A DNA stretch of 64,000 nt, from IMG/VR virus record IMGVR_UViG_2540341244_000005, positions 7,399 through 71,398 of that record. One strand, 5' to 3'. This document shows, piece after piece, positions 1-64,000 of the stretch; positions within the stretch are counted from its first letter, which is position 1, and each line of letters starts with the position of its first letter. The stretch comes from a virus (Duplodnaviria > Caudoviricetes). The position numbers and the translations under genes were made by a program. Under the pieces are notes generated by a model. The model was given only the letters and a program-made list of their open reading frames with translations. It had not been told where the DNA came from and did not search any database.

Positions 1-104
1 TGTGTCATATCTAGCGTTTTCTGACGTGCGCGCGTCCCTCTTCCTGTGTATGCGAGATAGCCTAGAACAGAGCCTATGACCAACAGCACGATAATGTTAT
101 CCAT
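1..104 (-). CDS. Partial (runs off window) AT-rich membrane-anchored protein, probable moron
   Basis: ATG at 104 with GAAGG upstream; MDNIIVLLVIGSVLGYLAYTGRG has an N-terminal hydrophobic helix; TTTACA-18-TATCCT promoter-like site at 206-235 on the minus strand. Confidence 0.5.
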   Translation of the reverse strand, partial: MDNIIVLLVIGSVLGYLAYTGRGTRARQKTLDMT

Positions 105-239
105 ATTGACCTTCATTATTGTTTTTGCCAAGTACCCGGCGTAGGCGTCTGGGGTGCATCTGGAGTCGATTTATAGTTTCCACGTTTTGTTCCCTGTTAT
201 TTAGCAGGATATGCTTCTGTCGGCTATCCTGTAAAATCG

Positions 240-683
240 CTATCCTTCCGCCCGCGCCAGCTCCCGCCGCACACTCTCCGCCGTAATTCGCGCCGGCGGC
301 GAATCCGGGTGCTTAGCCAACCGGCCTTCTTCAATCATTTCCCACACTCGGCTGCGACCAATCGAAAGCACGAATTCCACCTCGGGGACGGTCAACAAGG
401 CCTTTTTCGTGACCAGTTCCTGGGCAGAAACCGCCGGAAGTTGCGCAAATACGAGTTTTTTAGTCTTGAATGTGACCGGCAGCACCAGCTCAAATCCGAC
501 CGGATCAACCACACTGCACCGTTTCGGGCAGCCCACGCACACGAACTTGCGATCGCGGCTAAACCAGCGGGGTTTCCGCTTCGGGCCACAGCCCAGCGCA
601 GCATACGCCGAGCCCTCCACGAGCCCCATATACGGCAAAAATCCCTTCGTAAGCAGCGTCAGCACGTCGTCCACCACACTCAT
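240..683 (-). CDS. DNA-binding protein with C-terminal excisionase-like HTH, possible late-gene regulator
   Basis: LLTVPEVEFVLSIGRSRVWEMIEEGRL resembles HTH_17; last gene of the early operon, where Mor/C activators lie in Mu. Confidence 0.6.
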   Translation of the reverse strand: MSVVDDVLTLLTKGFLPYMGLVEGSAYAALGCGPKRKPRWFSRDRKFVCVGCPKRCSVVDPVGFELVLPVTFKTKKLVFAQLPAVSAQELVTKKALLTVPEVEFVLSIGRSRVWEMIEEGRLAKHPDSPPARITAESVRRELARAEG

Positions 684-1105
684 GTCCGTTTCCTCATGGT
701 GTCCAGGGCCACAGGTTCGTCACGACCAATCACCGGTGCCCACCAACGGCCGTCGATGCCAAGCACAGGCGCACTGGCCAAGAAAGTGACCTCGTAGGTC
801 GGTAATCCGTCCAGGCCGATCCGGCCTGTCGGCACGGCGACCCGGTCGCCGCGACGGTAGGACGGGGCCGGAGCGTCCTGGGGCGATTCCCGGTCGGCGA
901 CAAGGCAACAAAGCAGTGTGGATAGGCCGGCCAGGGTGTAAAATTGGTACTGATCCCCGCCGGGGTTGTGCCAGCAGCCATCCCGCCGCAGGCGGTATGC
1001 CTCGGCCGGGCCGCCCCATTGTTCAGCCTGAAACAGCTCCAGCTTGACCGTCTTGCCCTGGTTTCGGAGCAAAATCGTTGTCGATTTTCGGCGCTTTTCG
1101 CTCAT
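680..1105 (-). CDS. Hypothetical phage early protein
   Basis: ORF coupled to neighbours; likely start MSEKRRK at 1105. Confidence 0.6.
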   Translation of the reverse strand: MSEKRRKSTTILLRNQGKTVKLELFQAEQWGGPAEAYRLRRDGCWHNPGGDQYQFYTLAGLSTLLCCLVADRESPQDAPAPSYRRGDRVAVPTGRIGLDGLPTYEVTFLASAPVLGIDGRWWAPVIGRDEPVALDTMRKRT

Positions 1106-1109
1106 CGTA

Positions 1110-1478
1110 TCAACCAACTTGAGATAGCGCGGCAGCAGCATGGAGTGCCGCTACCGCCGCTGCCTGCCGCTCCCAGAGCGTCCGACAGCCCTTGCAACGT
1201 CGTTTGTCCGTCTGTCGGCATCTGGCGCATCCCACCCGCTCCAGGGCCTCGTAGATCGCTGTCAAGCTGGGTGGCTCGCTCCCCTTGGCGGCTGGCGGCG
1301 TATCGGCCAGGGCGGCCTGGATGCGCGCCGTCTGTCGGGCCACGTTGCCGGGATAGCGCCCGGAAAGGAGCTGGAGCACAACGCTTTTGGTGATGCCCGT
1401 CGCCTTGCAGTACGCGTAAATGCTCCGATGGCGGGCCAGGATGGCGGCCCGCAACGCCTCGCGTTCGTCCGGCCCCAT
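1110..1478 (-). CDS. HTH-type DNA-binding protein with Cys-rich C-terminus
   Basis: IYAYCKATGITKSVVLQLLSGRYPG HTH-like segment; CxxC...CxxC. Confidence 0.6.
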   Translation of the reverse strand: MGPDEREALRAAILARHRSIYAYCKATGITKSVVLQLLSGRYPGNVARQTARIQAALADTPPAAKGSEPPSLTAIYEALERVGCARCRQTDKRRCKGCRTLWERQAAAVAALHAAAALSQVG

Positions 1479-1481
1479 GCG

Positions 1482-2048
1482 TCATCTTGCCATGGCCGTG
1501 GCGCGTCGCGTACCGCCGGCTTCGGCCGGCTCGGGATCAATGCCGGCTTTGCGGCACCGGCTCCACAGATCCTTGGCCAGGGTGGACAGGGCGGCCGTGT
1601 CGGTCAACCAGACATACTTTTCGACGCCGAACTGTTTGGACACCCGGGCGTCCAGACTCTTGGGCTCGTAGCCGAGCAGGCACCACAACATGAGGATATA
1701 CTTCTTCTGCCGCGCCAGCGGGCCCGCCGGGATGTCCAGGCGCTCGTAGCCGTCGACCTTGTCGCCCTTGCGCCAGTTGTGCAGACGCTTCGGCAAAAGC
1801 GGGATGTCCACGGCGGCGTGGTCGGGGAGCCACTGGGCGGCCAAGGCATCGAGCACCTGGTTGCGCTGCCCCAGCGTCAGCTTCGACCAGGAGGCCGCCT
1901 TGCCGCCCAGGATGCGGCCGAACATTTCGATCAACAAATCCCGGTCGTTCTCGTAAGAAAGCGTTGTGGCCTTCAGGAGCGTTCCGAAAAAGACCTTGCT
2001 TTGCATGTTGTAGATGGCCGCGCATGGGACGAAAGGTCGCTTTGCCAT
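1482..2048 (-). CDS. gemA: GemA-like (Mu gp16/DUF1018) regulatory protein
   Basis: ASWSKLTLGQRNQVLDAL and QKKYILMLW...SKQFGVEKYVWL match the GemA pattern; position in the early operon. Confidence 0.55.
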   Translation of the reverse strand: MAKRPFVPCAAIYNMQSKVFFGTLLKATTLSYENDRDLLIEMFGRILGGKAASWSKLTLGQRNQVLDALAAQWLPDHAAVDIPLLPKRLHNWRKGDKVDGYERLDIPAGPLARQKKYILMLWCLLGYEPKSLDARVSKQFGVEKYVWLTDTAALSTLAKDLWSRCRKAGIDPEPAEAGGTRRATAMAR

Positions 2049-2051
2049 GGG

Positions 2052-2303
2052 TTACCTCTCGGAAGCAGGGTTTTGAGGATGCTTGCGGGCACCTGCGAGC
2101 AGGGAGCAACGCACGGACGTCACGTTGTCTGGTTGCAGACAAACTTCCTGCCGGCTGGGCGTGCCGTCGTTCTTGAGCTTTTTCCCGATGCCGCCGCCGT
2201 TGCTGTAAACGACCACTAGCCGGATCGGTCCCTTGTGGCGTCGGCTGACGACGACGTCACCCGGTCGCATGGCTATTGCCGTATTGAGGACGGCAGCGGG
2301 CAT
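2052..2303 (-). CDS. Hypothetical phage protein
   Basis: ATG at 2303 overlapping the upstream stop; AGGAG RBS. Confidence 0.5.
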   Translation of the reverse strand: MPAAVLNTAIAMRPGDVVVSRRHKGPIRLVVVYSNGGGIGKKLKNDGTPSRQEVCLQPDNVTSVRCSLLAGARKHPQNPASER

Positions 2304-2533
2304 CAGCGGCTCCTTTGCGGCTTGGATGGGCGTTTGCGCACGATGAAGTGGTCTCCTGCCCGCACCCCGCAGATATACGGGATGCCGCACAGCAGTTTGC
2401 AGCCTGGGCAAACGACATTGTTGTTCATTTGCCGCGCCTGATAGGTTCCCGGGCAAAGGCAGTTCTTGTTCCCGATTTCGGTCATAAAGACCGGAGTGCC
2501 CTGGGGGAGCTTCTCTTGGTAGCTAAGATACAT
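2303..2533 (-). CDS. Hypothetical Cys-rich phage protein
   Basis: MYLSYQEKLP start with GGAGG RBS. Confidence 0.5.
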   Translation of the reverse strand: MYLSYQEKLPQGTPVFMTEIGNKNCLCPGTYQARQMNNNVVCPGCKLLCGIPYICGVRAGDHFIVRKRPSKPQRSR

Positions 2534-2544
2534 GCCCGCCTCCC

Positions 2545-2850
2545 TTAGAAATTCACTCGATAGACCGCCAATTCGGCCTCCAGTTCGGCCACCCTGGCCC
2601 GCAGCCGCGCCACCTCTTCCGGCTCGACGGCCATGGCCTCGGGCGTTGGCTCGGACGCAATTTCCTCGGCTGCCTCGGCAAACGCCGAGGCGACAAGCAC
2701 CTGCGGGCGAAACAGTTGATAGCCCGTTCCGTTCCAGAGCCGGACTTGACGTCCTTGTGGGGCGATCACGTACTTTGAGGCCACACGGCGCACCTTTCCA
2801 CGCGCGTTGACCTCGTAGGCCTCGAAGCCTGGGATGCCCCGCCATTCCAT
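2545..2850 (-). CDS. NUMOD4-like domain protein with C-terminal coiled coil
   Basis: MEWRGIPGFEAYEVNARGKVRR matches NUMOD4; no HNH motif seen. Confidence 0.6.
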   Translation of the reverse strand: MEWRGIPGFEAYEVNARGKVRRVASKYVIAPQGRQVRLWNGTGYQLFRPQVLVASAFAEAAEEIASEPTPEAMAVEPEEVARLRARVAELEAELAVYRVNF

Positions 2851-2855
2851 GCTGC

Positions 2856-3098
2856 TCACAGCAGGCACCTGTGAAGGCGGTCGGCGAAAGCCGCCACGCA
2901 GTCGAGTTTGGCAGCGACGTCCTGGGCAAAGCCAAAACCGGGGATGAGCATGGTGGCGTTGTCATACGCCAACGTGGCCTCGCCTTGGATGGACTCATGA
3001 AGCGCTGTCGCATCGCCAACAGCCAAAGGGATGGCCCCATCTGGGGTCGCCTCGCCGATCTCAATCATGCCGGTTGCCCAACAGTATGCTACGGCCAT
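2856..3098 (-). CDS. Conserved Mu-like early protein (family often annotated host-nuclease inhibitor)
   Basis: AYCWATGMIEIG...LIPG motif; AGGAG RBS. Confidence 0.55.
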   Translation of the reverse strand: MAVAYCWATGMIEIGEATPDGAIPLAVGDATALHESIQGEATLAYDNATMLIPGFGFAQDVAAKLDCVAAFADRLHRCLL

Positions 3099-3110
3099 GG
3101 TCTTCTCCTG

Positions 3111-3173
3111 GTGGCTGCTCATCAGGCCCGGGCCGCCACGCCCGGACGACCGCCCACATGGGGCGGTTTCGCA
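3111..3173 (-). ncRNA. Type II hammerhead ribozyme
   Basis: UGC-GAAA-CCGCCC(CAUGU)GGGCGG-UC^-GUCCGGGC(GUGGCG)GCCCGGGC-CUGAUGA-GCA: complete core and three stems; loop I GUGGC can pair with the 3' GCCAC. Confidence 0.9.
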
Positions 3174-3479
3174 TCAGGCGTTCGGATTCAACGCATCCTT
3201 CAGCGCCTTCCCCACATTGAGCTTGGCGCTCCGGCTGGCCTCGATATCAATGGTCGCACCGGTGCGGGGATTGCGGCCTTTGCGCGCCTTGCGTTCCACC
3301 AGTTCCAGCGTGCCCAGGCCGGGCAGCGTCACCTTGCCGCCCTCGGCCAGGATCGAGGCGGCCTCCGCGCCGAGTGCATCCAGCACATGGCTAATGGTGG
3401 TCTTCTCGTGTATGTGCTTGGTCTGCACGTCGCCGGCCAGCCGGTCCTTGATCCTGTCGATGAGTCCCGCTTTGCTCAT
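3174..3479 (-). CDS. HU/IHF-family DNA-binding protein
   Basis: MSKAGLI...VTLPGLGTLELVERKARKGRNPRTG...GKALKDALN. Confidence 0.92.
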   Translation of the reverse strand: MSKAGLIDRIKDRLAGDVQTKHIHEKTTISHVLDALGAEAASILAEGGKVTLPGLGTLELVERKARKGRNPRTGATIDIEASRSAKLNVGKALKDALNPNA

Positions 3480-3497
3480 GTTCCTTTTCCTCCACGG

Positions 3498-3794
3498 TTA
3501 CATGGTCATTCCGGCCTGGATTCTCCGAGCCTCGGTGACGTAGTTGGCGGTCATGGCCCCGGCCGAAGCCGCCCGGTTGATGAGGTCAGACAGCGCTTCG
3601 GCCTTCTTCTTCCAGCCTAACGCCTGGGCTTCGGCGCTTCGCAACACCCGCATGGGCACCACCCGATCCGTCGCAGCGTCGCAGGGCGACACGCTCCGGC
3701 TGGCGCAGTTGCCGCACAAGCTCTCGCCGCCGAGAGCCAGCGGCAAACCCACGTGGCCGCATTCCGTGCATTTGCAAGACTGCTTGCCGTCCAT
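3498..3794 (-). CDS. Hypothetical Zn-ribbon protein
   Basis: CTECG...CGNC. Confidence 0.5.
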   Translation of the reverse strand: MDGKQSCKCTECGHVGLPLALGGESLCGNCASRSVSPCDAATDRVVPMRVLRSAEAQALGWKKKAEALSDLINRAASAGAMTANYVTEARRIQAGMTM

Positions 3795-3813
3795 ACTGCC
3801 CCCGCTGGCCGGT

Positions 3814-4041
3814 CTACGGCCGATCCTGGTCCAGATGTTCCACCAGCCGGATACTGGCTGCGGCGATTTTTACCGCCTGCTGACGAGCCTTGTCGTAATG
3901 CCCATTGAGCATGGACCTGCAGACGTTCGCGCTGGCATTTGCGACAGCTCCCGCCAGCAGAAAAGCCATATCGTCTTCCGGGGGCATGGCCGGCAGCCGC
4001 TCCAGCTCCCGCACCACTTCGATGGGCAGCGCGTCCATCAC
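3814..4041 (-). CDS. Hypothetical phage protein
   Basis: ORF overlaps the upstream stop; operon continuity. Confidence 0.5.
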   Translation of the reverse strand: MMDALPIEVVRELERLPAMPPEDDMAFLLAGAVANASANVCRSMLNGHYDKARQQAVKIAAASIRLVEHLDQDRP

Positions 4042-4652
4042 AGCACCGCGATATCCAGGGCGATGGGCGCATAGCTGTCGTCATCCCGGCGCTCGTAGAC
4101 CCGCAGGAGCTTTTTCGAGCCAATCACCTGCAAGCTGTCCGCGATGGCCTCCATGGCCTCCCGCCAGCGTTTGTCCTGGATGTCGAGCTTGCGCAGGCCA
4201 AGGATTGCGCCGGTGTTGACGCGTCCTTCCGTGTCCACGGCGAAGGCCTGATTGATGATGGCCTTGATCTCTTCGGTGCTCCCCTTGGCCCATTCGGTCA
4301 GGCATTCGTCGACCAAGGACTTCGCGACCTGCAACCGTTCATCAAAGGACAGGTGGTCGCTGATCTGAAGCTGCACCTTGTATCGGCCATCGAAGCTCAT
4401 CAGGGTGATGTTGCCCTTGAGGCCGCCGCGTTTGGCCCCGTATTTCTCGGCCGACAGGTCGGCGAAGGCCTGAATGTCGCCCAGGGTGTTGGCGCGAAAG
4501 GTCCGCAACACCGCCTGCGCGTCCTTGGCAGCGCCCACGATGCCGCGCACCAGGTCATCGCGCAGCTTGTCCACCTCCTTGACCTTGCCGACCGGGATCA
4601 AGTGCTTTTTGGCGTCTTCCATGTACCCTTCGGGGATGCTCGTTTCGCTCAT
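4038..4652 (-). CDS. DUF3164 family protein
   Basis: IPEGYMEDAK...GGLKGNITLMSFDG...FDERLQVAKSLVDECL...ALDIA typical of DUF3164. Confidence 0.85.
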   Translation of the reverse strand: MSETSIPEGYMEDAKKHLIPVGKVKEVDKLRDDLVRGIVGAAKDAQAVLRTFRANTLGDIQAFADLSAEKYGAKRGGLKGNITLMSFDGRYKVQLQISDHLSFDERLQVAKSLVDECLTEWAKGSTEEIKAIINQAFAVDTEGRVNTGAILGLRKLDIQDKRWREAMEAIADSLQVIGSKKLLRVYERRDDDSYAPIALDIAVL

Positions 4653-5260
4653 GACTCCTGTTCCTCCTTCTCGAACCGGGCCAGGATGGCCCGGCAGTTT
4701 TCAATGATTTTGGCGCGGACGGCCGGTTGGTAGGGGTCGCGCTCCATAAAGGCCCGCACCAGCCGGCAGGCCGCATTGCGCTCGACCTCGAAGGGATCGG
4801 CGGCATCCTGGGGAGGGTACGGCGTGTTCACCGTGTCCTTGGCCCGTAGCGTGGCCCGAAAAAGGTACGTCGCCCCATCCCGGCCGTGGCGTTCGACAAA
4901 GCCCTCTTCAAGGAGCCATTGCCCGTATTTCCGAACATGGGTGTAGGAAACCCGAGACACCTGGGCGATGCCCGTCCAGGAGAAACCAGGCTTCGCCGAA
5001 CGGATGGCCCGCCAAGCCCGTTGGTAGAACTCCCCACTGCGAAGCCTGGCCTTGGGGTTGTAGGCGTACTTCCCGTCCTCAATGCGCGTCAGTTCCGCCC
5101 GCTTGATGAGGTCATTTATCCGGGAGCGCAGCCGGGCCTTGGCCGGCTCGTTGTCCAACCCCATTGCCTCGTAAAGCAGGGCGTTGGTGACCGGCTCCTT
5201 GCCGTTGATCGTCAGGCCCTGGATGACCAACCGCAGGCGGTCCATCTCCTCGGTTCTCAT
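4649..5260 (-). CDS. Winged-helix-like phage protein
   Basis: AWRAIR...IAQVSRVSYTHVRKYGQWLLEEGFV; directly downstream of MuB. Confidence 0.6.
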   Translation of the reverse strand: MRTEEMDRLRLVIQGLTINGKEPVTNALLYEAMGLDNEPAKARLRSRINDLIKRAELTRIEDGKYAYNPKARLRSGEFYQRAWRAIRSAKPGFSWTGIAQVSRVSYTHVRKYGQWLLEEGFVERHGRDGATYLFRATLRAKDTVNTPYPPQDAADPFEVERNAACRLVRAFMERDPYQPAVRAKIIENCRAILARFEKEEQES

Positions 5261-5976
5261 GCCCGCCTCCAGCTCTTTTGCTTCTGGATCGCCGCCACCA
5301 TGGCCGCGTCGGCCTTGTCGGTTTCGCGGGCCTTGGCCGCCTGTTCCAGCATCTGCACCATGTTGCGCACCAGCCGCATGTCGCCGTCCGAAGTGGCCCG
5401 GACCATGGCGCAGGCTTCGGGCGTCAAGTCGAGGCCGGCGGCTTCGAAGGCGAAGGCGGCGATGTCGCCTTCATCCACGGGGCCGAAGGCCACTTCCTGG
5501 GTCACGCGGGACCAGATGCGGCGGCGCTTGGACAACAGCCCGATAAGTTCCTCTTCCCCTATGAGGAGGATTGCCGCCCCGGTGGCCTCATGGATGTCGC
5601 GCAAGTCCTCGATCCGCCCGAAGGCCAGCCGGTCGGCTTCGTCCATGTAGATGGTGGCGGCCTGGCCCTGTTTGCGCCGTTTCTCCAGGACTTCGACAAT
5701 CCGCACTTTGCAGGCGTGGGCCGAACGCGGCGCTAGCGCACCCGTGACCTCAAAGCACAGCTTCCCGAGGAAGGCGGCCTGCGTCATGTCTTCCCATGCG
5801 GAAAGGAACACCCCGCCGCGCTCGGCCTGGCTGTTGCGAGCGGCAAACGTCTTGCCCCGGCCGGCCTGGCCCCAAGCCACGACAATGCCGGGCTGGCCTC
5901 GCTCGGTATCCTCGACAGTCAACACGGCCCGCTGAAAAGCGGCTACGTTGCCCGTCTCCACAAAAACCGATTTCAT
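5257..5976 (-). CDS. MuB-like AAA+ transposition ATPase
   Basis: Walker A GQAGRGKT, Walker B IYMDEAD, LRDIHE; follows the transposase. Confidence 0.92.
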   Translation of the reverse strand: MKSVFVETGNVAAFQRAVLTVEDTERGQPGIVVAWGQAGRGKTFAARNSQAERGGVFLSAWEDMTQAAFLGKLCFEVTGALAPRSAHACKVRIVEVLEKRRKQGQAATIYMDEADRLAFGRIEDLRDIHEATGAAILLIGEEELIGLLSKRRRIWSRVTQEVAFGPVDEGDIAAFAFEAAGLDLTPEACAMVRATSDGDMRLVRNMVQMLEQAAKARETDKADAAMVAAIQKQKSWRRA

Positions 5977-8084
5977 GCGTCTCCTCCCCCGTTGGCGGCC
6001 TTGCGACGGCGCTCGTAGACCGTGCGCAAGCGCGCGTAACGTCCAGCCGCGCAGGCCGCGTATTCCTCGGTTTGCTCATAGCGGGCCATCCATGCGGCGT
6101 CGGCCTCACGCAGGGCCAAGCCGTCACGAACGGCCAAATTGAAAAGGTATTCGTAGCGGTCGAGTTCATTGACGATGGTGGCCATCTGCGCCGGCGGCAC
6201 ATAGGCCGGGGCGGCTTCGATCTTGGCCCTGGCCGCGATCTTGGCGGCTTCGATGCTCTTGACGTTCGGGGCTTTCGGTTCCGGCAGAGCCGGCGTTTCG
6301 GCCTTGTCAGCCGACACCAGACGCATGCGAGTCTGTGTTTCCGGCAGCACCACGGAATTCAGGAAATCTCTGGCGTTGGCCGTGACCTGGTTTTCCAAGG
6401 CCTTCTTGTAGGCGATCTCGCTCGTCAGAACGGCCTGATCGTCAGCGGTCCCAAGGAGGCGGGCAGCCGGATGCACTTTCGGCACGGGCGTGGCCTCGCA
6501 GATCAGATTCTTGCCGGACTGGTCGTAGACGAGCACCGACCGCCGGTCCTGCTCGTCGAAGCGCACCAGCACGGGATGGCGCAGGCTATGCAAGAAGGGA
6601 TGGCGATAGGACTGCCCAAAAAGGCCCACGCCGTTGCGGTCGATGGTGCGGACCACCTTGGAGAGCATGCACAGCCGCAGCTTAAGCAGATCGCCTTCGC
6701 CAAGGCCGGGACCGGCCCCCGCAGCAAACGCCTCGGCCGGAGCTTTGCCGGCCAGGTGGCCCCGCTGGGGGCGTTCGGCATAGGCATCGAACCAACTGGC
6801 AATGGCGGTATGGGCTTCCTCAAGGGTCAGCGGCCGGCCGCCGGATGCCTCATAGACTTTGCGGTGGAGCTTCTCCCCGCGCATGAGGCGCGGTGGCTTG
6901 GATTCTATGGACGTGCCGACATATGACGGTATCCAGCGTTCAAGCTCGCCGAACGTCTTAAAAAAGCGTTCAATGGTCTTGGACTGACCGTGGTAGGGCC
7001 AAGCGAAAAGCGGGGCTATGCCGAGTTCCTGAAATACGCCGCCAAGGCCACTTTGCTTCAGGTCCACGCCGTTGAAAAACTTGCTCCGGAAGGCCCGCCC
7101 GTTGTCCAGATAGGCCACCTTCGGAAACATTCCGAGTCGCAGGCATGCCCGGCGCAGGGCCGAGGCGATGGCTTGCGTGTTTTCCGTGGGCAGGATTTCC
7201 CAGCCAAGCGGGTAGCTGGATGCCATGTCGAACCACAGCACCAGTTCCATGCGCGCCCCCTTGCCGGTCTCCGGGTCGAGAATCTCGAAATTGAGGGCAT
7301 GGCCGTCGGCCACCAGGATGTCGCCCACGCTGATTTTCGAATAATCGCGCTCGATATACGGGCAACAGTCGTCGTTCCAGGCCTTGGCTCCCTCGCGGGC
7401 GTAGACCCATTCCCCGTAATTGAGGGTCATCCACTTGCGCAGGTAGCGGTACAGCGTGATTTCGGCGCAATCCGGCAAGCCGGCGGGCTTAAATGCCTCG
7501 CGGGCCATGCGACAGACTTCGGAAAGACAATGCTTGTTGGGATGGCGGACCAGGGCGAGCAAAATTTGGGCGTGTCGTTCGGTTACAACCGGCTCCACGC
7601 GCACGCCGCCGCGTGTGTCGGCCAGGGCCAGGGCCGAGCCGGTGCGGCGCATGGCGGTCTTCCAGCGTTCCAGGGATTGGACGGACACCTTATCGCCAAG
7701 GATTTCCTTGATCTTGGGCCACACGCCGCCCCGGTAAGCGGCGACGAACTCCTTGCCGGCCTGTCCCTTGCGGGCCGCCTTGGCCAGGGCTTCGGTGTAG
7801 AGGCGCACCAGATCGGCTTTAGCCAGGGCCTTGCGGCGTTGATCCTCGGTCAGATTGGCATCGGCGGCCACGGCGGCGGGGAGATTGGCCCCCTCGTAAG
7901 CGGTAATGGCGTCCTGGATGTCCTCGGGCAAGGAGGCGGCGAGGTAGGCCTTTTCCCGCCAAGCTTTGCCCGAGCCGGCTTGTGCCGCGCAAGCCCACCC
8001 AGCTTTGCTTGCGCGGCTATTGACCGCCCGAGGTGTCACACCCAGGGCATAGGCCAATTCACTTGCTGTGTAAGCGTCCTTCAT
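5973..8084 (-). CDS. MuA-like DDE transposase
   Basis: N-terminal HTH (YTASELA); DDE motifs VADGH / YLDNG / KTIERFF; Mu-type C-terminal region. Confidence 0.95.
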   Translation of the reverse strand: MKDAYTASELAYALGVTPRAVNSRASKAGWACAAQAGSGKAWREKAYLAASLPEDIQDAITAYEGANLPAAVAADANLTEDQRRKALAKADLVRLYTEALAKAARKGQAGKEFVAAYRGGVWPKIKEILGDKVSVQSLERWKTAMRRTGSALALADTRGGVRVEPVVTERHAQILLALVRHPNKHCLSEVCRMAREAFKPAGLPDCAEITLYRYLRKWMTLNYGEWVYAREGAKAWNDDCCPYIERDYSKISVGDILVADGHALNFEILDPETGKGARMELVLWFDMASSYPLGWEILPTENTQAIASALRRACLRLGMFPKVAYLDNGRAFRSKFFNGVDLKQSGLGGVFQELGIAPLFAWPYHGQSKTIERFFKTFGELERWIPSYVGTSIESKPPRLMRGEKLHRKVYEASGGRPLTLEEAHTAIASWFDAYAERPQRGHLAGKAPAEAFAAGAGPGLGEGDLLKLRLCMLSKVVRTIDRNGVGLFGQSYRHPFLHSLRHPVLVRFDEQDRRSVLVYDQSGKNLICEATPVPKVHPAARLLGTADDQAVLTSEIAYKKALENQVTANARDFLNSVVLPETQTRMRLVSADKAETPALPEPKAPNVKSIEAAKIAARAKIEAAPAYVPPAQMATIVNELDRYEYLFNLAVRDGLALREADAAWMARYEQTEEYAACAAGRYARLRTVYERRRKAANGGGDA

Positions 8085-8128
8085 TGTGCCGCCATTTGTC
8101 CGCTTGAAAGATTTCCGCGTGTTACTTT

Positions 8129-8190
8129 CGGCTGCTCATCAGGCCGGACGCACCACCGTCCGACGACCGCCCCGCAGGGCGGTTTCGCAA
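8129..8190 (-). ncRNA. Type II hammerhead ribozyme upstream of the transposase
   Basis: UUGC-GAAA-CCGCCC(UGCG)GGGCGG-UC^-GUCGGACG(GUGGUG)CGUCCGGC-CUGAUGA-GCAG; stem I covaries with the copy at 3111-3173. Confidence 0.9.
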
Positions 8191-8193
8191 TGG

Positions 8194-8625
8194 TCAGACC
8201 GGCAGGGGGAGGGGTTCCCATTCAGGCCACCACGGAAGGAAGGAAAGACCTCCAAGGTGCCGAGCAAGTGCACGAATCTTCCGATAGCCATCCTTCCACG
8301 CCTGCCGATTAAAGCGGCTAGGACGGATAAACATGCAAGTCCGTTCCCAAAAGCGGATCGGGAATTTTGTGCTCTTGAAATATGTATAGGGAGCAGCCAG
8401 AGAGAATTCGAAGCCTTGTGCATCAAACGACAGATCGATGCCGGATTTAAAAACACGTCGTATGGCGACGAGCATCACGCTGTCGGGGACTCTGGCTTTC
8501 CGAATGACAGCATTGCAGGCGTGTTCCCCTGATATGGGGCCGTCTGCTCGCACAATGCCGTCCACAAAAGCAGCCAACGCCCTCTTGTACTGCGCTTCGC
8601 GTTTCTTGATCGTGCGTTTGTTCAT
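8194..8625 (-). CDS. Hypothetical basic protein of lower GC
   Basis: 143-aa ORF with AAGGA RBS; lower GC than flanks. Confidence 0.6.
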   Translation of the reverse strand: MNKRTIKKREAQYKRALAAFVDGIVRADGPISGEHACNAVIRKARVPDSVMLVAIRRVFKSGIDLSFDAQGFEFSLAAPYTYFKSTKFPIRFWERTCMFIRPSRFNRQAWKDGYRKIRALARHLGGLSFLPWWPEWEPLPLPV

Positions 8626-8629
8626 GATG

Positions 8630-8824
8630 CTATTCCTTTCCCATCAGGATATGCGTCATGCGTGAGGAAAACGATGAGCCGTTGTCGGTCATCATCACCT
8701 CGACGCCGCACATGGCCAAAAGCGCCCCTTTCACGGCCTTTTTTGACAGGCCGTTTTGCCTCAAAACCTGGGCAACCTGCCGCATTTCTTCCGCCTTCCC
8801 CGTCAACCGTTTCCGCTTGCTCAT
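8630..8824 (-). CDS. Small hypothetical protein
   Basis: Strong AGGAGG RBS; MSKRKRL. Confidence 0.6.
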   Translation of the reverse strand: MSKRKRLTGKAEEMRQVAQVLRQNGLSKKAVKGALLAMCGVEVMMTDNGSSFSSRMTHILMGKE

Positions 8825-8850
8825 CGCCCAACCTCCTTTCCTATTTTGAT

Positions 8851-8958
8851 ATTTCCCGCGCCCCCACAGGAGCTGGCGATCTGGTCGCTCTACCTCTCGT
8901 GCCGGGTGGTCTGGCGGTCTGGCCGCTCGGCCCCCGAACGCCGCGAAGGCGCGGAAAT
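8851..8958 (-). other. Structured intergenic RNA with twin CCAGA-loop hairpins
   Basis: 18-nt repeats GAGCGRCCAGAYCGCCAG at 8873-8890 and 8911-8928 with a compensatory pair change, enclosed by ATTTCCGCGCC/GGCGCGGGAAAT. Confidence 0.55.
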
Positions 8959-8967
8959 TTCTGGCGG

Positions 8968-9186
8968 CTAGGCCGCTTGCTTGCCCTTCATGTCCGCCGG
9001 CAGAGCCAGCAGCTTCGCCGGACAGCCGGCATCCAGCAGCGCTTGCAGCGCCCTGCGGTTGTTGCGCTTGCCGTGGATGGTGTCGGACACCAGCGAATGC
9101 GAAACCTTGGCTTTGCGCGCGATTTCAATCACTTTGATCTTCTTTTCGGCCATCCAGCCTTTGATTTTGTTGCCTGCGCGTTTCAT
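8968..9186 (-). CDS. Ner/Cro-like HTH regulator
   Basis: IKGWMAEKKIKVIEIARKAKVSHSLVSDTIHG; divergent from cI. Confidence 0.8.
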   Translation of the reverse strand: MKRAGNKIKGWMAEKKIKVIEIARKAKVSHSLVSDTIHGKRNNRRALQALLDAGCPAKLLALPADMKGKQAA

Positions 9187-9617
9187 AATTCTGCCTCGAT
9201 TTTCCGCTTTCGCTCACGGAGCGCCTTGATCTCCCGCTCGGTGTGGGCCAGCTCCAACAGCTTCGCGTCGTCGCCGTCGATGATTCGCCACCCTAGGCCG
9301 TGCGACCGAGCTAGGATGTCGAGAGGCTCGACTGCACCAAACACATGGCAAAAGAGGTTCAGTGCCCGAACGCTCGGCACGTAGTCCGCTTCCTTGGGGT
9401 TGAGCCACTTTTCAAAGGTGGCCAGCCCAAGCTCCTTGGCGTTGCCGGCCGCTAGCCGCACGCCGAACCGCTTGGCCGCTTCATTCAACCGGTCAACGGC
9501 CTCCGCCCGCGACAGCCCGGCCGCTTGGATGATCCGATCCATGGACACCGCTATGTCCGCGTCCGGATTAAGCTCGACCAGTTCGAGCAGGCTGAGGCGT
9601 CGCGAGTGGGCAGCCAA
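9183..9617 (-). CDS. Phage regulatory protein (CII-like)
   Basis: TFEKWLNP...LNLFCHVFG...PLDILA pattern; first gene of the early operon; TTG start uncertain. Confidence 0.55.
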   Translation of the reverse strand: MAAHSRRLSLLELVELNPDADIAVSMDRIIQAAGLSRAEAVDRLNEAAKRFGVRLAAGNAKELGLATFEKWLNPKEADYVPSVRALNLFCHVFGAVEPLDILARSHGLGWRIIDGDDAKLLELAHTEREIKALRERKRKIEAEL

Positions 9618-9724
9618 TTCCGATTGCTCCGATCCAAAGTTTTCGGGCCGCCGGACATTGAGGATTATTGCCGGCCCTGGTAGCTACGTTCGTAACGGTG
9701 ACATTCGTCACCCCGTGAGAAGAG

Positions 9725-9795
9725 GATTAGAGCTAAAAGCGTTGACAGTCAACGCTAAAAAGCGCTTCCGAGCATGTTCGCTCATGCTAAAAAGA
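9725..9795. promoter_or_regulatory. Divergent lysis/lysogeny promoter-operator region
   Basis: Perfect palindrome AGCGTTGAC-A-GTCAACGCT (9738-9756) with TTGACA/TTGACT on opposite strands; second palindrome AGCATG-N6-CATGCT (9771-9788); three GCTAAAA repeats. Confidence 0.65.
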
Positions 9796-9824
9796 CAAAA
9801 TTCTGTAACTATCTGTATTAAAAC

Positions 9825-10448
9825 ATGATTCAAGACACAGGCCAGCCCCAAGGCATTTCCCAGCAAATTTCCCAGCATAGCCCAGATGCTGAGAAACACT
9901 TCCGCGCGAAATTCAGCCGAGTGTTGACCGCGTGTGGTGCTCGGAGTGACTCAGAATTGGCCAGAATTTTGGACATTAAGCCGTCGTCAGTTGGTGCGGC
10001 AAAGCGCAGGATGCAGCTCCCCCCCGGGTGGGTAGAGCAAATAGCACAAAGTTTTGAGATAAATGCGGATTGGCTTTTCTTCGGCACCGGCCCGATGCGC
10101 CGGGGAGAAGCCACAAAAGAGGCCCCAGCGTCGGCTCCCGCGCCTGCGGAAGCGTTTTTGACCGCCCCGCAGGAAGAGTTCCGGATGTCGGATATGCTGA
10201 CCAAGACAGCCGAAGTGCTGGAGTCCGACACAATCTACCGGACAGCATTAGCCAGCAATATAAACGCATTCCATCAAGCAGTGAGAAGCGAGCGGACGCT
10301 CGCGCGCATCGAAGAGAGGATGGCTGAATGGGAGGCGAAGGCGGACGCAATGGTGAAGCGCATGGAAGAGTTAGAGAGAGAGAACAGAGAATTGAAACAG
10401 CGGCTGGAGCCAACCGGCAGGGACAAGGCGGTGGGTGCGGAGGGGTAA
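9825..10448 (+). CDS. CI-type repressor (HTH plus coiled coil, no S24 peptidase)
   Basis: SDSELARILDIKPSSV...INADWLFFGTGPM is Phage_CI_repr-like; divergent from the early operon. Confidence 0.85.
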   Translation: MIQDTGQPQGISQQISQHSPDAEKHFRAKFSRVLTACGARSDSELARILDIKPSSVGAAKRRMQLPPGWVEQIAQSFEINADWLFFGTGPMRRGEATKEAPASAPAPAEAFLTAPQEEFRMSDMLTKTAEVLESDTIYRTALASNINAFHQAVRSERTLARIEERMAEWEAKADAMVKRMEELERENRELKQRLEPTGRDKAVGAEG

Positions 10449-10551
10449 ACTGATTATTGTATCAAAATGGCTTGCGGGCTCTTTTTTTATGTCCAGTGTA
10501 TTAGACGATTTGATATTGTGTTCATGTTTCGAGTAGATGCTCGCCCGCGTA

Positions 10552-10725
10552 TCTCATTTTGCCTGATATTTTTGCCCCCATTCAGGCCGTTTTTCTCATC
10601 TTGCCCCCCAGGCCTCACGCGCGCTTGGCCAAGGCCCCAAAGCCACGCCAGTCCTACGTTTAGCCTACGTTCGTCCTATCCGATCCAGCACCCACGCCAT
10701 TTCTCATTTTGCCTGACTCCCCATA
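10552..10725. repeat. Transposable-phage end with putative transposase-binding repeats
   Basis: TCTCATTTTGCCTGA at 10552-10566 and 10702-10716, TCTCATCTTGCCCCC at 10594-10608; spaced pattern like Mu L1/L2/L3; just beyond cI. Confidence 0.7.
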
Positions 10726-10753
10726 ACTGATTTGCGCTTTCGTTGGCACTTGG

Positions 10754-11476
10754 TCACGCGGCCTCACGTTTGGGGTACGGCTGGATCGGAAGGCGTAGGC
10801 GTTTGCGCCAGGGCTGCTTCAGAAATAGCACGTAGCGGAACTGGCGGAACTGATGCCGGGTGGCCCGGTGAAGGTTCTCCCGGAGGTGCTGGGCGCGGCC
10901 GCCTTGGTGGCGATGCGCTGTCAGCATCAGGACGTGATACCAGTCATCATCCAGGTGCCAGAAGGTGGCAAGGTGGCTGCCGCAGAACTGAAAGTTGCTG
11001 GCCTGGTAGACCACCCCCAACCCACCGCAGCGTTCGTCGGCAAAGCTCTGGACCCAGGCCACGGTCGGGCAGGCGCGGCGGATGTATTTCACCGCATAGC
11101 TTATTGCCTGGCTTTCCGTATTGCGCGGGCAGGCGTCGTCAAGCCACATCCTGTTGAGCTCCAGATATTCGCCGACCTTGGTCCCTTCCACCACCCTGCC
11201 GGCCAAGTGCGGGTTCAGGGCGTAGCCGAATTGGAGCACACCCCGAAAGTGCCCCTGATGGTAAACGCCCAGGTGCACGTAGCTGTTATTGACCACTCGC
11301 TTGGAATAATGCTTGGCCACGATGGTTTCCCGTGCCCTGGCCGCCGGGATGGCGGCCAGGTAGAGGTCGTGCTTGCCGAACCCTTGCACCCCGGTTTCGC
11401 CTATCAGGTAGCCCGGTTGGTCACCGGTCGGCGGTTCATACGGACTCGGTTTCGGCGGATGATACGGTCTGGCCAT
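10754..11476 (-). CDS. mom: Mom-family DNA adenine modification protein
   Basis: HYSKRVVNN...GVLQFG...LELNRMWL...RNTES...SFADERCG..GVVYQASNF; downstream of and overlapping com. Confidence 0.9.
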   Translation of the reverse strand: MARPYHPPKPSPYEPPTGDQPGYLIGETGVQGFGKHDLYLAAIPAARARETIVAKHYSKRVVNNSYVHLGVYHQGHFRGVLQFGYALNPHLAGRVVEGTKVGEYLELNRMWLDDACPRNTESQAISYAVKYIRRACPTVAWVQSFADERCGGLGVVYQASNFQFCGSHLATFWHLDDDWYHVLMLTAHRHQGGRAQHLRENLHRATRHQFRQFRYVLFLKQPWRKRLRLPIQPYPKREAA

Positions 11477-11627
11477 GGGTGCGCTCCCTGGGGGAGGCTC
11501 CATGGCCTTCTGTGATGGGGCTCGCGGCCCTCACGTGGTTGATGGTATGGCAGCGGGGACATTTGATTTCGATGGTCCCGGTGCCTTTGGCCAGTAAACG
11601 TCCGCATTGTCCGCAACGTATCTCCAT
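11436..11627 (-). CDS. com: Com zinc-finger translational activator
   Basis: IRCGQCGRLLA...IEIKCPRCHTIN; upstream of mom. Confidence 0.9.
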   Translation of the reverse strand: MEIRCGQCGRLLAKGTGTIEIKCPRCHTINHVRAASPITEGHGASPRERTHGQTVSSAETESV

Positions 11628-11682
11628 GATTACCTTTACAGGTTAGGCCGGAAGCGATAGCCCTCTAACGCCCGCGCGGGCT

Positions 11683-11756
11683 GGAGCGCGGCTTCGGCCG
11701 TGGCGCGATGTTGACGCATCGCGTCGGTGGGGCGGTTGCCGCCGCCCTGCCGCTCC
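11683..11756 (+). ncRNA. Putative tRNA-sized cloverleaf RNA divergent from com (copy 1)
   Basis: GGAGCG/CGCTCC closing stem, CGGC-TTCG-GCCG, CGCGATG/CATCGCG, GGGCGG-TTGCCG-CCGCCC; covaries with 62943-63020. Confidence 0.65.
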
Positions 11757-11793
11757 TCTTTGTAATTCCTCGCTCTCCGTTCTCCTCTATCGA

Positions 11794-12564
11794 TCAAATA
11801 GCTGAGCCGGCTTCATTGGCGGGGGCCGGCGGCCAGGCCACCGCGTCCACGGCGGCCGTCACAGCGGTTGGCGTCCCGGCCGCCTCGACGGCTCGCTTAC
11901 CGGCCAGACGCGCCAGCTCCACCGCGTCGCCATACGTCCACCAAGCATCCGCCATGGCCACGATGGTGCGGGCCACTGCCTCCGGCGTGTCGGCCGTGAT
12001 GCCGACCTCGCCGTAGACGGCCGGAAAGGATGCCTCAAAGGCGGCCAGCGCCGCAGGCTCCAAAGGAACCTGCCCCGATGCAATCGCGGCCAAGTAGGCC
12101 CGGGCCTGGCCCTCCTTGCGCTGGTAGCGGGCCATTTGGGCCGATCCGGGCGTAATCACCTGATTGCATCGAAGTTCCGCCATGTAATCGATCCGGTCAC
12201 AGGCTTCGGCACGGAGCCGATCCAGGTCGACCGCCGGCACAGGCCGCCAATCCCCGAATGTCGGGCACCCGGCCGGCAGGGGCACAACCGTGACGCCGGT
12301 CAGGGTTGCGGCCATGATGCGAGACAGAATGGAGTCCTCGGCCCGAAGAATGGCGTACTCGCCATCGTAAGAGACCGGTTCGGCCGTCACGTTGCCTTCG
12401 GCGTCGATCACGGCCGGGGTCTGGATGACGCGGCCGACGTATTGCAGCGCATGGTCATGGCTGGCCGTGATGAGTTCTCCGCTCGAAGTGGCGAGGTCAA
12501 AAGGCAGAAGCGCGGCGACGAAGGTGTCAAGGGACGCGCATTTCAGGCAGATATCGTATTGCAT
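11794..12564 (-). CDS. Tail-fibre-associated protein with DUF4376-like C-terminal domain
   Basis: GEVGITADTPEAVA...AW..VE.ARL motif shared with 14810-15526 and 62435-62938. Confidence 0.65.
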   Translation of the reverse strand: MQYDICLKCASLDTFVAALLPFDLATSSGELITASHDHALQYVGRVIQTPAVIDAEGNVTAEPVSYDGEYAILRAEDSILSRIMAATLTGVTVVPLPAGCPTFGDWRPVPAVDLDRLRAEACDRIDYMAELRCNQVITPGSAQMARYQRKEGQARAYLAAIASGQVPLEPAALAAFEASFPAVYGEVGITADTPEAVARTIVAMADAWWTYGDAVELARLAGKRAVEAAGTPTAVTAAVDAVAWPPAPANEAGSAI

Positions 12565-12574
12565 TCCACACCTC

Positions 12575-14806
12575 CTACGCCGACATCGACAGCGCCAGTG
12601 CGTCGGCCAGCGCTCGGTTGAAGAGCACCTGGCTTTTTATTGTTCCGCACCACTGATTCGCGCCGGTCGAATCGCTCCCCAGGCGCAAGGTGGTCAGGCC
12701 GGCCGGCAAAGAACCGACGAGGCTACTTCTCGAAACTGATCCGTCCCGAGCCGCATAAAATGCCCCAGCCGCGAAGGTGAAGGCGACCTTGAACGTCGTG
12801 GAATCGCCTACCGTTTGAAGCGTCAAATCCACCTGATTGACGCCGCCGGAATCAACCACGCACCGAACCTCCCCGGTGGCGTTGCGGATGATCCGCACGC
12901 GATTATTGGGCGTTCCGTCGTCCAACTGGACCAGCACCTGCACCGCTGTCCCGGTGGGTGCTCCCAGCGCGGTGATCGCCTGCACGACCAAAGTCCCTTC
13001 ATTCCCGGTCCACAACGCCTCTCCGGCCGGTCCGGTCAGGCTCGCTAGGGGCACGGTGCAGATGTCTGCCGCCCGGGTCATGGCCGCGCCGGCCTGGATC
13101 GTCCAGTCGGAGGCGGTGGCGCTGCCACCGCCTGTCGCCGTGATGCTCACGACCAAAGTCATACCGATATGGCTGGTCACCGTACCGGTCATGTAGTTGG
13201 CCGGATTGCTGGTTTGCCAGGCGCGGACGGCCGCGCCAGCCGGGATGGCGCGACCGGGAACGGTGGAGTCATACCCGACCGTAAAAGTTTTTGCCCCATT
13301 TCCTAGAGTGTTACTGGTCGCGCTGGTCGTCTCCCAGCCTGTGGGGAGATAGGACGGAGGGAATGTTCCTGAGCAGCTTCCAAATGACTGTATGAATATG
13401 CCGGATACACCGTTCCCCGTATACGTCGGGTTTCCTGACGTGTCTGTGATCGATATTTGACACGTGGCAGAGGTGACTCCTGCGCCGAACAGACAACTCA
13501 CCCACAACAGAAACCGTCCGTCCCGTAATTCTACGACCCCGTAAAATGGGTTACTCGCGGCTCCACCAAACGTCGTGATAGAGTAGGCTTTTGTTGTGAA
13601 GTTGAAGTTAAGCAAATACCCGCTCGTTCCTCCATAAAGAGATATGGACATGCTTGTCCTCTCCCCGGCCGAAACGACAGCATATGCACATTGCTGCGTG
13701 TCAGCAATAATTGTGCGGTTTTGCAGAACAGCATGACTGTTAGAAGCCGTCGTGTCCTCGATTAGCTTGTCACCAGTGAGGCCGTCAGGGTATGTTATTG
13801 CATTAGGCACGACGGTGCATCGTGCTTTTGTGCATCTAGAGTTATCGAGTTGCTCCGAATACAGAAAGTCGTGAGTGGACGTTTTTTCGATGGACAGCCC
13901 TTTGCAGACCCCCGTCAGGGGGTCACACTCAAACACGGGCGCATTGGCGGCTGCGTACCGCAAATAGCCAGACCGCCCCCGATATGACGTGATGGATGCC
14001 CGTGAGAACACCACCCGGGGATGCAGCACCGACGTCAAGGCCGGAGCCCACGCGAAAATGGGGGCCGGCACGCCAGCCACGGAGCCGCCGGCAATTAGCG
14101 CGGCGATAGCCTCCAGGTAAGCCACCGACACGGCCACGTTTCCCGGTACGGACGCGGCAGAAGCCGCCGCCGCGATGGCTGACGTGGACGCCGCGCCGGC
14201 AGCGGCCAGGGCCTCATTGGCCTTGGCGGTGGCCGTCGTGGCCGCCGCCGTCGCGGTGCCGGCCGCCGTAGTGGCTTCGGCCGCACGGGTGGCGGCCATT
14301 GCCGCTTCGGCCCCAACGCTGGCGGCGGAAACAGCGGCAGCCGCCTGGCTGGCGGCCGCTTGGGAAGCCGCCTCGGCGGCCTCTTCGGCCGATCCGTCGG
14401 CTTCGGAGGCCGCGAACGTCGCTTCGGCTTGCAGCTGGGCAACTTCCTCGCGCGCGGCCAACACCTCTTCCACAGCTGCTTGCACGGCCATGGAAGTGGT
14501 CACGCGCGGCCCCAGGACGATGTCGCACGGTGTGTTGGGGATGGCGACAAAACGCACGACGCTGCCGCCCTGGGGCATGGTGGCGGTCAGATTGTAGACG
14601 CTGCCTTCACTGCCCAACTCACTCGGGAACAAATCCAAGACAACGACACCGTATCGGTCCGTTTGCCCTTGCGTCGAGGCCGGGACGTCCAGCCCGAGGT
14701 AGCGCTCCGGGACGGTCAGGGTGGCCCGCACCTGGGCTCCGATCCAGGGATTCCCCTGGGCGTCCTGACACAGGATGCGGACGGGTACGGTGGGGATGGC
14801 GCTCAT
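12575..14806 (-). CDS. Large fibre/spike-like protein (Ala-rich stalk, beta-rich receptor-binding region)
   Basis: Fibre-type N-terminus, Ala-rich coiled coil, FSRAS...AAANAP..E.DPLTG..KGLSIE motif, LamG-like C-terminus; lower-GC interior. Confidence 0.65.
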   Translation of the reverse strand: MSAIPTVPVRILCQDAQGNPWIGAQVRATLTVPERYLGLDVPASTQGQTDRYGVVVLDLFPSELGSEGSVYNLTATMPQGGSVVRFVAIPNTPCDIVLGPRVTTSMAVQAAVEEVLAAREEVAQLQAEATFAASEADGSAEEAAEAASQAAASQAAAAVSAASVGAEAAMAATRAAEATTAAGTATAAATTATAKANEALAAAGAASTSAIAAAASAASVPGNVAVSVAYLEAIAALIAGGSVAGVPAPIFAWAPALTSVLHPRVVFSRASITSYRGRSGYLRYAAANAPVFECDPLTGVCKGLSIEKTSTHDFLYSEQLDNSRCTKARCTVVPNAITYPDGLTGDKLIEDTTASNSHAVLQNRTIIADTQQCAYAVVSAGERTSMSISLYGGTSGYLLNFNFTTKAYSITTFGGAASNPFYGVVELRDGRFLLWVSCLFGAGVTSATCQISITDTSGNPTYTGNGVSGIFIQSFGSCSGTFPPSYLPTGWETTSATSNTLGNGAKTFTVGYDSTVPGRAIPAGAAVRAWQTSNPANYMTGTVTSHIGMTLVVSITATGGGSATASDWTIQAGAAMTRAADICTVPLASLTGPAGEALWTGNEGTLVVQAITALGAPTGTAVQVLVQLDDGTPNNRVRIIRNATGEVRCVVDSGGVNQVDLTLQTVGDSTTFKVAFTFAAGAFYAARDGSVSRSSLVGSLPAGLTTLRLGSDSTGANQWCGTIKSQVLFNRALADALALSMSA

Positions 14807-14809
14807 GGT

Positions 14810-15526
14810 CTACACCGCCTGGGGCCAGCCCAGGCCGCCAAGGATGCCCTGGACGGCTTCAGGGTTCGCGGCCGTGCGCACGGCCTTTTTGGCGGCCAGG
14901 CGCACGGCCTCGACGGCCGCGCCCATGACGTGCCAGGCTTGCGCCATGGCCAGGATGGTTTCGGCCACGGCTTGCGCCGTGTCGGCGGTGATGCCCACCT
15001 CGCCGGCAATGAGCGGGTAGGCGGCGGGATCGGGATTGGCGGCGGCCAGGTACTGCCGGGCTTGGGCTTCCTTGGCCAGATAGGTCATGGCCCGGCCGGG
15101 CGTCAGACTGATATAGGGCGCGAGGCGCGCATCGGCCTGGGCGTCGATGGCGGCGTCGGCGTCGGCCCGGATCGCGGCCATGTCCGGCAGCCAGGAGCCC
15201 GTGCCCACGTCCCAGGCGTAGCGCCTGCCCGGCGGCGGGGTCAGGGTCAGGCCCTCGGGCAGCGCTCCAAGCGTCTGGATGACCGAGGGATTGCCGTCGG
15301 CAATGGCATAGGCGACCTGGCCCCGGCGATCACACTCCACACGCCACGCCTGGCCGTCGAAAACCGCCACTTGCCCCTCGGCCACCAGCGGCGGCTGCAC
15401 GGTGGTGGCGTTGGCCGGCAGCAGATAGTTGGGGCTGCCGTCCGGGTTTTGCGGCCGGGCCGGAGACAACCGGGCCTGTTGCCGGCCGCAGTACACGCCT
15501 TGGGAATCGTAGCAATAGAGCTGCAT
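14810..15526 (-). CDS. Tail fibre assembly protein
   Basis: YLLPANATTVQPP...VAVFDGQAW...D.RG...LG.LPEG.T Tfa-like, plus DUF4376-like C-terminus. Confidence 0.8.
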   Translation of the reverse strand: MQLYCYDSQGVYCGRQQARLSPARPQNPDGSPNYLLPANATTVQPPLVAEGQVAVFDGQAWRVECDRRGQVAYAIADGNPSVIQTLGALPEGLTLTPPPGRRYAWDVGTGSWLPDMAAIRADADAAIDAQADARLAPYISLTPGRAMTYLAKEAQARQYLAAANPDPAAYPLIAGEVGITADTAQAVAETILAMAQAWHVMGAAVEAVRLAAKKAVRTAANPEAVQGILGGLGWPQAV

Positions 15527-15529
15527 AAG

Positions 15530-16234
15530 CTATCTCCACCGTATGATGTACATAACGGCCACGTTTTTCATGCGCGTTTCCGCCGACCTGGGAACATTGT
15601 CGAACGCCGTCGGTTGCAACGCATCGGCTGCGGCGATAAAATCCTTCGTATAATAGTTGTAGACGCCGTTGTTCCAGGTCTGGTTGTCCGGCACGCCAGT
15701 TTGCCCCCCGGCCGTGCCGACCACGCCGCCAACCGGGTGGTTGTGCTGCTTGATGGCGTCTTCCTGGCTGGAGCCCACATGGTCGCCGCCGGTGCGCTGG
15801 GCCGCGTCCGGGTCCTTGCCGCGTCCGTGGTCCCAGCCGCGCGGCACCACGCCGCGCAGGTCCGGCAGGCGGAAGTAGCCGGCCTGGGCCGCGCCCCAGG
15901 TGTTGCCCAACACGCCGTGGAGGGTCGGGTAATCGACGCCAAGCAGCGCCGAGCCGTCGCATTCCAGCCAGTCGCCGTTGTCCGGCAAATCCTCGCGCAT
16001 CCACAACCGGACCTCCCCCACCATGCCCGCGCCGGAGAGCAGGCCAATGGCCTGGCGCAGCTGGTCGTAGTCGCCCTTGACCGGCGCGATGCCGGCGGCT
16101 TCGATGGTGCGCGTCAAATTTTCCTGGACGTCGTTGAGCCAGGCGGCGGAAACCACGGTGGCCATCTGCGGGACCGTCGGGTCTCCCTCGGTGAACAGAC
16201 TGTTTACGGCTCCCGGGCCGTCGATGCGGTGCAT
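15530..16234 (-). CDS. Tail fibre protein (Mu gp49-like N-terminus plus collar domain)
   Basis: MHRID...ATVVSAAWLNDVQE...QLRQAI; collar WLECDG...LPDLRG..RGWD. Confidence 0.88.
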   Translation of the reverse strand: MHRIDGPGAVNSLFTEGDPTVPQMATVVSAAWLNDVQENLTRTIEAAGIAPVKGDYDQLRQAIGLLSGAGMVGEVRLWMREDLPDNGDWLECDGSALLGVDYPTLHGVLGNTWGAAQAGYFRLPDLRGVVPRGWDHGRGKDPDAAQRTGGDHVGSSQEDAIKQHNHPVGGVVGTAGGQTGVPDNQTWNNGVYNYYTKDFIAAADALQPTAFDNVPRSAETRMKNVAVMYIIRWR

Positions 16235-16237
16235 GGA

Positions 16238-16858
16238 TTATCCTCCGTAAGCAAAGTGGACCAAGGTATGGGCCGGGGCGGCGGCGCGGATGGCGCACTC
16301 CAGGAGCTGGTTGCTCCAGCTGGCCAGCGGCTCGCCGGCACCGCTCACCCCTGCCCGGAAAACGGTCGTCGGCCCGTCCGAGGCATGGACCACCCAGGCG
16401 TATTGCCAGGGCGCGCCCTGGGCCAGGGACCAGCCGGCGCGCCAGCCGGCCGAAAAGAGCGCTTCGTAATTGGTGATCCGCTCGCCCGCGCGGGAAAAGC
16501 CGGCCTTGAACTGGCCGAACTCCTCGATGGTGATGCTGTAGCCGAGCTGGGCGGCCAACCAGACGTAATAGCCCCGGTTGATGGCGGCGCGTTCGGCCAG
16601 GGCGATGGCGAGCAAGGCTAGGCGTTCCTGGAGGAGCAAGCCGGGCTGGCGACAATCGCCGGGCAGGCCGTACACGCGCTCGTAATCCTCCAACCACTCC
16701 AGGGCCGCCAGCGGGGTCAGGCCGCGCAAAGGGTCGAGGCTCACGGCCAAGGCCGTGTCCAGCGCCGCGCCGTCCACGGCCAGCTCCTCCACGATCCGGC
16801 CGGTAGGGGCGTAGCTGGACGGCAGCAAGGCTTGCAGCAAGGCCGCGTGGCCGGACAT
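16238..16858 (-). CDS. Mu gp48/YmfQ-like baseplate protein
   Basis: LLQALLP...ERVYGLP...LECAIRAAAPAHT.V.F.Y. Confidence 0.88.
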   Translation of the reverse strand: MSGHAALLQALLPSSYAPTGRIVEELAVDGAALDTALAVSLDPLRGLTPLAALEWLEDYERVYGLPGDCRQPGLLLQERLALLAIALAERAAINRGYYVWLAAQLGYSITIEEFGQFKAGFSRAGERITNYEALFSAGWRAGWSLAQGAPWQYAWVVHASDGPTTVFRAGVSGAGEPLASWSNQLLECAIRAAAPAHTLVHFAYGG

Positions 16859-17922
16859 CACAGAGCCTCCGCTGACACTGGGCCAAGGCGGGGCCACTCC
16901 AGGCGCTTGGCATCCACCACGGCCACGAAATTGCTTTGCGGCACGCGTACTTGCCGATCAATAACGCCCGGCAGGCTGGAGGCCACGGACTCGATTCGGG
17001 AGCGGTACACCACGCCGCCGGGCGGCAGCTCGGCCAGGGCGACGGACAAAGCCTCCTGGAGCTGGGCGGTAAAAAGCGCCAGGGTGGTGACCGTTGCGTC
17101 CAGGCGCACCGCCACCTTGACCGTGACGTTGACCGGCGTCGGGGACAGTACCCAGGCATCCATGCAGGCGGCCGGGCGCTTCTCGTCCACCACGGCCTGG
17201 GCGGCGGCCAGCACCGACGGCGGGCACGGCCCGGCCGGCCCCAGCACGGCCACGTCCACCGAGCCCAGGCCCCGCCTATGCGGGTAGGTCCAGGCCCGGG
17301 ACACGCCGGCCACGGACAGCGCCCAATGCTTGTAGTCGTAGGCGTTGCCCCCGCCGGGCGGGTGCTGCATGTAGTCCAGCAACCGGGCCAACAGCTCGGC
17401 GTCGGTCTCGGCGGCCAGGCCGCCGGACATCGTGAGGACGGCCTGGGACAGCACGCCCTCCGGGGCCTGGACGAACAGCACCGGCTCGTCGGCAAACGCC
17501 GGCATGACGCCGGCCGTGGCGGCCGTGACCGGCACCACCACCCGGCCATCCGCGCCCACGATGCCCTGGGCGGTGGTGACAAAAAGCCGGCCGGTGGCCA
17601 CGTGGCGCACGGTCTCCCCCGAGGGGATGACCGCGCCGGCCGTGCCCTGCACGACCAGGTCGCCGCTGGCCGCCATGGCCGGCTTGCGAACGATGCCGCG
17701 CAAGGCGGCATGGCGCTCCAGATATTCCGGGTCCGACGTATCGGGCAGCACCTGCCGGGCAATCCACAGCTGATGCTGATACAGCCCTTCGACGGCAGCG
17801 GCCACGGCCGTGGCGCGAATGAAAGAGTCGCTGTCCGCATCCGTTGCAGCGTCTGGGAGCAGGTTTTTGATGTCGCGCAGGTAGGCGGCGCGAATGGCTT
17901 CAAAGGTCGGGATCGTATACAT
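16858..17922 (-). CDS. Baseplate J-like protein (Mu gp47)
   Basis: ETDAELLARLL...PPGGGN.YDYK.WAL.V.GV.RAW. Confidence 0.92.
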   Translation of the reverse strand: MYTIPTFEAIRAAYLRDIKNLLPDAATDADSDSFIRATAVAAAVEGLYQHQLWIARQVLPDTSDPEYLERHAALRGIVRKPAMAASGDLVVQGTAGAVIPSGETVRHVATGRLFVTTAQGIVGADGRVVVPVTAATAGVMPAFADEPVLFVQAPEGVLSQAVLTMSGGLAAETDAELLARLLDYMQHPPGGGNAYDYKHWALSVAGVSRAWTYPHRRGLGSVDVAVLGPAGPCPPSVLAAAQAVVDEKRPAACMDAWVLSPTPVNVTVKVAVRLDATVTTLALFTAQLQEALSVALAELPPGGVVYRSRIESVASSLPGVIDRQVRVPQSNFVAVVDAKRLEWPRLGPVSAEAL

Positions 17923-17924
17923 GG

Positions 17925-18281
17925 CTAGGCCACCTGCACCGGATGCTGGAAGGTGGCCACGCGCCCCAGGGCGTCCACCACAGTGATAAGCAGCAAGCAG
18001 CGGCCGTCATGCGGCTGCTCGGAAGCCACGTCGATGGAGCGCGCCCGGCCGTCGTCAAGAAGCGGTTGCAGCGCGGCGGCGGCATACTGCCGCGCCAACA
18101 CGCCGATGCGCGGCAGGTCCTTGGAGCGGGCCAGTTCATGCAGACGCGAACCAATGGAGGTATCCGCCCACCACGAACCTAACGGCGTGGCGAGACGGAT
18201 GTAGACGGCGTTGCCCAGGTGGTTTATTCGGGAAGGCAGATATTCGCCGGTATATGGATCAATGCCCTTGTCGATGCCCAT
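17925..18281 (-). CDS. Mu gp46-like baseplate protein
   Basis: GSWWAD..IGSRLH.L.R.K....A.QYA..ALQPL.DDG.A. Confidence 0.9.
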   Translation of the reverse strand: MGIDKGIDPYTGEYLPSRINHLGNAVYIRLATPLGSWWADTSIGSRLHELARSKDLPRIGVLARQYAAAALQPLLDDGRARSIDVASEQPHDGRCLLLITVVDALGRVATFQHPVQVA

Positions 18282-18333
18282 GCCCGCCACCTTAGTGGCG
18301 GTGCAGGGTGGTGGGATAGGTGAAGGGGTTCAG
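18282..18333 (-). promoter_or_regulatory. Putative activator-dependent late promoter (copy 1)
   Basis: CTGAACCCCTTCACCTATC (18315-18333) identical to 31207-31225 with the same spacing to ATG; -10-like TAAGGT. Confidence 0.7.
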
Positions 18334-18403
18334 CATGTTCGTGGAGAGGCTAGGAGTACTACTGTCAAATGATCAGTAATTATCAAATATATGATGGGAT
18401 AGC

Positions 18404-19087
18404 ATGATTAACTTTTCCAAGAACTCGGGAATATTTCAAAATGCAATATTACTAGCTTTTGCAGCTATATCGGGGTGCTTGTCTCTGTATACGATGTATT
18501 CCAACGTCTCAAGCGGGTTTGGATATTTTGCTATTTTTTTATTATGCTTAATATTTATCAATATAGATAAGTTTGAAAATTTTAAGGCATCTGCTTCCGG
18601 AGTTGAAGCAAGACTTAAAAATACAATAAAAGAAGCAGAGATAAGCATAAATGGATTGAATAATTTGGCCATAGCATTAGCAAGCGGATATGTTACTATG
18701 CTTGCCCGCAGTAAGTCATTGCTAATGTTAAATCTCAAGGAAAGCAATGCTTACAAAGATCAGATCGAAGAATCACTAACAGAGTTAAATTTAGGCGACA
18801 GATTGAGAGATTGTTTCGATATTTGGGATAAACATATGTTGACTTTGTATGTGAATCAAATATTTACAATTACAGCAGAAGAAGAGAAGCTTTTGCCTAA
18901 AAAAGATATTCTTGAATGCGTAGAAGTGAAAGCCGGTGGCCCTCATATTTTGCAAATACTACCAAAAAAGCTTGAAATTTTGAAAAAATATAATTTGTTG
19001 ACAGAGAGGCGAAAAGATCTTCTTGAGGACTATGACTACTATGCGAAGAACTTTAAGCATCGACGGCCTGATGTTTTTTTTAAATAA
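18404..19087 (+). CDS. AT-rich moron, two N-terminal TM helices, unknown function
   Basis: Opposite strand to tail genes; very low GC; hydrophobic N-terminus. Confidence 0.8.
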   Translation: MINFSKNSGIFQNAILLAFAAISGCLSLYTMYSNVSSGFGYFAIFLLCLIFINIDKFENFKASASGVEARLKNTIKEAEISINGLNNLAIALASGYVTMLARSKSLLMLNLKESNAYKDQIEESLTELNLGDRLRDCFDIWDKHMLTLYVNQIFTITAEEEKLLPKKDILECVEVKAGGPHILQILPKKLEILKKYNLLTERRKDLLEDYDYYAKNFKHRRPDVFFK

Positions 19088-19122
19088 GCAAATGTGTTGC
19101 ATTTAGATCAACGAGATAGTTA

Positions 19123-19335
19123 TTAAATTGTCGATTCATCTACTTTAGGTCGATCCGTCGGCCCCCCCCCATCATTCTCGGGATGCACATGCCCAACCAA
19201 CGAAACCCCACCACTTACATGATCCACGTCCGCCGTGGACGTATCCGTGATATGCAAATTCTCGCGCCACACGACTTCGTAGTCGCCGCCGAACCCCAGC
19301 CGAGCCGATAACCCCATCCAATCGCTGGCCACTGC
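19123..19335 (-). pseudogene. Diverged duplicate of the 3' end of the gp45 spike gene
   Basis: GD..VWR.NLHIT.TSTADVDHVSGGVSLV.HVHPENDGGGPTD nearly identical to the C-terminus of 20265-20915. Confidence 0.85.
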
Positions 19336-19575
19336 GATAAGCGGGCCTGTTCATCGAATTATAACCAAATGAAGAACCTGTGCGACACAAACCCAATAAA
19401 ATTGCGAGAAGCATATAGACGGCGTTGCGCAGGCGGTTTATGAGTAAGGAGAAATATTCAAAAGCAAATCGAATATTATTTTTGTTACCCTTTATGCCTG
19501 TCTCCTTAGTGGCAGTGCTGATGGCTAACACAAATGGAGCAGCCAGGGAAAATCGTCTCTATAAAAGGACATCCC

Positions 19576-20253
19576 ATGAGCGACAGCCAATCATTAGCAT
19601 CCATTTCAACGATAGGCGGAATACTAAGCGGCGGCATTGGTACTTTTTTTGGTTTTTTTCTAAAATCATTATGGGATAGACACTGGAAGAAACACGATGA
19701 AGCAGAAACGTTAAAAAGAAACAAAAGACTAGACTTTCTTGAAAAGCAACTTTTTGAGTTTTATGTTCCTATTTACATGCGCCTTCAAAAGGATAACGTT
19801 GTTTGGCTCAAGGTTTACGACAGGCCAAAAAATGACAACATGAAACGACAAGTTGCGATTTCGATTGAAAGCAATTTTATTCTTCCAAATCACTATGAAA
19901 TAATTAAAATTATAGAATCAAAGTATCATCTTGCGCGAGCAGACGATGATCTTTCACAACAGATTTTTGCATACATAAAACACATGGCAGTATTCAAAGC
20001 ACTGCGTGAATGCGGAGTGTTGGATGTTGATCCAATTGAACTTGGTGAGCCATTTCCAAAAAAATTATTTTCTCTCATCGAAAGAAAAGTATCTGATCTT
20101 CAAGAGGAATATGACACGCTATTAAACATGGAGAGCCGCTCAAAAAGCGATTATTATTTTTCATTGAAAAATGAATGCTTGAACTTCAAACAAAACATTG
20201 CGCGCTATTGCAATAGGGATACGTTACACAAAATAATCGGGAAATATCTGTAA
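19576..20253 (+). CDS. AT-rich moron, N-terminal TM helix plus helical domain
   Basis: AAGGA RBS before ATG 19576; low GC; opposite strand. Confidence 0.8.
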   Translation: MSDSQSLASISTIGGILSGGIGTFFGFFLKSLWDRHWKKHDEAETLKRNKRLDFLEKQLFEFYVPIYMRLQKDNVVWLKVYDRPKNDNMKRQVAISIESNFILPNHYEIIKIIESKYHLARADDDLSQQIFAYIKHMAVFKALRECGVLDVDPIELGEPFPKKLFSLIERKVSDLQEEYDTLLNMESRSKSDYYFSLKNECLNFKQNIARYCNRDTLHKIIGKYL

Positions 20254-20264
20254 AACGATGTATT

Positions 20265-20915
20265 TTAAATATCTGTCGGCTCATCCGTAGGCCCTCCTCC
20301 ATCATTCTCGGGGTGGACATGATGCACCAGCGAAACCCCGCCGCTCACATGATCCACGTCCGCCGTGGACGTCCCCGTGATATGCAGATTCCCGCGCCAC
20401 ACGCCTTCGCAGTCGCCGCCGTCCCCGTCGCCGCCCATGTCCCACTCGGGGGCGTAGAGCCCGATCCGCTCGCTGGCTACGGCGCGGATGCGCTTGGCGG
20501 TCATGGTGATGTCTTCCTCGGCGACGATCTCAAGCCGCTTGCACTCGACGGAAACCAGCTTGTCTTCCTTTAAGGTGATCTTGGCCCCGGACTGGTTGTA
20601 GACGCAGACTTCGCCGCTTTTAAGCGCCTGCACGCGGTAGCTGCCGTGCTCGGTGGCCACGATGACGCCATGGGAGCTTTTGCCGCCAAGGGGCAGCACG
20701 ATGCACTGGCTGCCGGCCGGCGGGGCCGAGGTGAAGCCGAAGTGCTGGAAGACCTCGGCGGCTTGGAGCTGCTCGCCGGATAGACCGTCGGCTTGCAGCA
20801 ACTGCACGTTTGGCGAGGTGTCCAAGGCGGTCAACACGGCCCGAAATCCCAGGCGCACCCGGGACAGGGCGCGGGCGATCTTGGCGTCCATGCGGCGCAG
20901 GAAGTCGTTGCTCAT
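20265..20915 (-). CDS. Baseplate spike (Mu gp45)
   Basis: EVFQHFGFTSAPP.G...L.SGEV..Y...G; C-terminal HVH metal-binding motif. Confidence 0.92.
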   Translation of the reverse strand: MSNDFLRRMDAKIARALSRVRLGFRAVLTALDTSPNVQLLQADGLSGEQLQAAEVFQHFGFTSAPPAGSQCIVLPLGGKSSHGVIVATEHGSYRVQALKSGEVCVYNQSGAKITLKEDKLVSVECKRLEIVAEEDITMTAKRIRAVASERIGLYAPEWDMGGDGDGGDCEGVWRGNLHITGTSTADVDHVSGGVSLVHHVHPENDGGGPTDEPTDI

Positions 20916-22000
20916 AAATCCACCACCTTGGCGGCGCTTGCCGTCTTGCTTTTGCCCTTGCCGCCGCTGGTCTTGGCCAGCTCGGGCAGCCAGACGCCGT
21001 CTTCCTTGAGCGTCAGCTCGGTGATGCTCCCCTTGTCGCGGCCGCCGAGGAACGTGCGGGCCATCAAAAAATAGGTGGCGTCCAGGCCGTGGGGTTCGCT
21101 CACCACCTGCACCCGCTGGCCGGGCGTCCAGGGCTTGCCGCCGTCGCTTACGCGGTGGCCGCGCACCCGGGCGGTGATGGTAAAGCCCTCCAGGCGCGAA
21201 TCCATGAGCGTCTTTTGTGCCCGGCGCTTGGCCTCGGCCGCGCCGTCACAGTCGCCGGCCACCAGGATCAGCGGCCGATAGCCCGGCACGTCCGCGTCGG
21301 TCTCCTGGTGCTTGATGTTGTGCTGGCCGTCGGTCGTCTCGGTGCCGTGGGCCTGGCCCAGGACGGTCACCTCGCTATAGCGGCCGGAAACGTCCTCGGT
21401 GACGGTCAGCGACAGGACATTGTTGCCCTGGCCGGACTGGCGCAGGACCAGCGAGGCCACGGGCGCGGCGGTGTAATCCGGGCCGCCCACGACCAGCGTG
21501 CCGTCCGGCTCGAACCAGGCCCAGCAGCCATTGGCCTCGCAGGCTTGGGCCAGGGCGTCCCAAGCGGTCATGCCCGGTTCGATCTCCACTTTTTCCTTCG
21601 CGCCGGTGGCCTCCACCCGCACTTGGGACACGCCAAGCGGCCGCACGGCCAGGTCCACCACTTCCTGGAGCGTGGCCTTGCGCCTCGTGAAAATGGGGGC
21701 CGAACAGTCCACCAGCACGGCCGCGCCGTCCCGGCCGGACAGGGTCAGGACGTTGGTGCCCTTGGCCACCTCGCGCTCGATGCGGTCAATGCGGCCGGTC
21801 AGCACCACGTCTTGCCCCAGGCAGGCCTCCATCGCGGCCCAGGGCCGCACGGTGTCCGGGATTTTGCCCGCCGGGATGCCGAGCGTCACCTGCCAGGCGT
21901 CGGCCGGGGTGATCAGGTGCGAGTCGATGCGGTAGGTGGTCCAGTCCCGGTGTTCCCGGCCGGCCACGCGCACGGTGATGCGGTCAGTTTGCAAAGCCAT
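20912..22000 (-). CDS. Baseplate hub (Mu gp44/gpP)
   Basis: W..YRIDS.L.TPADAW...GRD.A.VLVDCSAP...WTPGQRV.V. Confidence 0.9.
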   Translation of the reverse strand: MALQTDRITVRVAGREHRDWTTYRIDSHLITPADAWQVTLGIPAGKIPDTVRPWAAMEACLGQDVVLTGRIDRIEREVAKGTNVLTLSGRDGAAVLVDCSAPIFTRRKATLQEVVDLAVRPLGVSQVRVEATGAKEKVEIEPGMTAWDALAQACEANGCWAWFEPDGTLVVGGPDYTAAPVASLVLRQSGQGNNVLSLTVTEDVSGRYSEVTVLGQAHGTETTDGQHNIKHQETDADVPGYRPLILVAGDCDGAAEAKRRAQKTLMDSRLEGFTITARVRGHRVSDGGKPWTPGQRVQVVSEPHGLDATYFLMARTFLGGRDKGSITELTLKEDGVWLPELAKTSGGKGKSKTASAAKVVDL

Positions 22001-23339
22001 GAAGCACCTGGCCCTGGGCCACGAAGTTGGGGTTGCGGATGCCGGGATTGAGGCGGGCCAGCTCGGCCGCCCGGGTGTGGTCGCGGTAGAGCCAGTGGGC
22101 GAGCAGCCGCAGGTTGCACAGGCCGGGGACGGTGTGGGCCACCAGCGGCGGGTGCAGATGGATGACGGTCGCCCCCAGCTCCTGGAGGGCCAGGGCGGCC
22201 GCGCGCACCTGCTCGATGACCGGGTAGGCTTGGTGCGTGGGCAGCACCAGCCGGTGCTCCTCGATGCAGTCTTGCAGCCGCTGGCGCGTGCTGCCGACGA
22301 CCGTCTCCACCTCGGCCGGGGTGAGGCTCGGGGCGACGGCCTCGGCGGCCAGCACCTGGCCGGCGGCGTTGGCCATGGCCGTGGCCCGCTCCAGGTTGCA
22401 CACGGCGGCGGCGATGGCCCGGGCCTGGCCCGGGAAGCTGGACAGGTCCGGGGCGGACGCGACCGCTTCCGCGCCGGTGGCCGGCAGGGTGAGGCTCGGC
22501 CGGGGCGCGGCCTCGCCGGTCAAGGGGCCGGTGGCCACGCCGCCGGCATAGGCGGCCGTTTGCAGGTGGTACGGTGTCGCCTCGGCCCCTTGCGCCTGGG
22601 CCAGACGCGGCAGCTTGTCGGAAATGGCGGCCAGGTTGGCGAAGCGGCCGAACTCGCCGGGCAGCCCGGCCAGGCCGACGACCTGGCCAGCCACGGCCCG
22701 GGCCTCGCTGATAAGCGCTTGCGGGATGGCCAGGACGTTGGAAGCCACCACCTGGGGCAGCCCGGCCAGGGTCCGGGCCGCGCCGGTCACGGAACGGATC
22801 GCGCTCAAGACCTCGCCCAGGACATAGGCGGTCACGCGCCCGGGCAGCGACGCCGCCCAGGCGACATAGCCGGCCAGGGAAGCCAGCCCGGCCAGGGACA
22901 GGCAGTTTTCCACCTCCCCGGCCAGCTCAGCGGCCTGGCTGGTCGGGCTGGCCGCCTTGGCGAAAAAGGGAATGTCGGGGCTTGCCTCGGTAAAGACCAG
23001 CTCCATCTCGGCATAGTCCGGGCTGTCCTCGTGGTGGTCCACCCGGTAGCTGCGGCAAACCATGTCCAAGGAGCCGAACACGGGGTGGATCAGTTCGCCT
23101 TTGCCCGGGGTGTCCAAAGCCTCAATAAGGGCGGCGACGTCCCCTTCGTAGTCGTCGCCCCAAAAGACGGCCCGCAAGGTGACCAGCCGGGGCCGCCGGC
23201 CCATGTCCTCGACTTCCGCGCCGTCGCGGTAGGGATATTCGTGCTGGACGATGGCCCGCTCGGTATCGTCGCGGCTGGATATGACGCCAAAAAGGATGTC
23301 CCGAAAGGAGGCGGGCAAAAGCGTGTCGCGCCAGGCCAT
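21984..23339 (-). CDS. DNA circularization protein (Mu gp43/gpN)
   Basis: MAWRDTLLPASFR...HEYPYRDGA.VEDMG...LIHPVFG; C-terminal RLNP.IRNPNF. Confidence 0.92.
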   Translation of the reverse strand: MAWRDTLLPASFRDILFGVISSRDDTERAIVQHEYPYRDGAEVEDMGRRPRLVTLRAVFWGDDYEGDVAALIEALDTPGKGELIHPVFGSLDMVCRSYRVDHHEDSPDYAEMELVFTEASPDIPFFAKAASPTSQAAELAGEVENCLSLAGLASLAGYVAWAASLPGRVTAYVLGEVLSAIRSVTGAARTLAGLPQVVASNVLAIPQALISEARAVAGQVVGLAGLPGEFGRFANLAAISDKLPRLAQAQGAEATPYHLQTAAYAGGVATGPLTGEAAPRPSLTLPATGAEAVASAPDLSSFPGQARAIAAAVCNLERATAMANAAGQVLAAEAVAPSLTPAEVETVVGSTRQRLQDCIEEHRLVLPTHQAYPVIEQVRAAALALQELGATVIHLHPPLVAHTVPGLCNLRLLAHWLYRDHTRAAELARLNPGIRNPNFVAQGQVLHGFAN

Positions 23340-23341
23340 GG

Positions 23342-25495
23342 TTACTCCCGCTTGGCTTCGGCCGTGTTGTAGGTGTTGACGACCCGGGCCACTTCGCGGC
23401 CGTCGAGGTGCAGCACGGACTCCACGTGCAAGGTGCTCTTGTCCTCGACCACCACCTTTTGGGCGTCGGTCTTGGCCTGGCCGGACGGCCCCCACAGCTG
23501 TTCGCCGGCAAAGCGCCCGGCCTGGCTGCCGCCCCACCAACCCATGGCCCCGCCGGCCAGGCCGCCCAGGACGCCGCCCAGAGCCGTGCCGACACCCGGG
23601 ACAAGGGATCCGCCGGCCGCGCCGGCCATGGCCCCGACCTTCATACCGGCGATGGCCGCCGCCAGGCCGCCGGCATTGGCGGTGTGTTGGGTGTTTTTCT
23701 GGGCGCGGGTCAGGGCGTCGTTGCTTTCCGTGGCGTAGATGTCCCAGGCGGCCAGCCCGGCCGTGGCCAGGATGCCGCCCTTGCCGCCGAGCATCCCGGT
23801 CAACCCGCCGGCCCCGGCCGCTCCGGCAGCGGCGGCAGCCCCGCCGGCACCGCCGGTAAAAAGCCGCATGGCCCCGAAGGCGGCGGCGGCCGCGCTCATG
23901 ACGCCGATGGAGGTGGCCGCCTCGGCGGCCACCGTGGCCAGGGTCGGGAAGCGTTGGGCCAGCTCGGCGGCGGCATCGGCCGCCGACTTCAGCGGGCCGG
24001 ACACGTTGCCCAGCATCCCCTGGCGCGCGATCTCGGCCTCGTTGCCGGCGCGCTCCACGGACGCGGCCGTGGTGGACTGGTAGACCTGATAGGCTGTTTC
24101 GCCCGCGCCCTTGGCGGTTCGTATCTGGCCCGAAACGTCGGCGATGTAGTCTTTCTGGTTGGTGGCGGCGATGAGCGCCAGAAGCGCTTGCCGGTCCTGG
24201 ACCACCTTGCCCACGGCCGAGGCCTCGGCCAGGTCGGTCATGTCGGACAGGATTTGCTGGCGCTCGCTGCCCTGGGCCTTGCCCAGCTTGGCCTTGAGGC
24301 CGGCATAGCGCTTGTCCTTGCCCACCACCTGCTCGTCTACCAGCTGGGCAAAGGCTTCGAGCGGCAGCTTGCCCTTGTCCCGCGCCCGGGCCAGGGTGCC
24401 GGTCAGGTCGATACCGAGCTTGGCGAAATCCTTTTGCGTGTCCTGGGAGTTGAGCTTTTGCAGCAGGTTGACCAGGTTGTTGCCGGCTTCGTCCTTGCTG
24501 CCGGCCGTGATGGCCGAGGCCTGGGCATAGGCCAGAAGCTGCTCGAAGCCGCCCATGGACTTCATGCCCGAGCCCAGGGCCATCATCTTGGGCAGCCATT
24601 TGGCCATGTCCTTCAGCTCAAAGCCGCCGGCCTGGCCGGCGGCCATGGCCTTGTCCAGGGCTTCGCCGGCTTGCCCTTCGCTGAAAAACTTTTGTTGGAT
24701 GCCCCGGATGACGATCTCGGCGATCTCGCCCGAGCCGGCCCCGGAGGCCGAGGCGAATTTCTGGATGGTGGGCAAGAGGCGCTGGGCGCTATCCGCCTTG
24801 ACGGCACCCGAAGCCAGCATGGCGTCCAGGGCTTCGGCGGCCTGGTCGCGGCTGCCGCCGCCCTGGCGCACGGCCGTATTGATGGCCCCTTCCAGCTCCT
24901 TTTTGCCGGCGATGCGGCCGGATGCGTCCCGGTCGGCGTAAGCGGTGTTGGCCATGAGCGCCAGGCGCTTTTCAAAGGCAATGGGCTGGCGCAAGGCAGC
25001 GGCCGCGACGCCGGCACCGGCGGCCAGGCCTGCCCCGGCCTGGCCGATGCCCTTGACCAGGCCCAGGGCTGCTTGGCCGGCCGTGCCCACGCCGCGCAGG
25101 GCGTCGCGCAGGCGGCCCCCGGCCCGGGCCGCCTGGTCCAGGCCGCGCAAGGCTTCATGGGCCAGGGTGCCCACGGACTTGACCGCCCCGGCCGCTTGGC
25201 CAACCGCTGCGACATCCTTGGCCGTCTTCCGGGCGGCCTGCCCCAGGGTGTCCACCGGCCTGGCCGTGGTGGCGGCCGCCTGGCCCACGGCGCGCATGCC
25301 CTGGGCCGCCTGGCGGGCGGTCTGCCCCAGGCCGCCCATGAGCTTGTCCGTGGCGGCGGCCGGGATGCCGGCCTGGCGCACCGCCTGGCCCACGCCCCGG
25401 GCGGCCCGGGTGAGCGTGTCCAGGGACTTGGCCGCCTGGCCGCCCATCTGATCGCGCAGGCGCAAGACGACCGCGATCTCGGTGGTTTTGCCCAT
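23342..25495 (-). CDS. Tail tape measure protein (Mu-type module)
   Basis: Ala/Gly-rich 717 aa; GQAGGFELKDMAKWLP motif; between TAC and gpN. Confidence 0.9.
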   Translation of the reverse strand: MGKTTEIAVVLRLRDQMGGQAAKSLDTLTRAARGVGQAVRQAGIPAAATDKLMGGLGQTARQAAQGMRAVGQAAATTARPVDTLGQAARKTAKDVAAVGQAAGAVKSVGTLAHEALRGLDQAARAGGRLRDALRGVGTAGQAALGLVKGIGQAGAGLAAGAGVAAAALRQPIAFEKRLALMANTAYADRDASGRIAGKKELEGAINTAVRQGGGSRDQAAEALDAMLASGAVKADSAQRLLPTIQKFASASGAGSGEIAEIVIRGIQQKFFSEGQAGEALDKAMAAGQAGGFELKDMAKWLPKMMALGSGMKSMGGFEQLLAYAQASAITAGSKDEAGNNLVNLLQKLNSQDTQKDFAKLGIDLTGTLARARDKGKLPLEAFAQLVDEQVVGKDKRYAGLKAKLGKAQGSERQQILSDMTDLAEASAVGKVVQDRQALLALIAATNQKDYIADVSGQIRTAKGAGETAYQVYQSTTAASVERAGNEAEIARQGMLGNVSGPLKSAADAAAELAQRFPTLATVAAEAATSIGVMSAAAAAFGAMRLFTGGAGGAAAAAGAAGAGGLTGMLGGKGGILATAGLAAWDIYATESNDALTRAQKNTQHTANAGGLAAAIAGMKVGAMAGAAGGSLVPGVGTALGGVLGGLAGGAMGWWGGSQAGRFAGEQLWGPSGQAKTDAQKVVVEDKSTLHVESVLHLDGREVARVVNTYNTAEAKRE

Positions 25496-25696
25496 CTAGT
25501 CCACCTTCTTGCGGCGGCGCGGGATGATGCGCCGGCCGCCCCCGGCCGGGGCGCGGCCGGTCAGGATGGCCAGATAGCTTTCCGCTTGCGGCATGGTCAT
25601 GGATTGGATCTCGCTTAACGTGAACGTCTTGCCCGCCAGCGCTACTTCGAGAGTCCGGTAGTCCCGGAGTCGGCGCTCGCGGGCACGAGCTTTCCC
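25496..25696 (-). CDS. -1 frameshift extension of the tail assembly chaperone (gpGT-like)
   Basis: In-frame slippery G GGA AAG at 25690-25696; -1 frame open to TAG at 25496 (LSEIQSMTMPQAESYL). Confidence 0.75.
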   Translation of the reverse strand, partial: GKARARERRLRDYRTLEVALAGKTFTLSEIQSMTMPQAESYLAILTGRAPAGGGRRIIPRRRKKVD

Positions 25697-25974
25697 CGCA
25701 AGGCTTCGTCGGCGCTGGAAAGCGGCGTGTAGTCGCTGTAATGCAGGCCGGCCAGCAGCTCCGGGGTGATGGCCTCGGCCGGAAGCGTGCCCAGGCGGGT
25801 CAAGGCGCGCGACCAGATATAGCGCGACAGCCGGGCCGAACAGGCCTCTTCCGGGGCGGTTTCAATGGCCCATTCCATGTCTTCAATGGTGGGCACCCGC
25901 ATCTCGAAGTCCTTGTGCAGCACGCCGGCTTCGTCCAGGTAGCCGACGAGCAGCTGGCCGTTTACGGTAATCAT
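25642..25974 (-). CDS. Tail assembly chaperone (Mu gp41-like)
   Basis: G.LHKDFEMR.PT..D; between tube and TMP. Confidence 0.8.
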   Translation of the reverse strand: MITVNGQLLVGYLDEAGVLHKDFEMRVPTIEDMEWAIETAPEEACSARLSRYIWSRALTRLGTLPAEAITPELLAGLHYSDYTPLSSADEALRGKLVPASADSGTTGLSK

Positions 25975-25977
25975 GCG

Positions 25978-26352
25978 TTACTCCTCCACTTTGTTGAGCG
26001 CCAACAGTTTGGCGTCGATGCGCGCTTCGTTGTCCACAGTGTACTTGCCGCCGATGCTCACCACGGCGCAGTCGTGGTAGCTCTCCCGCTTGCCGCCCTC
26101 GGTGACCGGGTAAATGGTCAGCTTGGCCCCCTCGACCGTGGACCAATCCAGGGCGTCGTCCTTGGGGATGGCGGCGGTGATGGACAGCTCCCAGGTTTTC
26201 ACACCCTGGTGGTAGCCCATGGCCCGGCCGGTGCGGTTCATGGTTTTGACCACCTTGCGGCCGGTCTCGTGTTGTTCGTTAAAGTCCACGATCTCGTATT
26301 CCTGGCCGTCGATCTCCAGAATGATCGCGCCCAGGTATTCTTTTAACGCCAT
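25978..26352 (-). CDS. Tail tube protein
   Basis: Directly downstream of the sheath; EYLGAIILEIDG...VKTMNRTG. Confidence 0.8.
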   Translation of the reverse strand: MALKEYLGAIILEIDGQEYEIVDFNEQHETGRKVVKTMNRTGRAMGYHQGVKTWELSITAAIPKDDALDWSTVEGAKLTIYPVTEGGKRESYHDCAVVSIGGKYTVDNEARIDAKLLALNKVEE

Positions 26353-26367
26353 GGTGCTGGTCCTCCG

Positions 26368-27792
26368 TTAGAGCAGCAGGTCGATGCGGCCGGCGAACAC
26401 GTGCAGGCCGTTGACCACGTCGGCCGGAATCTTGGCGTCCAGCCGGTTGGGGTCTTGCAGGTCGCGCTCGACAATAAGCCCCGGCAGGTTGGCCTTGACC
26501 TCCTCCACGATCTCCAGCTCCTCCAGCTTGTAGAGCACGTCGATGAGTTCGCTTCGCACCTTGGCCGCCGTGCGGTTGGTCAGCTTTTCGCGCGGGAAAC
26601 GCAGGGATATGCGCTCGCGGCAGGCCGTGCGGATGTAATCCAGGGTGCGGATGGTGGTGAGGTCCAAGAGCGCGATGTCTTCCACGCCCTGGGGGTCGCG
26701 GGTGTAGGTGGTAATCGCCCGCACGATCTGCACCTTTTCGCCCGGGCCGACCTCAAGCGGCGTGCAACCGTTGTAGAGCGCCGACTCCTGTTCCATGCGC
26801 CCCAGGCGCTTGGCCACCGGCGGCACGGCCACCGGGGACAGGGCCAGGGTATTGAGCGGCCGGGCCGGGTCCTCCTCGCTGGCGATGACAGAGGCATACG
26901 CGGCCGCCACCTCCCAGGCCGGCGAGGTGGTGCCGGGCAAAAGCGCGCAGGTGATGCGGCCGGAATTGATCTGGCCGGCCAGGGTGGTGGCCTGGGCCAG
27001 GGTGCCGGTGTGGGCATAGACGCCGATGGCTCCGCGCTGCTCCAGAGCGTGGCTGACCGCGTCCAGGTGGGAGCGCAGCGCGGTCAATTGGGCTTGGGCG
27101 GTATAGGGTACGGCGACGATCACGTGGCCGTCGGCAAAGATGGCGGCCAGCGCCGGGGCAATGTCCGGGTCCACCATGCCGCCGGCCATGGGCGCAACGA
27201 CCGCCGCCAGCCCGGGCACGGCCAGGGAGCAGGTCAAGGCGACGCCGTTGCCGGCGGCCCCCTTGTTGCGGGCGGTGATCGTCAGCACGCCGCCGACCGC
27301 CGCAGCGGTCACGGGCAGGGTGCGGTTGACGTTGATCCGCTCGGCCAGGGCTGCGGCGACGGTCTGGGCCGTGTCGGTCAAGGCGGCGGCCACCTGCACC
27401 AACTGCGCGCCGATGGTCAGGTTGACCACGCCGGCCCCGGTGGCCGTGCCGGTCAGGGTCACCTTGCCGGATGCCGCTATGCCGGCCGCGTCGTCGGCCA
27501 CGGTGATGACGGTCAGGCGCAGATAGGGGTTGGCGGTGATGGCCGCGCGCACCATGAGGTGGGCCAGGGAGCCGGTGCCAAAGAGCGTGCGCGCCTCCTC
27601 ATCGGAAAAGACGTCCACCGGCGTCAGCACGGGCTGGCTGCCCTCTGCCGTGCCTTGCCCCACGATGAGCATGCGCTGCACGTTGGCCGGCAGGGTGCGC
27701 ACCGCCAGCTTGGTATTGAACTCGAAATACTTGCCGGGCTTGCGGATGGAAGCCGGCAAGGTGTCGAAGCTGATGTTGGGGCTGGCCATCAT
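26368..27792 (-). CDS. Tail sheath protein (Mu gpL)
   Basis: ISFDTLPASIRKPG.Y.EF...EEDPARPL...PADVVNGLHVFA. Confidence 0.95.
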   Translation of the reverse strand: MMASPNISFDTLPASIRKPGKYFEFNTKLAVRTLPANVQRMLIVGQGTAEGSQPVLTPVDVFSDEEARTLFGTGSLAHLMVRAAITANPYLRLTVITVADDAAGIAASGKVTLTGTATGAGVVNLTIGAQLVQVAAALTDTAQTVAAALAERINVNRTLPVTAAAVGGVLTITARNKGAAGNGVALTCSLAVPGLAAVVAPMAGGMVDPDIAPALAAIFADGHVIVAVPYTAQAQLTALRSHLDAVSHALEQRGAIGVYAHTGTLAQATTLAGQINSGRITCALLPGTTSPAWEVAAAYASVIASEEDPARPLNTLALSPVAVPPVAKRLGRMEQESALYNGCTPLEVGPGEKVQIVRAITTYTRDPQGVEDIALLDLTTIRTLDYIRTACRERISLRFPREKLTNRTAAKVRSELIDVLYKLEELEIVEEVKANLPGLIVERDLQDPNRLDAKIPADVVNGLHVFAGRIDLLL

Positions 27793-28007
27793 TCCTCCTT
27801 GGCAGCGGGCTCGGCCTTGGCCGCCGGCTTGGGCGCGGCGGCGGCAGCGGGCTCCTCGCCCAGGTCGCCGTCCGTCATGCGGCGGCGGTAGTAGGCGCTG
27901 TCCGGCACGGCCACGGCGGCGGCGTCGGTGATATGGCGGCGCGGCATACCCTCCATGGGCACGCGCAGGCCCGGGGCGGCCTTGACGGTTATGGTCGTGG
28001 GGGTCAC
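27789..28007 (-). CDS. DUF2635 (Mu gp38-like) protein
   Basis: VKAAPGLRVP.E...YYRRR..DGDL; GTG start with AGGAG RBS. Confidence 0.85.
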   Translation of the reverse strand: MTPTTITVKAAPGLRVPMEGMPRRHITDAAAVAVPDSAYYRRRMTDGDLGEEPAAAAAPKPAAKAEPAAKEE

Positions 28008-28582
28008 GGGGTATCTCCTTTCAGGGTGACCAAATCGGCGGCGTCGGGGACGCCGTCGTCGGGCTGCAAGTGGTAATCGAGGCCCACACGCTCCAGCAGG
28101 GGCGGCTCGGGCGCTTCCAGTTCGCGCAGGCGCAGCGGGTAGATGGTGTGCCACTCCAGGGCGAAGGCGGACACGGCCTGGCCCTTGAGGCTGGCGCTCA
28201 CCAACGTGCGGGCGCGGCCCGGCACGAAGGGGTCTATTTCCAGGCCCAGGTCTTGAAACGTGAGCAGCCGACGCACGTCCTCGATCATGCGGTAGGTGCC
28301 GACTTGCTTGCCGTCGCCCTGGCGGGTGGCCGTCTCGGAGCGCAGGTTCCTGGCCCCGACCAGCACCACGAAGGTGGCCGGAATGTGCCAGACGTCGCGG
28401 CTGGTGCTGGCCGGCTTGGCCGGGCCGTCGTGGCCGAAGCACACCCACATGGCCGGGAAGCGCCGCACCACTTGGTCCAGGCCCTCGTCGAACTCGCCGC
28501 CGTAGGTGGCGACGGTCGGCTTGTAGGGCAGGTCCGCCGCCGCGAGTCGGTGCTTTATGGCCTCCTCGATGACGGCGATCAC
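28004..28582 (-). CDS. DUF1834/gp37-like tail terminator
   Basis: IE.AI..RL...VATYGGE...PA.WV.F; position after gp36. Confidence 0.85.
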   Translation of the reverse strand: MIAVIEEAIKHRLAAADLPYKPTVATYGGEFDEGLDQVVRRFPAMWVCFGHDGPAKPASTSRDVWHIPATFVVLVGARNLRSETATRQGDGKQVGTYRMIEDVRRLLTFQDLGLEIDPFVPGRARTLVSASLKGQAVSAFALEWHTIYPLRLRELEAPEPPLLERVGLDYHLQPDDGVPDAADLVTLKGDTP

Positions 28583-28725
28583 GCCTCACCCTCCACGACC
28601 GGCCGCCGGTTAAGCGCCGCCGTGACAAGCCCGGCATCCACCGCGTCGGTGTGCTCCCGGTCGGTGATGGCCACCAGCTCATCCAGGCCGAAGGCGGCCG
28701 TCATGTCGTCCAGGGTGGCGTACAT
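28579..28725 (-). pseudogene. gp36 (DUF1320) head-tail adaptor with in-frame internal deletion
   Basis: MYATLDDMTAAFGLDELVAITDR...AALNR is a gp36 N-terminus joined to RPVVEGEA*; 48 aa versus 147 aa for the intact paralogue at 43559. Confidence 0.8.
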
Positions 28726-29100
28726 TTATTTGCCCTCGGCCCCAGGCTCGGGGGCCGGGTCATCGTCGAAGCCGAAATCCTCGTCGCCGGCATCGGCCTC
28801 GGCGGCTTCGCCTTGGCAGGACACGGAAGCGCCGGCCGCATCGGCTTGAGCAGTGCCGGATTCAGGGCCGGCGGGCGCGGCCTGCTTCCCCTTGCGGGGC
28901 GGCGTCGGGGCCTTGGGCGGCTCCTGGGGCGGGTCGATGGTTTCCACTTCCAGGTCGGGGTCGGCCCTCAAGATGGCGAGCTGCTCCTCGGTGATGGCGC
29001 CCGGCGGGATGTCGCCGGGTTCGGCCTCGTGCTTGCGGCCGGCCCGGTAATGGCCGCCGCGCAGGCTGCGGGTGCGCACGATGGCGGAAACCTTGCTCAT
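28726..29100 (-). CDS. Mu gp35/HI1506-like protein
   Basis: YRAGR.H...TEEQLAILRADPDL.V. Confidence 0.75.
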   Translation of the reverse strand: MSKVSAIVRTRSLRGGHYRAGRKHEAEPGDIPPGAITEEQLAILRADPDLEVETIDPPQEPPKAPTPPRKGKQAAPAGPESGTAQADAAGASVSCQGEAAEADAGDEDFGFDDDPAPEPGAEGK

Positions 29101-29109
29101 GGCGGCCTC

Positions 29110-30015
29110 CTAGTTGAGCCAGGGCGTGACCAGCACGTCCACGATGCCCGCGTTGGGGTTGTCCGAGCCGTCGGCGCGCCGGGCCACCTGCACCACCTCG
29201 GCGGCGGCGGTGCGCAGATTGGTGGGCACCACCAGCAAGGTGGGCTTGATGCCAAGCGGCCGGCCGCCATCCGCCTTGAACGCGGTCATGGCGTCGTAGG
29301 CGGCATTGAAGTTGTCGTCATTGAGCGGCTTTTTCGAGCAATAGGCCGTCTGCCAGAAGCCGAAGCCGGAGTTGCAGCGGTAGCGGATGCCGAAACGGTA
29401 TTCGTCGGTCATGAAGACCGCCTCGTCGTCGGCGCGGGTCATGCTGGTCAGCTCGGGCTTGGTGCGCTCCTGGAAGAGCACGGGCTTGAGCACGCGCGAG
29501 GTGTCGAGCAGATACCAGGGGATGTCGGTGCCGTCGGCGATGTTGGCGATGGTGGCAGCCGCGCCGGTGCCGTCCACGTTGGGATAGACCGGGTGGTCGG
29601 TGTCGAAGAAGTACTGGCCGTCGAAGCACAGGGTGGACAGCCCCAGACGCAGCAGGCCGTAGACCAGTTCATCCGGGAAGCTTTTGGCCGCCCGGCCCAT
29701 CTCGCCGAAAAGCGGCTTGTAGATGCCGACTTCGTCGTCCTCGATGTCGGTGCGCTTGACCCCCACCGTGGACTCGAAGAGCTTGTTGGTGATGCTGTAG
29801 CCGTGGGCCGCCATGTCCCTCAGCACGCGAGGCCCCACCCATTCGACGAGCTGGGGGAACTGGCCCAGCCAGCCGTAGGTGTTGGACTTGGAGGTGGACG
29901 GCATAAGGGTGGCCACCTTGTCCCAATGCGACGGCGTCTCGCCGTAGACGCGCTGGAACTCGGCCCGAAAGCCGGTGAACAGGGCGCTGACCAGCGCCGG
30001 GGTGATGATCGCCAT
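29110..30015 (-). CDS. Major capsid protein (Mu gpT family)
   Basis: NTYGWLG.FP...EW.G.R...IEDD..G.Y...CFDGQYFFDTDHPV...GFWQ.A. Confidence 0.95.
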   Translation of the reverse strand: MAIITPALVSALFTGFRAEFQRVYGETPSHWDKVATLMPSTSKSNTYGWLGQFPQLVEWVGPRVLRDMAAHGYSITNKLFESTVGVKRTDIEDDEVGIYKPLFGEMGRAAKSFPDELVYGLLRLGLSTLCFDGQYFFDTDHPVYPNVDGTGAAATIANIADGTDIPWYLLDTSRVLKPVLFQERTKPELTSMTRADDEAVFMTDEYRFGIRYRCNSGFGFWQTAYCSKKPLNDDNFNAAYDAMTAFKADGGRPLGIKPTLLVVPTNLRTAAAEVVQVARRADGSDNPNAGIVDVLVTPWLN

Positions 30016-31173
30016 TTACTTGGTCTCCTTGGCGGTGGCGTAGAGGTCTTCGGGGATGCCAAGCAGCTTGGCCGCTTCCTTTTCCTCGGCCGTGAGCGCG
30101 GCCGTGGTGGCACCGGCCGGCGGCGGTGTGACGGTTGCGGTCTGCATGGCGGTCAGCGCGGCCACGGGCGCGGCCTTGGCCAGGTAGTCCCGGGCCGCGT
30201 CCGGGTTCTTGGCCACCAGGTCGGCCAGCCAACCTTCCAGCGACTTATGCACCCGGCCATCGGCCACGGCGGCCTTGATCTCGGCAGACAAGGCAGCCGC
30301 GCCGTTTTGGGTCGAGGCTTCGGCCAGCTTGGCCTTGAGGTCGGTGTTTTCCGCCGTCAGCGCGGTCAGCGCTTCGACCGGCGCGAACCTGGCCGGGTCG
30401 GGCTTGTCCAGCTTGGCGGTCAGGTCGGCAATGGCGGCATCCTTGCCGGCCAGAACGGCGAGCAAGTCCACGCTGGCGGCCGTCTCGGCCCCGGTCGTGA
30501 CCTGGGTCTTCAAGGCGTCCAGCCGCGCCGTCACGTCCTCGGCGGTGGCGGCCACCGGCAGGTTGAGCAGAAAGCGCAGGCGCTTGAGCAGTTCGTCCAT
30601 GCAATCCTCCGGTTGGGGTTGATCGGTTTGGGAAACGGCGACCTGCCGCACGGCAGCCACGGCGGCCATGCCGTCCAAGGCCGGGTTGTTGGTGAGCGCG
30701 GCGTTGACGAGGGACAGCACAGCCCCGGTTTCGGGATCAAAGGTGAAAAGCGGCGAGATATAGCGGTATTCGTCGGAGCGAATGTGGGCGCGCGCGGCGT
30801 CGGTCCAAGCCACGCGGGCAAAGAGGCCCCGGCCTGGAACGTAGGCAAGCGCCTCGATCCAGCCGGCGGCCACGGCCTTGTGGCCGGCGTCCTTGGCGGT
30901 CAGGGTATGATGCTCGTAGTCGATGAAAAGTGGCGTTTCGCGGGTGTTGGCCCGGGCAATCAGCGCGGCGGCGATGTCGGCGTCGAGCCGCCAAGCCTTG
31001 GCGGAACAGCCTTTGAGGCTGCCCGGCCGGCCGTCCCGGGCGTCGAAGTCGCCATCCGGGAAGAGCTGGACGTTGCAGCTGTCGGGCAGGAAAGCGGCGT
31101 CGGCCGCCGGGGCCAGGGAAATGGCCAGGGCGGCCGTGGCGTGTGTTATCGGGGAGTGGGTCGCGTTGCGCAT
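30016..31173 (-). CDS. Mu gpI-like prohead protease/scaffold
   Basis: P.G.F.ARDGRP...IDYEH...AAGW...YRYISP.F...ALTNNPAL. Confidence 0.93.
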   Translation of the reverse strand: MRNATHSPITHATAALAISLAPAADAAFLPDSCNVQLFPDGDFDARDGRPGSLKGCSAKAWRLDADIAAALIARANTRETPLFIDYEHHTLTAKDAGHKAVAAGWIEALAYVPGRGLFARVAWTDAARAHIRSDEYRYISPLFTFDPETGAVLSLVNAALTNNPALDGMAAVAAVRQVAVSQTDQPQPEDCMDELLKRLRFLLNLPVAATAEDVTARLDALKTQVTTGAETAASVDLLAVLAGKDAAIADLTAKLDKPDPARFAPVEALTALTAENTDLKAKLAEASTQNGAAALSAEIKAAVADGRVHKSLEGWLADLVAKNPDAARDYLAKAAPVAALTAMQTATVTPPPAGATTAALTAEEKEAAKLLGIPEDLYATAKETK

Positions 31174-31225
31174 GTCCGCCACGCTAGTGGCGGAGGGGGG
31201 ATGCGCGATAGGTGAAGGGGTTCAG
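31174..31225 (-). promoter_or_regulatory. Putative activator-dependent late promoter (copy 2, PI-equivalent)
   Basis: CTGAACCCCTTCACCTATC (31207-31225), -10-like TAGCGT 7 nt before ATG 31173. Confidence 0.7.
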
Positions 31226-31235
31226 GAGGTTTTAA

Positions 31236-32561
31236 TTAACAACGATTAATAATTTCCATAATCTCCCTGTATTTGTAGGCTGCAATATTTAAATCGCCGT
31301 TTTCTTTTTCCACTCGACGCTTTATAAGGTCTCTATTGCATGGAATCATTGTGTTCCATTCAAAGTTCCACGTATCATATGCTGCCCATGATGATCCAAT
31401 AGATCTATTTTTTGACATTGTTCTCATTGAAGACATGACAGCATCTAGATAGTCACTCTCAATTGCTGTTCCATTTATTTCCAATAATGTCCCCAAATAA
31501 ACTAGCCAAGATGCCAAGTGGTCATACTGATCCCATGCATTTCTTTCGGATGACAAGCTTTGTTTTTGGTTAATAATTCCTTTTAACGCATCAACAACGT
31601 CAGGAGAGTCCACGCTTTTCCCAACAGCAAAAAGCGAAGCAATTATTTCAAAAAAAGATGATCTTAATTTTAAATAGACATTGTCGTAGCACCCCCCGGC
31701 TAATACCTCCCGAATTTTTTTTCTGCTTATTTCAACAATGTCTTGTGCCTGTGAAAGTTCCTGGGTTACTTTTTCGAAGAAATCATGTATTTCCAATTCA
31801 TCAATAACTCTAATGCCAAAACAATGCGCATAATAATCCTTTAGGTAAGTATCTATTCGATTATTTGATACAAAAAATATATTTTTTCCTATGGAATGGC
31901 TGGTCAAAAATAAATTACTATCATTAATTATTGCTTTTAGATTGTTGTCTCCGAGAGAGTATCCTAAGATAACAACTGTATTTTCATGTAATAAGGTACT
32001 CATTTTTCGTGAAAAATATGAATCATTGTTTGAGAATTGAAAATAATCACTTGCAGTGACCACCATATGTCGCGGGTGGTCAATTGAACCATGAATATGG
32101 TAGACACTGGTCTTTAAAGAAGAACGCGGAATTGGGAGTCCTGGAGAAAGTGAATGGCAGTCATCAGGATCCGACAATTCTTCGATAAGCTTATCATAAT
32201 TTGTTGTAATGATATTAAGCGGAACTGCTTTGAAAAATTCTTTAATAATATCGTTATCACCCGACATGGAAATTCCAGATATTATGCGTGAAATTATAAT
32301 TCTAATATCTTCGCTGTAATTTTCAAGGTTTATTGATATAATCTCAGCGGCTTCTTCAAGGCTTACCGGGCAGACTCCCCCAGACGGGAATAGTATGCCT
32401 TTTAAGGTAGACGAGACTGGAAGTTCATCACATACTTCTTCTAATAAACTTCGCCAGCTTGGGGCTTGATTTGAAGTTACTGCTTTTGAAAATCCTGTTC
32501 CAGTAAAGAGGCACAACCGGTTGGAAGCGGCAGCATATGCGATTTCAAAAAATGCGCTCAA
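31236..32561 (-). CDS. SIR2-family (SIR2_2) protein, AT-rich moron, candidate anti-phage NADase
   Basis: LFTGTGFS, IITTNYD, YHIHGS, VILGYSLGD motifs; TTG start at 32561 after GGGAG; low GC. Confidence 0.88.
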   Translation of the reverse strand: MSAFFEIAYAAASNRLCLFTGTGFSKAVTSNQAPSWRSLLEEVCDELPVSSTLKGILFPSGGVCPVSLEEAAEIISINLENYSEDIRIIISRIISGISMSGDNDIIKEFFKAVPLNIITTNYDKLIEELSDPDDCHSLSPGLPIPRSSLKTSVYHIHGSIDHPRHMVVTASDYFQFSNNDSYFSRKMSTLLHENTVVILGYSLGDNNLKAIINDSNLFLTSHSIGKNIFFVSNNRIDTYLKDYYAHCFGIRVIDELEIHDFFEKVTQELSQAQDIVEISRKKIREVLAGGCYDNVYLKLRSSFFEIIASLFAVGKSVDSPDVVDALKGIINQKQSLSSERNAWDQYDHLASWLVYLGTLLEINGTAIESDYLDAVMSSMRTMSKNRSIGSSWAAYDTWNFEWNTMIPCNRDLIKRRVEKENGDLNIAAYKYREIMEIINRC

Positions 32562-32687
32562 AATTTTGTCTCCCAATAACCGGCCGCAGTGCTCATTTTG
32601 AACTACCCAGAAGGCCGTTAAGCATCCGTTAGAATTTATCCTAAACTCTATAGCTGCACTTTGATGCCCCGGCAAGTCCCTCAGCCA

Positions 32688-33049
32688 TCACCGCCCCTCC
32701 AACACCTGTAGCAGCGATTCTAACGCCACCTCCTCGATTTCTGCCTCATCCTCCGGCCCGACCCCAAAAAACCGCCTCGCCGGGATGTCGCCCCAAGGAA
32801 TGGGCGTCCCTCTCCGGGTGCTGCCGTACTGCCCTTTCTTGGCTCCGAACTGGTGAGTGGCGGCCTTGACGTCGGCGGTGCCGACGCGGGCGAAGTCCGG
32901 GCCGTGCTCGCTATGGATGGAGCCGGCCAGGATGCCGCTGACGATGAGGATCGGCTGGCCGGCGTTGTGTCGCGGCCGCTGGCGATGAGGCGGCGCAGGG
33001 CGGCGAGCAGCCGGGGAGACGGGATGTAGATCTCGATCATGTCGGACAT
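32688..33049 (-). pseudogene. Virion morphogenesis protein gpG (Phage_tail_S family), deleted and frameshifted
   Basis: N-terminus MSDMIEI...DTTPA joins out of frame at GGCCGG (~32957-32962) to GQPILIVSG.LAGSI...AATHQFG...IPARRFLG. Confidence 0.85.
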
Positions 33050-33092
33050 GGCGCTTGCGTCCCTCCGGGCGAGTGGTTAAACGATAGACAAA

Positions 33093-33184
33093 GGCGGTCG
33101 CGACACGGTGTTATTCTCCCAGCCGTAGCACGGGCACATGCCCGGCGCGCCATGCGGGGTTCCCGGGAGGCCCCGCCGACCGCC
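33093..33184 (-). ncRNA. Putative four-way-junction RNA with kissing loop downstream of MuF
   Basis: P1 GGCGGUCG/CGACCGCC, P2 GCGGGG/CCCCGC, P3 CGGGC/GCCCG, P4 ACGG/CCGU; loop CUCCCG complementary to loop UGGGAG. Confidence 0.55.
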
Positions 33185-33188
33185 CCTA

Positions 33189-34421
33189 TTATTTCCCGCC
33201 TTCCCACAAGACTTTTCCCCGTCGTTTGAGTGATTCCACATCCTGGGCGTTCGTCTTGCGAAATGAGGTGACGTAGACGGTTTCCCTGGCGGCGTCGGCC
33301 TTGATGGCGGCCATGAACCAGCGTGACTCCTTGCGGGCCAGCACCAGCTTGCGCCCGTCCACCTGGATGACCAGGTCCGGCCTGGCTCCCAGCTCCGGCA
33401 GCAGCCCATAGTCCTCGGACGTCAGTTCCGGGTGGTGGCGGAGGTTCTTGACGGCCGAATCAGCCGACAGCACGGCCACCTCGGTCTTGGCCTTGATGGC
33501 CTTGGCCGCCTTTTCGGACAGACGCATGACCGGCCAATCCCCTTCGGGACGTTTCAGGAACCGTGCAAAGCCGTCCGACCGCACCGTCTCCCGTAGCGCC
33601 AGGTCGGCGGCCTCGCGTGGGGCCATGGCCAGGGACGTGGCCAGCTTCTGCCCCAGGGTGGCCATCCAGGATCGGCCCGGGTTGGAGGCCCAGCCCGGGT
33701 CGGTCTGCATGCGCACGTTCGTATCTGGATCGGTGAACACCGCCATCCTAGCCGTGCGGCCGTCGCGCGCGATCCGCACGTCCTCATGGCGGATCTTGCC
33801 GGCCGAGGAGTCGACCTTGATGCCCTTGCGCTCCAGGCGCTCGCCGGACAAGGCCCGCACGCGGCAGCGACAGTTCCAGCCGTTCGGCGGGTAAAAACTG
33901 CTCCAGAAGGGGTCGTCGTAGCGGTACGTTCTGCCGTTCATGGCCGCGTGGGCCGGCCGGGTGCGGGCGTCCATGACGGCCACGTACATCCAGTAGGGTT
34001 GCTCCTCGGCGTTTTCGAGCTGCTCGCTGTAGCGGCCGGCGGCGTAGGCCGTGGCCAGGTTGGTCTCGTAGATGGTTTTGAGTCGCCACGGGCTGCCGAG
34101 CTGGGCTCGGCGCACCTCGCCGGTGCGGGGATCGACGATTTCCTGCTTGCCCCACCAGCCCTTTGCCTGGAGGATCGGCGTCAGCTCCTTGGCGAACTGG
34201 CGTTGCGTCAGGCCCTGGTCTAGGGCTTTTTGAACGGCGCCTCGAATGTCGGCCAGGATGTCCAGCTTGACGCATTTGGCCACGGTGAAGCTTTTGGCCT
34301 GCGCCTCGGCGAGCAGCTCGTGCCAGTCAAAGGTGATGGCGTAGCCCTTGGCCTGGAAATAGGCGATGGCCCGTTCCGGCGGCAGGCCGAGGGCGAATTT
34401 AAGGTCGGGGACGTCGGGCAT
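33189..34421 (-). CDS. Mu gpF head morphogenesis protein with C-terminal extension (PBECR-like nuclease candidate)
   Basis: LQAKGWWG, RLKTIYETN, D.RTRPAH, PPNGWNCRC; C-terminus KNLRHHPEL..EDY..LP...YVTSFRK. Confidence 0.9.
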   Translation of the reverse strand: MPDVPDLKFALGLPPERAIAYFQAKGYAITFDWHELLAEAQAKSFTVAKCVKLDILADIRGAVQKALDQGLTQRQFAKELTPILQAKGWWGKQEIVDPRTGEVRRAQLGSPWRLKTIYETNLATAYAAGRYSEQLENAEEQPYWMYVAVMDARTRPAHAAMNGRTYRYDDPFWSSFYPPNGWNCRCRVRALSGERLERKGIKVDSSAGKIRHEDVRIARDGRTARMAVFTDPDTNVRMQTDPGWASNPGRSWMATLGQKLATSLAMAPREAADLALRETVRSDGFARFLKRPEGDWPVMRLSEKAAKAIKAKTEVAVLSADSAVKNLRHHPELTSEDYGLLPELGARPDLVIQVDGRKLVLARKESRWFMAAIKADAARETVYVTSFRKTNAQDVESLKRRGKVLWEGGK

Positions 34422-34423
34422 GG

Positions 34424-34639
34424 CTACGCGCCTTTGTCGGGGAAGGCTTCACGCCAAAGCTGCGTGAAAAAGAGGCGATATTCCTTGAGGTACTCCATGA
34501 TGTCATCTCGAAGCGTAGCGCAGACATCACGACCCGCACGGGCGGAAATCCACAAGGCGTCACCGAAAAAGACCAAAGGTGCGAGGGCGCATACGACAGC
34601 TAGTCGAACACGCGGATGCCGCGACAACCACACTCGCAT
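34424..34639 (-). CDS. Small hypothetical membrane protein
   Basis: 71 aa between portal and F; GGAGG RBS. Confidence 0.5.
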   Translation of the reverse strand: MRVWLSRHPRVRLAVVCALAPLVFFGDALWISARAGRDVCATLRDDIMEYLKEYRLFFTQLWREAFPDKGA

Positions 34640-34642
34640 GGC

Positions 34643-36172
34643 CTACACCTCCTTGCTCTCGGCCCGGGCCGACAGCCGCCCCCAGACCGAACTGATGAAG
34701 ATGGCCCGGGTGAGCAGATCCGTAAACGTCGTGTCGTCCATGTCCGGGTAGACCCCATGCAGCCGTTCGGCGATGGCCTCCACCGACCCGGCCGTCTCCA
34801 CCAGGTCGAGCACCGGGGCGAGAAGCTGGCCGGCGATGCCCTGGAGCGTCTCGGGCGTCAGGGCAGCGGCCATGGCGTCCAAGGGGTCGGCAGGGCCGGC
34901 GGCCGGCGGGACGGCCCGGCCCTGGGCGAACTCGGCCGCCGGGGCCTCGCCGTCACCGCCGGGTTTGACGGGGCCGGCCACGACCTCGATGTCTTCCTCG
35001 GCCAGATCGTAGGCCTGCATGAAATAGCGCTTGGTGAACTTCACCTGCCCGGTGTCGGCCAGGGTCTTGTCCCGGGTGGCCAGCTTCTGGTCCACCTCCT
35101 CTTCCTCGAAGAGTTCAAAGAGCGGCCGCGCCTCGCCCGGGCCGAAGTTCACCTCGCAGATCCAGTCGATGAGGGTGGCCATGGTCTCGATGACAATGTG
35201 CTTGTCGCCGTCTTTGATCTCGTGCCGCACCCGCTCATGCACCTCGGCGGCGGCCCGGGAACCGCCGGAAACCGACGTGGTCAGGTTCTGCCCCAAGATG
35301 CAGATGGCGATGTCCTCGTCGCAGGTGGCCTTGAGGTCCCGGTAGAGCGAGGAGGAGCCCGCCTTGCCTGCCGCCTCGACGATCTGGGCGCTGTTGCCCT
35401 CGGGGATAACCAGCACGGCGTCCTGGATGGCCCGCTCCAGCCGGTCGGCCAGGGCGTCGACGGCCTTTTTGTCCGCCTGGGGGTCGTGCTTGGCGATGAC
35501 CCAGGCTCCGCCGAATTTTTCAATGAACCGCAACCAAAACTTCAATCCGCCTTTCTTGAATGTGACCGGCCAGAAGCAGCGCGAGAGCACGCGCTCGCCG
35601 TAGGGATTGTCGTAGGTGGCATTGTACCGGGGGATCAAAAACTTTTTCGGGGGCAGTTCCTCGCCCTGGATCAGGTTCGACCGGGTGCGCAGGCGCAGCT
35701 CGTTGTCCGGCGAGAACACAAACCACTCGACCGGCTTGCCAGCCACCCGGTCCGGCACGGTGGCGCTGCCGTCGCGCCTCCAGACCACCTCCAACGGCTG
35801 CATGCCGTAGAGCGGCGCGTTGAGCATCTCCCGGACCAGGTCGTTGACCCGGAGTCGGGACAGGCACTTGCTCACGAACTTGGCATGCGCCGCCGGAGCG
35901 TCGCCCCGGGAGACGGCCCATTCCAGGGACACCACGGCCGCCTTGCGGGACTCCACGCACGGGCCGACCCGGGAATCGGAGAGCAGCTCCTTGTAGACCT
36001 TGATGTCCTTGCCGAGCTTACGCAGCACCGGGTCCGGGTCGGGCAGGGACATGGCCAGGCTGAAGAAATCCGGGGAGCGCTCCCGGGTGGCGATCTCCTC
36101 GAAAAGCGTCCCCGGCCCCCGGTCGATGGGGCGATAGTCATAGGGGCTGGTCCAGATGCCGCGTGCGGCCAT
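34643..36172 (-). CDS. Portal protein (DUF935, Mu gp29-like)
   Basis: NPYG..VLS.CFWP..FK..G..FW..F.EKFG...ILGQNLTT. Confidence 0.92.
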   Translation of the reverse strand: MAARGIWTSPYDYRPIDRGPGTLFEEIATRERSPDFFSLAMSLPDPDPVLRKLGKDIKVYKELLSDSRVGPCVESRKAAVVSLEWAVSRGDAPAAHAKFVSKCLSRLRVNDLVREMLNAPLYGMQPLEVVWRRDGSATVPDRVAGKPVEWFVFSPDNELRLRTRSNLIQGEELPPKKFLIPRYNATYDNPYGERVLSRCFWPVTFKKGGLKFWLRFIEKFGGAWVIAKHDPQADKKAVDALADRLERAIQDAVLVIPEGNSAQIVEAAGKAGSSSLYRDLKATCDEDIAICILGQNLTTSVSGGSRAAAEVHERVRHEIKDGDKHIVIETMATLIDWICEVNFGPGEARPLFELFEEEEVDQKLATRDKTLADTGQVKFTKRYFMQAYDLAEEDIEVVAGPVKPGGDGEAPAAEFAQGRAVPPAAGPADPLDAMAAALTPETLQGIAGQLLAPVLDLVETAGSVEAIAERLHGVYPDMDDTTFTDLLTRAIFISSVWGRLSARAESKEV

Positions 36173-36284
36173 GGCGATGTCCTCGTCTGATCGGTGCAGG
36201 GGCGTTCAAACCCCGTTCAATTTTTGCCCTGGGGCCGAGATGGCCCTTCGGGTCGACTGCGTCCCGCAGGAGGCGTGAAACAGC

Positions 36285-37775
36285 CTAAAAGTTGTCGAGC
36301 AGGTCGTCGGCCTCGCGCCGGCCCCTGGAGGTGACTTTGTCTTCGGTCAGCGTGTCGTTTGGTTGCTCGCCGGCATGGACAGTCAGAGCGGCCGCCCAGA
36401 AATAGTCCGCGTGGCCCGTGGCGTCGCTCCGCTCGGCGTCAAACCGGGAAAGTCCCGTGCTGGTCCTGAATTTCTGGACGCTGTGCAGGGACGTGGAAAT
36501 ATTGGTGTCGATGGGGATCAGGAACCCGTAGTCCTCCAGGACGTCCTTGAGTCCCACGGCCAGGGCCTCCTTGTTGGCGTTGCCAAAGTCGATGCCCTCG
36601 ACGCGCGACCCGAAGAGGTCGCGGGCTTCCTCGGCGAGCTGGCGGCCTATGCCGCTCTGATCGATGCAGGCCCGGCCACCGGAGCGCATGACGTGGGGCA
36701 GCACGGCATACAGCACATAGCGCTGCACACGAAACGGCATGCGGGCGAGAGGAATGACGACCTCGGTGATCCTGGCCACATCGGTCCGACGGGCGAGCCA
36801 GAGTACGGACAAGTCCCGGGTGCGGCCGATGTCGAATCCCAGGTCGAGAGGATCGCCTATGCCCACGAGCTGCGCCGTCAACTCCTTGGATTTGGTTTGC
36901 CACCAGGACGGGTCACTTTTCGTGAGTTTGAAATGCTTGTGGGCCTGGACGGCCAGATCCACGAGTTCGGTGACCCAATCCGGCGCGGCGTCGATATATT
37001 CGTCCTCGGCCGCTCGGAGGAGTTCCCAGGTCAGCCAGGCCGTGGCATCGTCCTGGGGCTCCAGCTCGTACTCTTCAAGCCACACAACGGGATCGGCGAC
37101 AAGGTCGCGCAGGCTCTCCACCGTGCGGATCTTGCCTTCCTCGTCCTTGAGGATGAGGCCTTCCCGGAGGGCGTCATGGATGCTGGTCCGGTGTTGCGAG
37201 TAGGCTTTGTTGCGGGTCAGGGCGTAAAACTTGGTCTTGGTTCCCCGGTGCGTCGAGGCGACGCGGACGCCGTAGCCTCGCGTGATGGCCGGCACGGCCG
37301 CCCGCCAGATGCCCCAATCGTCCTTGTGGAGGGCAAACTCGTCGAGGTTCACATTTCCCGAGAACCCGGGGATCGTGTCCGGGTTGGATGGGACCAGATT
37401 GAGAAACCGGTCGCCGGGAAACGCAACGAGCCAGGTATTGTTCTTGTCCGGGGTCAGCTTGCCTTCGGTCAGCAAGGATAACGCCTTGATGTGCCGGCGC
37501 ATCTCCCGGCCGGAACGAAACACCTGCCGGGCCGAGGCCGAGCCGTAAACGGATTCGATGGGGCGCGGCGACAGCGCTGTCTCCAGGATGGACTTGAACG
37601 TCAGGGCAAAGGATTTGCCGATCTGGCGCGAGGCCGGCCACACAATGCCGGCCGACCTGTCCTCGATAAAACGGCGTTGGTACGGGAGCATGATGCCCAG
37701 GGCGGCCTTGAGGCGCTCCCGGGTGTCACGGTCCTGCCCGAAGGCACGCTCAAACTTTTGGCCGGTCGTTGCCAT
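36285..37775 (-). CDS. Terminase large subunit
   Basis: LPYQ, SRQIGKS, NLDEFA, GFDIGR, IDQSGIG, HADYFWA. Confidence 0.95.
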   Translation of the reverse strand: MATTGQKFERAFGQDRDTRERLKAALGIMLPYQRRFIEDRSAGIVWPASRQIGKSFALTFKSILETALSPRPIESVYGSASARQVFRSGREMRRHIKALSLLTEGKLTPDKNNTWLVAFPGDRFLNLVPSNPDTIPGFSGNVNLDEFALHKDDWGIWRAAVPAITRGYGVRVASTHRGTKTKFYALTRNKAYSQHRTSIHDALREGLILKDEEGKIRTVESLRDLVADPVVWLEEYELEPQDDATAWLTWELLRAAEDEYIDAAPDWVTELVDLAVQAHKHFKLTKSDPSWWQTKSKELTAQLVGIGDPLDLGFDIGRTRDLSVLWLARRTDVARITEVVIPLARMPFRVQRYVLYAVLPHVMRSGGRACIDQSGIGRQLAEEARDLFGSRVEGIDFGNANKEALAVGLKDVLEDYGFLIPIDTNISTSLHSVQKFRTSTGLSRFDAERSDATGHADYFWAAALTVHAGEQPNDTLTEDKVTSRGRREADDLLDNF

Positions 37776-38193
37776 CGAAATCGATCCCGTAAACCGTGGA
37801 CAGGATGTCCTTGATGTTGCTGGCGGTCTCTTCCGGTGTGGCCGGCTTTTCCTCGACGTCCGCGCCGGTCACGGCCTCGTAGTCCTTGACCTTGATGAGG
37901 TTCGGCAACAACCGCAGGAGCGCGTAGAGCTGGCCGGTCGGGATGTCTTTCCCTTCGGCCATGTCCTCGCGGATCTTGGCCAGGAGATCCTTGCCGAATC
38001 CGTACAGCTCTTCGTGGAACGACTTGCGACTGGCTAGATAGGCCCGCCGCTTAGCATCCCAATCTCCCTTGGTCTTCCAATTCTGGACCGTCCGCGCCGA
38101 GACTCCGAGCCGGCCGGCGATGGCCTCCATGGTGCATTGCTCGATGACGTAGAGGCGTTCGGCTTCCATTCCGTGAAGCTGCTCCTTAGCCAT
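37750..38193 (-). CDS. Putative terminase small subunit (DUF1804-like)
   Basis: AERLYV...IAGRLGVSARTVQNWK..GDWD; upstream of TerL. Confidence 0.8.
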   Translation of the reverse strand: MAKEQLHGMEAERLYVIEQCTMEAIAGRLGVSARTVQNWKTKGDWDAKRRAYLASRKSFHEELYGFGKDLLAKIREDMAEGKDIPTGQLYALLRLLPNLIKVKDYEAVTGADVEEKPATPEETASNIKDILSTVYGIDFDGNDRPKV

Positions 38194-38443
38194 TGCCGTC
38201 CCCCAGGGCGTCGGCCAGTTCGGCGATCAGGGCGTCCAGATCCCGCAGTTCGGCGTGGATTGCCACCAGCCGGCGCATGTTGGCCCCGGCCTCGGGAAGG
38301 CGCAGCTTGGCCAAGTCGGGTTCAAAGGGGTCCAGCGCCTCGCGCAGCAGGATGACCAGCCCCTTGCCCTCCAGGGACAGGTCGCCGCGTTTGCGCCGGG
38401 CCTCCGAGAGCCGGCCCTTGGCGCGCAGAATTTCATCGCGCAT
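38186..38443 (-). CDS. Hypothetical phage protein
   Basis: Coupled ORF in the packaging operon. Confidence 0.6.
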   Translation of the reverse strand: MRDEILRAKGRLSEARRKRGDLSLEGKGLVILLREALDPFEPDLAKLRLPEAGANMRRLVAIHAELRDLDALIAELADALGDGNG

Positions 38444-38741
38444 GGTGCATGTTCTCCTTGACCAGCGGGCACCACTGGTTGCTGTCGATCTTGGATTCCA
38501 TCCGGGCGTTCTGGGCCACCACGCACTGCAACGCTTCGAGCTGGCCGGTCAGCAACGAGAACACGCGGACCTCGCGTTCGTTCATGGCCTTCATCTGCTC
38601 GTCCCAGGCCTTGGACTGGGCAGTGAGTTGCGATTCCCAGGCCTTGACCTGGGAGCGGTGATACAGGTACCACACCGCAAAAATGAGCCCAGGGAATCCG
38701 ATGTTCTCGATGAGTTTGAGAAATATCGCGGATTCAGTCAC
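38433..38741 (-). CDS. Membrane-anchored coiled-coil protein
   Basis: IENIGFPGLIFAVWYLY TM segment followed by coiled coil; GTG start. Confidence 0.6.
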   Translation of the reverse strand: MTESAIFLKLIENIGFPGLIFAVWYLYHRSQVKAWESQLTAQSKAWDEQMKAMNEREVRVFSLLTGQLEALQCVVAQNARMESKIDSNQWCPLVKENMHHAR

Positions 38742-38901
38742 TCCATCCCCCTTGGTCTGATCCCTCTCTCTTCTCGGCCCGCTTTATAGGCGGGTTGCTT
38801 TTTTTGCTACTGCACCGCGCACAAGAGTATTTTTCCGCCCACCCGTATGGTTCGCTCATCCTTGCGCCGGCAAGCATCGGCGCTGCAATGGAGGTGCGGA
38901 C
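38742..38901. promoter_or_regulatory. Divergent intergenic region between the packaging and lysis/structural operons
   Basis: Genes diverge here; hairpin GCCCGC-N7-GCGGGT followed by a T-run at 38777-38805. Confidence 0.5.
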
Positions 38902-39408
38902 ATGGTGGAACTGGATAGCGTGATTGATGCCTTGATCGAGGCGACGGCGCAGGCCCATGGCCTGCCGCCGGAGATCGTGCGGGCGATGGTGATGCAGGAA
39001 AGCGGCGGCAACCCCTGGGCCTTTCGCTTCGAGCCGGGATTTTTCCGGCGCTACCTGGAAGGCAAACCCGTGAGCTACGTGCCCGGCGGCTGCTCCCAGG
39101 AGAGCGAGCGCCAGGGCCGGGCCACGAGTTTCGGCCTGCTCCAGGTCATGGGCGAGACCGCCCGCTGCAACGGCTTCCGGGGTTGGCTGCCCCAGCTCTG
39201 CGACCCCGAGGTCGGTTTGACCATCGGCTGCCTCTACCTGGCCCGGCTGCGGGACAAGCTTTTCGCCAAGGGCGGCTGGACGGCCGTGGTCCGGGCCTAC
39301 AACGGCGGCCCGGGCAATGCCTTCGACCCCGCCAACACCTACCCGGACAAGGTGCGCGCCCGCATCCCCGGCGGCGTCTGGCCGGCGACGGAGGCCAGCC
39401 ATGGGTAG
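38902..39408 (+). CDS. Endolysin, SLT lytic transglycosylase
   Basis: AMVMQESGG.P.A, SFGLLQVMG, AYNGG. Confidence 0.92.
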   Translation: MVELDSVIDALIEATAQAHGLPPEIVRAMVMQESGGNPWAFRFEPGFFRRYLEGKPVSYVPGGCSQESERQGRATSFGLLQVMGETARCNGFRGWLPQLCDPEVGLTIGCLYLARLRDKLFAKGGWTAVVRAYNGGPGNAFDPANTYPDKVRARIPGGVWPATEASHG

Positions 39409-39829
39409 CGGCGAACAGGTCCAGGCTGGCGGCGTGACGGGGTTCCGCATGACGCCGGAGTTCATGGCGGCGGTGGCCGAGGGCGTCGTCGCGGCCCTGG
39501 CCAAGCAGCCGGCTGCGGCGGTAGCGCCGACGGCTGACGCCGTCCAGCCGACCGCCGCCGCCGCCAGCCTGCCCACCCGGATCGGGGAAGTGGCCGACGA
39601 GGTCTTGGCCTCGCCGCTGCCCGTGTCGGGCTGGCGCAAGCCGTTGCATCGCCTGGCCAGTCGCAAGCTGTGGGTGACGGTCGGCACCGTGTCCGGGCTG
39701 CTGGCGCAAAACACCCTCGGCCTCAACCTACCCCCTGCGACCCAGGTCGCGGTCGCGGCCGTGTCCGCCATCTATGTGGCCGCACAGGCCGTCGTGGACA
39801 GCGCCAAGACCGGGGGCGGCAATGGATAA
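39401..39829 (+). CDS. Putative holin
   Basis: C-terminal RLASRKLWV plus two hydrophobic helices; follows the endolysin. Confidence 0.6.
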   Translation: MGSGEQVQAGGVTGFRMTPEFMAAVAEGVVAALAKQPAAAVAPTADAVQPTAAAASLPTRIGEVADEVLASPLPVSGWRKPLHRLASRKLWVTVGTVSGLLAQNTLGLNLPPATQVAVAAVSAIYVAAQAVVDSAKTGGGNG

Positions 39830-40121
39830 GCGGCCGCTGCCCTGCTGGCTTTGGCCGACGCTCCTGCTCCTGGCCGGCATCGGCCTGGGCATGATGCTCC
39901 AGGCCAAGGTCCAGCACCTCGCCCTTGAGAAGACGGCCGAGGACGTCTCCATGGTGCGTGACCTGGTGCGGGCTTCCTCGGAGTGCGCAGCCGCGCTCAC
40001 CAGCACCACGGCCGAACGCAACCGGCTCCTGGAGCACCTGGCCGACGTGGAATCGAGCGCCATGGGCTCGGACTGCATCCCGGTCATGGTTTGGGCCTGT
40101 CCGGTCAAGGACGCGCGATGA
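39822..40121 (+). CDS. Membrane-anchored protein, possible i-spanin
   Basis: N-terminal TM then helical region; in the lysis cluster. Confidence 0.45.
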   Translation: MDKRPLPCWLWPTLLLLAGIGLGMMLQAKVQHLALEKTAEDVSMVRDLVRASSECAAALTSTTAERNRLLEHLADVESSAMGSDCIPVMVWACPVKDAR

Positions 40122-40261
40122 AGCGATGCCTGGTCCTGCTGGTCCTGCTCCTGGCCGCGTGCGGCTATGCCATCCGCGTGGCCCCGCCCGAGATCTGGTG
40201 GTCCGACGATAGCGCGACCGCGCCGAGCGGCATCAAGCGGCAACCCATGGTGCGGAGGTAA
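40118..40261 (+). CDS. Small lipoprotein, possible o-spanin
   Basis: MKRCLVLLVLLLAA|C lipobox. Confidence 0.55.
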   Translation: MKRCLVLLVLLLAACGYAIRVAPPEIWWSDDSATAPSGIKRQPMVRR

Positions 40262-40263
40262 TC

Positions 40264-40800
40264 ATGGTTTCATTTCCCGCCGAGCGCGGCGTCATCACCT
40301 ACGAGGCCCTGCGGCCGCAGCTTAACGTCTTTGCCGTCACTTGGGTCGGCGACTCGCCGCTGTCCCGGGCCATCCAGCATTTCCGCCCGGGCGGCTCCCA
40401 TTCGAGCCTCGGCCTGAATCTCTTTGGCTCCATCATGCTGGTGGAGGCCATGGAGCTGGGCATCGAGCCCAACCGGGCCAGCCAGCGCTTTGACGACTAC
40501 GACGGCGACATCCTGATCCATCCCATCGGCGTCCCGGCCGAAGTGGCCGACGCCATCAAGGCCACGGCCCTCAAGCTGTGCGGCTCGCACGTCCGCTACG
40601 GCTACCGGACGCTACTCGCCCTGGCCTGGCGCGCGGTGCGCAACACCATGGCCCGGCCGGTCTGTTCCCAGACGGTGGCCTACATCCTGGGCAAGCACGG
40701 CGTGCTGCCACCCCAGGGCAACGTCATTTCCCCGGGCGAGCTGCGGGCGCTGCTGCCCCGGCCTTGGAAGCTCGCCCCCTACAGCAAGGAGGCCGACTGA
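40264..40800 (+). CDS. Permuted papain-like (NlpC/P60, YiiX-like) enzyme
   Basis: SRAI...SH before ...CSQ..A and SPG.L; His precedes Cys. Confidence 0.65.
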   Translation: MVSFPAERGVITYEALRPQLNVFAVTWVGDSPLSRAIQHFRPGGSHSSLGLNLFGSIMLVEAMELGIEPNRASQRFDDYDGDILIHPIGVPAEVADAIKATALKLCGSHVRYGYRTLLALAWRAVRNTMARPVCSQTVAYILGKHGVLPPQGNVISPGELRALLPRPWKLAPYSKEAD

Positions 40801-41885
40801 TGGACCCCTTCAAGCGCGTCGAGGTGTTCCGTGCGGGCGACCACACGGACAGCGCCGGCCGGCGGCGTTCGTTCACCGAGGCGGATCTCGACAAGATCGC
40901 GGCCTATGACCCGGCCCGGCACGAAGCCCCCATGGTCATCGGCCATCCCAAGGACAACGCCCCGGCCTACGGCTGGGTGGAGCGGGCGTACCGCGAGGGC
41001 GGTTCGCTCCTGGTGGACTTCAAGGACGTCGCGCCGGAGTTCGCCGACCTGGTCAAGGCCGGCCGGTTCAAGAAGCGTTCAATTTCCCTCTACCCGGACG
41101 GCAGCCTGCGCCATGTCGGTTTCCTCGGGGCGGTGCCCCCGGCCCTCAAGGGCCTCAAGGACGTCGCTTTCGCCGAGGGCGAGGCCTCGACCTTCGAGTT
41201 TGGCGAGGATGATCAGCAATCCGGCCGGCAAAACGCCAGCGCCATGGCCCGGTTCGCCGAAGCCTTCTTTGGCCTGTTTTCCCCGGGCCGCACCGACAAC
41301 CCGGCCGGCGACGGTCCGGCCTTCAAGGAGGAGCCCATGCCGGGCAAGGATACGAACGATGCCGCCGGCCAGCTCGCGGCCCTGACCGCGAAAATGGACC
41401 AGTTTTCCGAGGCGCTGGCCGCCAAGGACAAGCAGATCGCCGACTTGATGGCGGCCAACAAGCAGCTCGCCAACCGCATGGACACCACTGTGGCCACCGG
41501 CCGCCGGGCCGAGATCGCCGCCTTCTGCGAAGGGCTGGCCGGGAAAGGACGTCTTACCACCCATCAACAGGGCCTGGCGGCCACCTTCATGGAAAAGCTC
41601 GACGCTGCCGGCGACATGGACTTCGCCGAGGGCGACAAGACCGTGAAAAAGCCTGTCACCGAAGCGTTCAAGGCCTTCCTGGAGTCGCTGCCGGTCCAGG
41701 TCGAGTTCGACGAGTTCGCCACCCACGGACGCGCCGTCGGCCAGCCCGGCAAGCTCGACGCCGCGACCCTGGCCGTGAAGATCCAGGACAAGGTCGACGA
41801 GGCGGCCAAGGCCGGCCGCTCCATGAGCTTCGCCGAGGCGCAGGCGGCCGTGCTGCGCGATCACCAGGAGGGCGCGAAGAAATGA
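40800..41885 (+). CDS. Prohead protease/scaffold
   Basis: EVFRAG.HTD..G...APMVIGHP...PAYGWV...KKRSIS...LRHVGFLGAVPPA.KGL. Confidence 0.9.
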   Translation: MDPFKRVEVFRAGDHTDSAGRRRSFTEADLDKIAAYDPARHEAPMVIGHPKDNAPAYGWVERAYREGGSLLVDFKDVAPEFADLVKAGRFKKRSISLYPDGSLRHVGFLGAVPPALKGLKDVAFAEGEASTFEFGEDDQQSGRQNASAMARFAEAFFGLFSPGRTDNPAGDGPAFKEEPMPGKDTNDAAGQLAALTAKMDQFSEALAAKDKQIADLMAANKQLANRMDTTVATGRRAEIAAFCEGLAGKGRLTTHQQGLAATFMEKLDAAGDMDFAEGDKTVKKPVTEAFKAFLESLPVQVEFDEFATHGRAVGQPGKLDAATLAVKIQDKVDEAAKAGRSMSFAEAQAAVLRDHQEGAKK

Positions 41886-42253
41886 ATCCCGGACTGACCA
41901 AGACCTACATTGCCCAAGGGGAAATCCCGGCCCGGGCCATCGTCAAGGCCGGAACCATCGTCGGCACCGTGGCCGTGGCCACGGCGGCCACCGACGCCAT
42001 CCTCGGCGTGTCCGAACGGCTGGACGTGGCCGACGGCGACCGCGTGGACGTCATCCATTCCGGCATTGCCGAGGTGGTGCTGGGCGGCGCGCTCTCCCCC
42101 GGCGATTGGCTCACGGCCGGCGCGTCCGGAGCGGCGGTCGAGGCCGCCCCGGCGGCCGGCGTCAATGCCCAGGTCATCGGCAAGTCGCTGCTCGGCGGCG
42201 TGGCCGGCGACATCGACGACGTGTTCATCACCCTGGGGCAAATCCAGGGCTAA
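41882..42253 (+). CDS. DUF2190-like capsid cement protein
   Basis: Ala/Gly/Val-rich 123 aa between protease and capsid. Confidence 0.7.
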   Translation: MNPGLTKTYIAQGEIPARAIVKAGTIVGTVAVATAATDAILGVSERLDVADGDRVDVIHSGIAEVVLGGALSPGDWLTAGASGAAVEAAPAAGVNAQVIGKSLLGGVAGDIDDVFITLGQIQG

Positions 42254-42265
42254 CAGGAGGATTCC

Positions 42266-43198
42266 ATGGCCGCGAAAGCGCCGTTTCCCATCATCCCGGA
42301 GTTGACCGGGATCGCCATCGCCTACCGCAACCGGGGCATGATCGCCGACCTGGTGCTGCCCCGGGTGACGCCCGTGGGCAAGCAGGAGTTCAAGTACTTC
42401 TTCCACGGCATCGCCCAGGGCTTCACCATCCCGGACACCAAGGTTGGCCGGCGCGGCAAGCCCAATCAGGTCGAGTTCACGGCCGAGGAGCGCGACGGGT
42501 CGACCACCGACTACGGTCTGGAAGACGGCATCCCCCAGGCCGACATCGATAACGCCCCGGCCGGCATCGACCCCCGCGCCATGGCTGTCGAATACATCAT
42601 GAACCTCATCGCCCTGGACCGCGAAGTGCGCGTGGCCGGGCTGGTGTTCAATCCGGCCACCTACCCGACGGCCAACAAACTGGCCCTGTCCGGCACGAGC
42701 CAGTTCTCGGACAACAGCTCCGATCCCATCGGCGTGATTTCCGACGCCCTGGACGCCTGCATCGTGCGGCCCAACACCATGGTCATCGGCCGGCCGGCCT
42801 TCTCCAAGCTGGCCAGGCATCCCCAGATCGTCTCCGCCTGCCTGCGCAATCCCGGCGAGTCCGGCATCGCCCGCCGCAAGGACATCGCCGATCTGTTCGA
42901 ACTGGAGGAGGTCGTGGTCGGCGAGGCCTTCGTCAACAACGCTCGCAAGGGGCAGGCGGCCACGCTGTCCCGCTGCTGGGGCAAGGATCTTTCGCTCATC
43001 TTCCGCAACAAACAGGCCGCGCCCCAGCGCGACGTCACCTTCGGCATGACCGTGCCCTGGGGGGCTCCCATCGCCAGTGCCTGGCCGGACAAGAACATCG
43101 GCCTGCGCGGCGGCGAGATGGTCCGGGCCGGCGAGTCGGTCTGCGAGCTGATCACCTGCCCCGATGCCGCGTTCTTCATCCAGAACGCGGTGGCCTAA
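42266..43198 (+). CDS. Major capsid protein (Phage_cap_E-like)
   Basis: LTGIAIAYRN...IAD.VLP...LDRE.RVA...RPNTMV; position in operon. Confidence 0.88.
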   Translation: MAAKAPFPIIPELTGIAIAYRNRGMIADLVLPRVTPVGKQEFKYFFHGIAQGFTIPDTKVGRRGKPNQVEFTAEERDGSTTDYGLEDGIPQADIDNAPAGIDPRAMAVEYIMNLIALDREVRVAGLVFNPATYPTANKLALSGTSQFSDNSSDPIGVISDALDACIVRPNTMVIGRPAFSKLARHPQIVSACLRNPGESGIARRKDIADLFELEEVVVGEAFVNNARKGQAATLSRCWGKDLSLIFRNKQAAPQRDVTFGMTVPWGAPIASAWPDKNIGLRGGEMVRAGESVCELITCPDAAFFIQNAVA

Positions 43199-43207
43199 GG
43201 AGACGCC

Positions 43208-43555
43208 ATGGATATCAAACTGTTGTCCAATGTGCTGCACGACGGCGAGCTGCTGCCGGCCGGCCTGGTCTGCCACGAGGTGCCCGAAGCCGAGGCCATG
43301 CGCCTCATCGTCTCGGGCGCGGCCGTGGACGTTGGGGAGATCCTCGATACGCCGCCCGCGCCGCCGGTGACCTTTCCGGGGCAGGAGATTCCCGGCAACG
43401 CCGCGCCCAGGGAGCTGCCTCCCATCGTCCAGCCCGAGGCCAGCGGAGCCGCCAGGCCGGCGGCCCCGGATGAAGACAAGGGCGAACCCGGGCCCGACAC
43501 CGACGCCAAGCCGGCCGAAGGCGAGCCCAAGCCCGCCAAGAAGGAAGGGAAGTAA
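43208..43555 (+). CDS. Hypothetical head-associated protein
   Basis: V.HDG...EA.RLI..GA motif followed by low-complexity tail. Confidence 0.6.
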   Translation: MDIKLLSNVLHDGELLPAGLVCHEVPEAEAMRLIVSGAAVDVGEILDTPPAPPVTFPGQEIPGNAAPRELPPIVQPEASGAARPAAPDEDKGEPGPDTDAKPAEGEPKPAKKEGK

Positions 43556-43558
43556 GCC

Positions 43559-44002
43559 ATGGCCTACTGCGACCAGGCTGATCTGGAACGGCGTCTGACG
43601 CCGACCCTCCTGATCGACCTCACCGACGACGCCGTGCCGCCCACGGCCGTGGACGCGGCCGTGCTGGACGCGGAAATCGCGGCGGCCGGGGAGATCGTGG
43701 ACGGGTATCTGCGCGACCGCTACGTGCTGCCGCTCGATCCCGTCCCGGGCCTGGTGCGCGAAATCGCGGCCGATCTGGTTGCCTACGGCCTCTGGGGTCG
43801 TCGGCCCGAGGGCAAGGGCGAACCGCCCAAGAACCTGGAAAAGGCCCACGACCGGGCGCTCAAGCTGCTGGATAAGATCCAAGCCGGCCGCGTCACCCTG
43901 GGCGTGGCCGCCGGCCAGCCCGAGGCCGCGCCCCATGCCGGCGGCGCGCGGGTCAACGACCGCCGCCGCGTCTTCGGCGACGATGTCCTGGAGCGGTTCT
44001 AA
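43559..44002 (+). CDS. gp36 (DUF1320) head-tail adaptor, intact
   Basis: MAYC..ADL...LIDLTDD...VDGYL..RY.LPL...L..I..G.V.LG. Confidence 0.9.
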   Translation: MAYCDQADLERRLTPTLLIDLTDDAVPPTAVDAAVLDAEIAAAGEIVDGYLRDRYVLPLDPVPGLVREIAADLVAYGLWGRRPEGKGEPPKNLEKAHDRALKLLDKIQAGRVTLGVAAGQPEAAPHAGGARVNDRRRVFGDDVLERF

Positions 44003-44003
44003 A

Positions 44004-44501
44004 ATGATCGCGGAAATTGAACGGGACATGGTGGCCTGCCTCGCCACGGCCCTGCCGGATCTCTCGGTGGAGTCCTTCCCGGACAAACCCGACGCCTACC
44101 GGTTGAGCCACCCCCATGGGGCAGTGCTGGTCGGCTATTCCGGCAGCCGGCTGCCCGATCCGTCGGTGCTCGCCGGCACGCAGCAAAAACGCCGCCTGGA
44201 GTTCCAGCTCGTGGTCAAGGTGCGCTCCCTGCGGGACCACGCCGGGGCCTATGCCGTGCTGGAGACCATCCGCGCCGTCCTGGCCGGCCAGCCCCTGCGC
44301 GGTGCGCGGTTTTTTCCCGCGCGCGAGCAGTTCGAGGACGTTTCCTCGGGCGTGTGGACCTACCTGGCTGTGTACGCGGCCGATGTCCCTTGGGTGTCCC
44401 AGGCCCCGTTCCCGGATGACGTAGCCCTGTCCTTGGCCGCCGCCAAAATGACCGCAACGGGCGGCCTCGACGGAGACCAGCCCATCAACGTTGGAGGTTG
44501 A
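44004..44501 (+). CDS. gp37-like tail terminator
   Basis: VESFPDKP..YRL.HP.GAVLV.Y.GS...GVW.Y. Confidence 0.85.
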   Translation: MIAEIERDMVACLATALPDLSVESFPDKPDAYRLSHPHGAVLVGYSGSRLPDPSVLAGTQQKRRLEFQLVVKVRSLRDHAGAYAVLETIRAVLAGQPLRGARFFPAREQFEDVSSGVWTYLAVYAADVPWVSQAPFPDDVALSLAAAKMTATGGLDGDQPINVGG

Positions 44502-44503
44502 CC

Positions 44504-44794
44504 ATGCCCGACAAAACCTATGCCTACAGCGGCCCGCTCTCGGCCGTGAGCCTGCCGGCCGACGCGGACCATCCCGATGGCCGCCACGTGCAGCTCGTTC
44601 CGGGGGCCTTGGTGACCCTGCCCGAGGACAACGCCTACGTGCGCACCCTGGCGGCGCGCGGCTATCTGACGGTCCGGCCGCAGCCCCAGTCCGCGCCGGC
44701 CCAGCCGCCGGCCCCGGCCGCCGCCCCAACCACACAGGCGGCCCCGGCCGCCCCGAGCGTGGCCGCGCCGACGGCCGAAACGAAGGGGGTTTAA
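44504..44794 (+). CDS. Hypothetical protein
   Basis: YSGPLS.V.L...LPEDN.YV..L.ARGYL; GGAGG RBS. Confidence 0.65.
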   Translation: MPDKTYAYSGPLSAVSLPADADHPDGRHVQLVPGALVTLPEDNAYVRTLAARGYLTVRPQPQSAPAQPPAPAAAPTTQAAPAAPSVAAPTAETKGV

Positions 44795-44797
44795 CCC

Positions 44798-46282
44798 ATG
44801 CCCGCCACCTTCCTGCACGGCGTTGAGACCGTCGAAATCGACGACGGGGCTGTCGCCATCCGGCTGGTGAAAACCGCCGTCATCGGCCTGGTCGGCACCG
44901 CGCCCATTTTCGAGTGCGCCGAGGCCAACCAGACCGTCAACACCCCCGTGCTGATCCTCAATGACCGGTCCGCCGCCCAGTATTTCGGGACCACGCGCGA
45001 GGGGTACAGCATCCCGCAGGCGCTGAATGCCATCTTCGACCAGCAGTCCAACGGCAGCGGCTCCGGCGCGGTCATCGTGGTCAACGTCTTCGACCCGGCC
45101 GTCCACAAGACGGCCGTGCCCGAGGCCGCCCACACCTTTGACGCCGCCGGCGTCATCGCCTTGGGCAAATCCGGCCTGACCGCCGTCACGGTCAAGAGCC
45201 AGGACGGCGCGACCACCTATGTTTCCGGCACGGACTACGTCCTGGACCCCGTGGCCGGCACGATAACGCGCAAGGAGGGCGGGGCCATCGCCGCCGCAGC
45301 CACGGTCAAGATCGCCTACTCCCATGCCGACCCGTCGAAGGTCACGGCCGGCGATATCATCGGCGCGGTGGACGTGGCCGGACAACGCACCGGCATGCAG
45401 GCGTTCAAGGATTGTTTCAGCTTGTTCGGCTTCCACCCGAAACTTCTGATCGCCCCGGGTTACAGCCCGCTCACCGCCGTGACGGCCGAGCTGGCCGTGC
45501 TGGCCGAGGCCATGCGGGCCATCGCCTTCGTGGATGCGCCGGTGGCCACCACCTTCCAGCAGGCCCTGGCCGGGCGCGGGCCGCTGGGGGCCATCAACTT
45601 CAACACGTCGAGCCCCCGGGCGGTGCTCTGCTTCCCGCATTGCAAGGCCTACAACACCGTGACCGAGGCCACCGAATTGCAGCCTTATTCGCCGCGTCTG
45701 GCCGGGGCGCAGGCGGCCCGGGACATGGACAACGGCTACTGGTGGTCGCCGTCCAACCGCGAGATCCAGGGCATCGTCGGCATGGAGATCCTGCTCACCG
45801 CCGGCATCAACGACCCCAACTCCGAGGTCAACCAGCTCAACGAATCCGGCATCACCACCATCTTCAACGCCTATGCCACCGGCTACCGCACCTGGGGCAA
45901 CCGCTCGGCGGCCTGGCCCACGGTCACCGGCCCGAAAAACTTCATCAACATCCGGCGCGTGGCCGATGTCATCGCCGAATCCATCGAATACAGCATGCTG
46001 CAATTCCTGGATCGGCCCATCAACAACGCCTGGATCGACGCGGTGACGGAAAGCGTTTGCTCGTTTTTGCGCACACTCATGGCGCGCGGGGCCATCCTGG
46101 ACGGCAAGTGCTGGTACGACAAATCGCTCAACGAGGCCACCGAGCTGGCCAACGGGCACATCACCTTCAGCTACGACTTCATGCCGCCGCCCCCGGCCGA
46201 ACGCATCACCTTCGAGTCCCGGGTCAACATCAATTACCTCAAAGCCCTCAACGCCACGGCCAACACCGTCAGCGCGTCGTAA
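44798..46282 (+). CDS. Tail sheath protein (P2 FI-like)
   Basis: FLHGVET...TAVIGLVGTAP...GYWWSPSN...WGNRS...PPAERITF. Confidence 0.95.
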   Translation: MPATFLHGVETVEIDDGAVAIRLVKTAVIGLVGTAPIFECAEANQTVNTPVLILNDRSAAQYFGTTREGYSIPQALNAIFDQQSNGSGSGAVIVVNVFDPAVHKTAVPEAAHTFDAAGVIALGKSGLTAVTVKSQDGATTYVSGTDYVLDPVAGTITRKEGGAIAAAATVKIAYSHADPSKVTAGDIIGAVDVAGQRTGMQAFKDCFSLFGFHPKLLIAPGYSPLTAVTAELAVLAEAMRAIAFVDAPVATTFQQALAGRGPLGAINFNTSSPRAVLCFPHCKAYNTVTEATELQPYSPRLAGAQAARDMDNGYWWSPSNREIQGIVGMEILLTAGINDPNSEVNQLNESGITTIFNAYATGYRTWGNRSAAWPTVTGPKNFINIRRVADVIAESIEYSMLQFLDRPINNAWIDAVTESVCSFLRTLMARGAILDGKCWYDKSLNEATELANGHITFSYDFMPPPPAERITFESRVNINYLKALNATANTVSAS

Positions 46283-46294
46283 GGAGGGGCAACC

Positions 46295-46819
46295 ATGGGC
46301 AGCCTGATCCAGGTCAATCGCCTGACCAACTGCAACGTCTACCTCAATGGCGCGTCCATGCTCGGCCGCTGCGAGGAGGCCAAGGTGCCGGGCATCAAGC
46401 ACGTCATGGCCGAGCATAAGGCGCTGGGCATGGTGGCCAAGACGGATTTGTGGGCCGGCATCGACAAGCTGGAGGCCGACTTCAAATGGGCGAGCTTCTA
46501 CGCCGAGGTCATGGCCACCATCGCCAACCCCTTCACGTCCGTGGCGCTGCAAGTGCGCGGCTCGCTCCAGACCTGGGACGATACCGGCCTTACCGCCGAA
46601 GTCCCTCTGGTGGTGCATCTGCGCGGCCTGTTCCACGAGCACGCCTTCGGTGACTACAAGATGATCACCCCGGCCGAGTTTCCCAGCAAGTTCGCCGCCA
46701 GCTACGTCAAGTGCGTGCACAACGGCACCGAACTCTACGAACTGGACACCCTGTCCAATATTCTCAAGGTGCGCGGCGTCGATCTGCTGGCCAACTACCG
46801 CGCCAATATCGGCGCGTAA
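46295..46819 (+). CDS. Tail tube protein (P2 FII-like)
   Basis: N.NVY.NG...LG...G.DKLEA...YE.D...NI..V.GVD.L. Confidence 0.9.
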   Translation: MGSLIQVNRLTNCNVYLNGASMLGRCEEAKVPGIKHVMAEHKALGMVAKTDLWAGIDKLEADFKWASFYAEVMATIANPFTSVALQVRGSLQTWDDTGLTAEVPLVVHLRGLFHEHAFGDYKMITPAEFPSKFAASYVKCVHNGTELYELDTLSNILKVRGVDLLANYRANIGA

Positions 46820-46829
46820 GATTCGATGC

Positions 46830-46880
46830 GCCTCCGGCGGCCGGGGGGAATGATTCCCCCCGGACCCCCGCGATGGGGGG
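46830..46880. repeat. REP-like GC-rich palindrome
   Basis: GCCTCCGGCGG followed by CCGGGGGGAAT-G-ATTCCCCCCGG (46841-46863) and ACCCCC; intergenic. Confidence 0.55.
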
Positions 46881-46912
46881 ATGTGAACCAGAACCGTGCA
46901 GTGGGAGCAATC

Positions 46913-47314
46913 ATGACCGATCCGAACATTGAACAGACCCTGGAAACGGGACAGACCCCGGAATTCCAACTCGATCCGGCCCCCCAGCTTGACGCGGCCG
47001 CCCCGGCCGAAGCCATTCCGACTACGTCGGTCGGCAACACCTTCACCCTCCCGTCCGGCACGGTGGTGGCCATGAAGAAGGGCAAGGGCCGTGACCTGCT
47101 CGCCGCCCAGCGCGTTGCCGGCGAAGACCCGCATCAGGTGACCTATGCCCTGGCCGCCGTTCTGTGCGCCTTCGATGGCCAGCGCCGGGTCATGGAGGAC
47201 ATCCTGGACATGCCGCTCGGCGACGTCATGCAGCTCATGACCAAGATCAACGAGCAGGCCGGCGGCGATTTTTTGTCGTCGACGCCCGCCGCGTCCTCCA
47301 CCTCGCGGCCGTGA
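46913..47314 (+). CDS. Tail assembly chaperone (P2 gpE-like)
   Basis: TLPSG...KGRDLLAAQR...EDILDM; contains TTTTTTG slip site at 47269-47275. Confidence 0.8.
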   Translation: MTDPNIEQTLETGQTPEFQLDPAPQLDAAAPAEAIPTTSVGNTFTLPSGTVVAMKKGKGRDLLAAQRVAGEDPHQVTYALAAVLCAFDGQRRVMEDILDMPLGDVMQLMTKINEQAGGDFLSSTPAASSTSRP

Positions 47315-47418
47315 CCGGCTGGAGCCATGGCGAGCTGATGGACATGGACGCGGGCGAGCTGGCCCGCTGGTGCCGGGAAGCCGTGGAATACCACAACGAG
47401 TTGAACAAGGTTCAATAA
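47269..47418 (+). CDS. gpE' -1 frameshift extension
   Basis: P2-type T6G slip site; -1 frame LAAVTGWSHGELMDMD..EL..W. Confidence 0.75.
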   Translation, partial: FFVVDARRVLHLAAVTGWSHGELMDMDAGELARWCREAVEYHNELNKVQ

Positions 47419-47420
47419 GC

Positions 47421-47443
47421 GGGCGGGGCGAAAAGCCCCGCCC
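47421..47443. other. Stable intergenic hairpin before the TMP gene (no U-tract)
   Basis: GGGCGGGGC-GAAAA-GCCCCGCCC. Confidence 0.5.
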
Positions 47444-47461
47444 ATCCCCTGGAGCCCCCGC

Positions 47462-49783
47462 GTGAACACCCTCCTGCAAGTCGGCATCGTCTTGACCGCC
47501 ATCGACAGGATGAGCGGTGTCCTGACCGGCGCGACCGACAAGGCGGCCCAGGGTTTCGCCCGGCTCCAGCAGCGGGTGACCCGGGTCAGCCAGGCCATGA
47601 CCGAGATGGGCACCAAGGCCAGCCTCATGGGGCACGGCATCCTGGCCGGCCTGGAAACGCCCATCAAAGCCTTTGCCGATCTCGACGAGGCCTCCACCAA
47701 CCTGCGCGTGGCCATGATGGACAACTTCGGCCAGATTCCGCCGCAGTTCGCCGAGATCAACCGGCAAGCCATCGAACTGGGAAACATCCTGCCCGGCACC
47801 ACGGCCGATTTCGTCAACTCCGCCCGGGCGCTCATCGAAAACGGCACGTCGCTGGAAACCGTGATTGGCGGTGGTCTCAAGGCCGCGTCCTACCTCGGCG
47901 TCATCCTCAAACAGCCCCAGGCCGGAGCGGCCGAGATGGTGGCCAAGTTTCGCGAGGCCTTCGGACTCACGGAAAATGAGTTGGTCAAGATGGCCGACCT
48001 GACCCAACGGGCCAAGTTCGCCTTCGGACTCAACCCCGAGGAGATCAAATACGCCGCCCAGTATGCTGGCGCGACGCTCAATAACCTCAAGCTGACCGGC
48101 ATTTCCAACACGCAAATGTTCCTGGCCATGCAGGGCATCGCCCGCCAAAAGGGCATGGAAGGCAGTGTCTTCGGCACCAACTTCTCCTCCATGCTCAACA
48201 ACATCGGCATGATGGAGAGCAAGCTTCACCGCAATTCCAAGGTCATGCGTGAGGTCAACGGCGAACTGCGGCGCGCCGGAATCAGCCTCCAGTTCTTCGA
48301 TAAGGCGGGATATTTCGTTGGCCTGGAAAAGATGGTCGGCCAGCTCGAAAAGTTGAAGGTGCTTTCGGAAAAGCAGCGCCTCAACGTCATGAACAAGCTC
48401 TTCGGCATGGAAGGAGGCCGGGTGGCCTCCATGCTCACCGATGCCGGAGTGGGCGGCTTGCATGGAGCCATGGACACCATGGCCAGGCAAGCCGACCTCA
48501 TGCAGCGCATCGACGAGGTCACCAAGTCGGCCAAAAATACCTGGGAAGCCTTCACCGGTACGGTCACCAACTTTTGGGCGGCCGTGGGTGGCCCCATGGT
48601 CACCTCGCTCTATCCGCTCATCAACCGGGCCAACGAACTGGTAGGCGGCCCGCTCATGGCCTGGGTGGACCGCAACAAGGATCTGGTCAAGTGGCTGGGC
48701 CTGGCCGCCTTGGCCTCCGGCGTGCTGCTGGTTGCCCTGGGGGGCCTCGGGATTGTCGCTGGAGCGGTGGCCGGAGGGCTGGCTGCCATTGGCAGCGCCG
48801 TGGCCGTCCTTCTCGGCCCCATTGGCGTAGCGGCAGCCACCATCGCCGCCGGGGCCGCACTTGTCATCCGGCATTGGGCCTCGATCAGCGCCTTTTTCAA
48901 GGGGTTGTGGCAGGGCCTTTCGGCCGGCCTGGCTCCGCTCAAGTCCTTGGGCGGCCAGGTGGCCGGCTGGTTCGCGCCGCTCTTGGCCATTGGGCGCGCC
49001 GCCTACAACTTTTTCCTGGCTCCCTGGGTCAATGCCGTCGGCCAGCTCATCGGCTGGTTCGGCCGGCTGGTCGGGCCCATCACCCAATCCGCTGCCGCCG
49101 CCCAAGCATTCGGCTACAGGGTCGGACACGGCATCGCCGAGGCCATCAGGTTCGTCGGCGACCTGGCCAAGGCCTTTTTTGACTTGCCCGCCAAGCTCTA
49201 CGACGCCGGTGTCGGCATGATCACCCAGCTCATGGCCGGCATCAAATCCAAAGCCAGCGCCCTGTACGATGCGGTCAAGGACGTTGCATCCAAGGTCCGT
49301 TCTTTTTGGCCGTTCTCGCCGGCCAAACATGGACCGCTCCGGGATCTCCATCGTGTTAAGATCGTCGAGACCATCGCCTCGGCGGTCAATCCCGCCCCCC
49401 TGGTCAAAGCCATGGGCGCGGTCGCCGCCGCCGGCCTGCTGGCCATGTCCCCGCTCAACACGCCAGCCTTGGCCATGCCGTCAGCGCCGGGCATGGCCCT
49501 GCCGCGATTGGCCATGCCTGCCATGCCGGCCACCTCGCCGGCCAGTCTTGCCGCCATGCCCCTGCTGGCCCCCCAGCCCGCGCCGCGCCCCGTCGCGCCA
49601 CTGGCCGGCGGTCAGGTCGGGGCCAGCCCCGTCACGGTCCATTTCGCGCCGCAAATCACCATTCAGGGCCAGGCCGGCCCCAGCGCCAAATCCGACATCA
49701 TGGCCGCCCTCAAGGCCAACGAACATGAGCTGGTGCGCCTGATCCAGGATGTCATGGCCCGCAACGCCCGGAGGGAATACTGA
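47462..49783 (+). CDS. Tail tape measure protein (P2-like module)
   Basis: 773 aa; LGN.LPGTT.DF; hydrophobic middle; PFSPAK.GPL. Confidence 0.9.
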   Translation: MNTLLQVGIVLTAIDRMSGVLTGATDKAAQGFARLQQRVTRVSQAMTEMGTKASLMGHGILAGLETPIKAFADLDEASTNLRVAMMDNFGQIPPQFAEINRQAIELGNILPGTTADFVNSARALIENGTSLETVIGGGLKAASYLGVILKQPQAGAAEMVAKFREAFGLTENELVKMADLTQRAKFAFGLNPEEIKYAAQYAGATLNNLKLTGISNTQMFLAMQGIARQKGMEGSVFGTNFSSMLNNIGMMESKLHRNSKVMREVNGELRRAGISLQFFDKAGYFVGLEKMVGQLEKLKVLSEKQRLNVMNKLFGMEGGRVASMLTDAGVGGLHGAMDTMARQADLMQRIDEVTKSAKNTWEAFTGTVTNFWAAVGGPMVTSLYPLINRANELVGGPLMAWVDRNKDLVKWLGLAALASGVLLVALGGLGIVAGAVAGGLAAIGSAVAVLLGPIGVAAATIAAGAALVIRHWASISAFFKGLWQGLSAGLAPLKSLGGQVAGWFAPLLAIGRAAYNFFLAPWVNAVGQLIGWFGRLVGPITQSAAAAQAFGYRVGHGIAEAIRFVGDLAKAFFDLPAKLYDAGVGMITQLMAGIKSKASALYDAVKDVASKVRSFWPFSPAKHGPLRDLHRVKIVETIASAVNPAPLVKAMGAVAAAGLLAMSPLNTPALAMPSAPGMALPRLAMPAMPATSPASLAAMPLLAPQPAPRPVAPLAGGQVGASPVTVHFAPQITIQGQAGPSAKSDIMAALKANEHELVRLIQDVMARNARREY

Positions 49784-50226
49784 TGTGGGCCAGCCTCGGC
49801 GACATCCGCTTCGAGCTGCTCCGCGCCCCGGAGATGGCCGACCTGACCACCCGGTACAACTACGCCGAGCACCCGGTCATCGAGGGCAAGCCCAAGCTGC
49901 AATGGGTCGGGGACGCGCTCAAGGAGCGCACCTGGACGATCCGCTTGCACAGCGTCTTTTGCGATCCGGACGCGGTCATGACCGCCATCCGAGGGGTGGC
50001 CGACAAACACCAGGCGCTGCCGCTGTCGCTGGGCACCGGCGAGTACCTCGGCCGCTACGTGGTCGCCGAGATCCGCGAGCTGGCCCTTGTGACGGACGCC
50101 CTGGGGGCGACCGTGGCCCAGACGGCCGACCTGCGCCTCAAGGAGTGGGTGGGCGTGGCATCTTCGGGCACAGGCGAGGCCGTTGTCTCCAGCGGCCAGG
50201 CCCTGGCCGGGAGCGTCTGGCGATGA
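49783..50226 (+). CDS. P2 gpU-like tail protein
   Basis: LGDIRF...YAEH..IEGKP.LQ..G. Confidence 0.88.
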   Translation: MWASLGDIRFELLRAPEMADLTTRYNYAEHPVIEGKPKLQWVGDALKERTWTIRLHSVFCDPDAVMTAIRGVADKHQALPLSLGTGEYLGRYVVAEIRELALVTDALGATVAQTADLRLKEWVGVASSGTGEAVVSSGQALAGSVWR

Positions 50227-50441
50227 GCCGGCCCAATCTCGTGCACGTCACAGCCGACGGCGACCGCTGGGATCTTCTGGCCTGGCGCTATTACCGCGAT
50301 CCGCTGGTCTATGAGCGCATCACGGCCGCCAATCCGGGCGTGTCCGTCGCCCCGGTGCTTTCTGGCGGCATCCGGCTGCTCATCCCCATCATCGAGGCCC
50401 CCAACACCCTGATCGAGGATCTGCCCCCATGGAAGCGCTAG
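50223..50441 (+). CDS. Tail protein X (LysM-like)
   Basis: GDRWD.LAWRYY...I..ANP...LPPWKR. Confidence 0.9.
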   Translation: MSRPNLVHVTADGDRWDLLAWRYYRDPLVYERITAANPGVSVAPVLSGGIRLLIPIIEAPNTLIEDLPPWKR

Positions 50442-51451
50442 CCGTCCGTGCTCCCCTCTGGACCGTGGCCATTGCCGGCAAGGACGTGACCGAGGCCATC
50501 ATGTCCTACGTCAAAACCGTCACCTATACCGACCACGCCCACGGCGCATCCGATGAGGTGGAGCTGGCCCTGGAGGATTCGTCCGGCGTGTGGCGCACCA
50601 CCTGGTACCCGACCCAGGGTGACGCCATCGTGGTGGCCATGGGCTATGCCGGCGAGCAGCTCCTGCCCTGCGGCACGTTTGAGATCGAGGAGATCGAGAT
50701 CTCCGGCCCGCCGGACATCATGCACCTGCGCGCCCTGGCCAGCGGCATCAAGGAGCCCCAGCGCACCAAACGCTCGGCCGCCTACGAGGGCACGACGCTT
50801 CGCGAAATCGCCGCCACAGTGGCCAGGCGGCATGGCTTTTCCGTGGTGGGCGAGATCGCGGATGTGCGCCTTTCCCGCATCACCCAGCACCAGGAACCGG
50901 ACCTGGGTTTTCTCAAGCGCCTGGCCGGCAACTATGGCTATGTTTTCACGGTCAAGGGCCAGCAGCTGGTCTTCTCGCAATATTCCAAGCTCCGCCATGC
51001 TGCGCCGGTCCTGACCATCAACCGTGTGGGGGATGTGGAGCACTACACGCTCACGGACAAGTCGCTTCAGATCTACAAGGACTGCGAATGCTCCTACGAT
51101 GATCCCAAGACCAAGACCTGCCAGACGCACACGGCCCGGGCCGAGAACGTGGCTACCGGCGACACCTGCAAGGTGGTGCGGCGTTGTGAAAATGCCCAGC
51201 AGGCCAAGCTCCAATCCGAAGCCGAACTGGAGCGGGCCAATGACGCCAAATACGAGGGCACAATCACCCTGGAGGGCAACACGCGCCTGGTGGCCGGCAA
51301 CACCGTCGCCCTGGCCGGGTTCGGCCATTTCGACGGCACCTACCTGATCGACAACTCGCGTCACAGCATTGATGTGCCCGGCAAGGGCTATGCCACGGAG
51401 ATCTGCATCAAGCGCGGCTATGAGGACGGCGAGGGGGACGACGATGCTTAA
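50429..51451 (+). CDS. Baseplate hub, late control D family
   Basis: GKDVT...YTD..G.SD...TQ.QE.DL.FLKRLA. Confidence 0.9.
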   Translation: MEALAVRAPLWTVAIAGKDVTEAIMSYVKTVTYTDHAHGASDEVELALEDSSGVWRTTWYPTQGDAIVVAMGYAGEQLLPCGTFEIEEIEISGPPDIMHLRALASGIKEPQRTKRSAAYEGTTLREIAATVARRHGFSVVGEIADVRLSRITQHQEPDLGFLKRLAGNYGYVFTVKGQQLVFSQYSKLRHAAPVLTINRVGDVEHYTLTDKSLQIYKDCECSYDDPKTKTCQTHTARAENVATGDTCKVVRRCENAQQAKLQSEAELERANDAKYEGTITLEGNTRLVAGNTVALAGFGHFDGTYLIDNSRHSIDVPGKGYATEICIKRGYEDGEGDDDA

Positions 51452-51977
51452 ATTCGGCGTCGTGACCCAGACCGACCCGGCCACCTGCCGGGTGCGCGTG
51501 CAGTACAAGGACAACGAATCCGTCGAATCCTGGTGGCTGGCCGTGTCCCAGCGCAAGACGCTTGGCGACCGGGACTATCACATGCCGGATGTCGGCGAGC
51601 ATGTGGCCTGCCTCATCGATGCCCACAACGAGGAAGGGGTGGTGCTCGGGGCCATCTATTCCGCCGCCGATCCCGCGCCGGTCGACGACCAGGACAAGCG
51701 GCACCTGGCGTTCAAGGACGGGGCCATTTTTGAATACGACCGGCAGGCGCATCGGCTCACCGTAACCATGCCCGACGGGCAGGCCCGCATCACTGTTGGC
51801 AAGGAGGGGTACGTCGAGATCCACGGCGCAACCGTCATCATACTGCACGACGCAGCGGACATTGATTGCCGAAAAACCCTACGGTTGCGGGCGAAGGAAC
51901 GGATTGAACATTGGACGCCGGCCGTTTTGAACAGGCCTTACGAAGAGGCGACCATCCCGCCCGTGGAGGACAAATGA
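51444..51977 (+). CDS. Baseplate spike gpV
   Basis: RVRV...S.WL...PDVGE.V.CL...GVVLGAIY...F.DG....YDR. Confidence 0.9.
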   Translation: MLKFGVVTQTDPATCRVRVQYKDNESVESWWLAVSQRKTLGDRDYHMPDVGEHVACLIDAHNEEGVVLGAIYSAADPAPVDDQDKRHLAFKDGAIFEYDRQAHRLTVTMPDGQARITVGKEGYVEIHGATVIILHDAADIDCRKTLRLRAKERIEHWTPAVLNRPYEEATIPPVEDK

Positions 51978-52354
51978 CCACCGACGTCACCCAGATACGC
52001 TCCGTCGATTGGTCGCGCAAGGTCGGCGGCCTGGGCGAAATCGTCGAAGGGCTCGACGACATCGAGCAGTGCATCCGCATCCTGTTGGGCACGCCCAAGG
52101 GAGCGGTGGAGCACCGGCCCGAGTTCGGCTGCGACGCCTGGCGCTACCTGGACCACCCGACCAGCGAGGCCTTGCCCCATATCGTGCGCGAATGCACCGA
52201 CGCCCTGGCCAAGTGGGAGCCCCGGGCCAGGGTCACCAGGATCGCCGCCGCCTATGATGCCGAGCATGTCTCTTTGACCATCCACTGGACCGCCGCCCTC
52301 GGCGCGGCCGGCCGGACCACCGAGGTCGCCTATGTGCTCACTCGACCTCAATAA
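51974..52354 (+). CDS. gpW/gp25 baseplate protein
   Basis: DI.QCI..LL.TPKG...HRPEFG...WEPR. Confidence 0.92.
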   Translation: MTTDVTQIRSVDWSRKVGGLGEIVEGLDDIEQCIRILLGTPKGAVEHRPEFGCDAWRYLDHPTSEALPHIVRECTDALAKWEPRARVTRIAAAYDAEHVSLTIHWTAALGAAGRTTEVAYVLTRPQ

Positions 52355-53450
52355 GCTCGCCGAGCCCTCGTTTATCGAGCGGGACGCCTCGGCCGTCACC
52401 GCAGAAATGGTCTCCCAGGCCGAGACCATGCTCGGTCGCACGCTCTATCCGGCCCAGCCCGAGCGCGTCGAGATCGACATGGTGGCCTACCGGGAGATGC
52501 TCCTGCGCATTGGCATCCAGGCGGCCGCCAAACAGAACCTGCTGGCCTATGCCGCAGGGGCGCACCTGGAGCACCTGGCCGCCTTTTACAATGTGTTACG
52601 CCTGCCGGCGGCGGCGGCCCGGGCCACGCTCCAGTTTGCCCTCAAAACCGCCCGCCCGACGGCTGTGGCCATCCCGGCCGGCACCAGGGTCCAGTCCAAG
52701 GACGGCAAGTACGCCTTTGCCACGACGTCCCAGGCCGTCCTGGCCGCCGGGGCGCTGTCCGTCGAGATCACGGCTCTGGCCACCACGGCCGGCATCGGGG
52801 CCAACGGCTATCTGCCCGGCGAGATCGCCAACCTGGTGGACAGCCTGGACGTGGACGGGGTTGCCAACACCACCACCAGCTACGGCGGCCTGGCGGCCGA
52901 GGATGACGACCGGCTGCGCGCCCGCGCCCAGATCGCCACCGAGGCCTTCTCGACCTGCGGCCCGGCCGGAGCCTACCGATTTTGGGCGCTGTCCGCGCAC
53001 CAGGGCATCGTGGATGTGGCGGTGGTCTCGCCGGAACCCGGCGTGGTGGCCGTGCATCCGCTCATGGCCGACGGCCTGCCGACCAGCGAGGTCTTGGCCG
53101 TAGTTGCCGCCATGCTCCTGGACGATACCCGGCGGCCGCTCACCGACCTGGTCAAGACGCTGCCGCCGGTGGCCCGGGACTACGCCATCCACGTGGGCAT
53201 CGCCGTCGAGGCCGGCTATGATGCCGCCGCCGTCGTCGCTGCCGCCAAGAGCGCCTTGGCTGCCTACGTCGCCGGCCGGTCGGTCCGGCTCGGTCGGGAC
53301 ATCGTGCCGGCCCAGGTCATTTCCGCCGCCGCCGTGCCCGGCGTGCATGACGTGGCGGTCTATTCCCCGGGCCTGCTGGTCCTGGGGCCGGCCGAGTGGG
53401 CGCACTGCACGGGCGTGACCGTGGATCTGACGGGGGTGGTCGATGGCTGA
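52332..53450 (+). CDS. Baseplate J protein
   Basis: LYPAQPE...QNLL.YA...E.DD.LR.R...FS..GP.GAY...RPLTD. Confidence 0.92.
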   Translation: MCSLDLNKLAEPSFIERDASAVTAEMVSQAETMLGRTLYPAQPERVEIDMVAYREMLLRIGIQAAAKQNLLAYAAGAHLEHLAAFYNVLRLPAAAARATLQFALKTARPTAVAIPAGTRVQSKDGKYAFATTSQAVLAAGALSVEITALATTAGIGANGYLPGEIANLVDSLDVDGVANTTTSYGGLAAEDDDRLRARAQIATEAFSTCGPAGAYRFWALSAHQGIVDVAVVSPEPGVVAVHPLMADGLPTSEVLAVVAAMLLDDTRRPLTDLVKTLPPVARDYAIHVGIAVEAGYDAAAVVAAAKSALAAYVAGRSVRLGRDIVPAQVISAAAVPGVHDVAVYSPGLLVLGPAEWAHCTGVTVDLTGVVDG

Positions 53451-54723
53451 CGCGCGCCTCATTCCGCCAGGCATCAACGACGCCACCAGTCAGGCCGTGG
53501 GCGGCCTCCTGGACCGCCTCGACGTCCTGGACCTGGATACGCTCGTCATGACCCCGGTGGAGTCGCGCCTGGATGCCGTGCTGGAACATCTGGCCTGGGC
53601 CTACCATGTGGACGGCTGGGAGTACCTGACCAGTCGGGCCCAAAAGATCGACCTGATCAAGCGGTTCTACGAATTTCACCGCTACAAGGGGACCAAGCAC
53701 GGCCTGGCCCTGTACTTGCGGACCTTCCTGGGGCGCGACTTGCTCGCCGCCTCACCGCCGACCAAATCCTACTGCGGCGCGTCCCTGACCGACGCCGAGC
53801 GGGCGGCCTGGTCGGCCGACATGCCCGAGCTGCGCGTCTATCCCTTCCGCCACGGCGGCACCCGCCAGGGGATGGTCGTCGGGGACTGCCTCGGGACGTC
53901 CTTCCCCAACACCTCCGACGCCATCCTGCGCATCGGCGACCAGGTCGTGCTCTACGATCCGGTGGACGGCAGCCAGACCAAACTCGACGCCCTGGTCACC
54001 TCGCGCGACACCGTCACCCGGTTGGCCGTACAGCGGGTACCGGTGCGCCTGCCGGGCCAGGCCGGTCTGGCCTTGTTCGCTGGCCGGAGTCTGGGGAGTG
54101 TCTACGCCTGCGACACCGGGGCCGCCTCCCGCTATTTCGTTCTCGACCTGGAGGTCGGCTACACGGACGAGGTTTCCCGGCGCATTCCCTTGTCCGTGCG
54201 ACCTTCCCTCACACCCGTCCGCGTCGGTTCCGAGGTCATAGCGAGCCCGGGTCAGGCCGGACGCGCCATCTTCCTCGGGCACCGGTGGCCCGATGGCTGG
54301 CCCGAGCGCGCCGTCTGCTTCCTCACTGGCCGCTTCCCGGCCAAGTCCACGGCTGGCGATCGGCTCTACCGCCGGACCCGCCTGTATGATGCATCGCGTG
54401 CTCGGTTCGACCGACGGGCATCATCTTTATTCCTCGGTTGCTTTCGCCTGGGGGCACTCCGACCGCACCATGCGGAGGTCGCCGTGGACATGATCCGAAC
54501 CGCGCCGCGTCGCGCCCTGTTCTGTGGCGGCTTTCCGGGGACCTTTACGTGCAACCTCCAGGCTGGGGCCTGGATCGACACCATGCGCCGCGTTGGCCGC
54601 ATGGCCGTGCGGCTGTCCGACAAGATTGCCGTGTCAATCACCAACCGCCGCCCGGTTCGGGCGAGCGCCGGAGTGCTCTGCGGGACCGTGGTCGCAGGTG
54701 CATACCAATTAGAGGTCTACTGA
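53443..54723 (+). CDS. P2 gpI-like tail protein with C-terminal extension
   Basis: L.HLAW.YHVDGWE...HRYKGT. Confidence 0.8.
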   Translation: MADARLIPPGINDATSQAVGGLLDRLDVLDLDTLVMTPVESRLDAVLEHLAWAYHVDGWEYLTSRAQKIDLIKRFYEFHRYKGTKHGLALYLRTFLGRDLLAASPPTKSYCGASLTDAERAAWSADMPELRVYPFRHGGTRQGMVVGDCLGTSFPNTSDAILRIGDQVVLYDPVDGSQTKLDALVTSRDTVTRLAVQRVPVRLPGQAGLALFAGRSLGSVYACDTGAASRYFVLDLEVGYTDEVSRRIPLSVRPSLTPVRVGSEVIASPGQAGRAIFLGHRWPDGWPERAVCFLTGRFPAKSTAGDRLYRRTRLYDASRARFDRRASSLFLGCFRLGALRPHHAEVAVDMIRTAPRRALFCGGFPGTFTCNLQAGAWIDTMRRVGRMAVRLSDKIAVSITNRRPVRASAGVLCGTVVAGAYQLEVY

Positions 54724-54724
54724 T

Positions 54725-56998
54725 ATGGAGCGCCAAGTCATTTACCGGGATAGACAAGAGGTCACGGCGGCGGACTTCAACAACGTCCAGCTCTTCGCCG
54801 ACGAATCGCATCAACACCTCGTCATGGACGCCATCACCACCGAGCGGATGTTCGTCGGGCTGCTGGTCACCAAGAAGTCGGCCACCGAGGTCGATGTCGC
54901 GGCCGGACGGCTCTGGGACGGTCCGTCCGGTAAAATCTATCGTAAAGATGAAGCCGAAACCGTGTCGCTGTTCTCCTACTTGCCGGTCTCCGACTTGAAA
55001 TGGCTGTGCCTGTCGGTCATCGGCCAGGAAGTCGAGACCGATCTCCAACCGCGCGATTTTCAGATCGACCTGCAATCCGGCCAGACCGAACCCCGGGCCG
55101 TGGCCATGGAGGCGTTACGCAATGTGGCCATGCTGGCGACTCCGGGGCTTGAATCGCCCTCGCCTCAAAAACCGGAATCGCCCACCGGCTACACAATTAT
55201 TGCCCATGTGCTGCTTGGCACCTCGGGCATTGTTGACATCCAGATTGCGGACAACAAAAAGCTCATGCGCCTGTTCGACGTCTACCAGACCCAGCTCACC
55301 CTGGCGGCCTGGATCGCGGCGGCCTCGCCCAAGCTTGCCTCCATCATGTCCGACCTGGCCTCGCTGGCCGCCCTGGTCAAAGGGCTGCAAACCTCAAGTC
55401 TGACCATGAAATTGGCCGCCGACGTGGCGCTTCTGCGCGACAAACTCGAATTACCTGACACCTATACGGAGTACGACGCCGACAATCTGCTGACCACGGA
55501 AGCCTCCGATCTGACCAATCCCGAGTTTTTTGCCTACGTCTACATGGGTGCCCGCTTCCCCTGGGCCGGCGAGACCGAGCAGCAGCTCGATCTCTTCAAC
55601 CCCTATGACACCGACGTGAAAAACGCCGTGGGGATGGTGCTGCCCGCCTATGACGAGGTCGCCCGACTGTCACTGTCGGGCTATGCCGGCGCTCTGGCCC
55701 TGTCGCAGTACCAGTACCAGAGCGTCACGACCAGGCAGTGCACCCGGACCCGGGTGCGCACGGAATACAGCCCCACCTGGCGGTGGTGCACCAACGGAGC
55801 CAACTTCGGCAACGTGGCCGAGGGCACGGTCATCGAAGACGTGTTCGAGGGAACGGTCCCGGCCGGCGTGAACCTGGGCGACACCCGCTACCGCGAGTCC
55901 TGGTCCCTGGGCGGCAGCCCGGGCCACGTCATCCAGGAATCCCGGGATGTCTGGATTCATGCCTGGCAGGAAAACTACACCGTCATCGACAGCATCACCG
56001 AGACCATCAACGGTTCGATCACGGCCCAGACGGTCCTCAACTCGCAAAACGGCTGGCTGACCAAAATCGGCCTGACGTTTACGGCCAAGGGTCCGGACGG
56101 TGCGGTGACCATGTACCTCATGGACACCGTCAACGGCCTGCCCAACCACGACCGCGTCATCGGCAAGGCCACCGTGGCCGTGGCCGACATCAAGACCAGC
56201 CCGACCGAAACCATTTTCGAGTTCGTCCAGCCGGTGTTCCTGGCCTCGGGCCGCCGCTACGCCATCGTGCTGGTCACCGGCGGGGCGCATTCCGTGGCTC
56301 TAGTCGAGGGCACCGAATATTCCCAGGGCACGCTCTTTTATTCGACGGACGGCGAGTATTATCAGGGGGATTTCACCAAGGATCTCCAGATGACCCTGTA
56401 CTATGCGCAGTTTAGAAACCCGCGCACCGTGGTCGACCTGACGCCGGTCTCCCTGGCCAACGGCATCGCCGTCTTCGACATCCTGCATGAGCGCATCCAG
56501 CCCGACGCCACCTCGCTCACCCTGGAGTACCAGCCCTCGGGCAGCGGCGCGTGGGTCGCCATCACCGAAGGCACCACCGACAAGCTGCTCGGACTGCCGG
56601 CCATGTGCCGGCTGCGCGCGGTGTTTAACGGTTCGCGCGACATCATGCCCTGCCTGGGCCTGGCCGGCTCCAAGCTGCGGGCCAAGCGGCCAGGCACCAG
56701 TTTCCGGCACATCAGCACCTCGCGCGTCCTGGGCACGGCCTCGGACGACATCTCGGTGATCGTGCGTCTCGAAAACTGGGACACGGCCAAGCATAGCTGC
56801 ACGGTCACGCTCCTTTCCGGCGGCGCGCATCTCACCGGCGTGGCCGCCGACGAAACCCTGGACGCCACGACCGTTCGCCGCACCGTGCGCTTCACCCCGG
56901 CCCAGCCGCTGTCGACCTACCAGATCCAGATCGAGGGCACGACCACCACGCCGCTGGTCACCTTCCACGTGGCCCAGCGCATGGACGTGGCCCTGTAA
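54725..56998 (+). CDS. Large baseplate/tail structural protein
   Basis: 757-aa beta-rich protein following gpI. Confidence 0.65.
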   Translation: MERQVIYRDRQEVTAADFNNVQLFADESHQHLVMDAITTERMFVGLLVTKKSATEVDVAAGRLWDGPSGKIYRKDEAETVSLFSYLPVSDLKWLCLSVIGQEVETDLQPRDFQIDLQSGQTEPRAVAMEALRNVAMLATPGLESPSPQKPESPTGYTIIAHVLLGTSGIVDIQIADNKKLMRLFDVYQTQLTLAAWIAAASPKLASIMSDLASLAALVKGLQTSSLTMKLAADVALLRDKLELPDTYTEYDADNLLTTEASDLTNPEFFAYVYMGARFPWAGETEQQLDLFNPYDTDVKNAVGMVLPAYDEVARLSLSGYAGALALSQYQYQSVTTRQCTRTRVRTEYSPTWRWCTNGANFGNVAEGTVIEDVFEGTVPAGVNLGDTRYRESWSLGGSPGHVIQESRDVWIHAWQENYTVIDSITETINGSITAQTVLNSQNGWLTKIGLTFTAKGPDGAVTMYLMDTVNGLPNHDRVIGKATVAVADIKTSPTETIFEFVQPVFLASGRRYAIVLVTGGAHSVALVEGTEYSQGTLFYSTDGEYYQGDFTKDLQMTLYYAQFRNPRTVVDLTPVSLANGIAVFDILHERIQPDATSLTLEYQPSGSGAWVAITEGTTDKLLGLPAMCRLRAVFNGSRDIMPCLGLAGSKLRAKRPGTSFRHISTSRVLGTASDDISVIVRLENWDTAKHSCTVTLLSGGAHLTGVAADETLDATTVRRTVRFTPAQPLSTYQIQIEGTTTTPLVTFHVAQRMDVAL

Positions 56999-57008
56999 GG
57001 CGGTCGTC

Positions 57009-57449
57009 ATGACGCTGGACACCGAAAAATACAGCTTTACGGACGGGAAAACCCCGCTCTCGGCCGGCGAGCTCAACACGCGGTTTTATGCCATCGTTCG
57101 CCGCCTGCATGCCCTGGAGCTGCTCTCCAACGACCTGGATGCGGCCATCGCCCAGGTCCAGAACTACGGGGTGGACCGGATCGAAAACGCGGTCAGGCCG
57201 CTGGCCGACACCCTGAAAAACGAGCTGACGGTTCTGATCGCCCAGGGGCGCGACGACCTGGCCAGCCAATCGGCGGCCGTGGAGGCCAAGCTGGGGGAAA
57301 TGGACGCGGCCATGGCCGCAGCCGCCGCCGCCATTGAGGACATCACGGCCCGGATCGCGGCGGTGGAAGCTGCCCAGCAGCAGTTGGTGGACGTGACCGT
57401 GCCCGACATCATCAAGCAGGCCAAACGACTGGCCCTCGTATTCGGATAG
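57009..57449 (+). CDS. Coiled-coil tail protein
   Basis: YSF.DG.TPL...LN.RF followed by heptad pattern. Confidence 0.6.
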   Translation: MTLDTEKYSFTDGKTPLSAGELNTRFYAIVRRLHALELLSNDLDAAIAQVQNYGVDRIENAVRPLADTLKNELTVLIAQGRDDLASQSAAVEAKLGEMDAAMAAAAAAIEDITARIAAVEAAQQQLVDVTVPDIIKQAKRLALVFG

Positions 57450-57459
57450 GGAGGGACAC

Positions 57460-57783
57460 ATGGCGATTCGAAATTGGCCACTGGCGAGTGTGGCCACCAA
57501 TACCGTCACCGACCTGGTCGCCCCTGGCGCGAACCTGGAAGTGGCCATCGTCGGGATGAGCATCTGCAACACCGGCACGCTGGACACGGCCGACGTCACG
57601 GTCACCCTCACCAGCGCCACCGGCACCATAAAAGCGACCCCGCTCAAAGCCTCCCTCGCCCCCGGAGAGTCCATCCATATCGACACGAAGATCTTCATCG
57701 CCGCCAGCGCCAACCCGGACAAGCTGCGGGTGCTTGCGACGCTGGGGAGCGTGTCCTTCCTGGCCAGCGGAGACGAGGGGTAG
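57460..57783 (+). CDS. Small beta-rich tail protein
   Basis: GGAGG RBS; 107 aa. Confidence 0.6.
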   Translation: MAIRNWPLASVATNTVTDLVAPGANLEVAIVGMSICNTGTLDTADVTVTLTSATGTIKATPLKASLAPGESIHIDTKIFIAASANPDKLRVLATLGSVSFLASGDEG

Positions 57784-57785
57784 CC

Positions 57786-58817
57786 ATGGGCATATCGAAA
57801 TTGGCCGCGCCGTCGGCCTGGACTCACGATTGGACGCTGGGCCCGGGCCTGGCCAACCTGTTCGACCTCTATCCCAGCCGGGGCGACGTCACGATCGGTG
57901 CCGCCACGAACCTGGCCACCGACCTGGACGGGCCGTCCAAGGTCTTCCGGTACGGGGCGCTCACCATCAACGCCGAGTTGTCCATCACCAACCGGGCCCG
58001 GCCGCCCATCATCCTGTGCGACTCCCTGGCCATGGGCGCTGCGGGAAAATTCGTCCTGGACTCTCTGGGCGCACGCGGCGAGTCGTCGTGGCCGTCGGCG
58101 GATTGGGTAGTGCCCCAGATCCTCCGGCTCCGGGGCAAGGCCATTTCGTTGCGGGACGTCCTTGCCGCCATCGCCGCCGCCGGCATTTTCGTAGGCGATC
58201 CCGTGTTCTGGGCGCTCCGGGAGGCCGAGCTGGGGGATTGCACCGGAACCATCGTCAGTGCGTTAGGCGCGGCCCTCATTGCCGCCGCCGGCTGTGCTCC
58301 CGGCGGCGAAGCCCAACGCGCCCCCAACCCGACCTATAATTCGCAGTGCCCCGGAAACGGCGGGTTTGCCGGGGCAAATGCCCCGGGCGGCGGCGCTGGC
58401 GGCGGCGCGGGCTCCGGCGGGACCAACCAGAGCGGCTATGGCGGCCGTGGCGGTCAGGCCCGGCCTTGGAGCGGCGGCGGGGCGGCGACGGGCGCATATG
58501 AGGGCATTGGCCTCGATGCCTGGCCGTTCGGCGGTCCTGGCGCAAACGGGCTGCGCCCCGGCGGGAGCGCTCTGATTCTCTGCCGGGGCGACGTAGCGCT
58601 CGCCGATGGGCACCAATGGAGCGCCAAAGGCGAGGACGGCACAACGGCATATTACGGAGCCCCGGGCGGCGGGCGCATCGGGTTGATCCACGCCGGGGCG
58701 CTCACCGGCGTCTTCAACGGGACCGCCGCCGGCGGCGTCAACTCCGGCACCTACGGCGCAAACGGCGGCGACGGCGTGGCCGATTGCCGGACCTTCGCCC
58801 AGATGGGTTGGAGCTGA
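57786..58817 (+). CDS. Glycine-rich fibre-like protein
   Basis: [18 protein letters not shown] repeats. Confidence 0.65.
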
Positions 58818-58819
58818 TC

Positions 58820-59623
58820 ATGGTGGTCGACACACTGTTGCAAGGCCCCAAGGGCGACACCGGACCCGCTGGCCCGGCAGGTCCGACAGGCCCGACCGGC
58901 CCCGTTGGCTCGGCCGGCCCGGCCGGACCCGTTGGACCGACCGGGCCGGCTCCGGCCTGGGTGGTGTTGGCTGGGCCGCCCCCGGCGGATGCCGGCAGCG
59001 ACGGCGATATGGTCCTCGATACCGCCGCCCCGGCCATCTACGGCCCCAAGACGGCCGGCGATTGGGGCACGGCCGTGGCCACTCTCCTGGGCCGGACCGG
59101 TCCGGCCGGCGCGACTGGCCCGACGGGGCCGGCCGGGTCCAGGGGCGACACCGGTCCTGCCGGGCCAGCCGGCCCTGCCGGACCGAACGGATCGGCCGGC
59201 ATGAACGTGGTTTGGCTGGTCGACGCCGGCATCCCGCGCGCCTCCCAGGGCCACGATGGGGACGTCTATCTCGATACCGTGACGGGCAATGTCTACGGCC
59301 CCAAATCGGCCGGCGCATGGGGCATCCCGGTGGCCAACCTCATGGGGCCGGTCGGCCCCATCGGCGTCCAAGGCCCCCAGGGAGCCAAAGGCGCAACCGG
59401 CCAGACCGGGCCGCAGGGGGAGCAAGGCCCGCCGGGCGAGATGCTCGACCACGCCGCGACCCATGCGGCCGGCGGCGGCGATCCCGTTTCGCCCCAGTCC
59501 ATCGGCGCGGCGACCGTCGACCATGACCACGACGGCATCTATGCCCGGGTGTTGCTCGGCTCGGCGGATAGTCCCCCGGAAGGGGCCTATCCCGTGGGCA
59601 CAATGTACATCAAGACGTCGTAG
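58820..59623 (+). CDS. Collagen-like (Gly-X-Y) fibre protein
   Basis: Three GPxGPx tracts separated by two DGD..LDT....YGPK.AG.WG modules. Confidence 0.8.
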
Positions 59624-59626
59624 GGG

Positions 59627-60868
59627 ATGCCAATGCCAACCGCAGTTTCGTCTTTTGGGAAGATCGTCAATATCGCCGGCTACACCTTGGCCCAGACCAT
59701 GGCGTTTATCAGCAATCTGCTGACCACCTACACCGGGGTCACTATTTACGACCAGGTTTCGACCACCAGCACGGTGTACAAATATCAGGCGTCAGCCAAG
59801 AGCATCCCCGTCTATTTCCAGATCACGGTGACCAGCACCTCGGTCATCACCATCGCAGCCTTCTATCGCTACTGGAACGCGACGACGCACACGGGCGGCA
59901 CGATGGTCGGGGAGAGCCTGACGCTCTCCACGGCCTCCGGTTCCGTCTACCTGATGGCCTGTCCTGGCGTCTTCCACATGGCGACGTGCACCGCCGGGGT
60001 CGTGGACGCGACCACCACCTGGGGGTTTTTTTTCAGTGCCACGCCGTACAACTTCCCGACGCTCCCCGGTGCGCTGCTGACCGCTCCTGCGGCGGCCGGC
60101 AACGGCGTGGTGGTCACGGTGGATAACGTAACCGGGTTCGCTGCCGGGATGAAGATCGCCATCGCAGACCCGGCGAACGGTTGGGACTTCACGACCATCA
60201 TCAGCGTGGGGGCGTCGAGTCTGACGCTGACGAAACTCACAATCCCCCTCTCCATCGGGGCCATTATTTGTGTTCCGCCGACGTTCGTCGAAAATACGTA
60301 TTATGCGGGGGCGCGTCCGGGATTATTGTTGTTTTGTGATGCGAGCCTTCTAGCGGCAACTGTCCCTTCCAGCACTTCTGCATTTACGAATTTCGCGTCT
60401 CAACCGGCAGCCCTCTTCAATATGTCAGTTTCCGGTGTTGATGGGACAACGGGAAAGACGAACACATGCCCTGTCCTTTTGCAATCCTCGGCGTTCTCCA
60501 ATGCCATTCTTGATTACGACGCACTGATATCTACCTACGCGGCCGGGACATTAAACAACTTTCTGGCTTACAGCGCGGACGGCTCCCCCATTGCCAGCGG
60601 CACGGCAACGTCCGGGACGCCCCTGACCCTGGTCAACTCGGCGATGAACTGGGCGACAAATGCCCTGATCGGCCGATATGTCGCCATTTCCGGCGGCACG
60701 AATGCTGGAATGTGCCGCAAAATCACGGCCAACGACGCCACCTCAATCACGGTCGACGAGGCGTTTCCTGCTGCCGTCAACGCCTCGTCGCAATTTGTTA
60801 TTTCTGACCATGTTTATAGATATGGTTTGAACCAAAATCTGAAAATTTTGCCCCGGGAGAAGTGGTAA
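59627..60868 (+). CDS. Thr/Ser-rich putative receptor-binding protein
   Basis: 413 aa, mosaic GC, W.TNAL.G.YV.I..GT.AG..R.I..N motif. Confidence 0.6.
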   Translation: MPMPTAVSSFGKIVNIAGYTLAQTMAFISNLLTTYTGVTIYDQVSTTSTVYKYQASAKSIPVYFQITVTSTSVITIAAFYRYWNATTHTGGTMVGESLTLSTASGSVYLMACPGVFHMATCTAGVVDATTTWGFFFSATPYNFPTLPGALLTAPAAAGNGVVVTVDNVTGFAAGMKIAIADPANGWDFTTIISVGASSLTLTKLTIPLSIGAIICVPPTFVENTYYAGARPGLLLFCDASLLAATVPSSTSAFTNFASQPAALFNMSVSGVDGTTGKTNTCPVLLQSSAFSNAILDYDALISTYAAGTLNNFLAYSADGSPIASGTATSGTPLTLVNSAMNWATNALIGRYVAISGGTNAGMCRKITANDATSITVDEAFPAAVNASSQFVISDHVYRYGLNQNLKILPREKW

Positions 60869-62427
60869 TGGCCGCCGTTTCCGGCCTTGCGTCCCCCGGC
60901 GCGCCTTCGTCCCCGGCCCTGGTGTCGCCGTATGTCGCCATCACCTATTCGTATCTGTCCGGATTGGCGGCCCCTGACCTGTCCAGCCAGGTGACCGGCC
61001 CCACCACGGTCTGGATGTATGACGGCCAGGAGTGGCGTCCGGCATCGTTTATCCACAACCACGACCTCGCCTACGCTCCCATCGCCAGGGGCGTGACCAA
61101 CGGGGATTTCCATAACCACGGCTCCGGGGATGGCGCGCCGATCCATTATGCAACCCTGCTGGGCCTGCCGACCATTCCCGACACCCCGGCCGGCGTGGGC
61201 CTGGATGCCGTCACCAACGACGCCCAGGTCAAGCGGTCCGAGCTGGGCATGCCCGGCGGCGTGGCCAGCCTGGACGGCAACGGGTTGGTGGCACAGGAGC
61301 CGGCCAGCGCCACCTCCACGCCTGGGGCGCTCAAGATCGTCAAAACCGGGGTTTCCGGGCTGTTGGACGCCTGGATCTCGGCCGCGTCCACGGCCATCAA
61401 GGGGCTGGTGCAGCTGGCCACGGCCGCCGAAGCCAAGGCCGGAACCGTCGACGACAAGGCCGTCACCCCGGCCGGCCTGGCCGCGTCGGCCAAGGGGCTC
61501 ATCAACGCCTATACCAATATCTACGTGCGCCCCGATGGCAACGACGCCAACGACGGCACGGCCAACAACGCGGCCCACGCCAAACTGACCATCGCCGGGG
61601 CGCTTTCCAGCATCGCCGGCAAGCTCATCGCCCCGGGCGTGACCGTGACCATCCAGGTGGCGGATGGAACGTATTCTGTTCCCGCGACCATAGCTCTCGA
61701 TCATCCCGACGGGGATAAAATATCAATTCTTGGCAACACTTCAGCGGAAACAAGTGTTCCCATAACAGCCATCAACGCAGCCGCGAAAACTCTCGCCGTG
61801 GTTGGAGATTATACGGGCAGTCTCCTGGCTGGCGACATTTTCGGGCTCCTCGGCAGCAGCACCAGCGGGCTCAACGGAGCCTACGTTGCTTCGAGCGTCG
61901 CTTTCGATGGGACATATACGGTTATCACGTGCGCGACCGAAAGCTTTGCCTCGGAAGTGGTCGGCGGTGGATACGTCCTCATCAAGCCGTGCAACAGGTG
62001 CGTACTTAACTTCGCGGCGTATGGGTTTAACATTACAACAAAGATCAAAAATATTAATGGTTTTCGATTTAACGGAGTAGGCGGAACCGTTTACAAAGCC
62101 GTAATGTCTTCACAGACTGGAGCGTTTGGCACCATTGTTAACTGCATAGCCCACAATATGGGTTACGGTTATTCCGCCTCCATGATGTCACTATTGCAGA
62201 CAAACGGATGCATATCAAAGAGCTGTTATTCTGGATTCAACGCCCTTTCCATGGGTTGCATGACATGGACTGGCAATAAAAACATTAGTGATTCATGTAC
62301 ATTCGGGGCTAATCCTTACGGCATGTCCTTCATGGGGTACACGGCGAACTTCATAGCGCGCAACAATACGACAAACTTCTCTCCTGCTGTTGGAACTGCC
62401 GGCTCCGGGAACTCTTTCATTTTGTGA
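60868..62427 (+). CDS. Tail fibre protein with AT-rich variable C-terminus
   Basis: VGL..V.ND.Q, GVASLD..G, AST..KG.VQLAT..EA.AG..AVTP fibre repeats, IYV..DGNDANDG. Confidence 0.85.
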   Translation: MAAVSGLASPGAPSSPALVSPYVAITYSYLSGLAAPDLSSQVTGPTTVWMYDGQEWRPASFIHNHDLAYAPIARGVTNGDFHNHGSGDGAPIHYATLLGLPTIPDTPAGVGLDAVTNDAQVKRSELGMPGGVASLDGNGLVAQEPASATSTPGALKIVKTGVSGLLDAWISAASTAIKGLVQLATAAEAKAGTVDDKAVTPAGLAASAKGLINAYTNIYVRPDGNDANDGTANNAAHAKLTIAGALSSIAGKLIAPGVTVTIQVADGTYSVPATIALDHPDGDKISILGNTSAETSVPITAINAAAKTLAVVGDYTGSLLAGDIFGLLGSSTSGLNGAYVASSVAFDGTYTVITCATESFASEVVGGGYVLIKPCNRCVLNFAAYGFNITTKIKNINGFRFNGVGGTVYKAVMSSQTGAFGTIVNCIAHNMGYGYSASMMSLLQTNGCISKSCYSGFNALSMGCMTWTGNKNISDSCTFGANPYGMSFMGYTANFIARNNTTNFSPAVGTAGSGNSFIL

Positions 62428-62434
62428 GGCAACT

Positions 62435-62938
62435 ATGCAGCTCGTCATCCGCAACGGGGCCATCGTGGCCACCCATCCCGATGGCCAGGATATCGCCGGG
62501 CTGTACCCCGACGGCATCGCGGTACAAGTCCCCAATGGGACGCCTGCCGAGGTCGGCCAGCCGTGGACGGTGGATCTGGACATGGCCAAGACGGCCGTTT
62601 GCGCCGACATCGACGCACGAGCCGAGAAACTGCGCCAGATGGTCCTGACCCCCGGGGCCGGCCAGATGGCCGCCTATCAGGAAAAGGAACGCCAAGCGCG
62701 CCTGTTGCAGGCCGATCCGAATCCCGAAGAGGGCAACTACCCCGATATCTATAATGAGGTTGGCATCACCGCCGACACGGCCCAGGAGGTGGCGGCGGCG
62801 GTCCTGGAGGCTGCCGGACAGTGGCGCGCCTATGGTCGGATGGTGGAGCGCGCCCGGCTGACCGGCAAGAAAGCCGTTGGCCAGGCGGCCGATCTGGCCG
62901 GCATCCTGGCCGCCCGCGACGGGGTGACCTGGCCATAA
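62435..62938 (+). CDS. Tail fibre assembly/DUF4376-like protein
   Basis: EVGITADTAQEVA...W...VE.ARL motif. Confidence 0.7.
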   Translation: MQLVIRNGAIVATHPDGQDIAGLYPDGIAVQVPNGTPAEVGQPWTVDLDMAKTAVCADIDARAEKLRQMVLTPGAGQMAAYQEKERQARLLQADPNPEEGNYPDIYNEVGITADTAQEVAAAVLEAAGQWRAYGRMVERARLTGKKAVGQAADLAGILAARDGVTWP

Positions 62939-62942
62939 AAGC

Positions 62943-63020
62943 GGAGCAGGCGGGACGGGTGCAACCGTCCCACTGGCCCGGCGTGGTGACGCCGGTCCAC
63001 CGGCTTTCGCCAGCTGCTCC
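62943..63020 (-). ncRNA. Putative tRNA-sized cloverleaf RNA divergent from com (copy 2)
   Basis: GGAGCAG/CTGCTCC, GGC-GAAA-GCC, CCGGCGT/ACGCCGG, GGGACGG-TTGCAC-CCGTCCC; covaries with 11683-11756. Confidence 0.65.
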
Positions 63021-63084
63021 CTCCCCTGCGCATCAAGGGTAGGACGGGCGTAGCAGGCGGCAGCGCAACGTGTAAAGGTTGGAG

Positions 63085-63270
63085 ATGCGGGAGATTCGAT
63101 GCGGAGGGTGTAACAAGCTGTTGGCCAGGGGAGAGGTGGTCGACCTCTCCATTAAGTGCCCCCGGTGTGGGGAACTCAACCACGTGAGGGCCTTCACGAG
63201 CCCCGACCTAGAGAGCCAGAGAGCCCCGCAGAGGGAGCCCTCGCGTGGATCACAAAAAATCGGTCTTTGA
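63085..63270 (+). CDS. com: Com zinc-finger translational activator
   Basis: EIRCGGCNKLLA...IKCPRCGELN; overlaps the MTase start. Confidence 0.9.
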   Translation: MREIRCGGCNKLLARGEVVDLSIKCPRCGELNHVRAFTSPDLESQRAPQREPSRGSQKIGL

Positions 63271-64000
63271 CAACGGGATACTCTACAATGGCGATTCCTT
63301 GGCCGTCCTTCGGGATCTGCCGGACGGCATGATTGACGCCGTTCTGACCGATCCGCCGTATTCGAGCGGCGGCCTGCACGCTGGCGCGCGACGCGCCGAC
63401 CCGGCCCAAAAGTACCAGTCGACCGGGACCAAGCGGATTTACCCGCCGATGCTCGGCGACTGCAAGGACCAGCGGAGTTTCATCCTATGGGCGACCCTGT
63501 GGCTGTCCGAATGCTGGCGCTTGGCCCAGTCTGGAGCGCCTTGCCTGGTGTTCTCGGATTGGCGGCAACTTCCCGCCATGACGGATGCCATCCAGGCGGC
63601 AGGCTGGGAGTGGCGCGGCATTGTGGTCTGGCACAAGCCGTCAGCCCGGCCCATGTTGGGCAGTTTCAAGCGCGACTGCGAGTTCGTGATCCATGCCGTC
63701 AAAGCGCCGGCCAAGGTGTTTACCCGGCGCTGCTTTCCGGGCGTTTACACCCACCATGTCAACGCTGCCGCCAAGGTCCACTTGACGAGCAAGCCCGTGC
63801 CACTCCTGGTTGACCTCCTCGGCGTTGTACCCGATGGCGGCACGGTCCTGGACCCATTTGTGGGCGGGGGCACCACGCCCATGGCCTGCATTGAGACCAG
63901 CCACAAGTTTCTGGGAGTGGAGTTGTCCAAGGACTACTTTGAGTTGGCAAGCGAGCGGATCAGGACGGCGGAGATCGCCTCGGGCATGCCTCCGAAATAA
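63245..64000 (+). CDS. Orphan N6-adenine/N4-cytosine DNA methyltransferase (beta class)
   Basis: TDPPY catalytic motif precedes H...KP and DPFVGGGTT SAM-binding motif. Confidence 0.93.
   Translation: MDHKKSVFDNGILYNGDSLAVLRDLPDGMIDAVLTDPPYSSGGLHAGARRADPAQKYQSTGTKRIYPPMLGDCKDQRSFILWATLWLSECWRLAQSGAPCLVFSDWRQLPAMTDAIQAAGWEWRGIVVWHKPSARPMLGSFKRDCEFVIHAVKAPAKVFTRRCFPGVYTHHVNAAAKVHLTSKPVPLLVDLLGVVPDGGTVLDPFVGGGTTPMACIETSHKFLGVELSKDYFELASERIRTAEIASGMPPK

Follow-up and report, generated by a model that had tools for sequence, protein, structure and literature searches.

The window (the whole 64,000-nt stretch of DNA analysed, within which all positions are counted) contains parts of three different transposable (Mu-like) phages, not one element. 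They are referred to here as alpha, beta' and D' (Table 1). Alpha, from the start of the record to 10725, lies on the minus strand and has the Mu gene order. Beta' (10731–32961) is the right arm only of a Mu-type phage, from a partial G through I, T and the tail genes to com and mom. In D' (32956–64000), packaging genes on the minus strand diverge from genes for lysis, the head, a P2-like tail, Com and a methylase. The virus record from which the window comes has 71,398 bases; it extends 7,398 bases to the left of position 1 and stops at 64000, with the right end of D' lying beyond it.

The arrangement is best explained as a compound prophage locus in which three unrelated Mu-like lineages were brought together by two ordinary events, a deletion fusion and a nested insertion, and we give this reading a probability of about 0.75. 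Since alpha is nested in beta, and what remains of beta is deletion-fused to a natively split third phage, the locus is prophage wreckage rather than a two-virion element. Decay of this kind is ordinary; the uncultured phage architecture preserved within it is of interest. Profile searches agreed with the gene inventory of an earlier, sequence-only reading of the window, and the nesting of Mu-like prophages that it proposed was borne out, as alpha lies inside the right end of beta.

Components of the locus

Table 1. Features of the window, with the basis of assignment
Feature	Position	Strand	Basis or remark
Alpha left arm	1–10725	−	Runs on to record base 1
Small island in alpha	3031–4074	+	
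MuB (alpha)	5257–5976		phrog_296, 1.6e-39
MuA (alpha)	5973–8084		phrog_310, 6.3e-99 over residues 1–679
Ner-like	8968–9186		Alpha early region
Regulator	9183–9617		Alpha early region
CI-like repressor	9825–10448	+	Pfam Phage_CI_repr
Alpha left end	10552–10725	−	Three transposase-site repeats; terminus 10725
5-base target duplication	10726–10730		TCAGT on minus strand; from alpha insertion
Beta right end	10731–10753	−	Terminal 23 bases missing; alignment with ends of L152, L154, L170
mom	10754–11503	−	Pfam Mom (PF25680) 8.8e-76; phrog_1384
Zinc-finger ORF, presumably Com-like	11436–11627	−	Overlaps mom; read by eye
Beta' virion module	11794–31182	−	PHROG matches
Fibres and fibre assembly (beta')	11794–16234	−	
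Baseplate (beta')	16238–18290	−	
Two low-GC cargo ORFs	18404–19087, 19534–20253	+	In beta baseplate operon; stretch 18404–20253
Baseplate hub proteins (beta')	20265–23342	−	
Tape measure (beta')	23342–25495	−	Chaperone between it and tube
Tube (beta')	25978–26352	−	
Sheath (beta')	26368–27792	−	phrog_165
Head-tail proteins (beta')	27789–29100	−	
Capsid T (beta')	29110–30015	−	phrog_371
Protease I (beta')	30016–31182	−	phrog_328
SIR2-like cargo gene	31236–32675	−	Low GC; variable G–I slot; Pfam SIR2_2 2.7e-24
Broken hybrid G	32688–33049	−	D-type first 31 codons, beta-type from about codon 73
D' packaging block	33189–38741	−	PHROGs; Pfam DUF1804, Phage_terminase
F (Mu F-like; D')	33189–34421	−	
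Portal (D')	34643–36172	−	
TerL (D')	36285–37775	−	
TerS-like (D')	37750–38193	−	
Two small ORFs (D')	38186–38741	−	
Native divergent intergenic region	38742–38901		About 160 bases; bridged by X2 contig
D' lysis/head/tail module	38902–64000	+	PHROGs, Pfam; colinear with complete relative G004
SLT endolysin	38902–39408	+	Pfam SLT
Protease (D')	40578–41885	+	phrog_976
Scaffold (D')	41882–42253	+	phrog_673
Capsid (D')	42266–43198	+	phrog_1005
Adaptor (D')	43559–44002	+	
Sheath (D')	44798–46282	+	
Tube (D')	46295–46819	+	
Tape measure (D')	47462–49783	+	
Baseplate and fibres (D')	49783–62938	+	
Com-like ORF (D')	63085–63270	+	
N6/N4 methylase (D')	63245–64000	+	Pfam N6_N4_Mtase

Alpha encodes a DDE transposase (MuA-like) adjoining a MuB-like transposition ATPase and has inverted transposase-binding repeats at both termini. 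The repeat TCTCATYTTGCC was found in three copies at 10552–10713, where none is expected by chance, and in two copies at the right end in a companion record (L235), each terminal copy lying 9 bases from its tip. The 7,398-base left flank contains genes for an endolysin, a TerS-like protein, TerL, a portal and the N-terminal part of F, all on the minus strand and contiguous with the early region of the window, directly downstream of it. The same gene order was seen in relatives L073, L075 and L076, and judged by this organisation alpha is a separate, contiguous Mu-order phage. The single packaging block reported earlier thus holds within the window but not in the record, where the left flank adds a second TerS-like gene, TerL and portal. 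There is one early region in the window, as had been observed, and its end (10725) is 28 bases from the mom stop codon.

The portal of alpha is split over three reading frames but intact in its relative, and 66 of the 73 differences between L083 and the left 9.2 kb of the record are single-base indels; the left part of the record likely carries single-base errors. In sibling copies L247, L246 and L245, a terminus identical to that of alpha adjoins unrelated flanks. The presence of close sibling copies in the same organism suggests that alpha is probably the only active element at the locus.

As the earlier reading held, the packaging block reads on into the Mu-type head and tail genes of beta', with I (phrog_328), T (phrog_371), sheath (phrog_165), phrog_185, tube, baseplate, fibres, Pfam Mom and, by eye, a presumably Com-like ORF. 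L062 shows 88.7% identity over 20284–28610 and 92.2% over 28635–31226, and other relatives are 78–89% identical. No early genes were found between 10731 and 32961, and beta' has neither its own transposase nor a left end nor a complete right end. The cargo stretch in the baseplate operon (GC 0.43, GC3 0.32–0.35) aligns to nothing in L065, where the flanking matches are 372 bases apart, and its two ORFs had no match in Pfam, PHROG or PADLOC. The SIR2-like gene had PADLOC matches to PDC-S25 and ThsA-like. Different DNA fills the G–I slot in beta relatives, and the slot is a beta-type feature. Like the region of the SIR2-like gene (see below), the contig with the other low-GC cargo has a raised depth figure (669).

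The packaging proteins of D' share 57–89% amino-acid identity with those of L002, L003 and L005. A terminator scan placed a plus-strand terminator-like hairpin at 38775–38797, within the divergent intergenic region. The second virion module was correctly described as having a different capsid family, a P2-type tail and a com-methyltransferase pair: it has a BcepMu-type head and a P2/BcepMu-like contractile tail (phrog_976, 673, 1005, 23, 28, 788, 52 and 6), together with the Com-like ORF and N6/N4 methylase.

Insertion of alpha near the tip of beta

Alpha is inserted 23 bases inside the right end of beta, and both junctions were found. At the left junction, TCAGT (10726–10730) separates the alpha terminus from beta', and the beta right-end consensus (L152, L154, L170) passes unbroken through this sequence, continuing 22–23 bases beyond 10726. 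The other junction is in L235, where alpha-type repeats ending in CA are followed by the second copy of TCAGT, the missing 23 bases of beta and then the flank. Insertion into a Mu-type right end with duplication of TCAGT is therefore demonstrated by L235 and the three uninterrupted ends, and the right-end junction had been predicted in this form, as TCTCA-type repeats ending in CA, TCAGT and the remaining end of the other phage. That L235 comes from the same organism is indicated by loose ends of contigs from run X1, a separate assembly, which are exact matches to junction strings of sibling record L247, and by the indel-type differences seen with L083.

Past the end of beta, the flank encodes a tyrosine integrase and a primase-like protein (Toprim/AAA_25) and is free of phage early genes. 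By its gene content this flank is not phage D.

Two different alpha-type copies adjoin beta-type right ends here in the same orientation, 23 and 6 bases from the tip, and a third alpha-type copy in this organism is joined to late-gene fragments of beta type. The terminal site of beta is similar to the alpha binding motif. It is conceivable, though unlikely, that alpha-type phages prefer the terminal transposase-binding region of beta-type right ends, and such heterologous end-targeting would disable a resident rival.

The hybrid G gene and competing explanations

The genes of the TerS–TerL–portal–F–G block previously placed at 32688–38741 are all present, but G is a broken hybrid rather than an intact gene. 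The breakpoint, expected in the F/G region, falls within G: D homology reaches 32956, beta homology begins at 32961, and the 6-base microhomology CGGCCA is common to both sides. The two parts are joined neither in register nor in frame, and roughly 43 codons are missing. Nucleotide homology to beta relatives covers 20284–31226 and resumes from 32692, ending at 32961. An X1 contig (32922–34063) crosses the junction with 0 differences; as X1 may be the source data, this match tests the assembly rather than supplying an independent sample. For an exact 60-mer from the junction, 0 matches were found in the genome contig collection. Non-equivalent codons of G joined out of frame are more in keeping with fusion by deletion than with a reciprocal inversion.

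The history would begin with a D ancestor in which the TerS-to-G block was natively inverted, diverging from the lysis-head-tail genes over a control region of about 160 bases. A D prophage and a Mu-type beta prophage of Mu order would have lain side by side or one within the other, both G genes pointing the same way. An imprecise deletion at the level of microhomology, running from one G gene into the other, would account for the hybrid junction observed. It would have removed the left end and the early, lysis and packaging genes of beta, as well as the DNA between the prophages, the left end and early genes of D and the block downstream of its G. A third, complete Mu-order phage, alpha, transposed into the beta right end 23 bases from the tip, duplicating TCAGT, and this may have preceded or followed the fusion. 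The resulting beta'–D' remnant keeps both right ends and both virion modules, together with a single packaging block and a broken G, and, with no transposase, cannot move or replicate by itself.

An assembly chimera is an improbable alternative, in which beta and D are separate, possibly complete prophages misjoined via a repeated 1.66-kb piece comprising the 3' part of G and the SIR2 gene. The listed X1 contigs end at 31200/31231 and 32890/32922, and word depth over 31231–32890 is 901.7 against 420–441 in the neighbours, a figure for depth and not for copy number. The organism also holds several related Mu-like copies (84–98% identical), indel-type errors occur towards the left of the record, and no read or contig was seen spanning I (31182) to F (33189). 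However, the switch from D to beta lies inside an ordinary-depth contig that bridges it without differences, so a D-type G is physically fused to a beta-type G however the piece resolves. If the piece is present twice, its continuation into I and T of beta' could reflect a choice made in assembly; the hybrid G would still stand. The beta-type sequence is also unbroken from 32961 to 32692, as in L062, the piece includes the beta-type cargo slot, and 20-mers from either edge recur in no examined locus of this organism. Of the 20 loci found to have a portal of beta type, none came from this organism's IMG/VR records, which argues weakly in the same direction.

Far less probable is the inversion first proposed, in which a divergent-type phage carrying the early region of the window inserted into a Mu-type right end and the stretch bounded by inverted F/G copies was then turned round by recombination. 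A divergent-type phage does exist, the breakpoint is in G and TCAGT flanks an insertion into a Mu-type right end. However, the early region assigned to that phage is followed, without a change of strand, by endolysin, TerS-like, TerL, portal and F genes of its own, an order with which relatives agree, so the plus-strand G/F/portal/terminase set and second MuA/B expected left of position 1 are not in the 7.4-kb left flank, which contradicts the model. MuA is only 30–36% identical to that of D-type relatives, compared with mostly 60–89% for the packaging and head genes. The reciprocal junction expected to the right of 64000 sits instead at the right end of alpha itself, the third phage, with a different tail and a C-5 methylase, and the integrase island follows, not early genes of the divergent phage. 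The out-of-register, out-of-frame G join also argues against the inversion.

A dual-structure element, with one packaging machine serving two virion modules, or a particle-producing or satellite-like remnant with alpha as helper, is equally improbable and gains no support beyond the long ORFs with full-length profile matches in both modules, given that G is broken at the join, the remnant lacks a transposase, a left end and a recognisable late activator, the right end of beta is split by alpha, the pairing was seen in 0 of 60 F-related and 0 of 11 protease-I-related loci, the remnant without alpha (about 53 kb) exceeds the 36–42 kb of related records, and the lineages of both modules elsewhere each possess a portal and an F of their own, which differ greatly (in L062, L064, L066 and L070, upstream of G, the portal is 25–27% and F 44–47% identical to those of D').

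The split layout of D-type phages and comparison with known phages

Nucleotide identity of about 75% runs unbroken across the divergent junction of D', over 33029–44929 in L002 and similarly in L003, L005, L006 and L043, each of these five loci being from a different sample. Among 60 F-related IMG/VR loci, the protease was on the opposite strand upstream of TerL in 8, the usual order was found in 41 and 11 were too short; five of the eight split-layout loci are close relatives with homology straight across the junction. In G004, rated 100% complete, the order is methylase, tail, head, lysis, TerS to G plus about 5.5 kb, and early genes with a MuA-like gene. A phage type with an early region, an inverted packaging block and lysis-head-tail genes, as the sequence-only reading envisaged, is therefore real, and on this comparative evidence the divergent packaging/head junction is native to this uncultured clade.

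Mu has the order early genes (c, ner, A, B), lysis, TerS, TerL, portal, F, G, I, T, tail and com/mom. Alpha and the beta relatives keep this order, the 5-base target duplication and the repeated transposase sites at the ends, and beta' carries the Mu-type I, T, sheath and Mom families. Unlike Mu, alpha and the beta relatives hold slot cargo, beta' is a right arm only and D' departs from the Mu order.

D' resembles BcepMu (NC_005882) in its protease with nested scaffold equivalent, T-equivalent capsid and P2-like contractile tail, and 13 Burkholderia phage records were among the 43 blastn matches to its protease–capsid region. In BcepMu, however, the early arm is inverted and a single strand carries the unbroken series TerS, TerL, portal, F, G, protease and capsid, whereas in the D type only the packaging block opposes the lysis-head-tail genes (packaging minus, lysis-head plus in D'). 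No cultured phage in the collection has a TerL more than 33% identical to that of D'. The protease–scaffold–capsid region also shares about 65% nucleotide identity with Pseudomonas B3-like/D3112-like phages (JBD67, PM105, JD18 and others), but only the head genes match, about 20–23 kb into genomes of 38–40 kb.

Burkholderia phage KS10 (NC_011216) is described as a Mu-like phage with head-assembly genes in two modules, with about 11 kb between the capsid modules (PMC2628397). As in D', its F, portal, TerL and TerS genes are transcribed away from the protease, scaffold and capsid genes. In KS10, though, the lysis genes belong to the packaging arm, which occupies the left extremity of the genome, and the two head modules are kept apart by the entire early region (about 9 kb, gp13–gp27). 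In D' and G004 the blocks are back to back, separated by about 160 bases and the lysis genes, which accompany the head genes, and the early region is beyond G and the packaging block.

Transposable phages nested in other prophages are also represented by Stx-converting phage records which, as far as their annotations go, carry an inserted Mu-like phage; here, by contrast, the insertion struck a second transposable phage, in the last 23 bases of its right end.

Gene content and the phage to the left

The window covers bases 7399–71398 of one virus record of 71,398 bases. The right edge of the record falls exactly on a methylase stop codon and looks like a provirus cut, while the left edge falls within a gene, so 7.4 kb of flank could be read to the left and none to the right. 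Genes were picked with a GC3-guided caller and named using PHROGs and Pfam; no tRNA genes were found. Inside the window, this annotation bore out the sequence-only reading of a single packaging module lying between two virion modules. Positions are those of the window unless a record is named.

Main features of the window
Feature	Position	Strand	Content or location	Matches
Early region	1–10725	minus	CI-like repressor, Ner-like protein, MuA, MuB, others	PHROGs/Pfam
Two low-GC ORFs	18404–20253	plus	inside baseplate operon, opposite strand	no family matches
Low-GC SIR2-like gene	31236–32675	minus	variable G–I slot of the Mu-type module	Pfam SIR2_2; PADLOC PDC-S25, ThsA, Lamassu and Dsr-like models
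Packaging block and Mu-type module	from 38741 downward	minus	two small ORFs, TerS-like, TerL, portal, Mu F-like, G-like, low-GC SIR2-like, protease I, capsid T, head-tail proteins, sheath, tube, chaperone, tape measure, baseplate, fibres, Com-like ORF, Mom	PHROGs/Pfam
D' lysis-head-tail	from 38902	plus	SLT endolysin; protease, scaffold and capsid unlike the minus-strand ones; adaptor, P2/BcepMu-like contractile tail, fibres, Com-like ORF, N6/N4 methylase	PHROGs/Pfam

For the left flank, packaging genes on the plus strand and another MuA/B early region had been predicted. The flank was instead found to continue the early region on the minus strand with an endolysin, a TerS-like protein, TerL, portal and the N-terminal part of F, which lies at the first base of the record. 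This TerL is 27% identical to the TerL of D', the D-type remnant at 32956–64000. In the related loci L073, L075 and L076 the order is MuA, MuB, further early genes, lysis, TerS, TerL, portal, F and protease. As the early region is contiguous with its own packaging genes, and relatives share this order, it belongs to a third phage, alpha, of Mu order, which extends on the minus strand from the start of the record to 10725. Three transposase-site repeats are found at 10552–10713.

The alpha portal gene (bases 774–1939 of the record, left of the window) reads in three frames but is intact in L073. Classing this and other alpha genes as pseudogenes was rejected, as 66 of the 73 differences between the left 9.2 kb of the record and the 99.26% identical L083 are single-base indels, which could stem from misassembly of one record or the other. 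Assembly errors in the record, L083 or both are likely.

A divergent packaging operon in the D type

A search of IMG/VR with the F protein of D' recovered 60 loci. In eight of these the protease gene is upstream of TerL on the opposite strand and in 41 the order is the usual co-oriented one; the remaining 11 are too short to tell. Loci from five samples (L002, L003, L005, L006 and L043) share approximately 75% nucleotide identity with the window, and the D-type homology is unbroken from 33029 (or about 33670) via the TerS side, a 160-base intergenic region and the lysis genes to the sheath. The full relative G004 (42,114 bases, rated 100% complete) contains three blocks, namely methylase, fibre, tail, head and lysis genes, then TerS, TerL, portal, F and G with about 5.5 kb of unknown genes, and finally an early region that includes a MuA-like gene. 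The first and third blocks share a strand, opposite to that of the middle block. The right-end repeats of G004 are located some 75–100 bases past its methylase stop codon. Sequencing runs X2–X4 included only diverged relatives, and a wastewater contig from X2 also bridges the divergent packaging/head junction.

The divergent junction is thus a native D-type feature, and the D type is an uncultured Mu-like clade in which the packaging operon is inverted and stands back to back with lysis-head-tail. The divergent-type phage that the sequence-only reading had proposed does therefore exist, in the form of the L002-type relatives and the complete G004. Against the cultured phages of the collection, the TerL of D' does not exceed 33% identity, and in genome_contigs it matched only three distant loci (28–39% identity). 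A limited literature search and searches of the phage collection found no published description of the layout. In BcepMu, as annotated, the packaging and head genes are kept together, in contrast to the inverted packaging block of the D type. KS10 also has a split head module, though with a different layout (PMC2628397), and the D type adds a second kind. Such an arrangement poses the question of how the two divergent operons coordinate their late transcription.

A terminator-like hairpin followed by a T-run (38775–38797, plus strand) is located between the two divergent operons and could halt antisense transcription arriving from the early side before it enters the late lysis operon. An ORF at 40264–40800 (plus strand), with a weak match to a ClpP/crotonase-like PHROG, overlaps, in another frame, the 5′ part of the gene for the 435-residue head protease (40578–41885, plus strand). 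L002 matches 362 of the 435 protease residues and L003 all of them, and this may reflect a frameshift or an alternative start.

The hybrid G gene and the cargo slots

L062, L064, L066 and L070, which are related to the Mu-type module, carry a portal and an F of their own (25–27% and 44–47% identical, respectively, to those of D'), followed by G, a variable cargo slot and I. These four are relatives of beta, the Mu-type phage whose right arm occupies 10731–32961, and their nucleotide homology to the window covers 20284–31226 and is found again from 32692 to 32961. The D-type homology stops at 32956, and the hexamer CGGCCA is common to the two sides. Codons 1–31 of the resulting hybrid G are D-type and the remainder, from about codon 73, is beta-type in a different frame; with the frame changed and approximately 43 codons missing, G is broken. 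A contig from run X1, possibly the source of the record, spans 32922–34063 with no differences. An exact 60-mer across the junction had no match in genome_contigs.

Because both breakpoints are in the same small gene and in the same orientation, the junction points to recombination between the G genes of two adjacent or nested prophages. The breakpoint that had been placed in F/G is thus supported, with the D/beta switch at 32956–32961 in G. The product looks like a deletion. We infer that the missing beta and D arms were lost; none of the 20 loci recovered with a beta-type portal is from the IMG/VR records of this organism, which is weakly in keeping with this.

It is possible, though unlikely, that the record is mis-joined through the piece at 31231–32890. 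Among the matches listed, the X1 contigs end at both edges of this piece, leaving holes at 31200–31231 and 32890–32922 that count neither for nor against a mis-join, and no contig piece or single molecule was seen to run from I to F. The piece also has a higher depth figure in X1, though depth figures are not copy numbers. The hybrid junction in G stands even if this piece was mis-joined.

The SIR2-like gene is likely to be a prophage-borne defence gene, judging from its model matches, and no relatives of its product were found in IMG/VR (viral_contigs). In the second slot, nothing in the relative L065 aligns with 18404–20253, and the second ORF is bracketed by a 139-base direct repeat (19153–19291 and 20283–20421, 86% identity). 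A 68-base repeat with a hairpin (18272–18339 and 31164–31231, 79% identity) is found at the inner edge of both slots and may be a shared cargo-insertion or terminator site.

Insertion of alpha-type phages into beta-type ends

Downstream of the mom stop codon the window passes into the alpha left end, whereas the beta relatives L152, L154 and L170 run on for 22–23 bases past that point. A pattern search with these missing bases found L235, which includes, on the minus strand, two alpha-type repeats, an end in CA, TCAGT, the missing 23 bases and a flank. L235 thus holds the reciprocal junction of the alpha insertion, with a 5-base duplication. The TCAGT duplication was as predicted, but the junction involves the right end of alpha itself, with its C-5 methylase and different tail, rather than that of the D-type phage. 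Nesting of Mu-like prophages is therefore supported, as one transposable phage, alpha, lies within the right end of another and both junctions were recovered. L235, L083 and L247 are all from the same organism as the window.

The flank past the beta right end has an integrase and a primase-like gene and lacks D-type early genes. The integrase island there indicates that the Mu-type prophage is itself in or beside an integrative island. In L236 (1794–6185) this lower-GC island includes a tyrosine integrase and a Toprim/AAA_25 primase-like gene.

The order of modules had been attributed to an inversion between F/G copies of nested prophages. The nesting and the breakpoint in G agree with that proposal, but the early region is that of alpha and the flank past the beta end is of the integrase/primase-like type. 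In addition, a DNA self-comparison of the record found four short matches only and no long repeats between modules, hence no large inverted repeats are left to support flipping. Neither the inversion nor a two-virion element is supported. The locus is prophage wreckage from nested transposition and deletion fusion, and no new kind of element is needed. Polylysogeny with transposable phages can yield misleading chimeric 'viral genomes' in catalogues, here 71 kb containing parts of three phages. What keeps its interest is the genome layout of the D type, together with the insertions of phages into phage ends.

Another alpha-type phage, alpha2 (G003), is 84–95% identical to alpha. Its left end adjoins a mom 3′ fragment of about 110 bases and a fossil beta-type right end without the last 6 bases (L244 13796–14118, equivalent to L246 around 11225). 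The position in the beta-type end differs from that of alpha and the orientation is the same, and this is an independent alpha-into-beta-end event in the same organism. In L247 (13,160 bases), an alpha-type left end with its early region (98% identity to 3371–10725) is fused to a copy of 27850–28547 (96%) and then to 10754–12620 with mom (95%). Both junctions, near 10577 and at 11274–11295, were confirmed by X1 contigs, with the junction strings matched exactly by X1 loose ends. L247 is a second chimera in this organism, in which an alpha-type arm was fused illegitimately to two beta-like fragments, ending in mom.

A metagenome scan with the alpha left-end motif gave two matches. L251 is a true end in an unrelated flank, and the match in L250 was judged to be due to chance and dropped. 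With L245, L247 and L251 included, beta-type ends adjoin two of the five alpha-type left ends with readable flanks, both in the window's organism, which is suggestive but too few to claim targeting. If these insertions are not due to chance, they would point to rival phages targeting one another's ends. A 27-base G-rich doubled motif is present in nearly identical form in the flank past the beta end (L235 1–50, minus strand) and in that of the D-type record G004 (about 3920–3950), which is unrelated.

Follow-up and report, generated by a model that had tools for sequence, protein, structure and literature searches.

What does a self-cleaving ribozyme do 80 nt ahead of the transposase gene in a Mu-like prophage? 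The question arises in a provirus record of 71,398 bases, of which a stretch of 64,000 nt (here called the window) was analysed. An initial annotation of this DNA had proposed that a hammerhead ribozyme before the gene for the MuA-type transposase, together with another copy at 3111, cuts the transposition genes out of the early transcript as a defined fragment of about 5 kb, and that the transposition machinery is controlled separately in this way.

Hammerhead ribozymes of prophages have been described before. According to the available part of Perreault et al. 2011 (PMC3088659), prophage hammerheads occur in twos or threes and flank genes or short gene blocks, the clustered ribozymes cleave both in vitro and in E. 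coli, and it was proposed in 2011 that pairs of them cut long phage transcripts into operon-length mRNAs. These ribozymes resemble the one studied here, copy A, in their pseudoknot between loop I and the 3' tail, in their clustered, gene-flanking habit and in the transcript cutting proposed for them; the tested examples differ in that they flank other genes, such as ardA in an Agrobacterium prophage, and the words "transposase" and "Mu-like" are absent from the accessible portion of the text. In Desulfovibrio vulgaris, cyPhyRNA-seq has shown three type II hammerheads to be active, with cleavage both in vivo and in vitro (PMC8782182, in the sections available). They are like copy A in that they come from the bacterial family of the prophage's relatives, are of the same type and have a minimal 3' fragment of 39 nt, and they have similar neighbours, namely phage-like, DNA-binding-protein and HTH genes; that work, in the same sections, addressed activity and neither function nor position relative to a transposase, and two of its copies are separated by about 300 nt, as against 5 kb here. 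The strongest associations of ribozymes (hammerhead and twister) with genes are those with genes of Mu-like phages, as stated after Roth et al. 2014 and Weinberg et al. 2015 in the part of PMC10085705 at hand; this is exactly the situation here, with the difference that type II hammerheads are the only ribozyme class that Rfam scans found in these loci. A 2019 review (PMC6765202) regards most bacterial and phage hammerheads as functional orphans and mentions transcript processing as a suggestion.

The association of hammerheads with prophages is thus already in print, and the copy in the window is one more example, not a new kind of element. Our literature search found no description of a hammerhead before a Mu transposase; published lists of ribozyme-associated genes may already name MuA, DUF3164, HU or Gam. 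Here, we describe the structure, covariation and placement of the ribozyme, and present a positional survey that adds some detail to the known association.

The prophage and its early operon

Judged by its gene content, the element is a Mu-like transposable prophage of a sulfate-reducing bacterium. A gene for a MuA-type DDE transposase of 703 aa (5973-8084, minus strand; PF09299 Mu-transpos_C, 7.2e-12; phrog_310, 6.3e-99) is followed by one for a MuB-type ATPase, or DNA transposition protein (5257-5976, minus; PF13401 AAA_22, 2.1e-15; phrog_296, 1.6e-39), both downstream of a divergent CI-type repressor gene (9825-10448, plus strand; PF07022 Phage_CI_repr, 1.4e-05). The leftward operon continues on the minus strand with a conserved early protein of 203 aa and no assigned function (4649-5260; phrog_32597, 1.4e-56), a DUF3164 protein (4038-4652; PF11363, 4e-81; phrog_846, 7.8e-85), an HU/IHF-type DNA-binding protein (3174-3479; PF00216, 3.1e-22; phrog_379) and a Gam-like host nuclease inhibitor (2856-3098; phrog_1518, 4.5e-17). 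GemA (PF06252, 9.6e-07) and Mom (PF25680, 8.8e-76), the latter beyond the left end of the element, are further Mu-type markers. No second MuA was found in the whole record. The closest genomic relatives of the transposase are in assemblies of Solidesulfovibrio and other Desulfovibrionaceae. The host is a member of the Desulfovibrionaceae, and the nearest relatives are in Solidesulfovibrio genomes. Among isolated phages (tblastn against 50,697 phage records, of which 253 matched), the best MuA identity was 24%, to transposable phages of Mannheimia and Pseudomonas, and there is no close cultured relative among them.

The first two leftward early genes, a 144-aa ORF and a 72-aa ORF in a Ner-like position with a weak HTH match (8968-9617, minus; HTH_26, 0.0021, below the Pfam cut-off), are kept upstream of MuA in relatives by synteny. 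A 69-aa ORF sits between the Ner-position gene and an ORF of 143 aa (8194-8625, minus), which is the last one before the ribozyme. The 143-aa ORF belongs to no Pfam or PHROG family and is an accessory gene: tblastn found no counterpart in the 45 related viral loci L003-L047, including L003, whose MuA is 98% identical. Its GC3, 0.58, is below the 0.70-0.85 of the named early genes, and its ATG follows an SD-like GGAAAGGA; the SD-like sequence before MuA is only weak. The region presumed to hold the early promoter is 9618-9824; a sigma-70 scan of 2500-11000 did not find this promoter, returning one promoter-like site on the wrong strand. Terminator-like sites in 2500-11000 numbered 6, compared with 9.8 in shuffled sequence, and a weak terminator-like hairpin inside the 143-aa ORF (8470-8456) carries little weight since such hits are fewer than in shuffles.

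Homology of relatives to the element starts exactly at 10725, its presumed left end; the other end lies outside the window. The Mom-family gene (10754-11503, minus) lies 28 bp past 10725, and 10754-12620 shows a 95% match to the far end of L003. At its left end this prophage thus apparently borders directly on the right end of a Mu-like element, yet the record holds one MuA only. Elsewhere in the window, GC content falls sharply to 0.43 at 18001-20000, the remainder ranging from 0.55 to 0.72.

Copy A is a type II hammerhead ribozyme

Copy A (8126-8190, minus strand) was identified by the Rfam model RF02276, by our own hammerhead model (R1), by its sequence and by covariation. In an Rfam scan (cmscan) of the whole window, Hammerhead_II matched 8190-8126 (-) with 64.6 bits (E 4e-11), 27 bits over the gathering cut-off of 37 bits, and R1 scored the same copy at 85.2 bits. 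The 64 kb contain exactly two Rfam matches above gathering score, both of them Hammerhead_II on the minus strand and both covering positions 1-66 of the 66 of the model; a scan of the complete record gave the same two Hammerhead_II matches only.

Read 5' to 3' on the minus strand, copy A comprises UUGC, GAA, stem III, C8165, stem I, CUGAUGA, GCA and the tail GCCG. The core segments CUGAUGA (8142-8136) and GAA (8186-8184) match the consensus at every core position. All elements of the conserved core as given in the methods of PMC3088659, in its available part, are present: C3, U4, G5, A6, N7, G8 and A9; G12, A13 and A14; the pair A15.1-U16.1, here A8183 with U8166; and H17. Stem III has 7 bp (8183-8166; ACCGCCC / GGGCGGU) and the loop UGCG, and stem I has 8 bp (8164-8143; GUCGGACG / CGUCCGGC) and the loop GUGGUG. 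These two helices are closed by hairpin loops and stem II is open, which is the type II topology; stem II consists of 3 bp between 8189-8187 (UGC) and 8135-8133 (GCA), with the pairs U-A, G-C and C-G. The core-adjacent pairs 10.1-11.1 and 1.1-2.1, both G-C, are standard. On this evidence copy A is truly a hammerhead of type II, well formed if ordinary.

The pseudoknot is the weakest part of the fold. The tail GCCG (8132-8129) can pair with UGGU of loop I (8155-8152) through U.G, G-C, G-C and U.G, which makes the at least four pairs asked of such a helix. This is weaker than the consensus UGGC:GCCA and, with two of its four pairs G.U, among the weakest of the 27 copies aligned below; a U at column 58, the fourth pseudoknot position, occurs in only 2 of the 27, one of which is copy A. 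Shortening the pseudoknot from six pairs to four lowered the rate about 20-fold (PMC3088659, available part). Because its pseudoknot is weak and because of this effect on rate, cleavage by copy A may be slow or partial, and may be slower than that of copy B, the other ribozyme of the window, whose pseudoknot has five Watson-Crick pairs. The minimum-free-energy fold of a 176-nt context lacks stem I, but as it is no better than the folds of shuffled sequences (z -0.22) this carries little weight.

In the Rfam alignment C17 is C8165, and the predicted scissile bond lies 3' of it (8164-8165, minus strand). From this cut to the MuA start codon at 8084 the distance is 80 nt, and from the end of the ribozyme 41 nt. 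Upstream, the stop codon of the 143-aa ORF (8196-8194) lies 3 nt before copy A. The initial annotation was therefore right in placing a second hammerhead 80 nt before the MuA start and a few nucleotides after a stop codon, with a cut between 8165 and 8164. Cleavage by a hammerhead leaves a 2',3'-cyclic phosphate on the upstream product and a 5'-OH on the downstream one, as is established and also stated in the available sections of PMC8782182. For copy A, the predicted upstream product has the stem III hairpin at its 3' end, and the downstream product starts at G8164, with which the stem I hairpin begins; the minimal 3' fragment is 39 nt (8164-8126).

We also considered whether the tail of the ribozyme occludes the ribosome site of MuA. 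In folds of 8164-8055 and 8230-8055, GCCG (8132-8129) pairs with CGGC just before the ATG, but these folds are no better than those of shuffled sequences (z 0.01 and -0.22, respectively), and the idea was rejected.

A second ribozyme and covariation

Copy B (3109-3174, minus strand) matches RF02276 with 77.2 bits (E 2e-14) and R1 with 91.0 bits. Its predicted cut lies between 3148 and 3147, its pseudoknot has 5 bp, all Watson-Crick, and the HU stop codon overlaps its first base. The claim that the two ribozymes share a core and differ by compensatory changes in stem I and by their loop III is borne out: both partners of four stem I pairs differ between copies A and B (G-C/C-G, A-U/G-C, C-G/G-C and G-C/C-G), and loop III is UGCG in copy A versus CAUGU in copy B. 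The early operon has both ribozymes on its coding strand. Between them, the predicted RNA, 8164-3148, is 5,017 nt long, and the gene block MuA-MuB-DUF3164-HU lies between the two as had been said, with phrog_32597 and two small ORFs also inside.

The longest ORF for the Gam-like protein starts at an ATG (3122) that coincides with the AUG of copy B's CUGAUGA core (window 3098-3125, minus); an in-frame ATG at 3098, preceded by a GGAG directly after copy B, is the probable true start. An ORF of L008, starting at 2579, likewise begins inside a ribozyme. With a gene start inside the core, automatic gene calls may overlap a ribozyme and hide it.

Covariation was assessed in an alignment of 27 hammerhead copies from the window and related loci, with the pairs of the pseudoknot between loop I and the tail included. 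Standard pairs fill 96.6% of the cells, and 16 of the 22 pairs show changes on both sides; all 8 pairs of stem I and 6 of the 7 of stem III covary. In 500 shuffles, not one of the five measures attained its observed value, and shifting the 3' partners by 1-3 columns lowered pairing to 25-46%. The pseudoknot helix is 95.4% paired over the 27 copies, as UGGC:GCCA in most of them.

Some copies in relatives carry core substitutions: U4 to C (L010, 4318-4386, and L011, 8516-8584; copy after HU) and A9 to U (L018, 6376-6442), in addition to a degenerate core in L007_B (L007, 10535-10602). The core-substituted copies (L010, L011, L018 and L007) still score 53-65 bits, and may be inactive or variant ribozymes. 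Selection is not uniform across copies, since some relatives carry such substitutions.

Proposed role of copy A

The fold, the covariation and the position of copy A lead us to regard it as probably an active hammerhead of the leftward early polycistronic transcript, one that cuts after C8165 and acts as a generic punctuation mark, or insulator, at the junctions between modules. The ribozyme would fold as the RNA is made, stems I and III forming hairpins and the 3-bp stem II being held by the pseudoknot between loop I and the 3' tail, and would cut itself after C8165 co-transcriptionally. The cut would part the leader genes (the 144-aa ORF, the Ner-position HTH gene, the 69-aa ORF and the accessory 143-aa ORF) from an mRNA that begins with MuA, and copy B would cut again after HU, at 3148/3147. 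Given the type II architecture, the upstream RNA would end in a GC-rich hairpin with a cyclic phosphate and the downstream RNA would start with a hairpin bearing a 5'-OH. In bacterial mRNA decay, ends of these two kinds should slow end-dependent degradation. They could thereby uncouple the decay and the translation context of neighbouring segments, and each downstream gene would receive a defined leader whatever accessory genes sit upstream.

Engineered insulators offer a parallel, in which a self-cleaving hammerhead directly upstream of the SD sequence removes variable upstream RNA and leaves a defined, hairpin-capped leader. Such devices are synthetic, whereas for the natural elements we infer an insulator role, and copy A lies 41 nt from the MuA start.

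Placement of the ribozymes in related prophages

Relatives were sampled in two ways. A survey starting from MuA covered 45 viral loci and 29 genome loci; close relatives were defined by a MuA at least 74% identical, 14 loci having enough upstream sequence (L010 and L053 were left out), and remote relatives by a MuA less than 60% identical, many of them on short contigs, for which absence is no proof. A survey starting from the ribozyme covered 121 sampled genomes of the host family, of which 40 match and 39 are over the cut-off.

A hammerhead is found downstream of the transposition genes in 13 of the 14 close relatives, the exception being L003, in which homology ends inside HU. Upstream of MuA one is found in 9 (L003, L006, L007, L008, L009, L011, L049, L050 and L076) and is absent in 5 (L004, L005, L048, L051 and L052), the Ner-position gene abutting MuA in L004 and L005. 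Around the upstream ribozyme, the sequences of L007 and L011 are 99.8% identical. No hidden weak copy upstream of MuA was found with R1, at E up to 1, in relatives without one; two further R1 hits, of 20.6 bits inside the MuA region of L051 and of 16.4 bits in L032, were disregarded. Rfam gathering scans of L003-L058 and L076 returned no ribozyme class other than Hammerhead_II; L059-L075 were searched by R1 only.

Among the remote relatives 14 of 36 viral and 11 of 22 genome loci carry a hammerhead (25 of 58), in every case downstream of MuA, and none of the 58 found through MuA has an upstream copy. The best 30 loci of the ribozyme-first survey include 20 in which DUF3164, HU or the homologue of p98 lies upstream in the same orientation, 4 others with different Mu-type early genes nearby, and 6 with nothing recognisable. 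One of the genome loci, L107 (G087), repeats the arrangement of L008 and, with an identical flank, is probably the same prophage. The canonical hammerhead site is thus after DUF3164/HU, and the position before the MuA module recurs as a minority site. In related prophages the downstream copy is nearly always in place, and a bracket around the transposition genes is seen again in 9 of the 14 close relatives and even in the distant G059; the upstream copy is missing from the other 5 close relatives and from all 25 remote loci with a hammerhead.

These positions bear on the proposal with which the locus came to attention, namely that the pair is a dedicated device that excises MuA-to-HU as one 5-kb mRNA and doses the transposase, MuB and HU apart from the regulators and the later early genes. 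A bracket around MuA-MuB-...-DUF3164/HU recurs in the window, L006, L007/L011, L008, L009, L049, L050 and L076, and also in G059, whose MuA is 35% identical and which reads Ner-position gene, hammerhead, 449-nt gap, MuA, MuB, DUF3164, two hammerheads; the gene that comes last ahead of the downstream copy is usually HU or DUF3164, as in the 20 of the best 30 loci above, and the weak SD-like sequence of MuA is compatible with tight control of dosage. Against this stand the 5 close relatives and the 25 remote hammerhead loci that have no upstream copy, and also the spacing of those copies that do occur. Directly before MuA, with gaps of 24-41 nt, the ribozyme is found only in the window, L003 and L006; in the six other loci with an upstream copy 427-840 nt of GC 0.46-0.53, holding small unrelated ORFs, lie between ribozyme and MuA. 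Since small ORFs intervene in 6 of 9, what the ribozyme marks is a variable junction, not the start of the transposase gene itself. The bracket also varies in content, HU or DUF3164 being missing in some loci, third copies stand before other genes (L006, L010, L011, L050 and G059), and the identities of hammerhead-flanked prophage genes were not constant in the available text of PMC3088659 either. We consider a dedicated device unlikely and, the bracket being facultative and variable in content, rank punctuation or insulation above it; both readings could hold together.

A more specific form of the insulator reading is tentative and less likely than not. The hammerheads would be portable punctuation marks of Mu-like early operons, MuA-to-HU an autonomous, insulated mRNA of 5.0 kb, and the pair itself, which turns up in lineages with a MuA as little as 35% identical, the object of selection, the weak pseudoknot of the upstream copy tuning the fraction of transcripts cut. 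If this is true, accessory genes placed by recombination on either side leave the stability and translation of MuA-to-HU unaffected. The prophage family offers a natural experiment, in which the DUF3164/HU site is nearly always filled, the site before MuA is filled or empty among close relatives, and accessory genes come and go; a comparison of such relatives could show whether the ribozymes insulate the transposition genes or dose them.

It is improbable that copy A is instead a decaying or very slow ribozyme without a present role, kept by descent from an active ancestor. Two G.U among its four pseudoknot pairs, the loss of the upstream copy in 5 of the 14 close relatives and the occurrence of core-mutated copies would fit such a history, but all core nucleotides and all three core-adjacent pairs of copy A are intact, its score lies 27 bits over the cut-off, and the ribozyme is retained, helices paired, in L003, whose flanking region is 97.8% identical.

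Ribozymes at mosaic junctions

Homology between the window and L003 (97.8% identity) starts at 8206, 16 nt before copy A, and homology with L006 starts at 8189. Between the DUF3164 gene and the GemA-like gene of L004 the only match is the 67-nt ribozyme, and breakpoints at ribozyme edges are also seen in the comparison with L008. The segment from the Ner-position gene to copy A is hypervariable (window 8194-8836 versus L003 5256-5743). The ribozymes are conserved islands at mosaic breakpoints, with flanks that vary. Copies at different positions are 82-89% identical over 62-75 nt, all lie on the coding strand, most begin 0-6 nt after a stop codon, and many have an SD sequence and a start codon within about 13 nt downstream.

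That the conserved 66-nt sequence matters mainly as DNA, as a homology block for the swapping of modules with RNA cleavage incidental, is the least probable reading, for while the coincidence of breakpoints with ribozyme edges in L003, L004, L006 and L008, the different accessory genes on either side in different relatives and the likeness of copies at different positions would suit it, helix-preserving compensatory changes at 16 of 22 pairs, an invariant catalytic core and a constant coding-strand orientation are unexpected of a pure recombination site, and the divergence of stem I within one phage lowers DNA homology.

Closely spaced hammerheads and other RNA elements

Genomes of the family also contain pairs of hammerheads about 70 to 800 nt apart (G116:C72:7236-7432; G092:C1:2805967-2806349; G161:C90:6814-7621; G161:C19:5228-6095), whose cleavage would set free very short RNAs or just one small gene. 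In three remote Mu-like loci a C4 antisense RNA (RF01695) lies 1.2-3.5 kb downstream of a hammerhead (L024, 9814-10033; L033, 10925-11011; L045, 8465-8549), and in L024 the a1/b1 target family of C4 and isrK also match; C4 is an immunity RNA of the P1/P7 type, here in a Mu-like early region. A Mu-like prophage of the Desulfovibrionaceae, L057, carries a CRISPR array of 34 repeats (RF01317; 2228-4237) about 2.8 kb upstream of MuA.

Follow-up and report, generated by a model that had tools for sequence, protein, structure and literature searches.

A real, covarying structured RNA lies on the strand opposite com, just upstream of this gene, in the DNA analysed here (the window, 64,000 nt within a provirus record of 71,398 bases), where it occurs in two copies. 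Its structure, strand, conservation and strict gene linkage were observed directly. We consider the best explanation, with a probability of about 55%, to be a small non-coding RNA gene of Mu-like prophages that is transcribed away from com, or from a methylase gene, and restrains the modification operon; the transcript, its ends and its effect are what we infer from these observations.

A covarying four-way junction on the strand opposite com

The two loci and the parts of the junction are as follows.

10754-11503, minus strand: mom-family DNA-modification gene (Pfam Mom, E 8.8e-76), overlapping the end of com
11436-11627, minus strand: com, homologue of the zinc-ribbon translational activator (Pfam Zn_ribbon_Com, E 1.6e-17), divergent from the RNA
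11683-11756, plus strand (opposite com): four-way junction, copy 1, 74 nt (fold; covariation; 45.9 bits with model R1, 68.4 bits with R2)
11683-11688 with 11751-11756, plus strand: closing stem P1, 6 bp (fold)
11689-11700, plus strand: P2 or arm 1, 4 bp with a UUCG loop (fold)
11701-11726, plus strand: P3 or arm 2, 11 pairs including G·U, with a 4-nt loop (fold)
11727-11750, plus strand: P4 or arm 3, 9 bp with a 6-nt loop (fold)
11794-12564, minus strand: gene after the tail fibre gene, convergent with the RNA (open reading frame list)
62943-63020, minus strand (opposite com): four-way junction, copy 2, 78 nt, with a GAAA loop on arm 1 (fold z -2.43; 99.2 bits with R1, 90.7 bits with R2)
63085-63249, plus strand: com of the second module (tblastn; Pfam Zn_ribbon_Com, 7.2e-20; ATG at 63085 read from the sequence)
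from 63245, plus strand, running off the window: N6/N4 DNA methylase gene of the second module (Pfam N6_N4_Mtase, 1.7e-19)

Copy 1 occupies part of a 166-nt gap that separates com from the gene before it (11794-12564), whose product had phrog_32459, of unknown function, as its sole match. The plus strand of this gap folded at -75.6 kcal/mol (z -2.38; 3 of 200 shuffles were as good), and the com strand more weakly at -65.4 kcal/mol (z -1.21; 25 of 200). At the point where its four helices meet, copy 1 has no unpaired bases. A preliminary description, made from the sequence alone, had proposed a tRNA-sized four-way junction with a UUCG-capped arm opposite com and the same architecture, with different paired bases, in the other module. 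Folding bore out both points: copy 2 has the same four helices as copy 1, formed by different bases. Two details required correction. The middle arm, given as 7-8 bp, has 11 pairs including G·U, and the T-loop-like position suggested for arm 3 is not a constant feature, since the sequence and length (4-8 nt) of this loop vary among instances.

The window apparently comprises three Mu-like modules (1-10750, 10754 to about 40250, and about 40260 to 64000). The first has a repressor gene on the plus strand (9825-10448) and genes for an early regulator, transposase A and the transposition protein B on the minus strand. The middle and third modules stand head to head, each terminating in a com cassette, and about 300 nt (10449-10753) accommodate both the middle module's right end and the first module's left end.

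To collect relatives, we used com homologues, which supplied 33 viral loci and the best 80 of 421 genome loci. A covariance model (R1) built from copy-2-type sequences only also retrieved three further groups: the copy-1 type, a third type with a long arm 1, and a fourth type. These matches always lay just upstream of com on the opposite strand. A second model (R2) aligned 66 distinct instances, in which standard pairs occupied 96.2% of 2,049 pair cells, against only 41-57% when the registers were slid, and double-sided changes occurred in 22 of 32 pairs. On each of five measures, all 500 shuffles stayed below the observed value; as the instances are related and were aligned by fitting to the model, these covariation and shuffle figures are not probabilities. 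The covarying RNA claimed at the outset was thus upheld by the covariance models. Single-sequence folding provided an independent check on the model structure. The minimum-energy fold kept at least 80% of the model pairs in 58/66 instances on the RNA strand vs 27/66 on the other strand, and the RNA strand gave the more stable fold in 64/66.

Three observations fix the strand. G·U occupied 255 cells and A·C, which would be G·U on the other strand, only 18, indicating that the RNA is on the strand antisense to com. One U·G pair of arm 3 was retained in 64/66 instances. The arm-1 loop was UUCG or GNRA (GAAA, GCAA, GUAA, GCGA) on the RNA strand in many aligned rows, and stable tetraloops read correctly only opposite com, as remarked earlier. 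The G-rich junction sequences were conserved while the helices covaried. The RNA is almost fully paired, with short loops that share no conserved sequence, no conserved single-stranded seed and no conserved internal loops in its helices. A protein-coding reading was rejected: loop and arm lengths differ by 1, 2, 4 and 20-31 nt among instances, so that no reading frame is kept.

We compared the element with known RNA families. Rfam gave nothing at gathering threshold at the site. With the cut-off relaxed to E 10 in the window and to E 5 in 20 diverse instances, the element still had no match; ARAGORN found no tRNA gene in the window. The identities proposed earlier (c4- or CI-like RNA, IsrK, tRNA mimic) consequently found no support in these searches. 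A tRNA-like element was rejected on the absence of linker bases, arms of 9-11 bp, and the lack of a conserved T- or D-loop and of CCA, and a C4 or P4 CI-type RNA on the lack of a C4 model match in either copy (E up to 10) or in the 20 instances (E up to 5). A tRNA mimic, or an immunity RNA of the c4/CI type that RNase P would mature, is favoured by the four helices, the tRNA-like overall size and the 6-7 bp closing stem beside the 3′ arm; set against the search results and the linker-free, long-armed junction, these features leave this reading with hardly any probability. Self-cleaving ribozymes (hammerhead, twister-sister, hairpin) were also rejected, as there was no Rfam match at the site and no conserved internal loop.

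Hammerhead_II matched twice in the window, away from the junction site. These type II hammerhead ribozymes (3109-3174 and 8126-8190, both minus strand; 77.2 and 64.6 bits) belong to the first Mu-like module, a third one besides the two that end in com cassettes; those two had none. The ribozyme at 8126-8190 immediately precedes the transposase gene (5973-8084) and has a 143-aa open reading frame on its other side. The Rfam tRNA model matched true tRNAs only, elsewhere in three of the collected loci and less than 1.5 kb from the element (L246:30-103, L160:2629-2701, L171:2592-2663); these genes may flank prophage ends.

Linkage to DNA-modification genes

Whole-genome searches were made with the RNA model, so the distribution that they gave is independent of com. 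The family of a Nitratidesulfovibrio genome, probably Desulfovibrionaceae, yielded 54 matching places, spread over 35 of the 151 genomes searched. A sample drawn across the phylum contained 4 matching genomes out of 151, of which two were new low-GC genomes. Nitratidesulfovibrio sp. HK-II has three copies and Halodesulfovibrio aestuarii DSM 17919 has two. The com-anchored matches came from Desulfovibrio, Nitratidesulfovibrio, Pseudodesulfovibrio, Halodesulfovibrio, Maridesulfovibrio and Bilophila, and the junction was absent from the examined com loci of Collimonas, Pseudomonas, Acidovorax, Methylophaga and similar genera. Among isolated phage records, neither copy's RNA region had a match; the only match, to the com-coding part, was in Curvibacter phage TJ1.

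All 65 assessable instances had a divergent DNA-modification gene 40-113 nt off on the 5′ side; the 66th is at a contig end. This neighbour was com in 54 instances and a D12 methylase gene in 11:

com, then Mom: 9 instances
com, then N6/N4 methylase: 28 instances
com, then another gene: 17 instances (of 3 checked, C5 methylase in 2 and a GNAT protein in 1)
D12 adenine methylase without com: 11 instances

The divergent linkage also held for instances found without using com, and the tie to the com-mom or methylase cassette expected from the window alone was borne out throughout. Placement is that of a cis-encoded antisense RNA, on the opposite strand of an adjoining or overlapping unit. The neighbour at the 3′ side is the last tail gene, which runs towards the RNA. 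Replacement of mom by methylase genes downstream of com in Mu-like phages is already described in the portion of PMC3299994 available to us. Examples of the exchangeable gene behind the RNA or com are L021:1619-2404, L025:1634-2485, L175:1824-2957 and L245-L262 among the loci collected here.

A loose DNA pattern scan of viral contigs proved too unspecific, and 100 of its loci were searched with R2. Of these, 93 had no match; the other 7 were true members, all facing com. In 860 kb of other viral DNA there was no match at E<=0.01 beyond the 7 members and 3 reverse-strand matches to them, which supports the specificity of the model.

Promoter-like motif, flanking hairpins and a simpler relative

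The sequences on either side of the junction contain the following features.

11635-11640, plus strand: -35-like hexamer TTTACA of copy 1, overlapping the complement of the com Shine-Dalgarno sequence (read from the sequence)
11658-11663, plus strand: -10-like hexamer TAGCCC of copy 1, 17 nt after the -35-like hexamer
11670-11681, plus strand: 5′ hairpin P0, a perfect 12-nt palindrome (fold)
11757-11767, plus strand: U-rich 3′ tail, possible RNA end (11725-11752 plus the tail is terminator-like in a scan)
63047-63076, minus strand: promoter-like element of copy 2 (TTTACA at 63076-63071, an 18-nt spacer ending in TGC, TACGCC at 63052-63047)

Both copies contain the motif CCTTTACA, and its TTTACA part overlaps the com ribosome-binding site, in agreement with the conserved -35-like sequence that the preliminary description had placed there. 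We defined a promoter-like motif as a hexamer that agrees with TTGACA at four or more of its six positions, a 16-18 nt spacer, and a second hexamer that begins with TA and has its last base 14-36 nt ahead of the model start. Such a motif was present at this fixed distance from the junction in 50/66 instances vs 6.3 ± 2.4 in shuffled sequences (maximum 12), and TGn preceded the TA hexamer in 36 of the 50. The -35-like hexamer overlaps or abuts the Shine-Dalgarno sequence of the neighbouring gene; where the two are separate it is still retained, e.g., in the TTGATT variants and in the low-GC loci. Low-GC relatives have a near-canonical arrangement (TTGCAA, 17 nt, TGaTATAGC). A strict consensus sigma-70 scan called no promoter in either copy of the window. 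The -10-like hexamer mostly ends in C, not T, and TAGCCC escapes such a scan for want of a T at position 6.

In 58/66 instances the promoter-like motif is separated from the junction by a hairpin of -5 kcal/mol or better. Its tip contained a perfect palindrome of at least 8 nt in 36/66 (7.6 in shuffles). The palindrome centre varies among loci yet stays self-complementary (TGATCA, CGCGCG, TGTACA, GTGCAC and others), and GATC occurs within the tip in 22/66 instances. The possibility that the P0 tip is a target of the neighbouring methylase was rejected, as no correlation was seen among 14 D12 loci; D12 enzymes 72% identical have different P0 tips, and enzymes 46% identical share one. A further candidate, an activator site of the Mu C type at -43.5 of a promoter directed towards com, was rejected as a general rule because the distance of the palindrome from the start codon varies (about 43-56 nt; 65 in Mu) and little or no leader would be left.

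These observations bear on whether the functional form is the com sense strand, as an mRNA leader, or the DNA itself, as an activator site or cruciform. The 27 instances in which the other strand also keeps at least 80% of the pairs are compatible with such a function, as are the frequent perfect DNA palindromes of the 5′ hairpin and the dyad site for the C activator that Mu has in the corresponding region. However, the 255 G·U pairs would become mismatches on the com strand, against 18 conversely, the tetraloops are correct on the RNA strand only, and the spacing between palindrome and start codon does not suit a Mu-like site followed by a leader. We regard a sense-strand or DNA element as very improbable.

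At the 3′ side, the 12-nt tails after the junction contained 4.27 T on average vs 2.89 expected (66 instances). A further hairpin with a U tract followed in 13/66 instances on the RNA strand and 3/66 on the other, and only in these 13 is there a clear separate terminator. In copy 1 the stop codon of the gene at 11794-12564 lies 27 nt past the RNA tail. Judging from these sequence features, the RNA gene would be about 95-120 nt long, with its possible end in the U-rich tail.

We then examined 55 distinct com loci that lack the junction. An antisense-oriented terminator-like site was present within about 230 nt upstream of com in 38/55, and a sense-oriented one in 12/55. TGn before a TA..T hexamer (mostly TAGGCT or TAGCCT) occurred in 24/55, and a GUCGC..UCUUU end in 25/55. 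In 20 of 24 related loci the -10 element was 111-116 nt from the U tract, a spacing that indicates a defined gene. An alignment of 24 gave three hairpins, with RNAalifold compensatory changes in 17/24 predicted pairs; there was no match to an Rfam family, and the element was not found as a published family. In beta- and gamma-proteobacterial com loci it appears as an antisense-strand gene for a small RNA of about 105 nt, with an extended -10 element and a GUCGCC..UCUUUU terminator (L011, L014, L169, L183-L189, L193-L195, L200-L206, L211 and L221-L231; about 1340-1490, minus strand). In Pseudomonas phage Bise (L274), a 363-nt unannotated gap (record positions 36638-37000) between a reverse-transcriptase family gene and a DNA adenine methylase gene matches the region of this RNA at 36685-36804, and no com is annotated there.

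This simpler RNA resembles the junction RNA in place, strand and approximate length. Its -10 element, TGnTAGGCT or TAGCCT, is at the position of TAGCCC in copy 1; its first hairpin has, like P0, a palindromic tip whose central bases vary yet remain self-complementary; and the tip of its last, long hairpin, GGUG-UUnn-CGCACC, is like arm 2. R2 gave 8 weak matches (15.6-23 bits) to the simpler loci, all at the right place and on the right strand. Unlike the junction RNA, it has three hairpins in a row and a canonical terminator, and no closing stem, arm 3 or four-way junction. The shared tips, the likeness of the -10 elements and the weak R2 matches argue for kinship, and the junction RNA would then be a lineage-specific elaboration of a widespread com-divergent small RNA gene. 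RNAduplex comparison of 17 related small RNAs with com and the start of the next gene returned whole-length pairings with z near 0 (16/17 between -1.6 and +0.8, one at -4.4) and was uninformative.

The terminator-like sites also bear on the possibility that the element is a promoterless insulator, blocking antisense transcription that enters the right end of the prophage before it reaches the tail genes. Its closeness to the prophage end, the U-rich tail after the closing stem and the excess of antisense over sense sites at the other com loci are consistent with this function. A simple hairpin would suffice for termination, however, and the positionally conserved promoter-like motif just upstream, near-canonical in relatives, together with the defined spacing in the related loci, points instead to a gene. 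The insulator is accordingly, in our judgement, an improbable explanation.

Comparison with phage control RNAs and momP2, and possible role

The c4 RNA of P1 and P7 and the CI RNA of P4 are small structured phage RNAs that restrain a harmful or untimely function. The junction RNA is, like these RNAs and plasmid ctRNAs, small, highly structured and phage- or plasmid-borne, and a similar role is proposed here. It differs from them in having no loops complementary to a known target, and in its architecture and genomic place. Its likeness to ctRNA_pGA1 is below threshold (18.2 bits here and 31.7 bits at a related locus; gathering score 45). Transcription from the opposite strand likewise tunes modification and restriction genes in the EcoRI system, where, as far as the available text of PMC3141266 describes them, reverse promoters within coding regions give rise to antisense RNAs that, unlike the junction RNA, have no conserved junction structure. 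We found no description of such an RNA in the literature, and the word 'antisense' does not occur in the portion of PMC3299994 available. The RNA family therefore appears to be new, being absent from Rfam 15 as well.

A closer parallel is the mom operon of phage Mu. According to the accessible parts of PMC4287176 and PMC3378877, the promoters momP1 and momP2 of Mu are divergent; as long as the activator C is absent, RNA polymerase stays at momP2, in competition with the weak mom promoter; and expression of mom is cytotoxic and subject to silencing at several levels. Like momP2 as depicted there, the promoter-like motif at the junction RNA is directly upstream of com, points away from it and overlaps the control region of the modification operon; its position and orientation are those of a momP2-type promoter. 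In the Mu sequence, the antisense strand reads TTGCAT, 16 nt, TAAAAA right after the complement of the com Shine-Dalgarno sequence. This is the layout found at the junction RNA, and because of it the element is best read as the counterpart of momP2. By this analogy, the site would be the place of momP2 plus a conserved, very stable RNA as its putative product. The 94-nt gin-com gap of Mu has no junction RNA; the best model score in Mu was 7.1 bits, elsewhere. For momP2 the same portions of PMC4287176 and PMC3378877 describe no structured product, whereas at the junction loci the putative product itself is conserved. A short GC hairpin followed by six T lies opposite gin in Mu (L273, about 1620-1645, minus strand), about 130 nt past the presumed momP2; going by its sequence, it could end a momP2 transcript. 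As a kind, the junction RNA extends the known theme of momP2 and antisense control.

For the reading that we favour, a small RNA gene restraining the modification operon, we propose the following mechanism. Transcription would start from a sigma-70-like promoter with a -35 element that overlaps the operon's ribosome-binding site. The transcript would run from a 5′ hairpin through the fully stacked four-way junction, with its conserved G-rich strands and invariant G·U pairs, to a U-rich tail or terminator. The RNA gene would restrain a cytotoxic or late-only modification operon outside late lytic growth, by either or both of two routes. In the first, polymerase at the RNA promoter would compete with transcription towards com or collide with it head-on. 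In the second, the stable RNA would pair with late read-through transcripts from the tail genes and expose the operon leader to cleavage; this requires an mRNA start upstream of the RNA gene. If the com mRNA starts between the RNA promoter and com, as from momP1 in Mu, the RNA would not be antisense to it and promoter competition alone would apply.

The conserved junction sequence and the invariant G·U pairs exceed what simple antisense pairing needs, and we counted this against the proposed mechanism. Conserved junction sequences and wobble pairs suggest that the fold is recognised by something, and a protein-binding role in trans is hence conceivable. The RNA could be a trans-acting regulator, decoy or cofactor of an anti-restriction module, with a protein-bound junction, and not act mainly by pairing with the com leader. 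Conservation of the junction sequences and the U·G pair (64/66) amid covarying helices fits this alternative; so do the nearly complete pairing, with short loops and no conserved seed, and a linkage that persists although the modification enzymes belong to four unrelated families. Control in cis, on the other hand, is suggested by the strictly divergent placement, with a promoter atop the neighbour's ribosome-binding site; no candidate partner was identified, and the RNA has no likeness to any curated family. We treat a trans-acting RNA as a tentative second choice, well behind the cis-restraining RNA gene. Its fuller form is equally tentative: the junction and the U·G pair might be a protein recognition surface, the P0 tip might serve for dimerisation or as an operator, and the three-hairpin form might be the missing momP2-type product across Mu-like phages.

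The control of mom is a textbook case of the many-layered silencing of a toxic phage gene, in which, to our knowledge, momP2 has so far been treated solely as a competitor for RNA polymerase. A conserved covarying RNA from the corresponding place would turn a momP2-type promoter into a gene with a product. This RNA is linked to whichever DNA-modification enzyme the phage carries, and many Mu-like prophages of proteobacteria have a simpler counterpart of it. The finding adds to the known repertoire an RNA family with an unusually clean natural four-way junction for structural work, and offers a testable new layer in the timing of anti-restriction functions by transposable phages.

Follow-up and report, generated by a model that had tools for sequence, protein, structure and literature searches.

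The gpF Locus

The analyzed window is a 64,000-nucleotide stretch of a 71-kb provirus record with about 65% G+C, and a Mu-like head operon is located on its minus strand. The genes of this operon follow each other as terminase (36285-37775, minus strand), Mu portal (34643-36172, minus strand), gpF, a 139-nt spacer, a gpG-like gene, an AT-rich insert, protease I, and major head protein T. The gpF (MuF) gene (33189..34421, minus strand), identified from the ORF list and its translation between the portal and gpG-like genes, is intact, encodes 410 aa, and ends with a TAA stop codon at 33189-33191. The N-terminal MuF domain was found at residues 58-188 as a Pfam match to Phage_Mu_F (PF04233; E 9.5e-28, above the cut-off). 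The gpG-like virion morphogenesis gene (32688..33049, minus strand), found by three-frame translation, is frameshifted in the window copy, and its counterparts in relatives are intact genes for proteins of 150-180 aa. Since this prophage has a broken gpG, another member of the family may suit experiments better. The AT-rich insert after the gpG-like gene encodes a SIR2-type protein. Two hammerhead ribozymes were found elsewhere in the same record by the Rfam scan.

C-Terminal Domain of gpF

Beyond the MuF domain, gpF carries a C-terminal extension of about 155 residues (256-410; 33192..33656, minus strand), which consists of a helical lead-in and a BECR/RelE-like core at about residues 313-403 (33213-33485, minus strand). 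In an alignment of 75 such C-termini, herein referred to as A2, residues S319, K325, H330, Y338, K374, and S386 are each conserved in at least 90% of sequences. According to the parts of Iyer et al. 2017 (PMC5512222) drawn on here, the PBECR domain is found at the C-terminus of Mu F orthologues and has a conserved His and a C-terminal Ser/Thr, and the MuF-C/PBECR domains are predicted to be RNases or, in inactive forms, RNA-binding. Residues H330 and S386 match this signature, the conserved His being located in the N-terminal helix region and the Ser/Thr being C-terminal.

The AF2 model of the extension, built with the A2 alignment, had a pLDDT of 96.8. In an exhaustive VIA-align search, the top seven rows were all BECR-type RNase toxins with Z of 4.3-5.8, including BrnT (5.8), a Salmonella TA toxin (5.6), three CdiA-CT toxins (5.2 and 5.1 among them), colicin D (4.7), and RelE (4.3). 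These Z values are modest, yet all of them point one way. No match at E <= 0.001 was found for the domain model with Foldseek, for which the best plausible row was again BrnT (probability 0.98, E 0.058).

The sole Pfam match in the extension of the window's gpF was PBECR3 (residues 301-395), whose 17 bits fall short of the 30 required, and no match at gathering score was found for this domain among PBECR1-5 and MuF_C. Among the 75 A2 members, PBECR3 matched 9 at E <= 0.01 (best E 8.9e-6), all under the cut-off, the scores in the extension family being 17-19.8 bits versus a gathering score of 30; MuF_C matched 2. Because none of the Pfam PBECR cut-offs is reached, the domain looks like a divergent, separate subfamily. 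A search of PDB sequences with the A2 profile gave no meaningful match, and tblastn of the domain against cultured phages gave two weak matches only. By these predictions, the extension is a divergent PBECR-type domain with a BECR fold and an RNase-like character. A PBECR-like extension had been proposed in an earlier, sequence-only reading of the window, and the AF2 model, the VIA-align rows, and the weak PBECR3 match lead to the same assignment.

Structured RNA Downstream of gpF

The spacer between gpF and the gpG-like gene contains a structured RNA of 92 nt, herein referred to as the class-1 RNA (33093..33184, minus strand; covariance model R1, 100.8 bits, E 7e-16). It lies on the gpF-sense strand and starts four bases past the gpF stop codon; the remaining part of the spacer, from the end of the RNA to the start of gpG, is 33050..33092 (minus strand). 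The predicted family consensus is a four-way junction of P1-P4 with a 5-bp loop-loop pseudoknot, CUCCC:GGGAG. In the window, the minus-strand pairings are 33177-33184 with 33093-33100 for P1, 33171-33176 with 33154-33159 for P2, 33147-33148 with 33128-33129 for the junction pairs, 33140-33144 with 33131-33135 for P3, and 33123-33127 with 33104-33108 for P4. The pseudoknot joins CUCCC in the P2 loop (33165..33169, minus strand) to GGGAG in the P4 loop (33116..33120, minus strand). Element boundaries, the distance of four nucleotides from the gpF stop, the P1-P4 fold, and the pairing of the P2 loop with the P4 loop had all been given in the sequence-only reading and agree with the position found by R1 and with the family consensus. 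That reading had a loop helix of six pairs, of which the five CUCCC:GGGAG pairs are conserved and the sixth, a G-U pair, is not.

The window copy folds to -48.6 kcal/mol with z = -1.1 (26 of 200 shuffled sequences fold as well), and for the whole spacer z = 0.0. Because the folding energy of the single sequence is no better than chance, the support for the element comes entirely from comparison. Across the family the length of the element is 82-133 nt, and an extra hairpin is often found within the P2 loop. P1-P3 were recovered de novo by RNAalifold. For the invariant P4 it gives a different register, with which the pseudoknot would be shorter, and the P4 register given here is thus provisional.

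Blastn among the 86 loci fetched with the whole gpF found the spacer kept only behind four genes, all of which align over the extension as well. Nitrospirae genomes account for two of the four, and here the identity is 75% for spacer DNA versus 42-45% for the protein. A search of IMG/VR with a pattern for the invariant P4 core gave 118 matching places, from which 98 distinct copies were delimited by searching for the P1 complement. Alignment A1 contains the 84 copies in which P2 starts regularly and no more than one of the 8 P1 pairs is missing, the other 14 being left out. Standard pairs occupy 96.8% of the pair cells in A1 versus 79.4% after shuffling, a value reached in 0 of 500 shuffles, and 36-58% of cells pair when the partners are slid. 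Changes on both sides of a pair were found in 380 cells versus 84.5 in shuffles. In A1, P1 was picked by complementarity and P4 was set by the pattern, whereas P2, P3, and the pseudoknot were free of such selection. The central pair of the pseudoknot in A1 is U:A in 65 copies, C:G in 19, and any other combination in 0.

The R1 model was built without the pseudoknot, so the counts of pseudoknot pairs are independent of it. An independent, protein-first sample of 80 loci was fetched with A3, an alignment of 15 C-domain sequences, and 68 sequences from the protein-first and related R1 matches form alignment A4. In A4, 96.9% of cells pair versus 80.8% after shuffling; the central pseudoknot pair is U:A in 46 sequences, C:G in 17, and other in 1, and a junction pair outside the model is G:C in 39, A:U in 19, C:G in 8, and other in 1. 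Six variants of the loop-loop helix were found across all samples, every one of them complementary. Of 67 A4 sequences, 66 retain the U:G pair of P4, which fixes the strand of the RNA as gpF-sense. P1-P3 vary freely in sequence, in contrast to the invariant junction, P4, and P4 loop. From these alignments, the element is judged to be a member of a widespread structured-RNA family with strong covariation, and the covariation called for by the sequence-only reading was found in abundance, both as double-sided changes and as the six compensatory pseudoknot variants.

A 56-codon ORF in the ORF list spans the spacer of the window. No conserved ORF was found in the spacers of the family: among 120 distinct instances, the element lengths modulo 3 are distributed as 45/45/30. 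In many relatives the ribosome-binding site of gpG is located directly past P1, and gpG starts 11-40 nt after the RNA. The earlier statement that no immunity ORF is located here is borne out both by the lack of a 3-nt periodicity and by this short distance to gpG. An (A)GUAUAG-type box was found 7-10 nt past P1 in relatives, within the first 30 nt in 54 of 120 instances versus 5 of 120 at 35-65 nt, and a weak version of it is present in the window spacer. In L063, L064, L104, and L116, the upstream ORF extends 37-44 nt into the RNA. Small parts of the stretch were recovered from three sequencing runs only, in each case as contigs of relatives; one metatranscriptome contig covers the equivalent of 33078-33184, which as a contig gives no strand, ends, or level.

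No Rfam 15 family matched at gathering score at the element, in agreement with the potentially undescribed system of the sequence-only reading, nor in 20 related loci; at E <= 10 there were two unrelated weak matches only, both on the other strand. The unmatched families include hammerhead, twister, twister-sister, pistol, hatchet, and tRNA-like ones. No tRNA was found at the element by ARAGORN. Blastn of a consensus-like member gave no matches in 50,697 cultured-phage records, the complete genomes of E. coli, and the PLSDB plasmids. No description of the class-1 RNA was found in the literature search, and the supplements of motif catalogues (Fremin, 2023; Weinberg, 2017) may list it.

Co-occurrence of the RNA and the Domain

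Starting from the domain, an R1 match (E <= 2e-10) was found in 79 of 80 loci, on the same strand and directly after the gene; the 80th locus stops at the contig end, and hence all 79 assessable loci carry the RNA. Starting from gpF, the domain was strongly found in 6 of 86 loci, 4 of which have the class-1 RNA. The other two, L073 and L074 (Balneolaceae), have a 130-nt spacer with merely a 12-bit R1 match in the right place. None of the 80 loci with gpF homologues lacking the domain carries the class-1 RNA by R1. Starting from the RNA in viral contigs, a long upstream ORF whose end falls at -60 to +45 nt was found at 77 of 97 sites, and 74 of these 77 ORFs carry the domain, as does that of L098 on inspection. 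The upstream ORFs of L092 and L123 (methylase) are without the domain, and no domain ORF was found within 450 nt at L100, L129, L146/L189, L181, L201, and L142. In L129, a PBECR2-type gpF is followed by the class-1 RNA 150 nt further on. The RNA of L324 is located behind an unrelated gene or no gene, and the same holds for L092, L123, and L100.

The presence of a spacer follows the length of gpF. Short gpF genes abut or overlap the ORF that follows, with gaps of <= 2 nt in 51 of 57; in 56 of 58 cases this ORF is gpG-like. Of 22 long gpF genes, 15 are followed by a spacer of 60 nt or more.

Thus, the class-1 RNA and the divergent PBECR-type domain form one cassette, and their linkage is near-obligate in phages. 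In the co-occurrence test proposed by the sequence-only reading, the RNA was found among gpF genes only behind those bearing the extension (79 of 79 assessable loci, and 0 of 80 without the domain).

A Second RNA Class

The nearest relatives of the window's gpF have 79-86% identity over residues 1-255 and end with a different, PBECR2 C-terminus (E 4e-18). Further relatives have a MuF_C-like end or no extension, so that the C-terminus behaves as a variable effector. In the PBECR2 relatives, a different element of about 96 nt was found, which also begins at the stop codon (class 2). The R2 covariance model, built from 10 class-2 copies, matches 20 loci, all of the PBECR2 near-relative type, and gave no match at class-1 loci or at loci with other PBECR2 subtypes.

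In 12 distinct class-2 sequences, 92.5% of cells pair versus 77.3% after shuffling (0 of 500 shuffles reach this value), and both-sided changes were found in 12 of 21 pairs versus 5.9 in shuffles. For single sequences, the length of the closing stem is not significant against shuffles. The class was resolved by realignment with the covariance model, the MAFFT alignments having ragged ends. The evidence for a class-2 RNA appears good but is preliminary, because the alignment has few sequences and was itself fitted to the model. Spacers of 60-390 nt were found in L045, L049, L054, L058, L081, and phage B23, which have other types of extension; the F-I spacer of phage B23 (273 nt) has no R1 match. 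In sum, the class of the RNA tracks the class of the domain.

Free-Standing Copies of the RNA

Three samples of 151 bacterial genomes each also gave R1 matches: 7 genomes matched in the order of a Solidesulfovibrio genome, 4 in the class of a Burkholderia genome, and 3 in the class of an alphaproteobacterial MAG. The 16 loci of these samples include 6 with a domain gpF directly upstream, 1 cut by the contig end, and 9, about half, that have no domain gpF within 1.5 kb and are therefore regarded as free-standing (orphan) copies. The orphan RNAs retain the pseudoknot through compensatory change, and one chromosomal locus has two tandem copies.

When the nine orphan loci were enlarged, three were found within 1.4 kb of a CRISPR array. 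By a rough estimate, such a proximity is very unlikely to arise by chance. Two of the array-adjacent orphans, from different classes, share the same layout of cas9, (cas1), array, and RNA past the cas-distal end, and both are located on the strand where the CRISPR repeat reads in its usual sense. Complementarity between the orphan RNAs and the neighbouring CRISPR repeats is not beyond chance. A role of the orphan RNA as tracrRNA was ruled out, a 25-nt anti-repeat being located upstream of cas9. In a metagenome contig, a class-2 cassette with a truncated gpG abuts a type I-E-like array.

Comparison with Known Systems

As in the type III toxin-antitoxin systems ToxIN, CptIN, and TenpIN, in the accounts of them used here, an endoribonuclease-type protein is linked at this locus to a pseudoknotted non-coding RNA in a phage-related context, with no protein antidote. 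The same accounts give a ToxN-family toxin and tandem short RNA repeats 5' of the gene, whereas here a BECR/RelE-like domain is fused to a virion protein and a single RNA with a four-way junction, about 100 nt long, is located 3'. The window has one R1 match, 3' of the gene, and the same layout was found in all 79 assessable protein-first loci. Membership in type III was rejected, since neither Pfam nor the fold indicates a toxin of the ToxN, CptN, or TenpN families and the RNA is single and 3' of the gene. The parallel with type III systems drawn in the sequence-only reading therefore holds as an analogy and fails in toxin fold, RNA copy number, and gene order.

The MuF polymorphic toxins, as treated in the parts of Jamet et al. 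2017 (PMC5576092) used here, share with the window an N-terminal MuF domain and interchangeable C-terminal effectors, which are swapped among close relatives. A small immunity ORF was reported there after 89.4% of 191 MuF toxin genes; in the window, the place of this downstream ORF is taken by a structured RNA, and no such ORF is present. The PBECR/MuF-C domains of polyvalent proteins are alike in having a BECR-fold C-terminus of Mu F (Iyer et al. 2017, PMC5512222). They differ in that no partner RNA is named in the parts of that paper drawn on here and in that the window's domain remains under all Pfam PBECR cut-offs.

Two further likenesses concern single features. T4 RegB is a phage RelE-like endoribonuclease that recognizes GGAG-type sequences and is a free early protein. 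The class-1 RNA has an invariant GGGAG-type loop, a likeness to the RegB target that is a lead only, and RegB, unlike the gpF domain, is not known to have a linked structured RNA. The "downstream element" RNA motifs of phages, Mu-gpT-DE among them, are conserved structured RNAs located directly 3' of a Mu-like structural gene. The class-1 RNA is like them in position and differs from them in gene, fold, and sequence.

Possible Functions of the RNA

Our preferred reading, held tentatively and at somewhat less than an even chance as a whole, is that the class-1 RNA is a putative cognate ligand restraining a particle-associated, RNase-like domain. The RNA would be made as a trailing part of the gpF mRNA and would fold once the ribosome departs. 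The domain, newly made, would bind it via the invariant core of P4, loop, and junction, and the RNA would check the RNase in the producing cell, serving as an antidote or pseudo-substrate. This restraint may last until gpF has been assembled into the head and is delivered together with the phage DNA. In bacterial chromosomes, free-standing copies would serve as trans-acting decoys for the enzyme brought in by a phage, and other MuF C-terminal classes may use other RNAs likewise.

BECR toxins normally have a specific inhibitor as partner, encoded at this gene position. The ligand reading is preferred because an inhibitor would be expected exactly here, because the RNA class tracks the domain class, because gpF proteins without the domain need no spacer, and because orphan RNAs parallel orphan immunity genes. 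The conservation pattern, with variable P1-P3 and an invariant P4, loop, and junction, is ligand-like and was also counted in its favor, as were the retention of the pseudoknot in orphan RNAs and the RNase or RNA-binding roles predicted for these domains by Iyer et al. 2017. On the other side, the stoichiometry of an antidote is awkward, with one RNA copy per message and downstream of the ORF. In the relatives whose ORF reaches 37-44 nt into the RNA, P1 and P2 have to be opened by translation, and the location in a late operon means that the RNA is not expected in lysogens; both points count against a ligand. The same applies to the fold match (Z <= 5.8) with its sub-threshold PBECR3 score, to L073/L074, which have the domain but a 12-bit R1 match, and to the RNAs behind unrelated genes or none, including 9 of 16 RNA-first genome loci. 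A broader version is rather doubtful: that MuF BECR-type RNase domains, presumed to be injected, are each restrained or armed by their own RNA and not by an immunity protein, and that captured RNAs, some of them at the ends of CRISPR arrays, are decoys that weaken the incoming RNase and thereby protect CRISPR or other host RNAs.

The role of the proteobacterial MuF extensions (Ct_MAD and others), and their neutralization if they are toxic, are left unexplained in the parts of Jamet et al. 2017 (PMC5576092) used here. The RNA of about 100 nt, with its defined fold, invariant core, and natural compensatory mutants, is a candidate partner for one such extension, and a second domain class has a second RNA class. 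Were the RNA to inhibit the domain, polymorphic-toxin-like effectors would have their first RNA immunity factor, with a new architecture of RNA-protein toxin control; restraint of MuF domains by RNAs would amount to an RNA-based layer of immunity for virion-delivered effectors. The orphans beside Cas9 arrays would tie the RNA to the conflict between phages and CRISPR. If the RNA is instead a substrate, cargo, or ribozyme, it would still be a new phage RNA class found in several bacterial phyla.

An unlikely alternative is that the RNA is a substrate or processing site, at or near which, for example at the downstream box, the C-terminal RNase cuts its own late transcript. The outcome would be the uncoupling of gpF from the downstream genes, a feedback on the gpF level, or release of an RNA-protein particle. 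The coupling of domain and RNA is equally expected here, and the (A)GUAUAG-type box at a fixed distance past P1 (54 of 120 versus 5 of 120 further on), the near-invariant His, Lys, and Ser, which fit an active enzyme, and the single copy within the message, which suits a cis site, are all consistent with cutting. However, orphans far from any gpF keep the fold, the box of the window copy is weak, and a domain existing just to cut its own message would be circular.

Quite unlikely is a function independent of the protein, either as a new self-cleaving ribozyme or as a stabilizer or translation control of the mRNA at the F/G boundary, co-inherited with the domain. A four-way junction with loop-loop docking occurs in several small ribozymes, and the class-1 RNA resembles them in this respect; its stems also vary around a junction and loop core that is invariant. 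The two hammerhead ribozymes in the same record point the same way, and the gpG ribosome-binding site directly past P1 in many relatives would suit translation control. These points are countered by the domain-less gpF genes, which have no spacer and still express gpG, by the change of RNA class with domain class, by orphans without a downstream gpG, and by the lack of a match to any Rfam ribozyme model even at E <= 10.

It is improbable that the RNA is a cofactor or cargo that travels in the head together with the domain, to which it would be bound, and that acts after delivery on a host target, perhaps the RNAs or proteins of CRISPR-Cas. According to the parts of Iyer et al. 2017 (PMC5512222) drawn on here, MuF proteins are located inside the head and are predicted to be injected, and PBECR domains were speculated to target CRISPR RNAs. 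CRISPR arrays are located beside 3 of 9 enlarged orphans, twice at the cas-distal end of Cas9 loci. Against this, complementarity to the CRISPR repeats is not beyond chance, the tracrRNA anti-repeat is located elsewhere, and the variable parts of the RNA are short stems with tetraloops, which are not guide-like.

Finally, there is next to no likelihood that the element is not an RNA at all but chance GC-rich folding, a DNA site (pac, recombination, or cassette exchange), or a small immunity ORF, as the single-sequence z of merely -1.1, the 56-codon ORF across the spacer, and the swapping of domain and RNA as a block might suggest: this reading is effectively refuted by the covariation controls, both shuffled and slid, and by the periodicity test on lengths of 82-133 nt, and further opposed by the pseudoknot covariation and the strand-specific invariant U:G pair and by the conservation, with a nucleotide identity of 75% versus 42-45% identity for the protein.

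A Second Structured RNA of gpF Genes

A structured RNA of about 96 nt, herein referred to as the class-2 RNA, was found at gpF genes whose product has a terminal PBECR2 domain, with the start of the RNA at the gpF stop codon. This RNA is unrelated to the class-1 RNA and is thus a second structured RNA of gpF genes. Examples among the related loci fetched for comparison include L003 (4321-4416), L062 (4315-4410), L299 (1785-1878), and L309 (1252-1349), as well as others. Matches to the covariance model R2, built from 10 copies of this RNA, were confined to loci with a PBECR2-ending gpF. Pairing was found in 92.5% of cells, compared with 77.3% in shuffles (n = 12 sequences).

In L314 (1059-1858), and likewise in L315 and L316, a type I-E-like CRISPR array is adjoined by the end of a PBECR2-type gpF gene, a class-2-like RNA of variant form, and a shortened gpG. 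The gpG gene of these loci is truncated after approximately 65 codons, and the cassette apparently lies at the trailer end of the array.

Genomic Context of Class-1 RNAs

A conserved (A)GUAUAG-type box was found 7-10 nt 3' of P1, the closing stem of the class-1 RNA, in 54 of 120 instances, vs. 5 of 120 at 35-65 nt; the 3' flanks in L192, L204, and L110 provide examples. Where gpG follows closely, the box falls between the gpG ribosome-binding site and start codon. The window contains only a weak version (33075-33088).

In two loci, the genes directly 5' of a class-1 RNA are unrelated ones. The RNA in L324 (1501-1594, minus strand) begins 2 nt after the end of an HExxH YgjP-like ORF, and that in L123 (5968-6073, minus strand) begins 9 nt after the end of a Dam-like methylase gene, both genes being provisionally identified by eye from sequence motifs.

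Free-standing class-1 RNAs were found just past the cas-distal end of a type II (Cas9) CRISPR array in L328 (6998-7092, minus strand) and L329 (6709-6817, plus strand). These two genomes belong to different classes, and the layout and orientation of RNA and array are identical in both. A third class-1 RNA lacking a nearby gpF (L333, 7165-7266) is located 1.4 kb from another CRISPR array. Additionally, tandem class-1 RNAs spaced by 67 nt (L295, 1341-1433 and 1501-1604) adjoin a tail tape-measure gene with no gpF near. The first has a CUCUC:GAGAG pseudoknot; in that of the second, one pair is mismatched.

Other Features of the Window

The gpG-like gene (32688-33049, minus strand) is frameshifted, its first 30 (N-terminal) codons being in one frame and the remainder in another; thus, the prophage copy in the window may be defective. 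The gpG and protease I genes are separated by an AT-rich insert (31236-32675, minus strand; G+C 42-49% vs. about 66%) encoding a SIR2_2 protein of 479 aa, for which the best PADLOC matches were PDC-S25 (8.5e-28) and ThsA (5.4e-19). This insert looks like a defence-type moron within the head operon.

The gpF-containing late region ends at a Mom-family gene (10754-11503, minus strand; E 8.8e-76), and the window therefore covers the point at which two Mu-like elements meet. On the minus strand, type II hammerhead ribozymes were found at two sites, with scores of 77 and 65 bits against a gathering score of 37. One (3109-3174) lies immediately 3' of an HU-like gene (3174-3479), and the other (8126-8190) closely precedes the 5' end of the Mu transposase gene (5973-8084). 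Both are within the early region of the second element, with DUF3164 and GemA genes close by.
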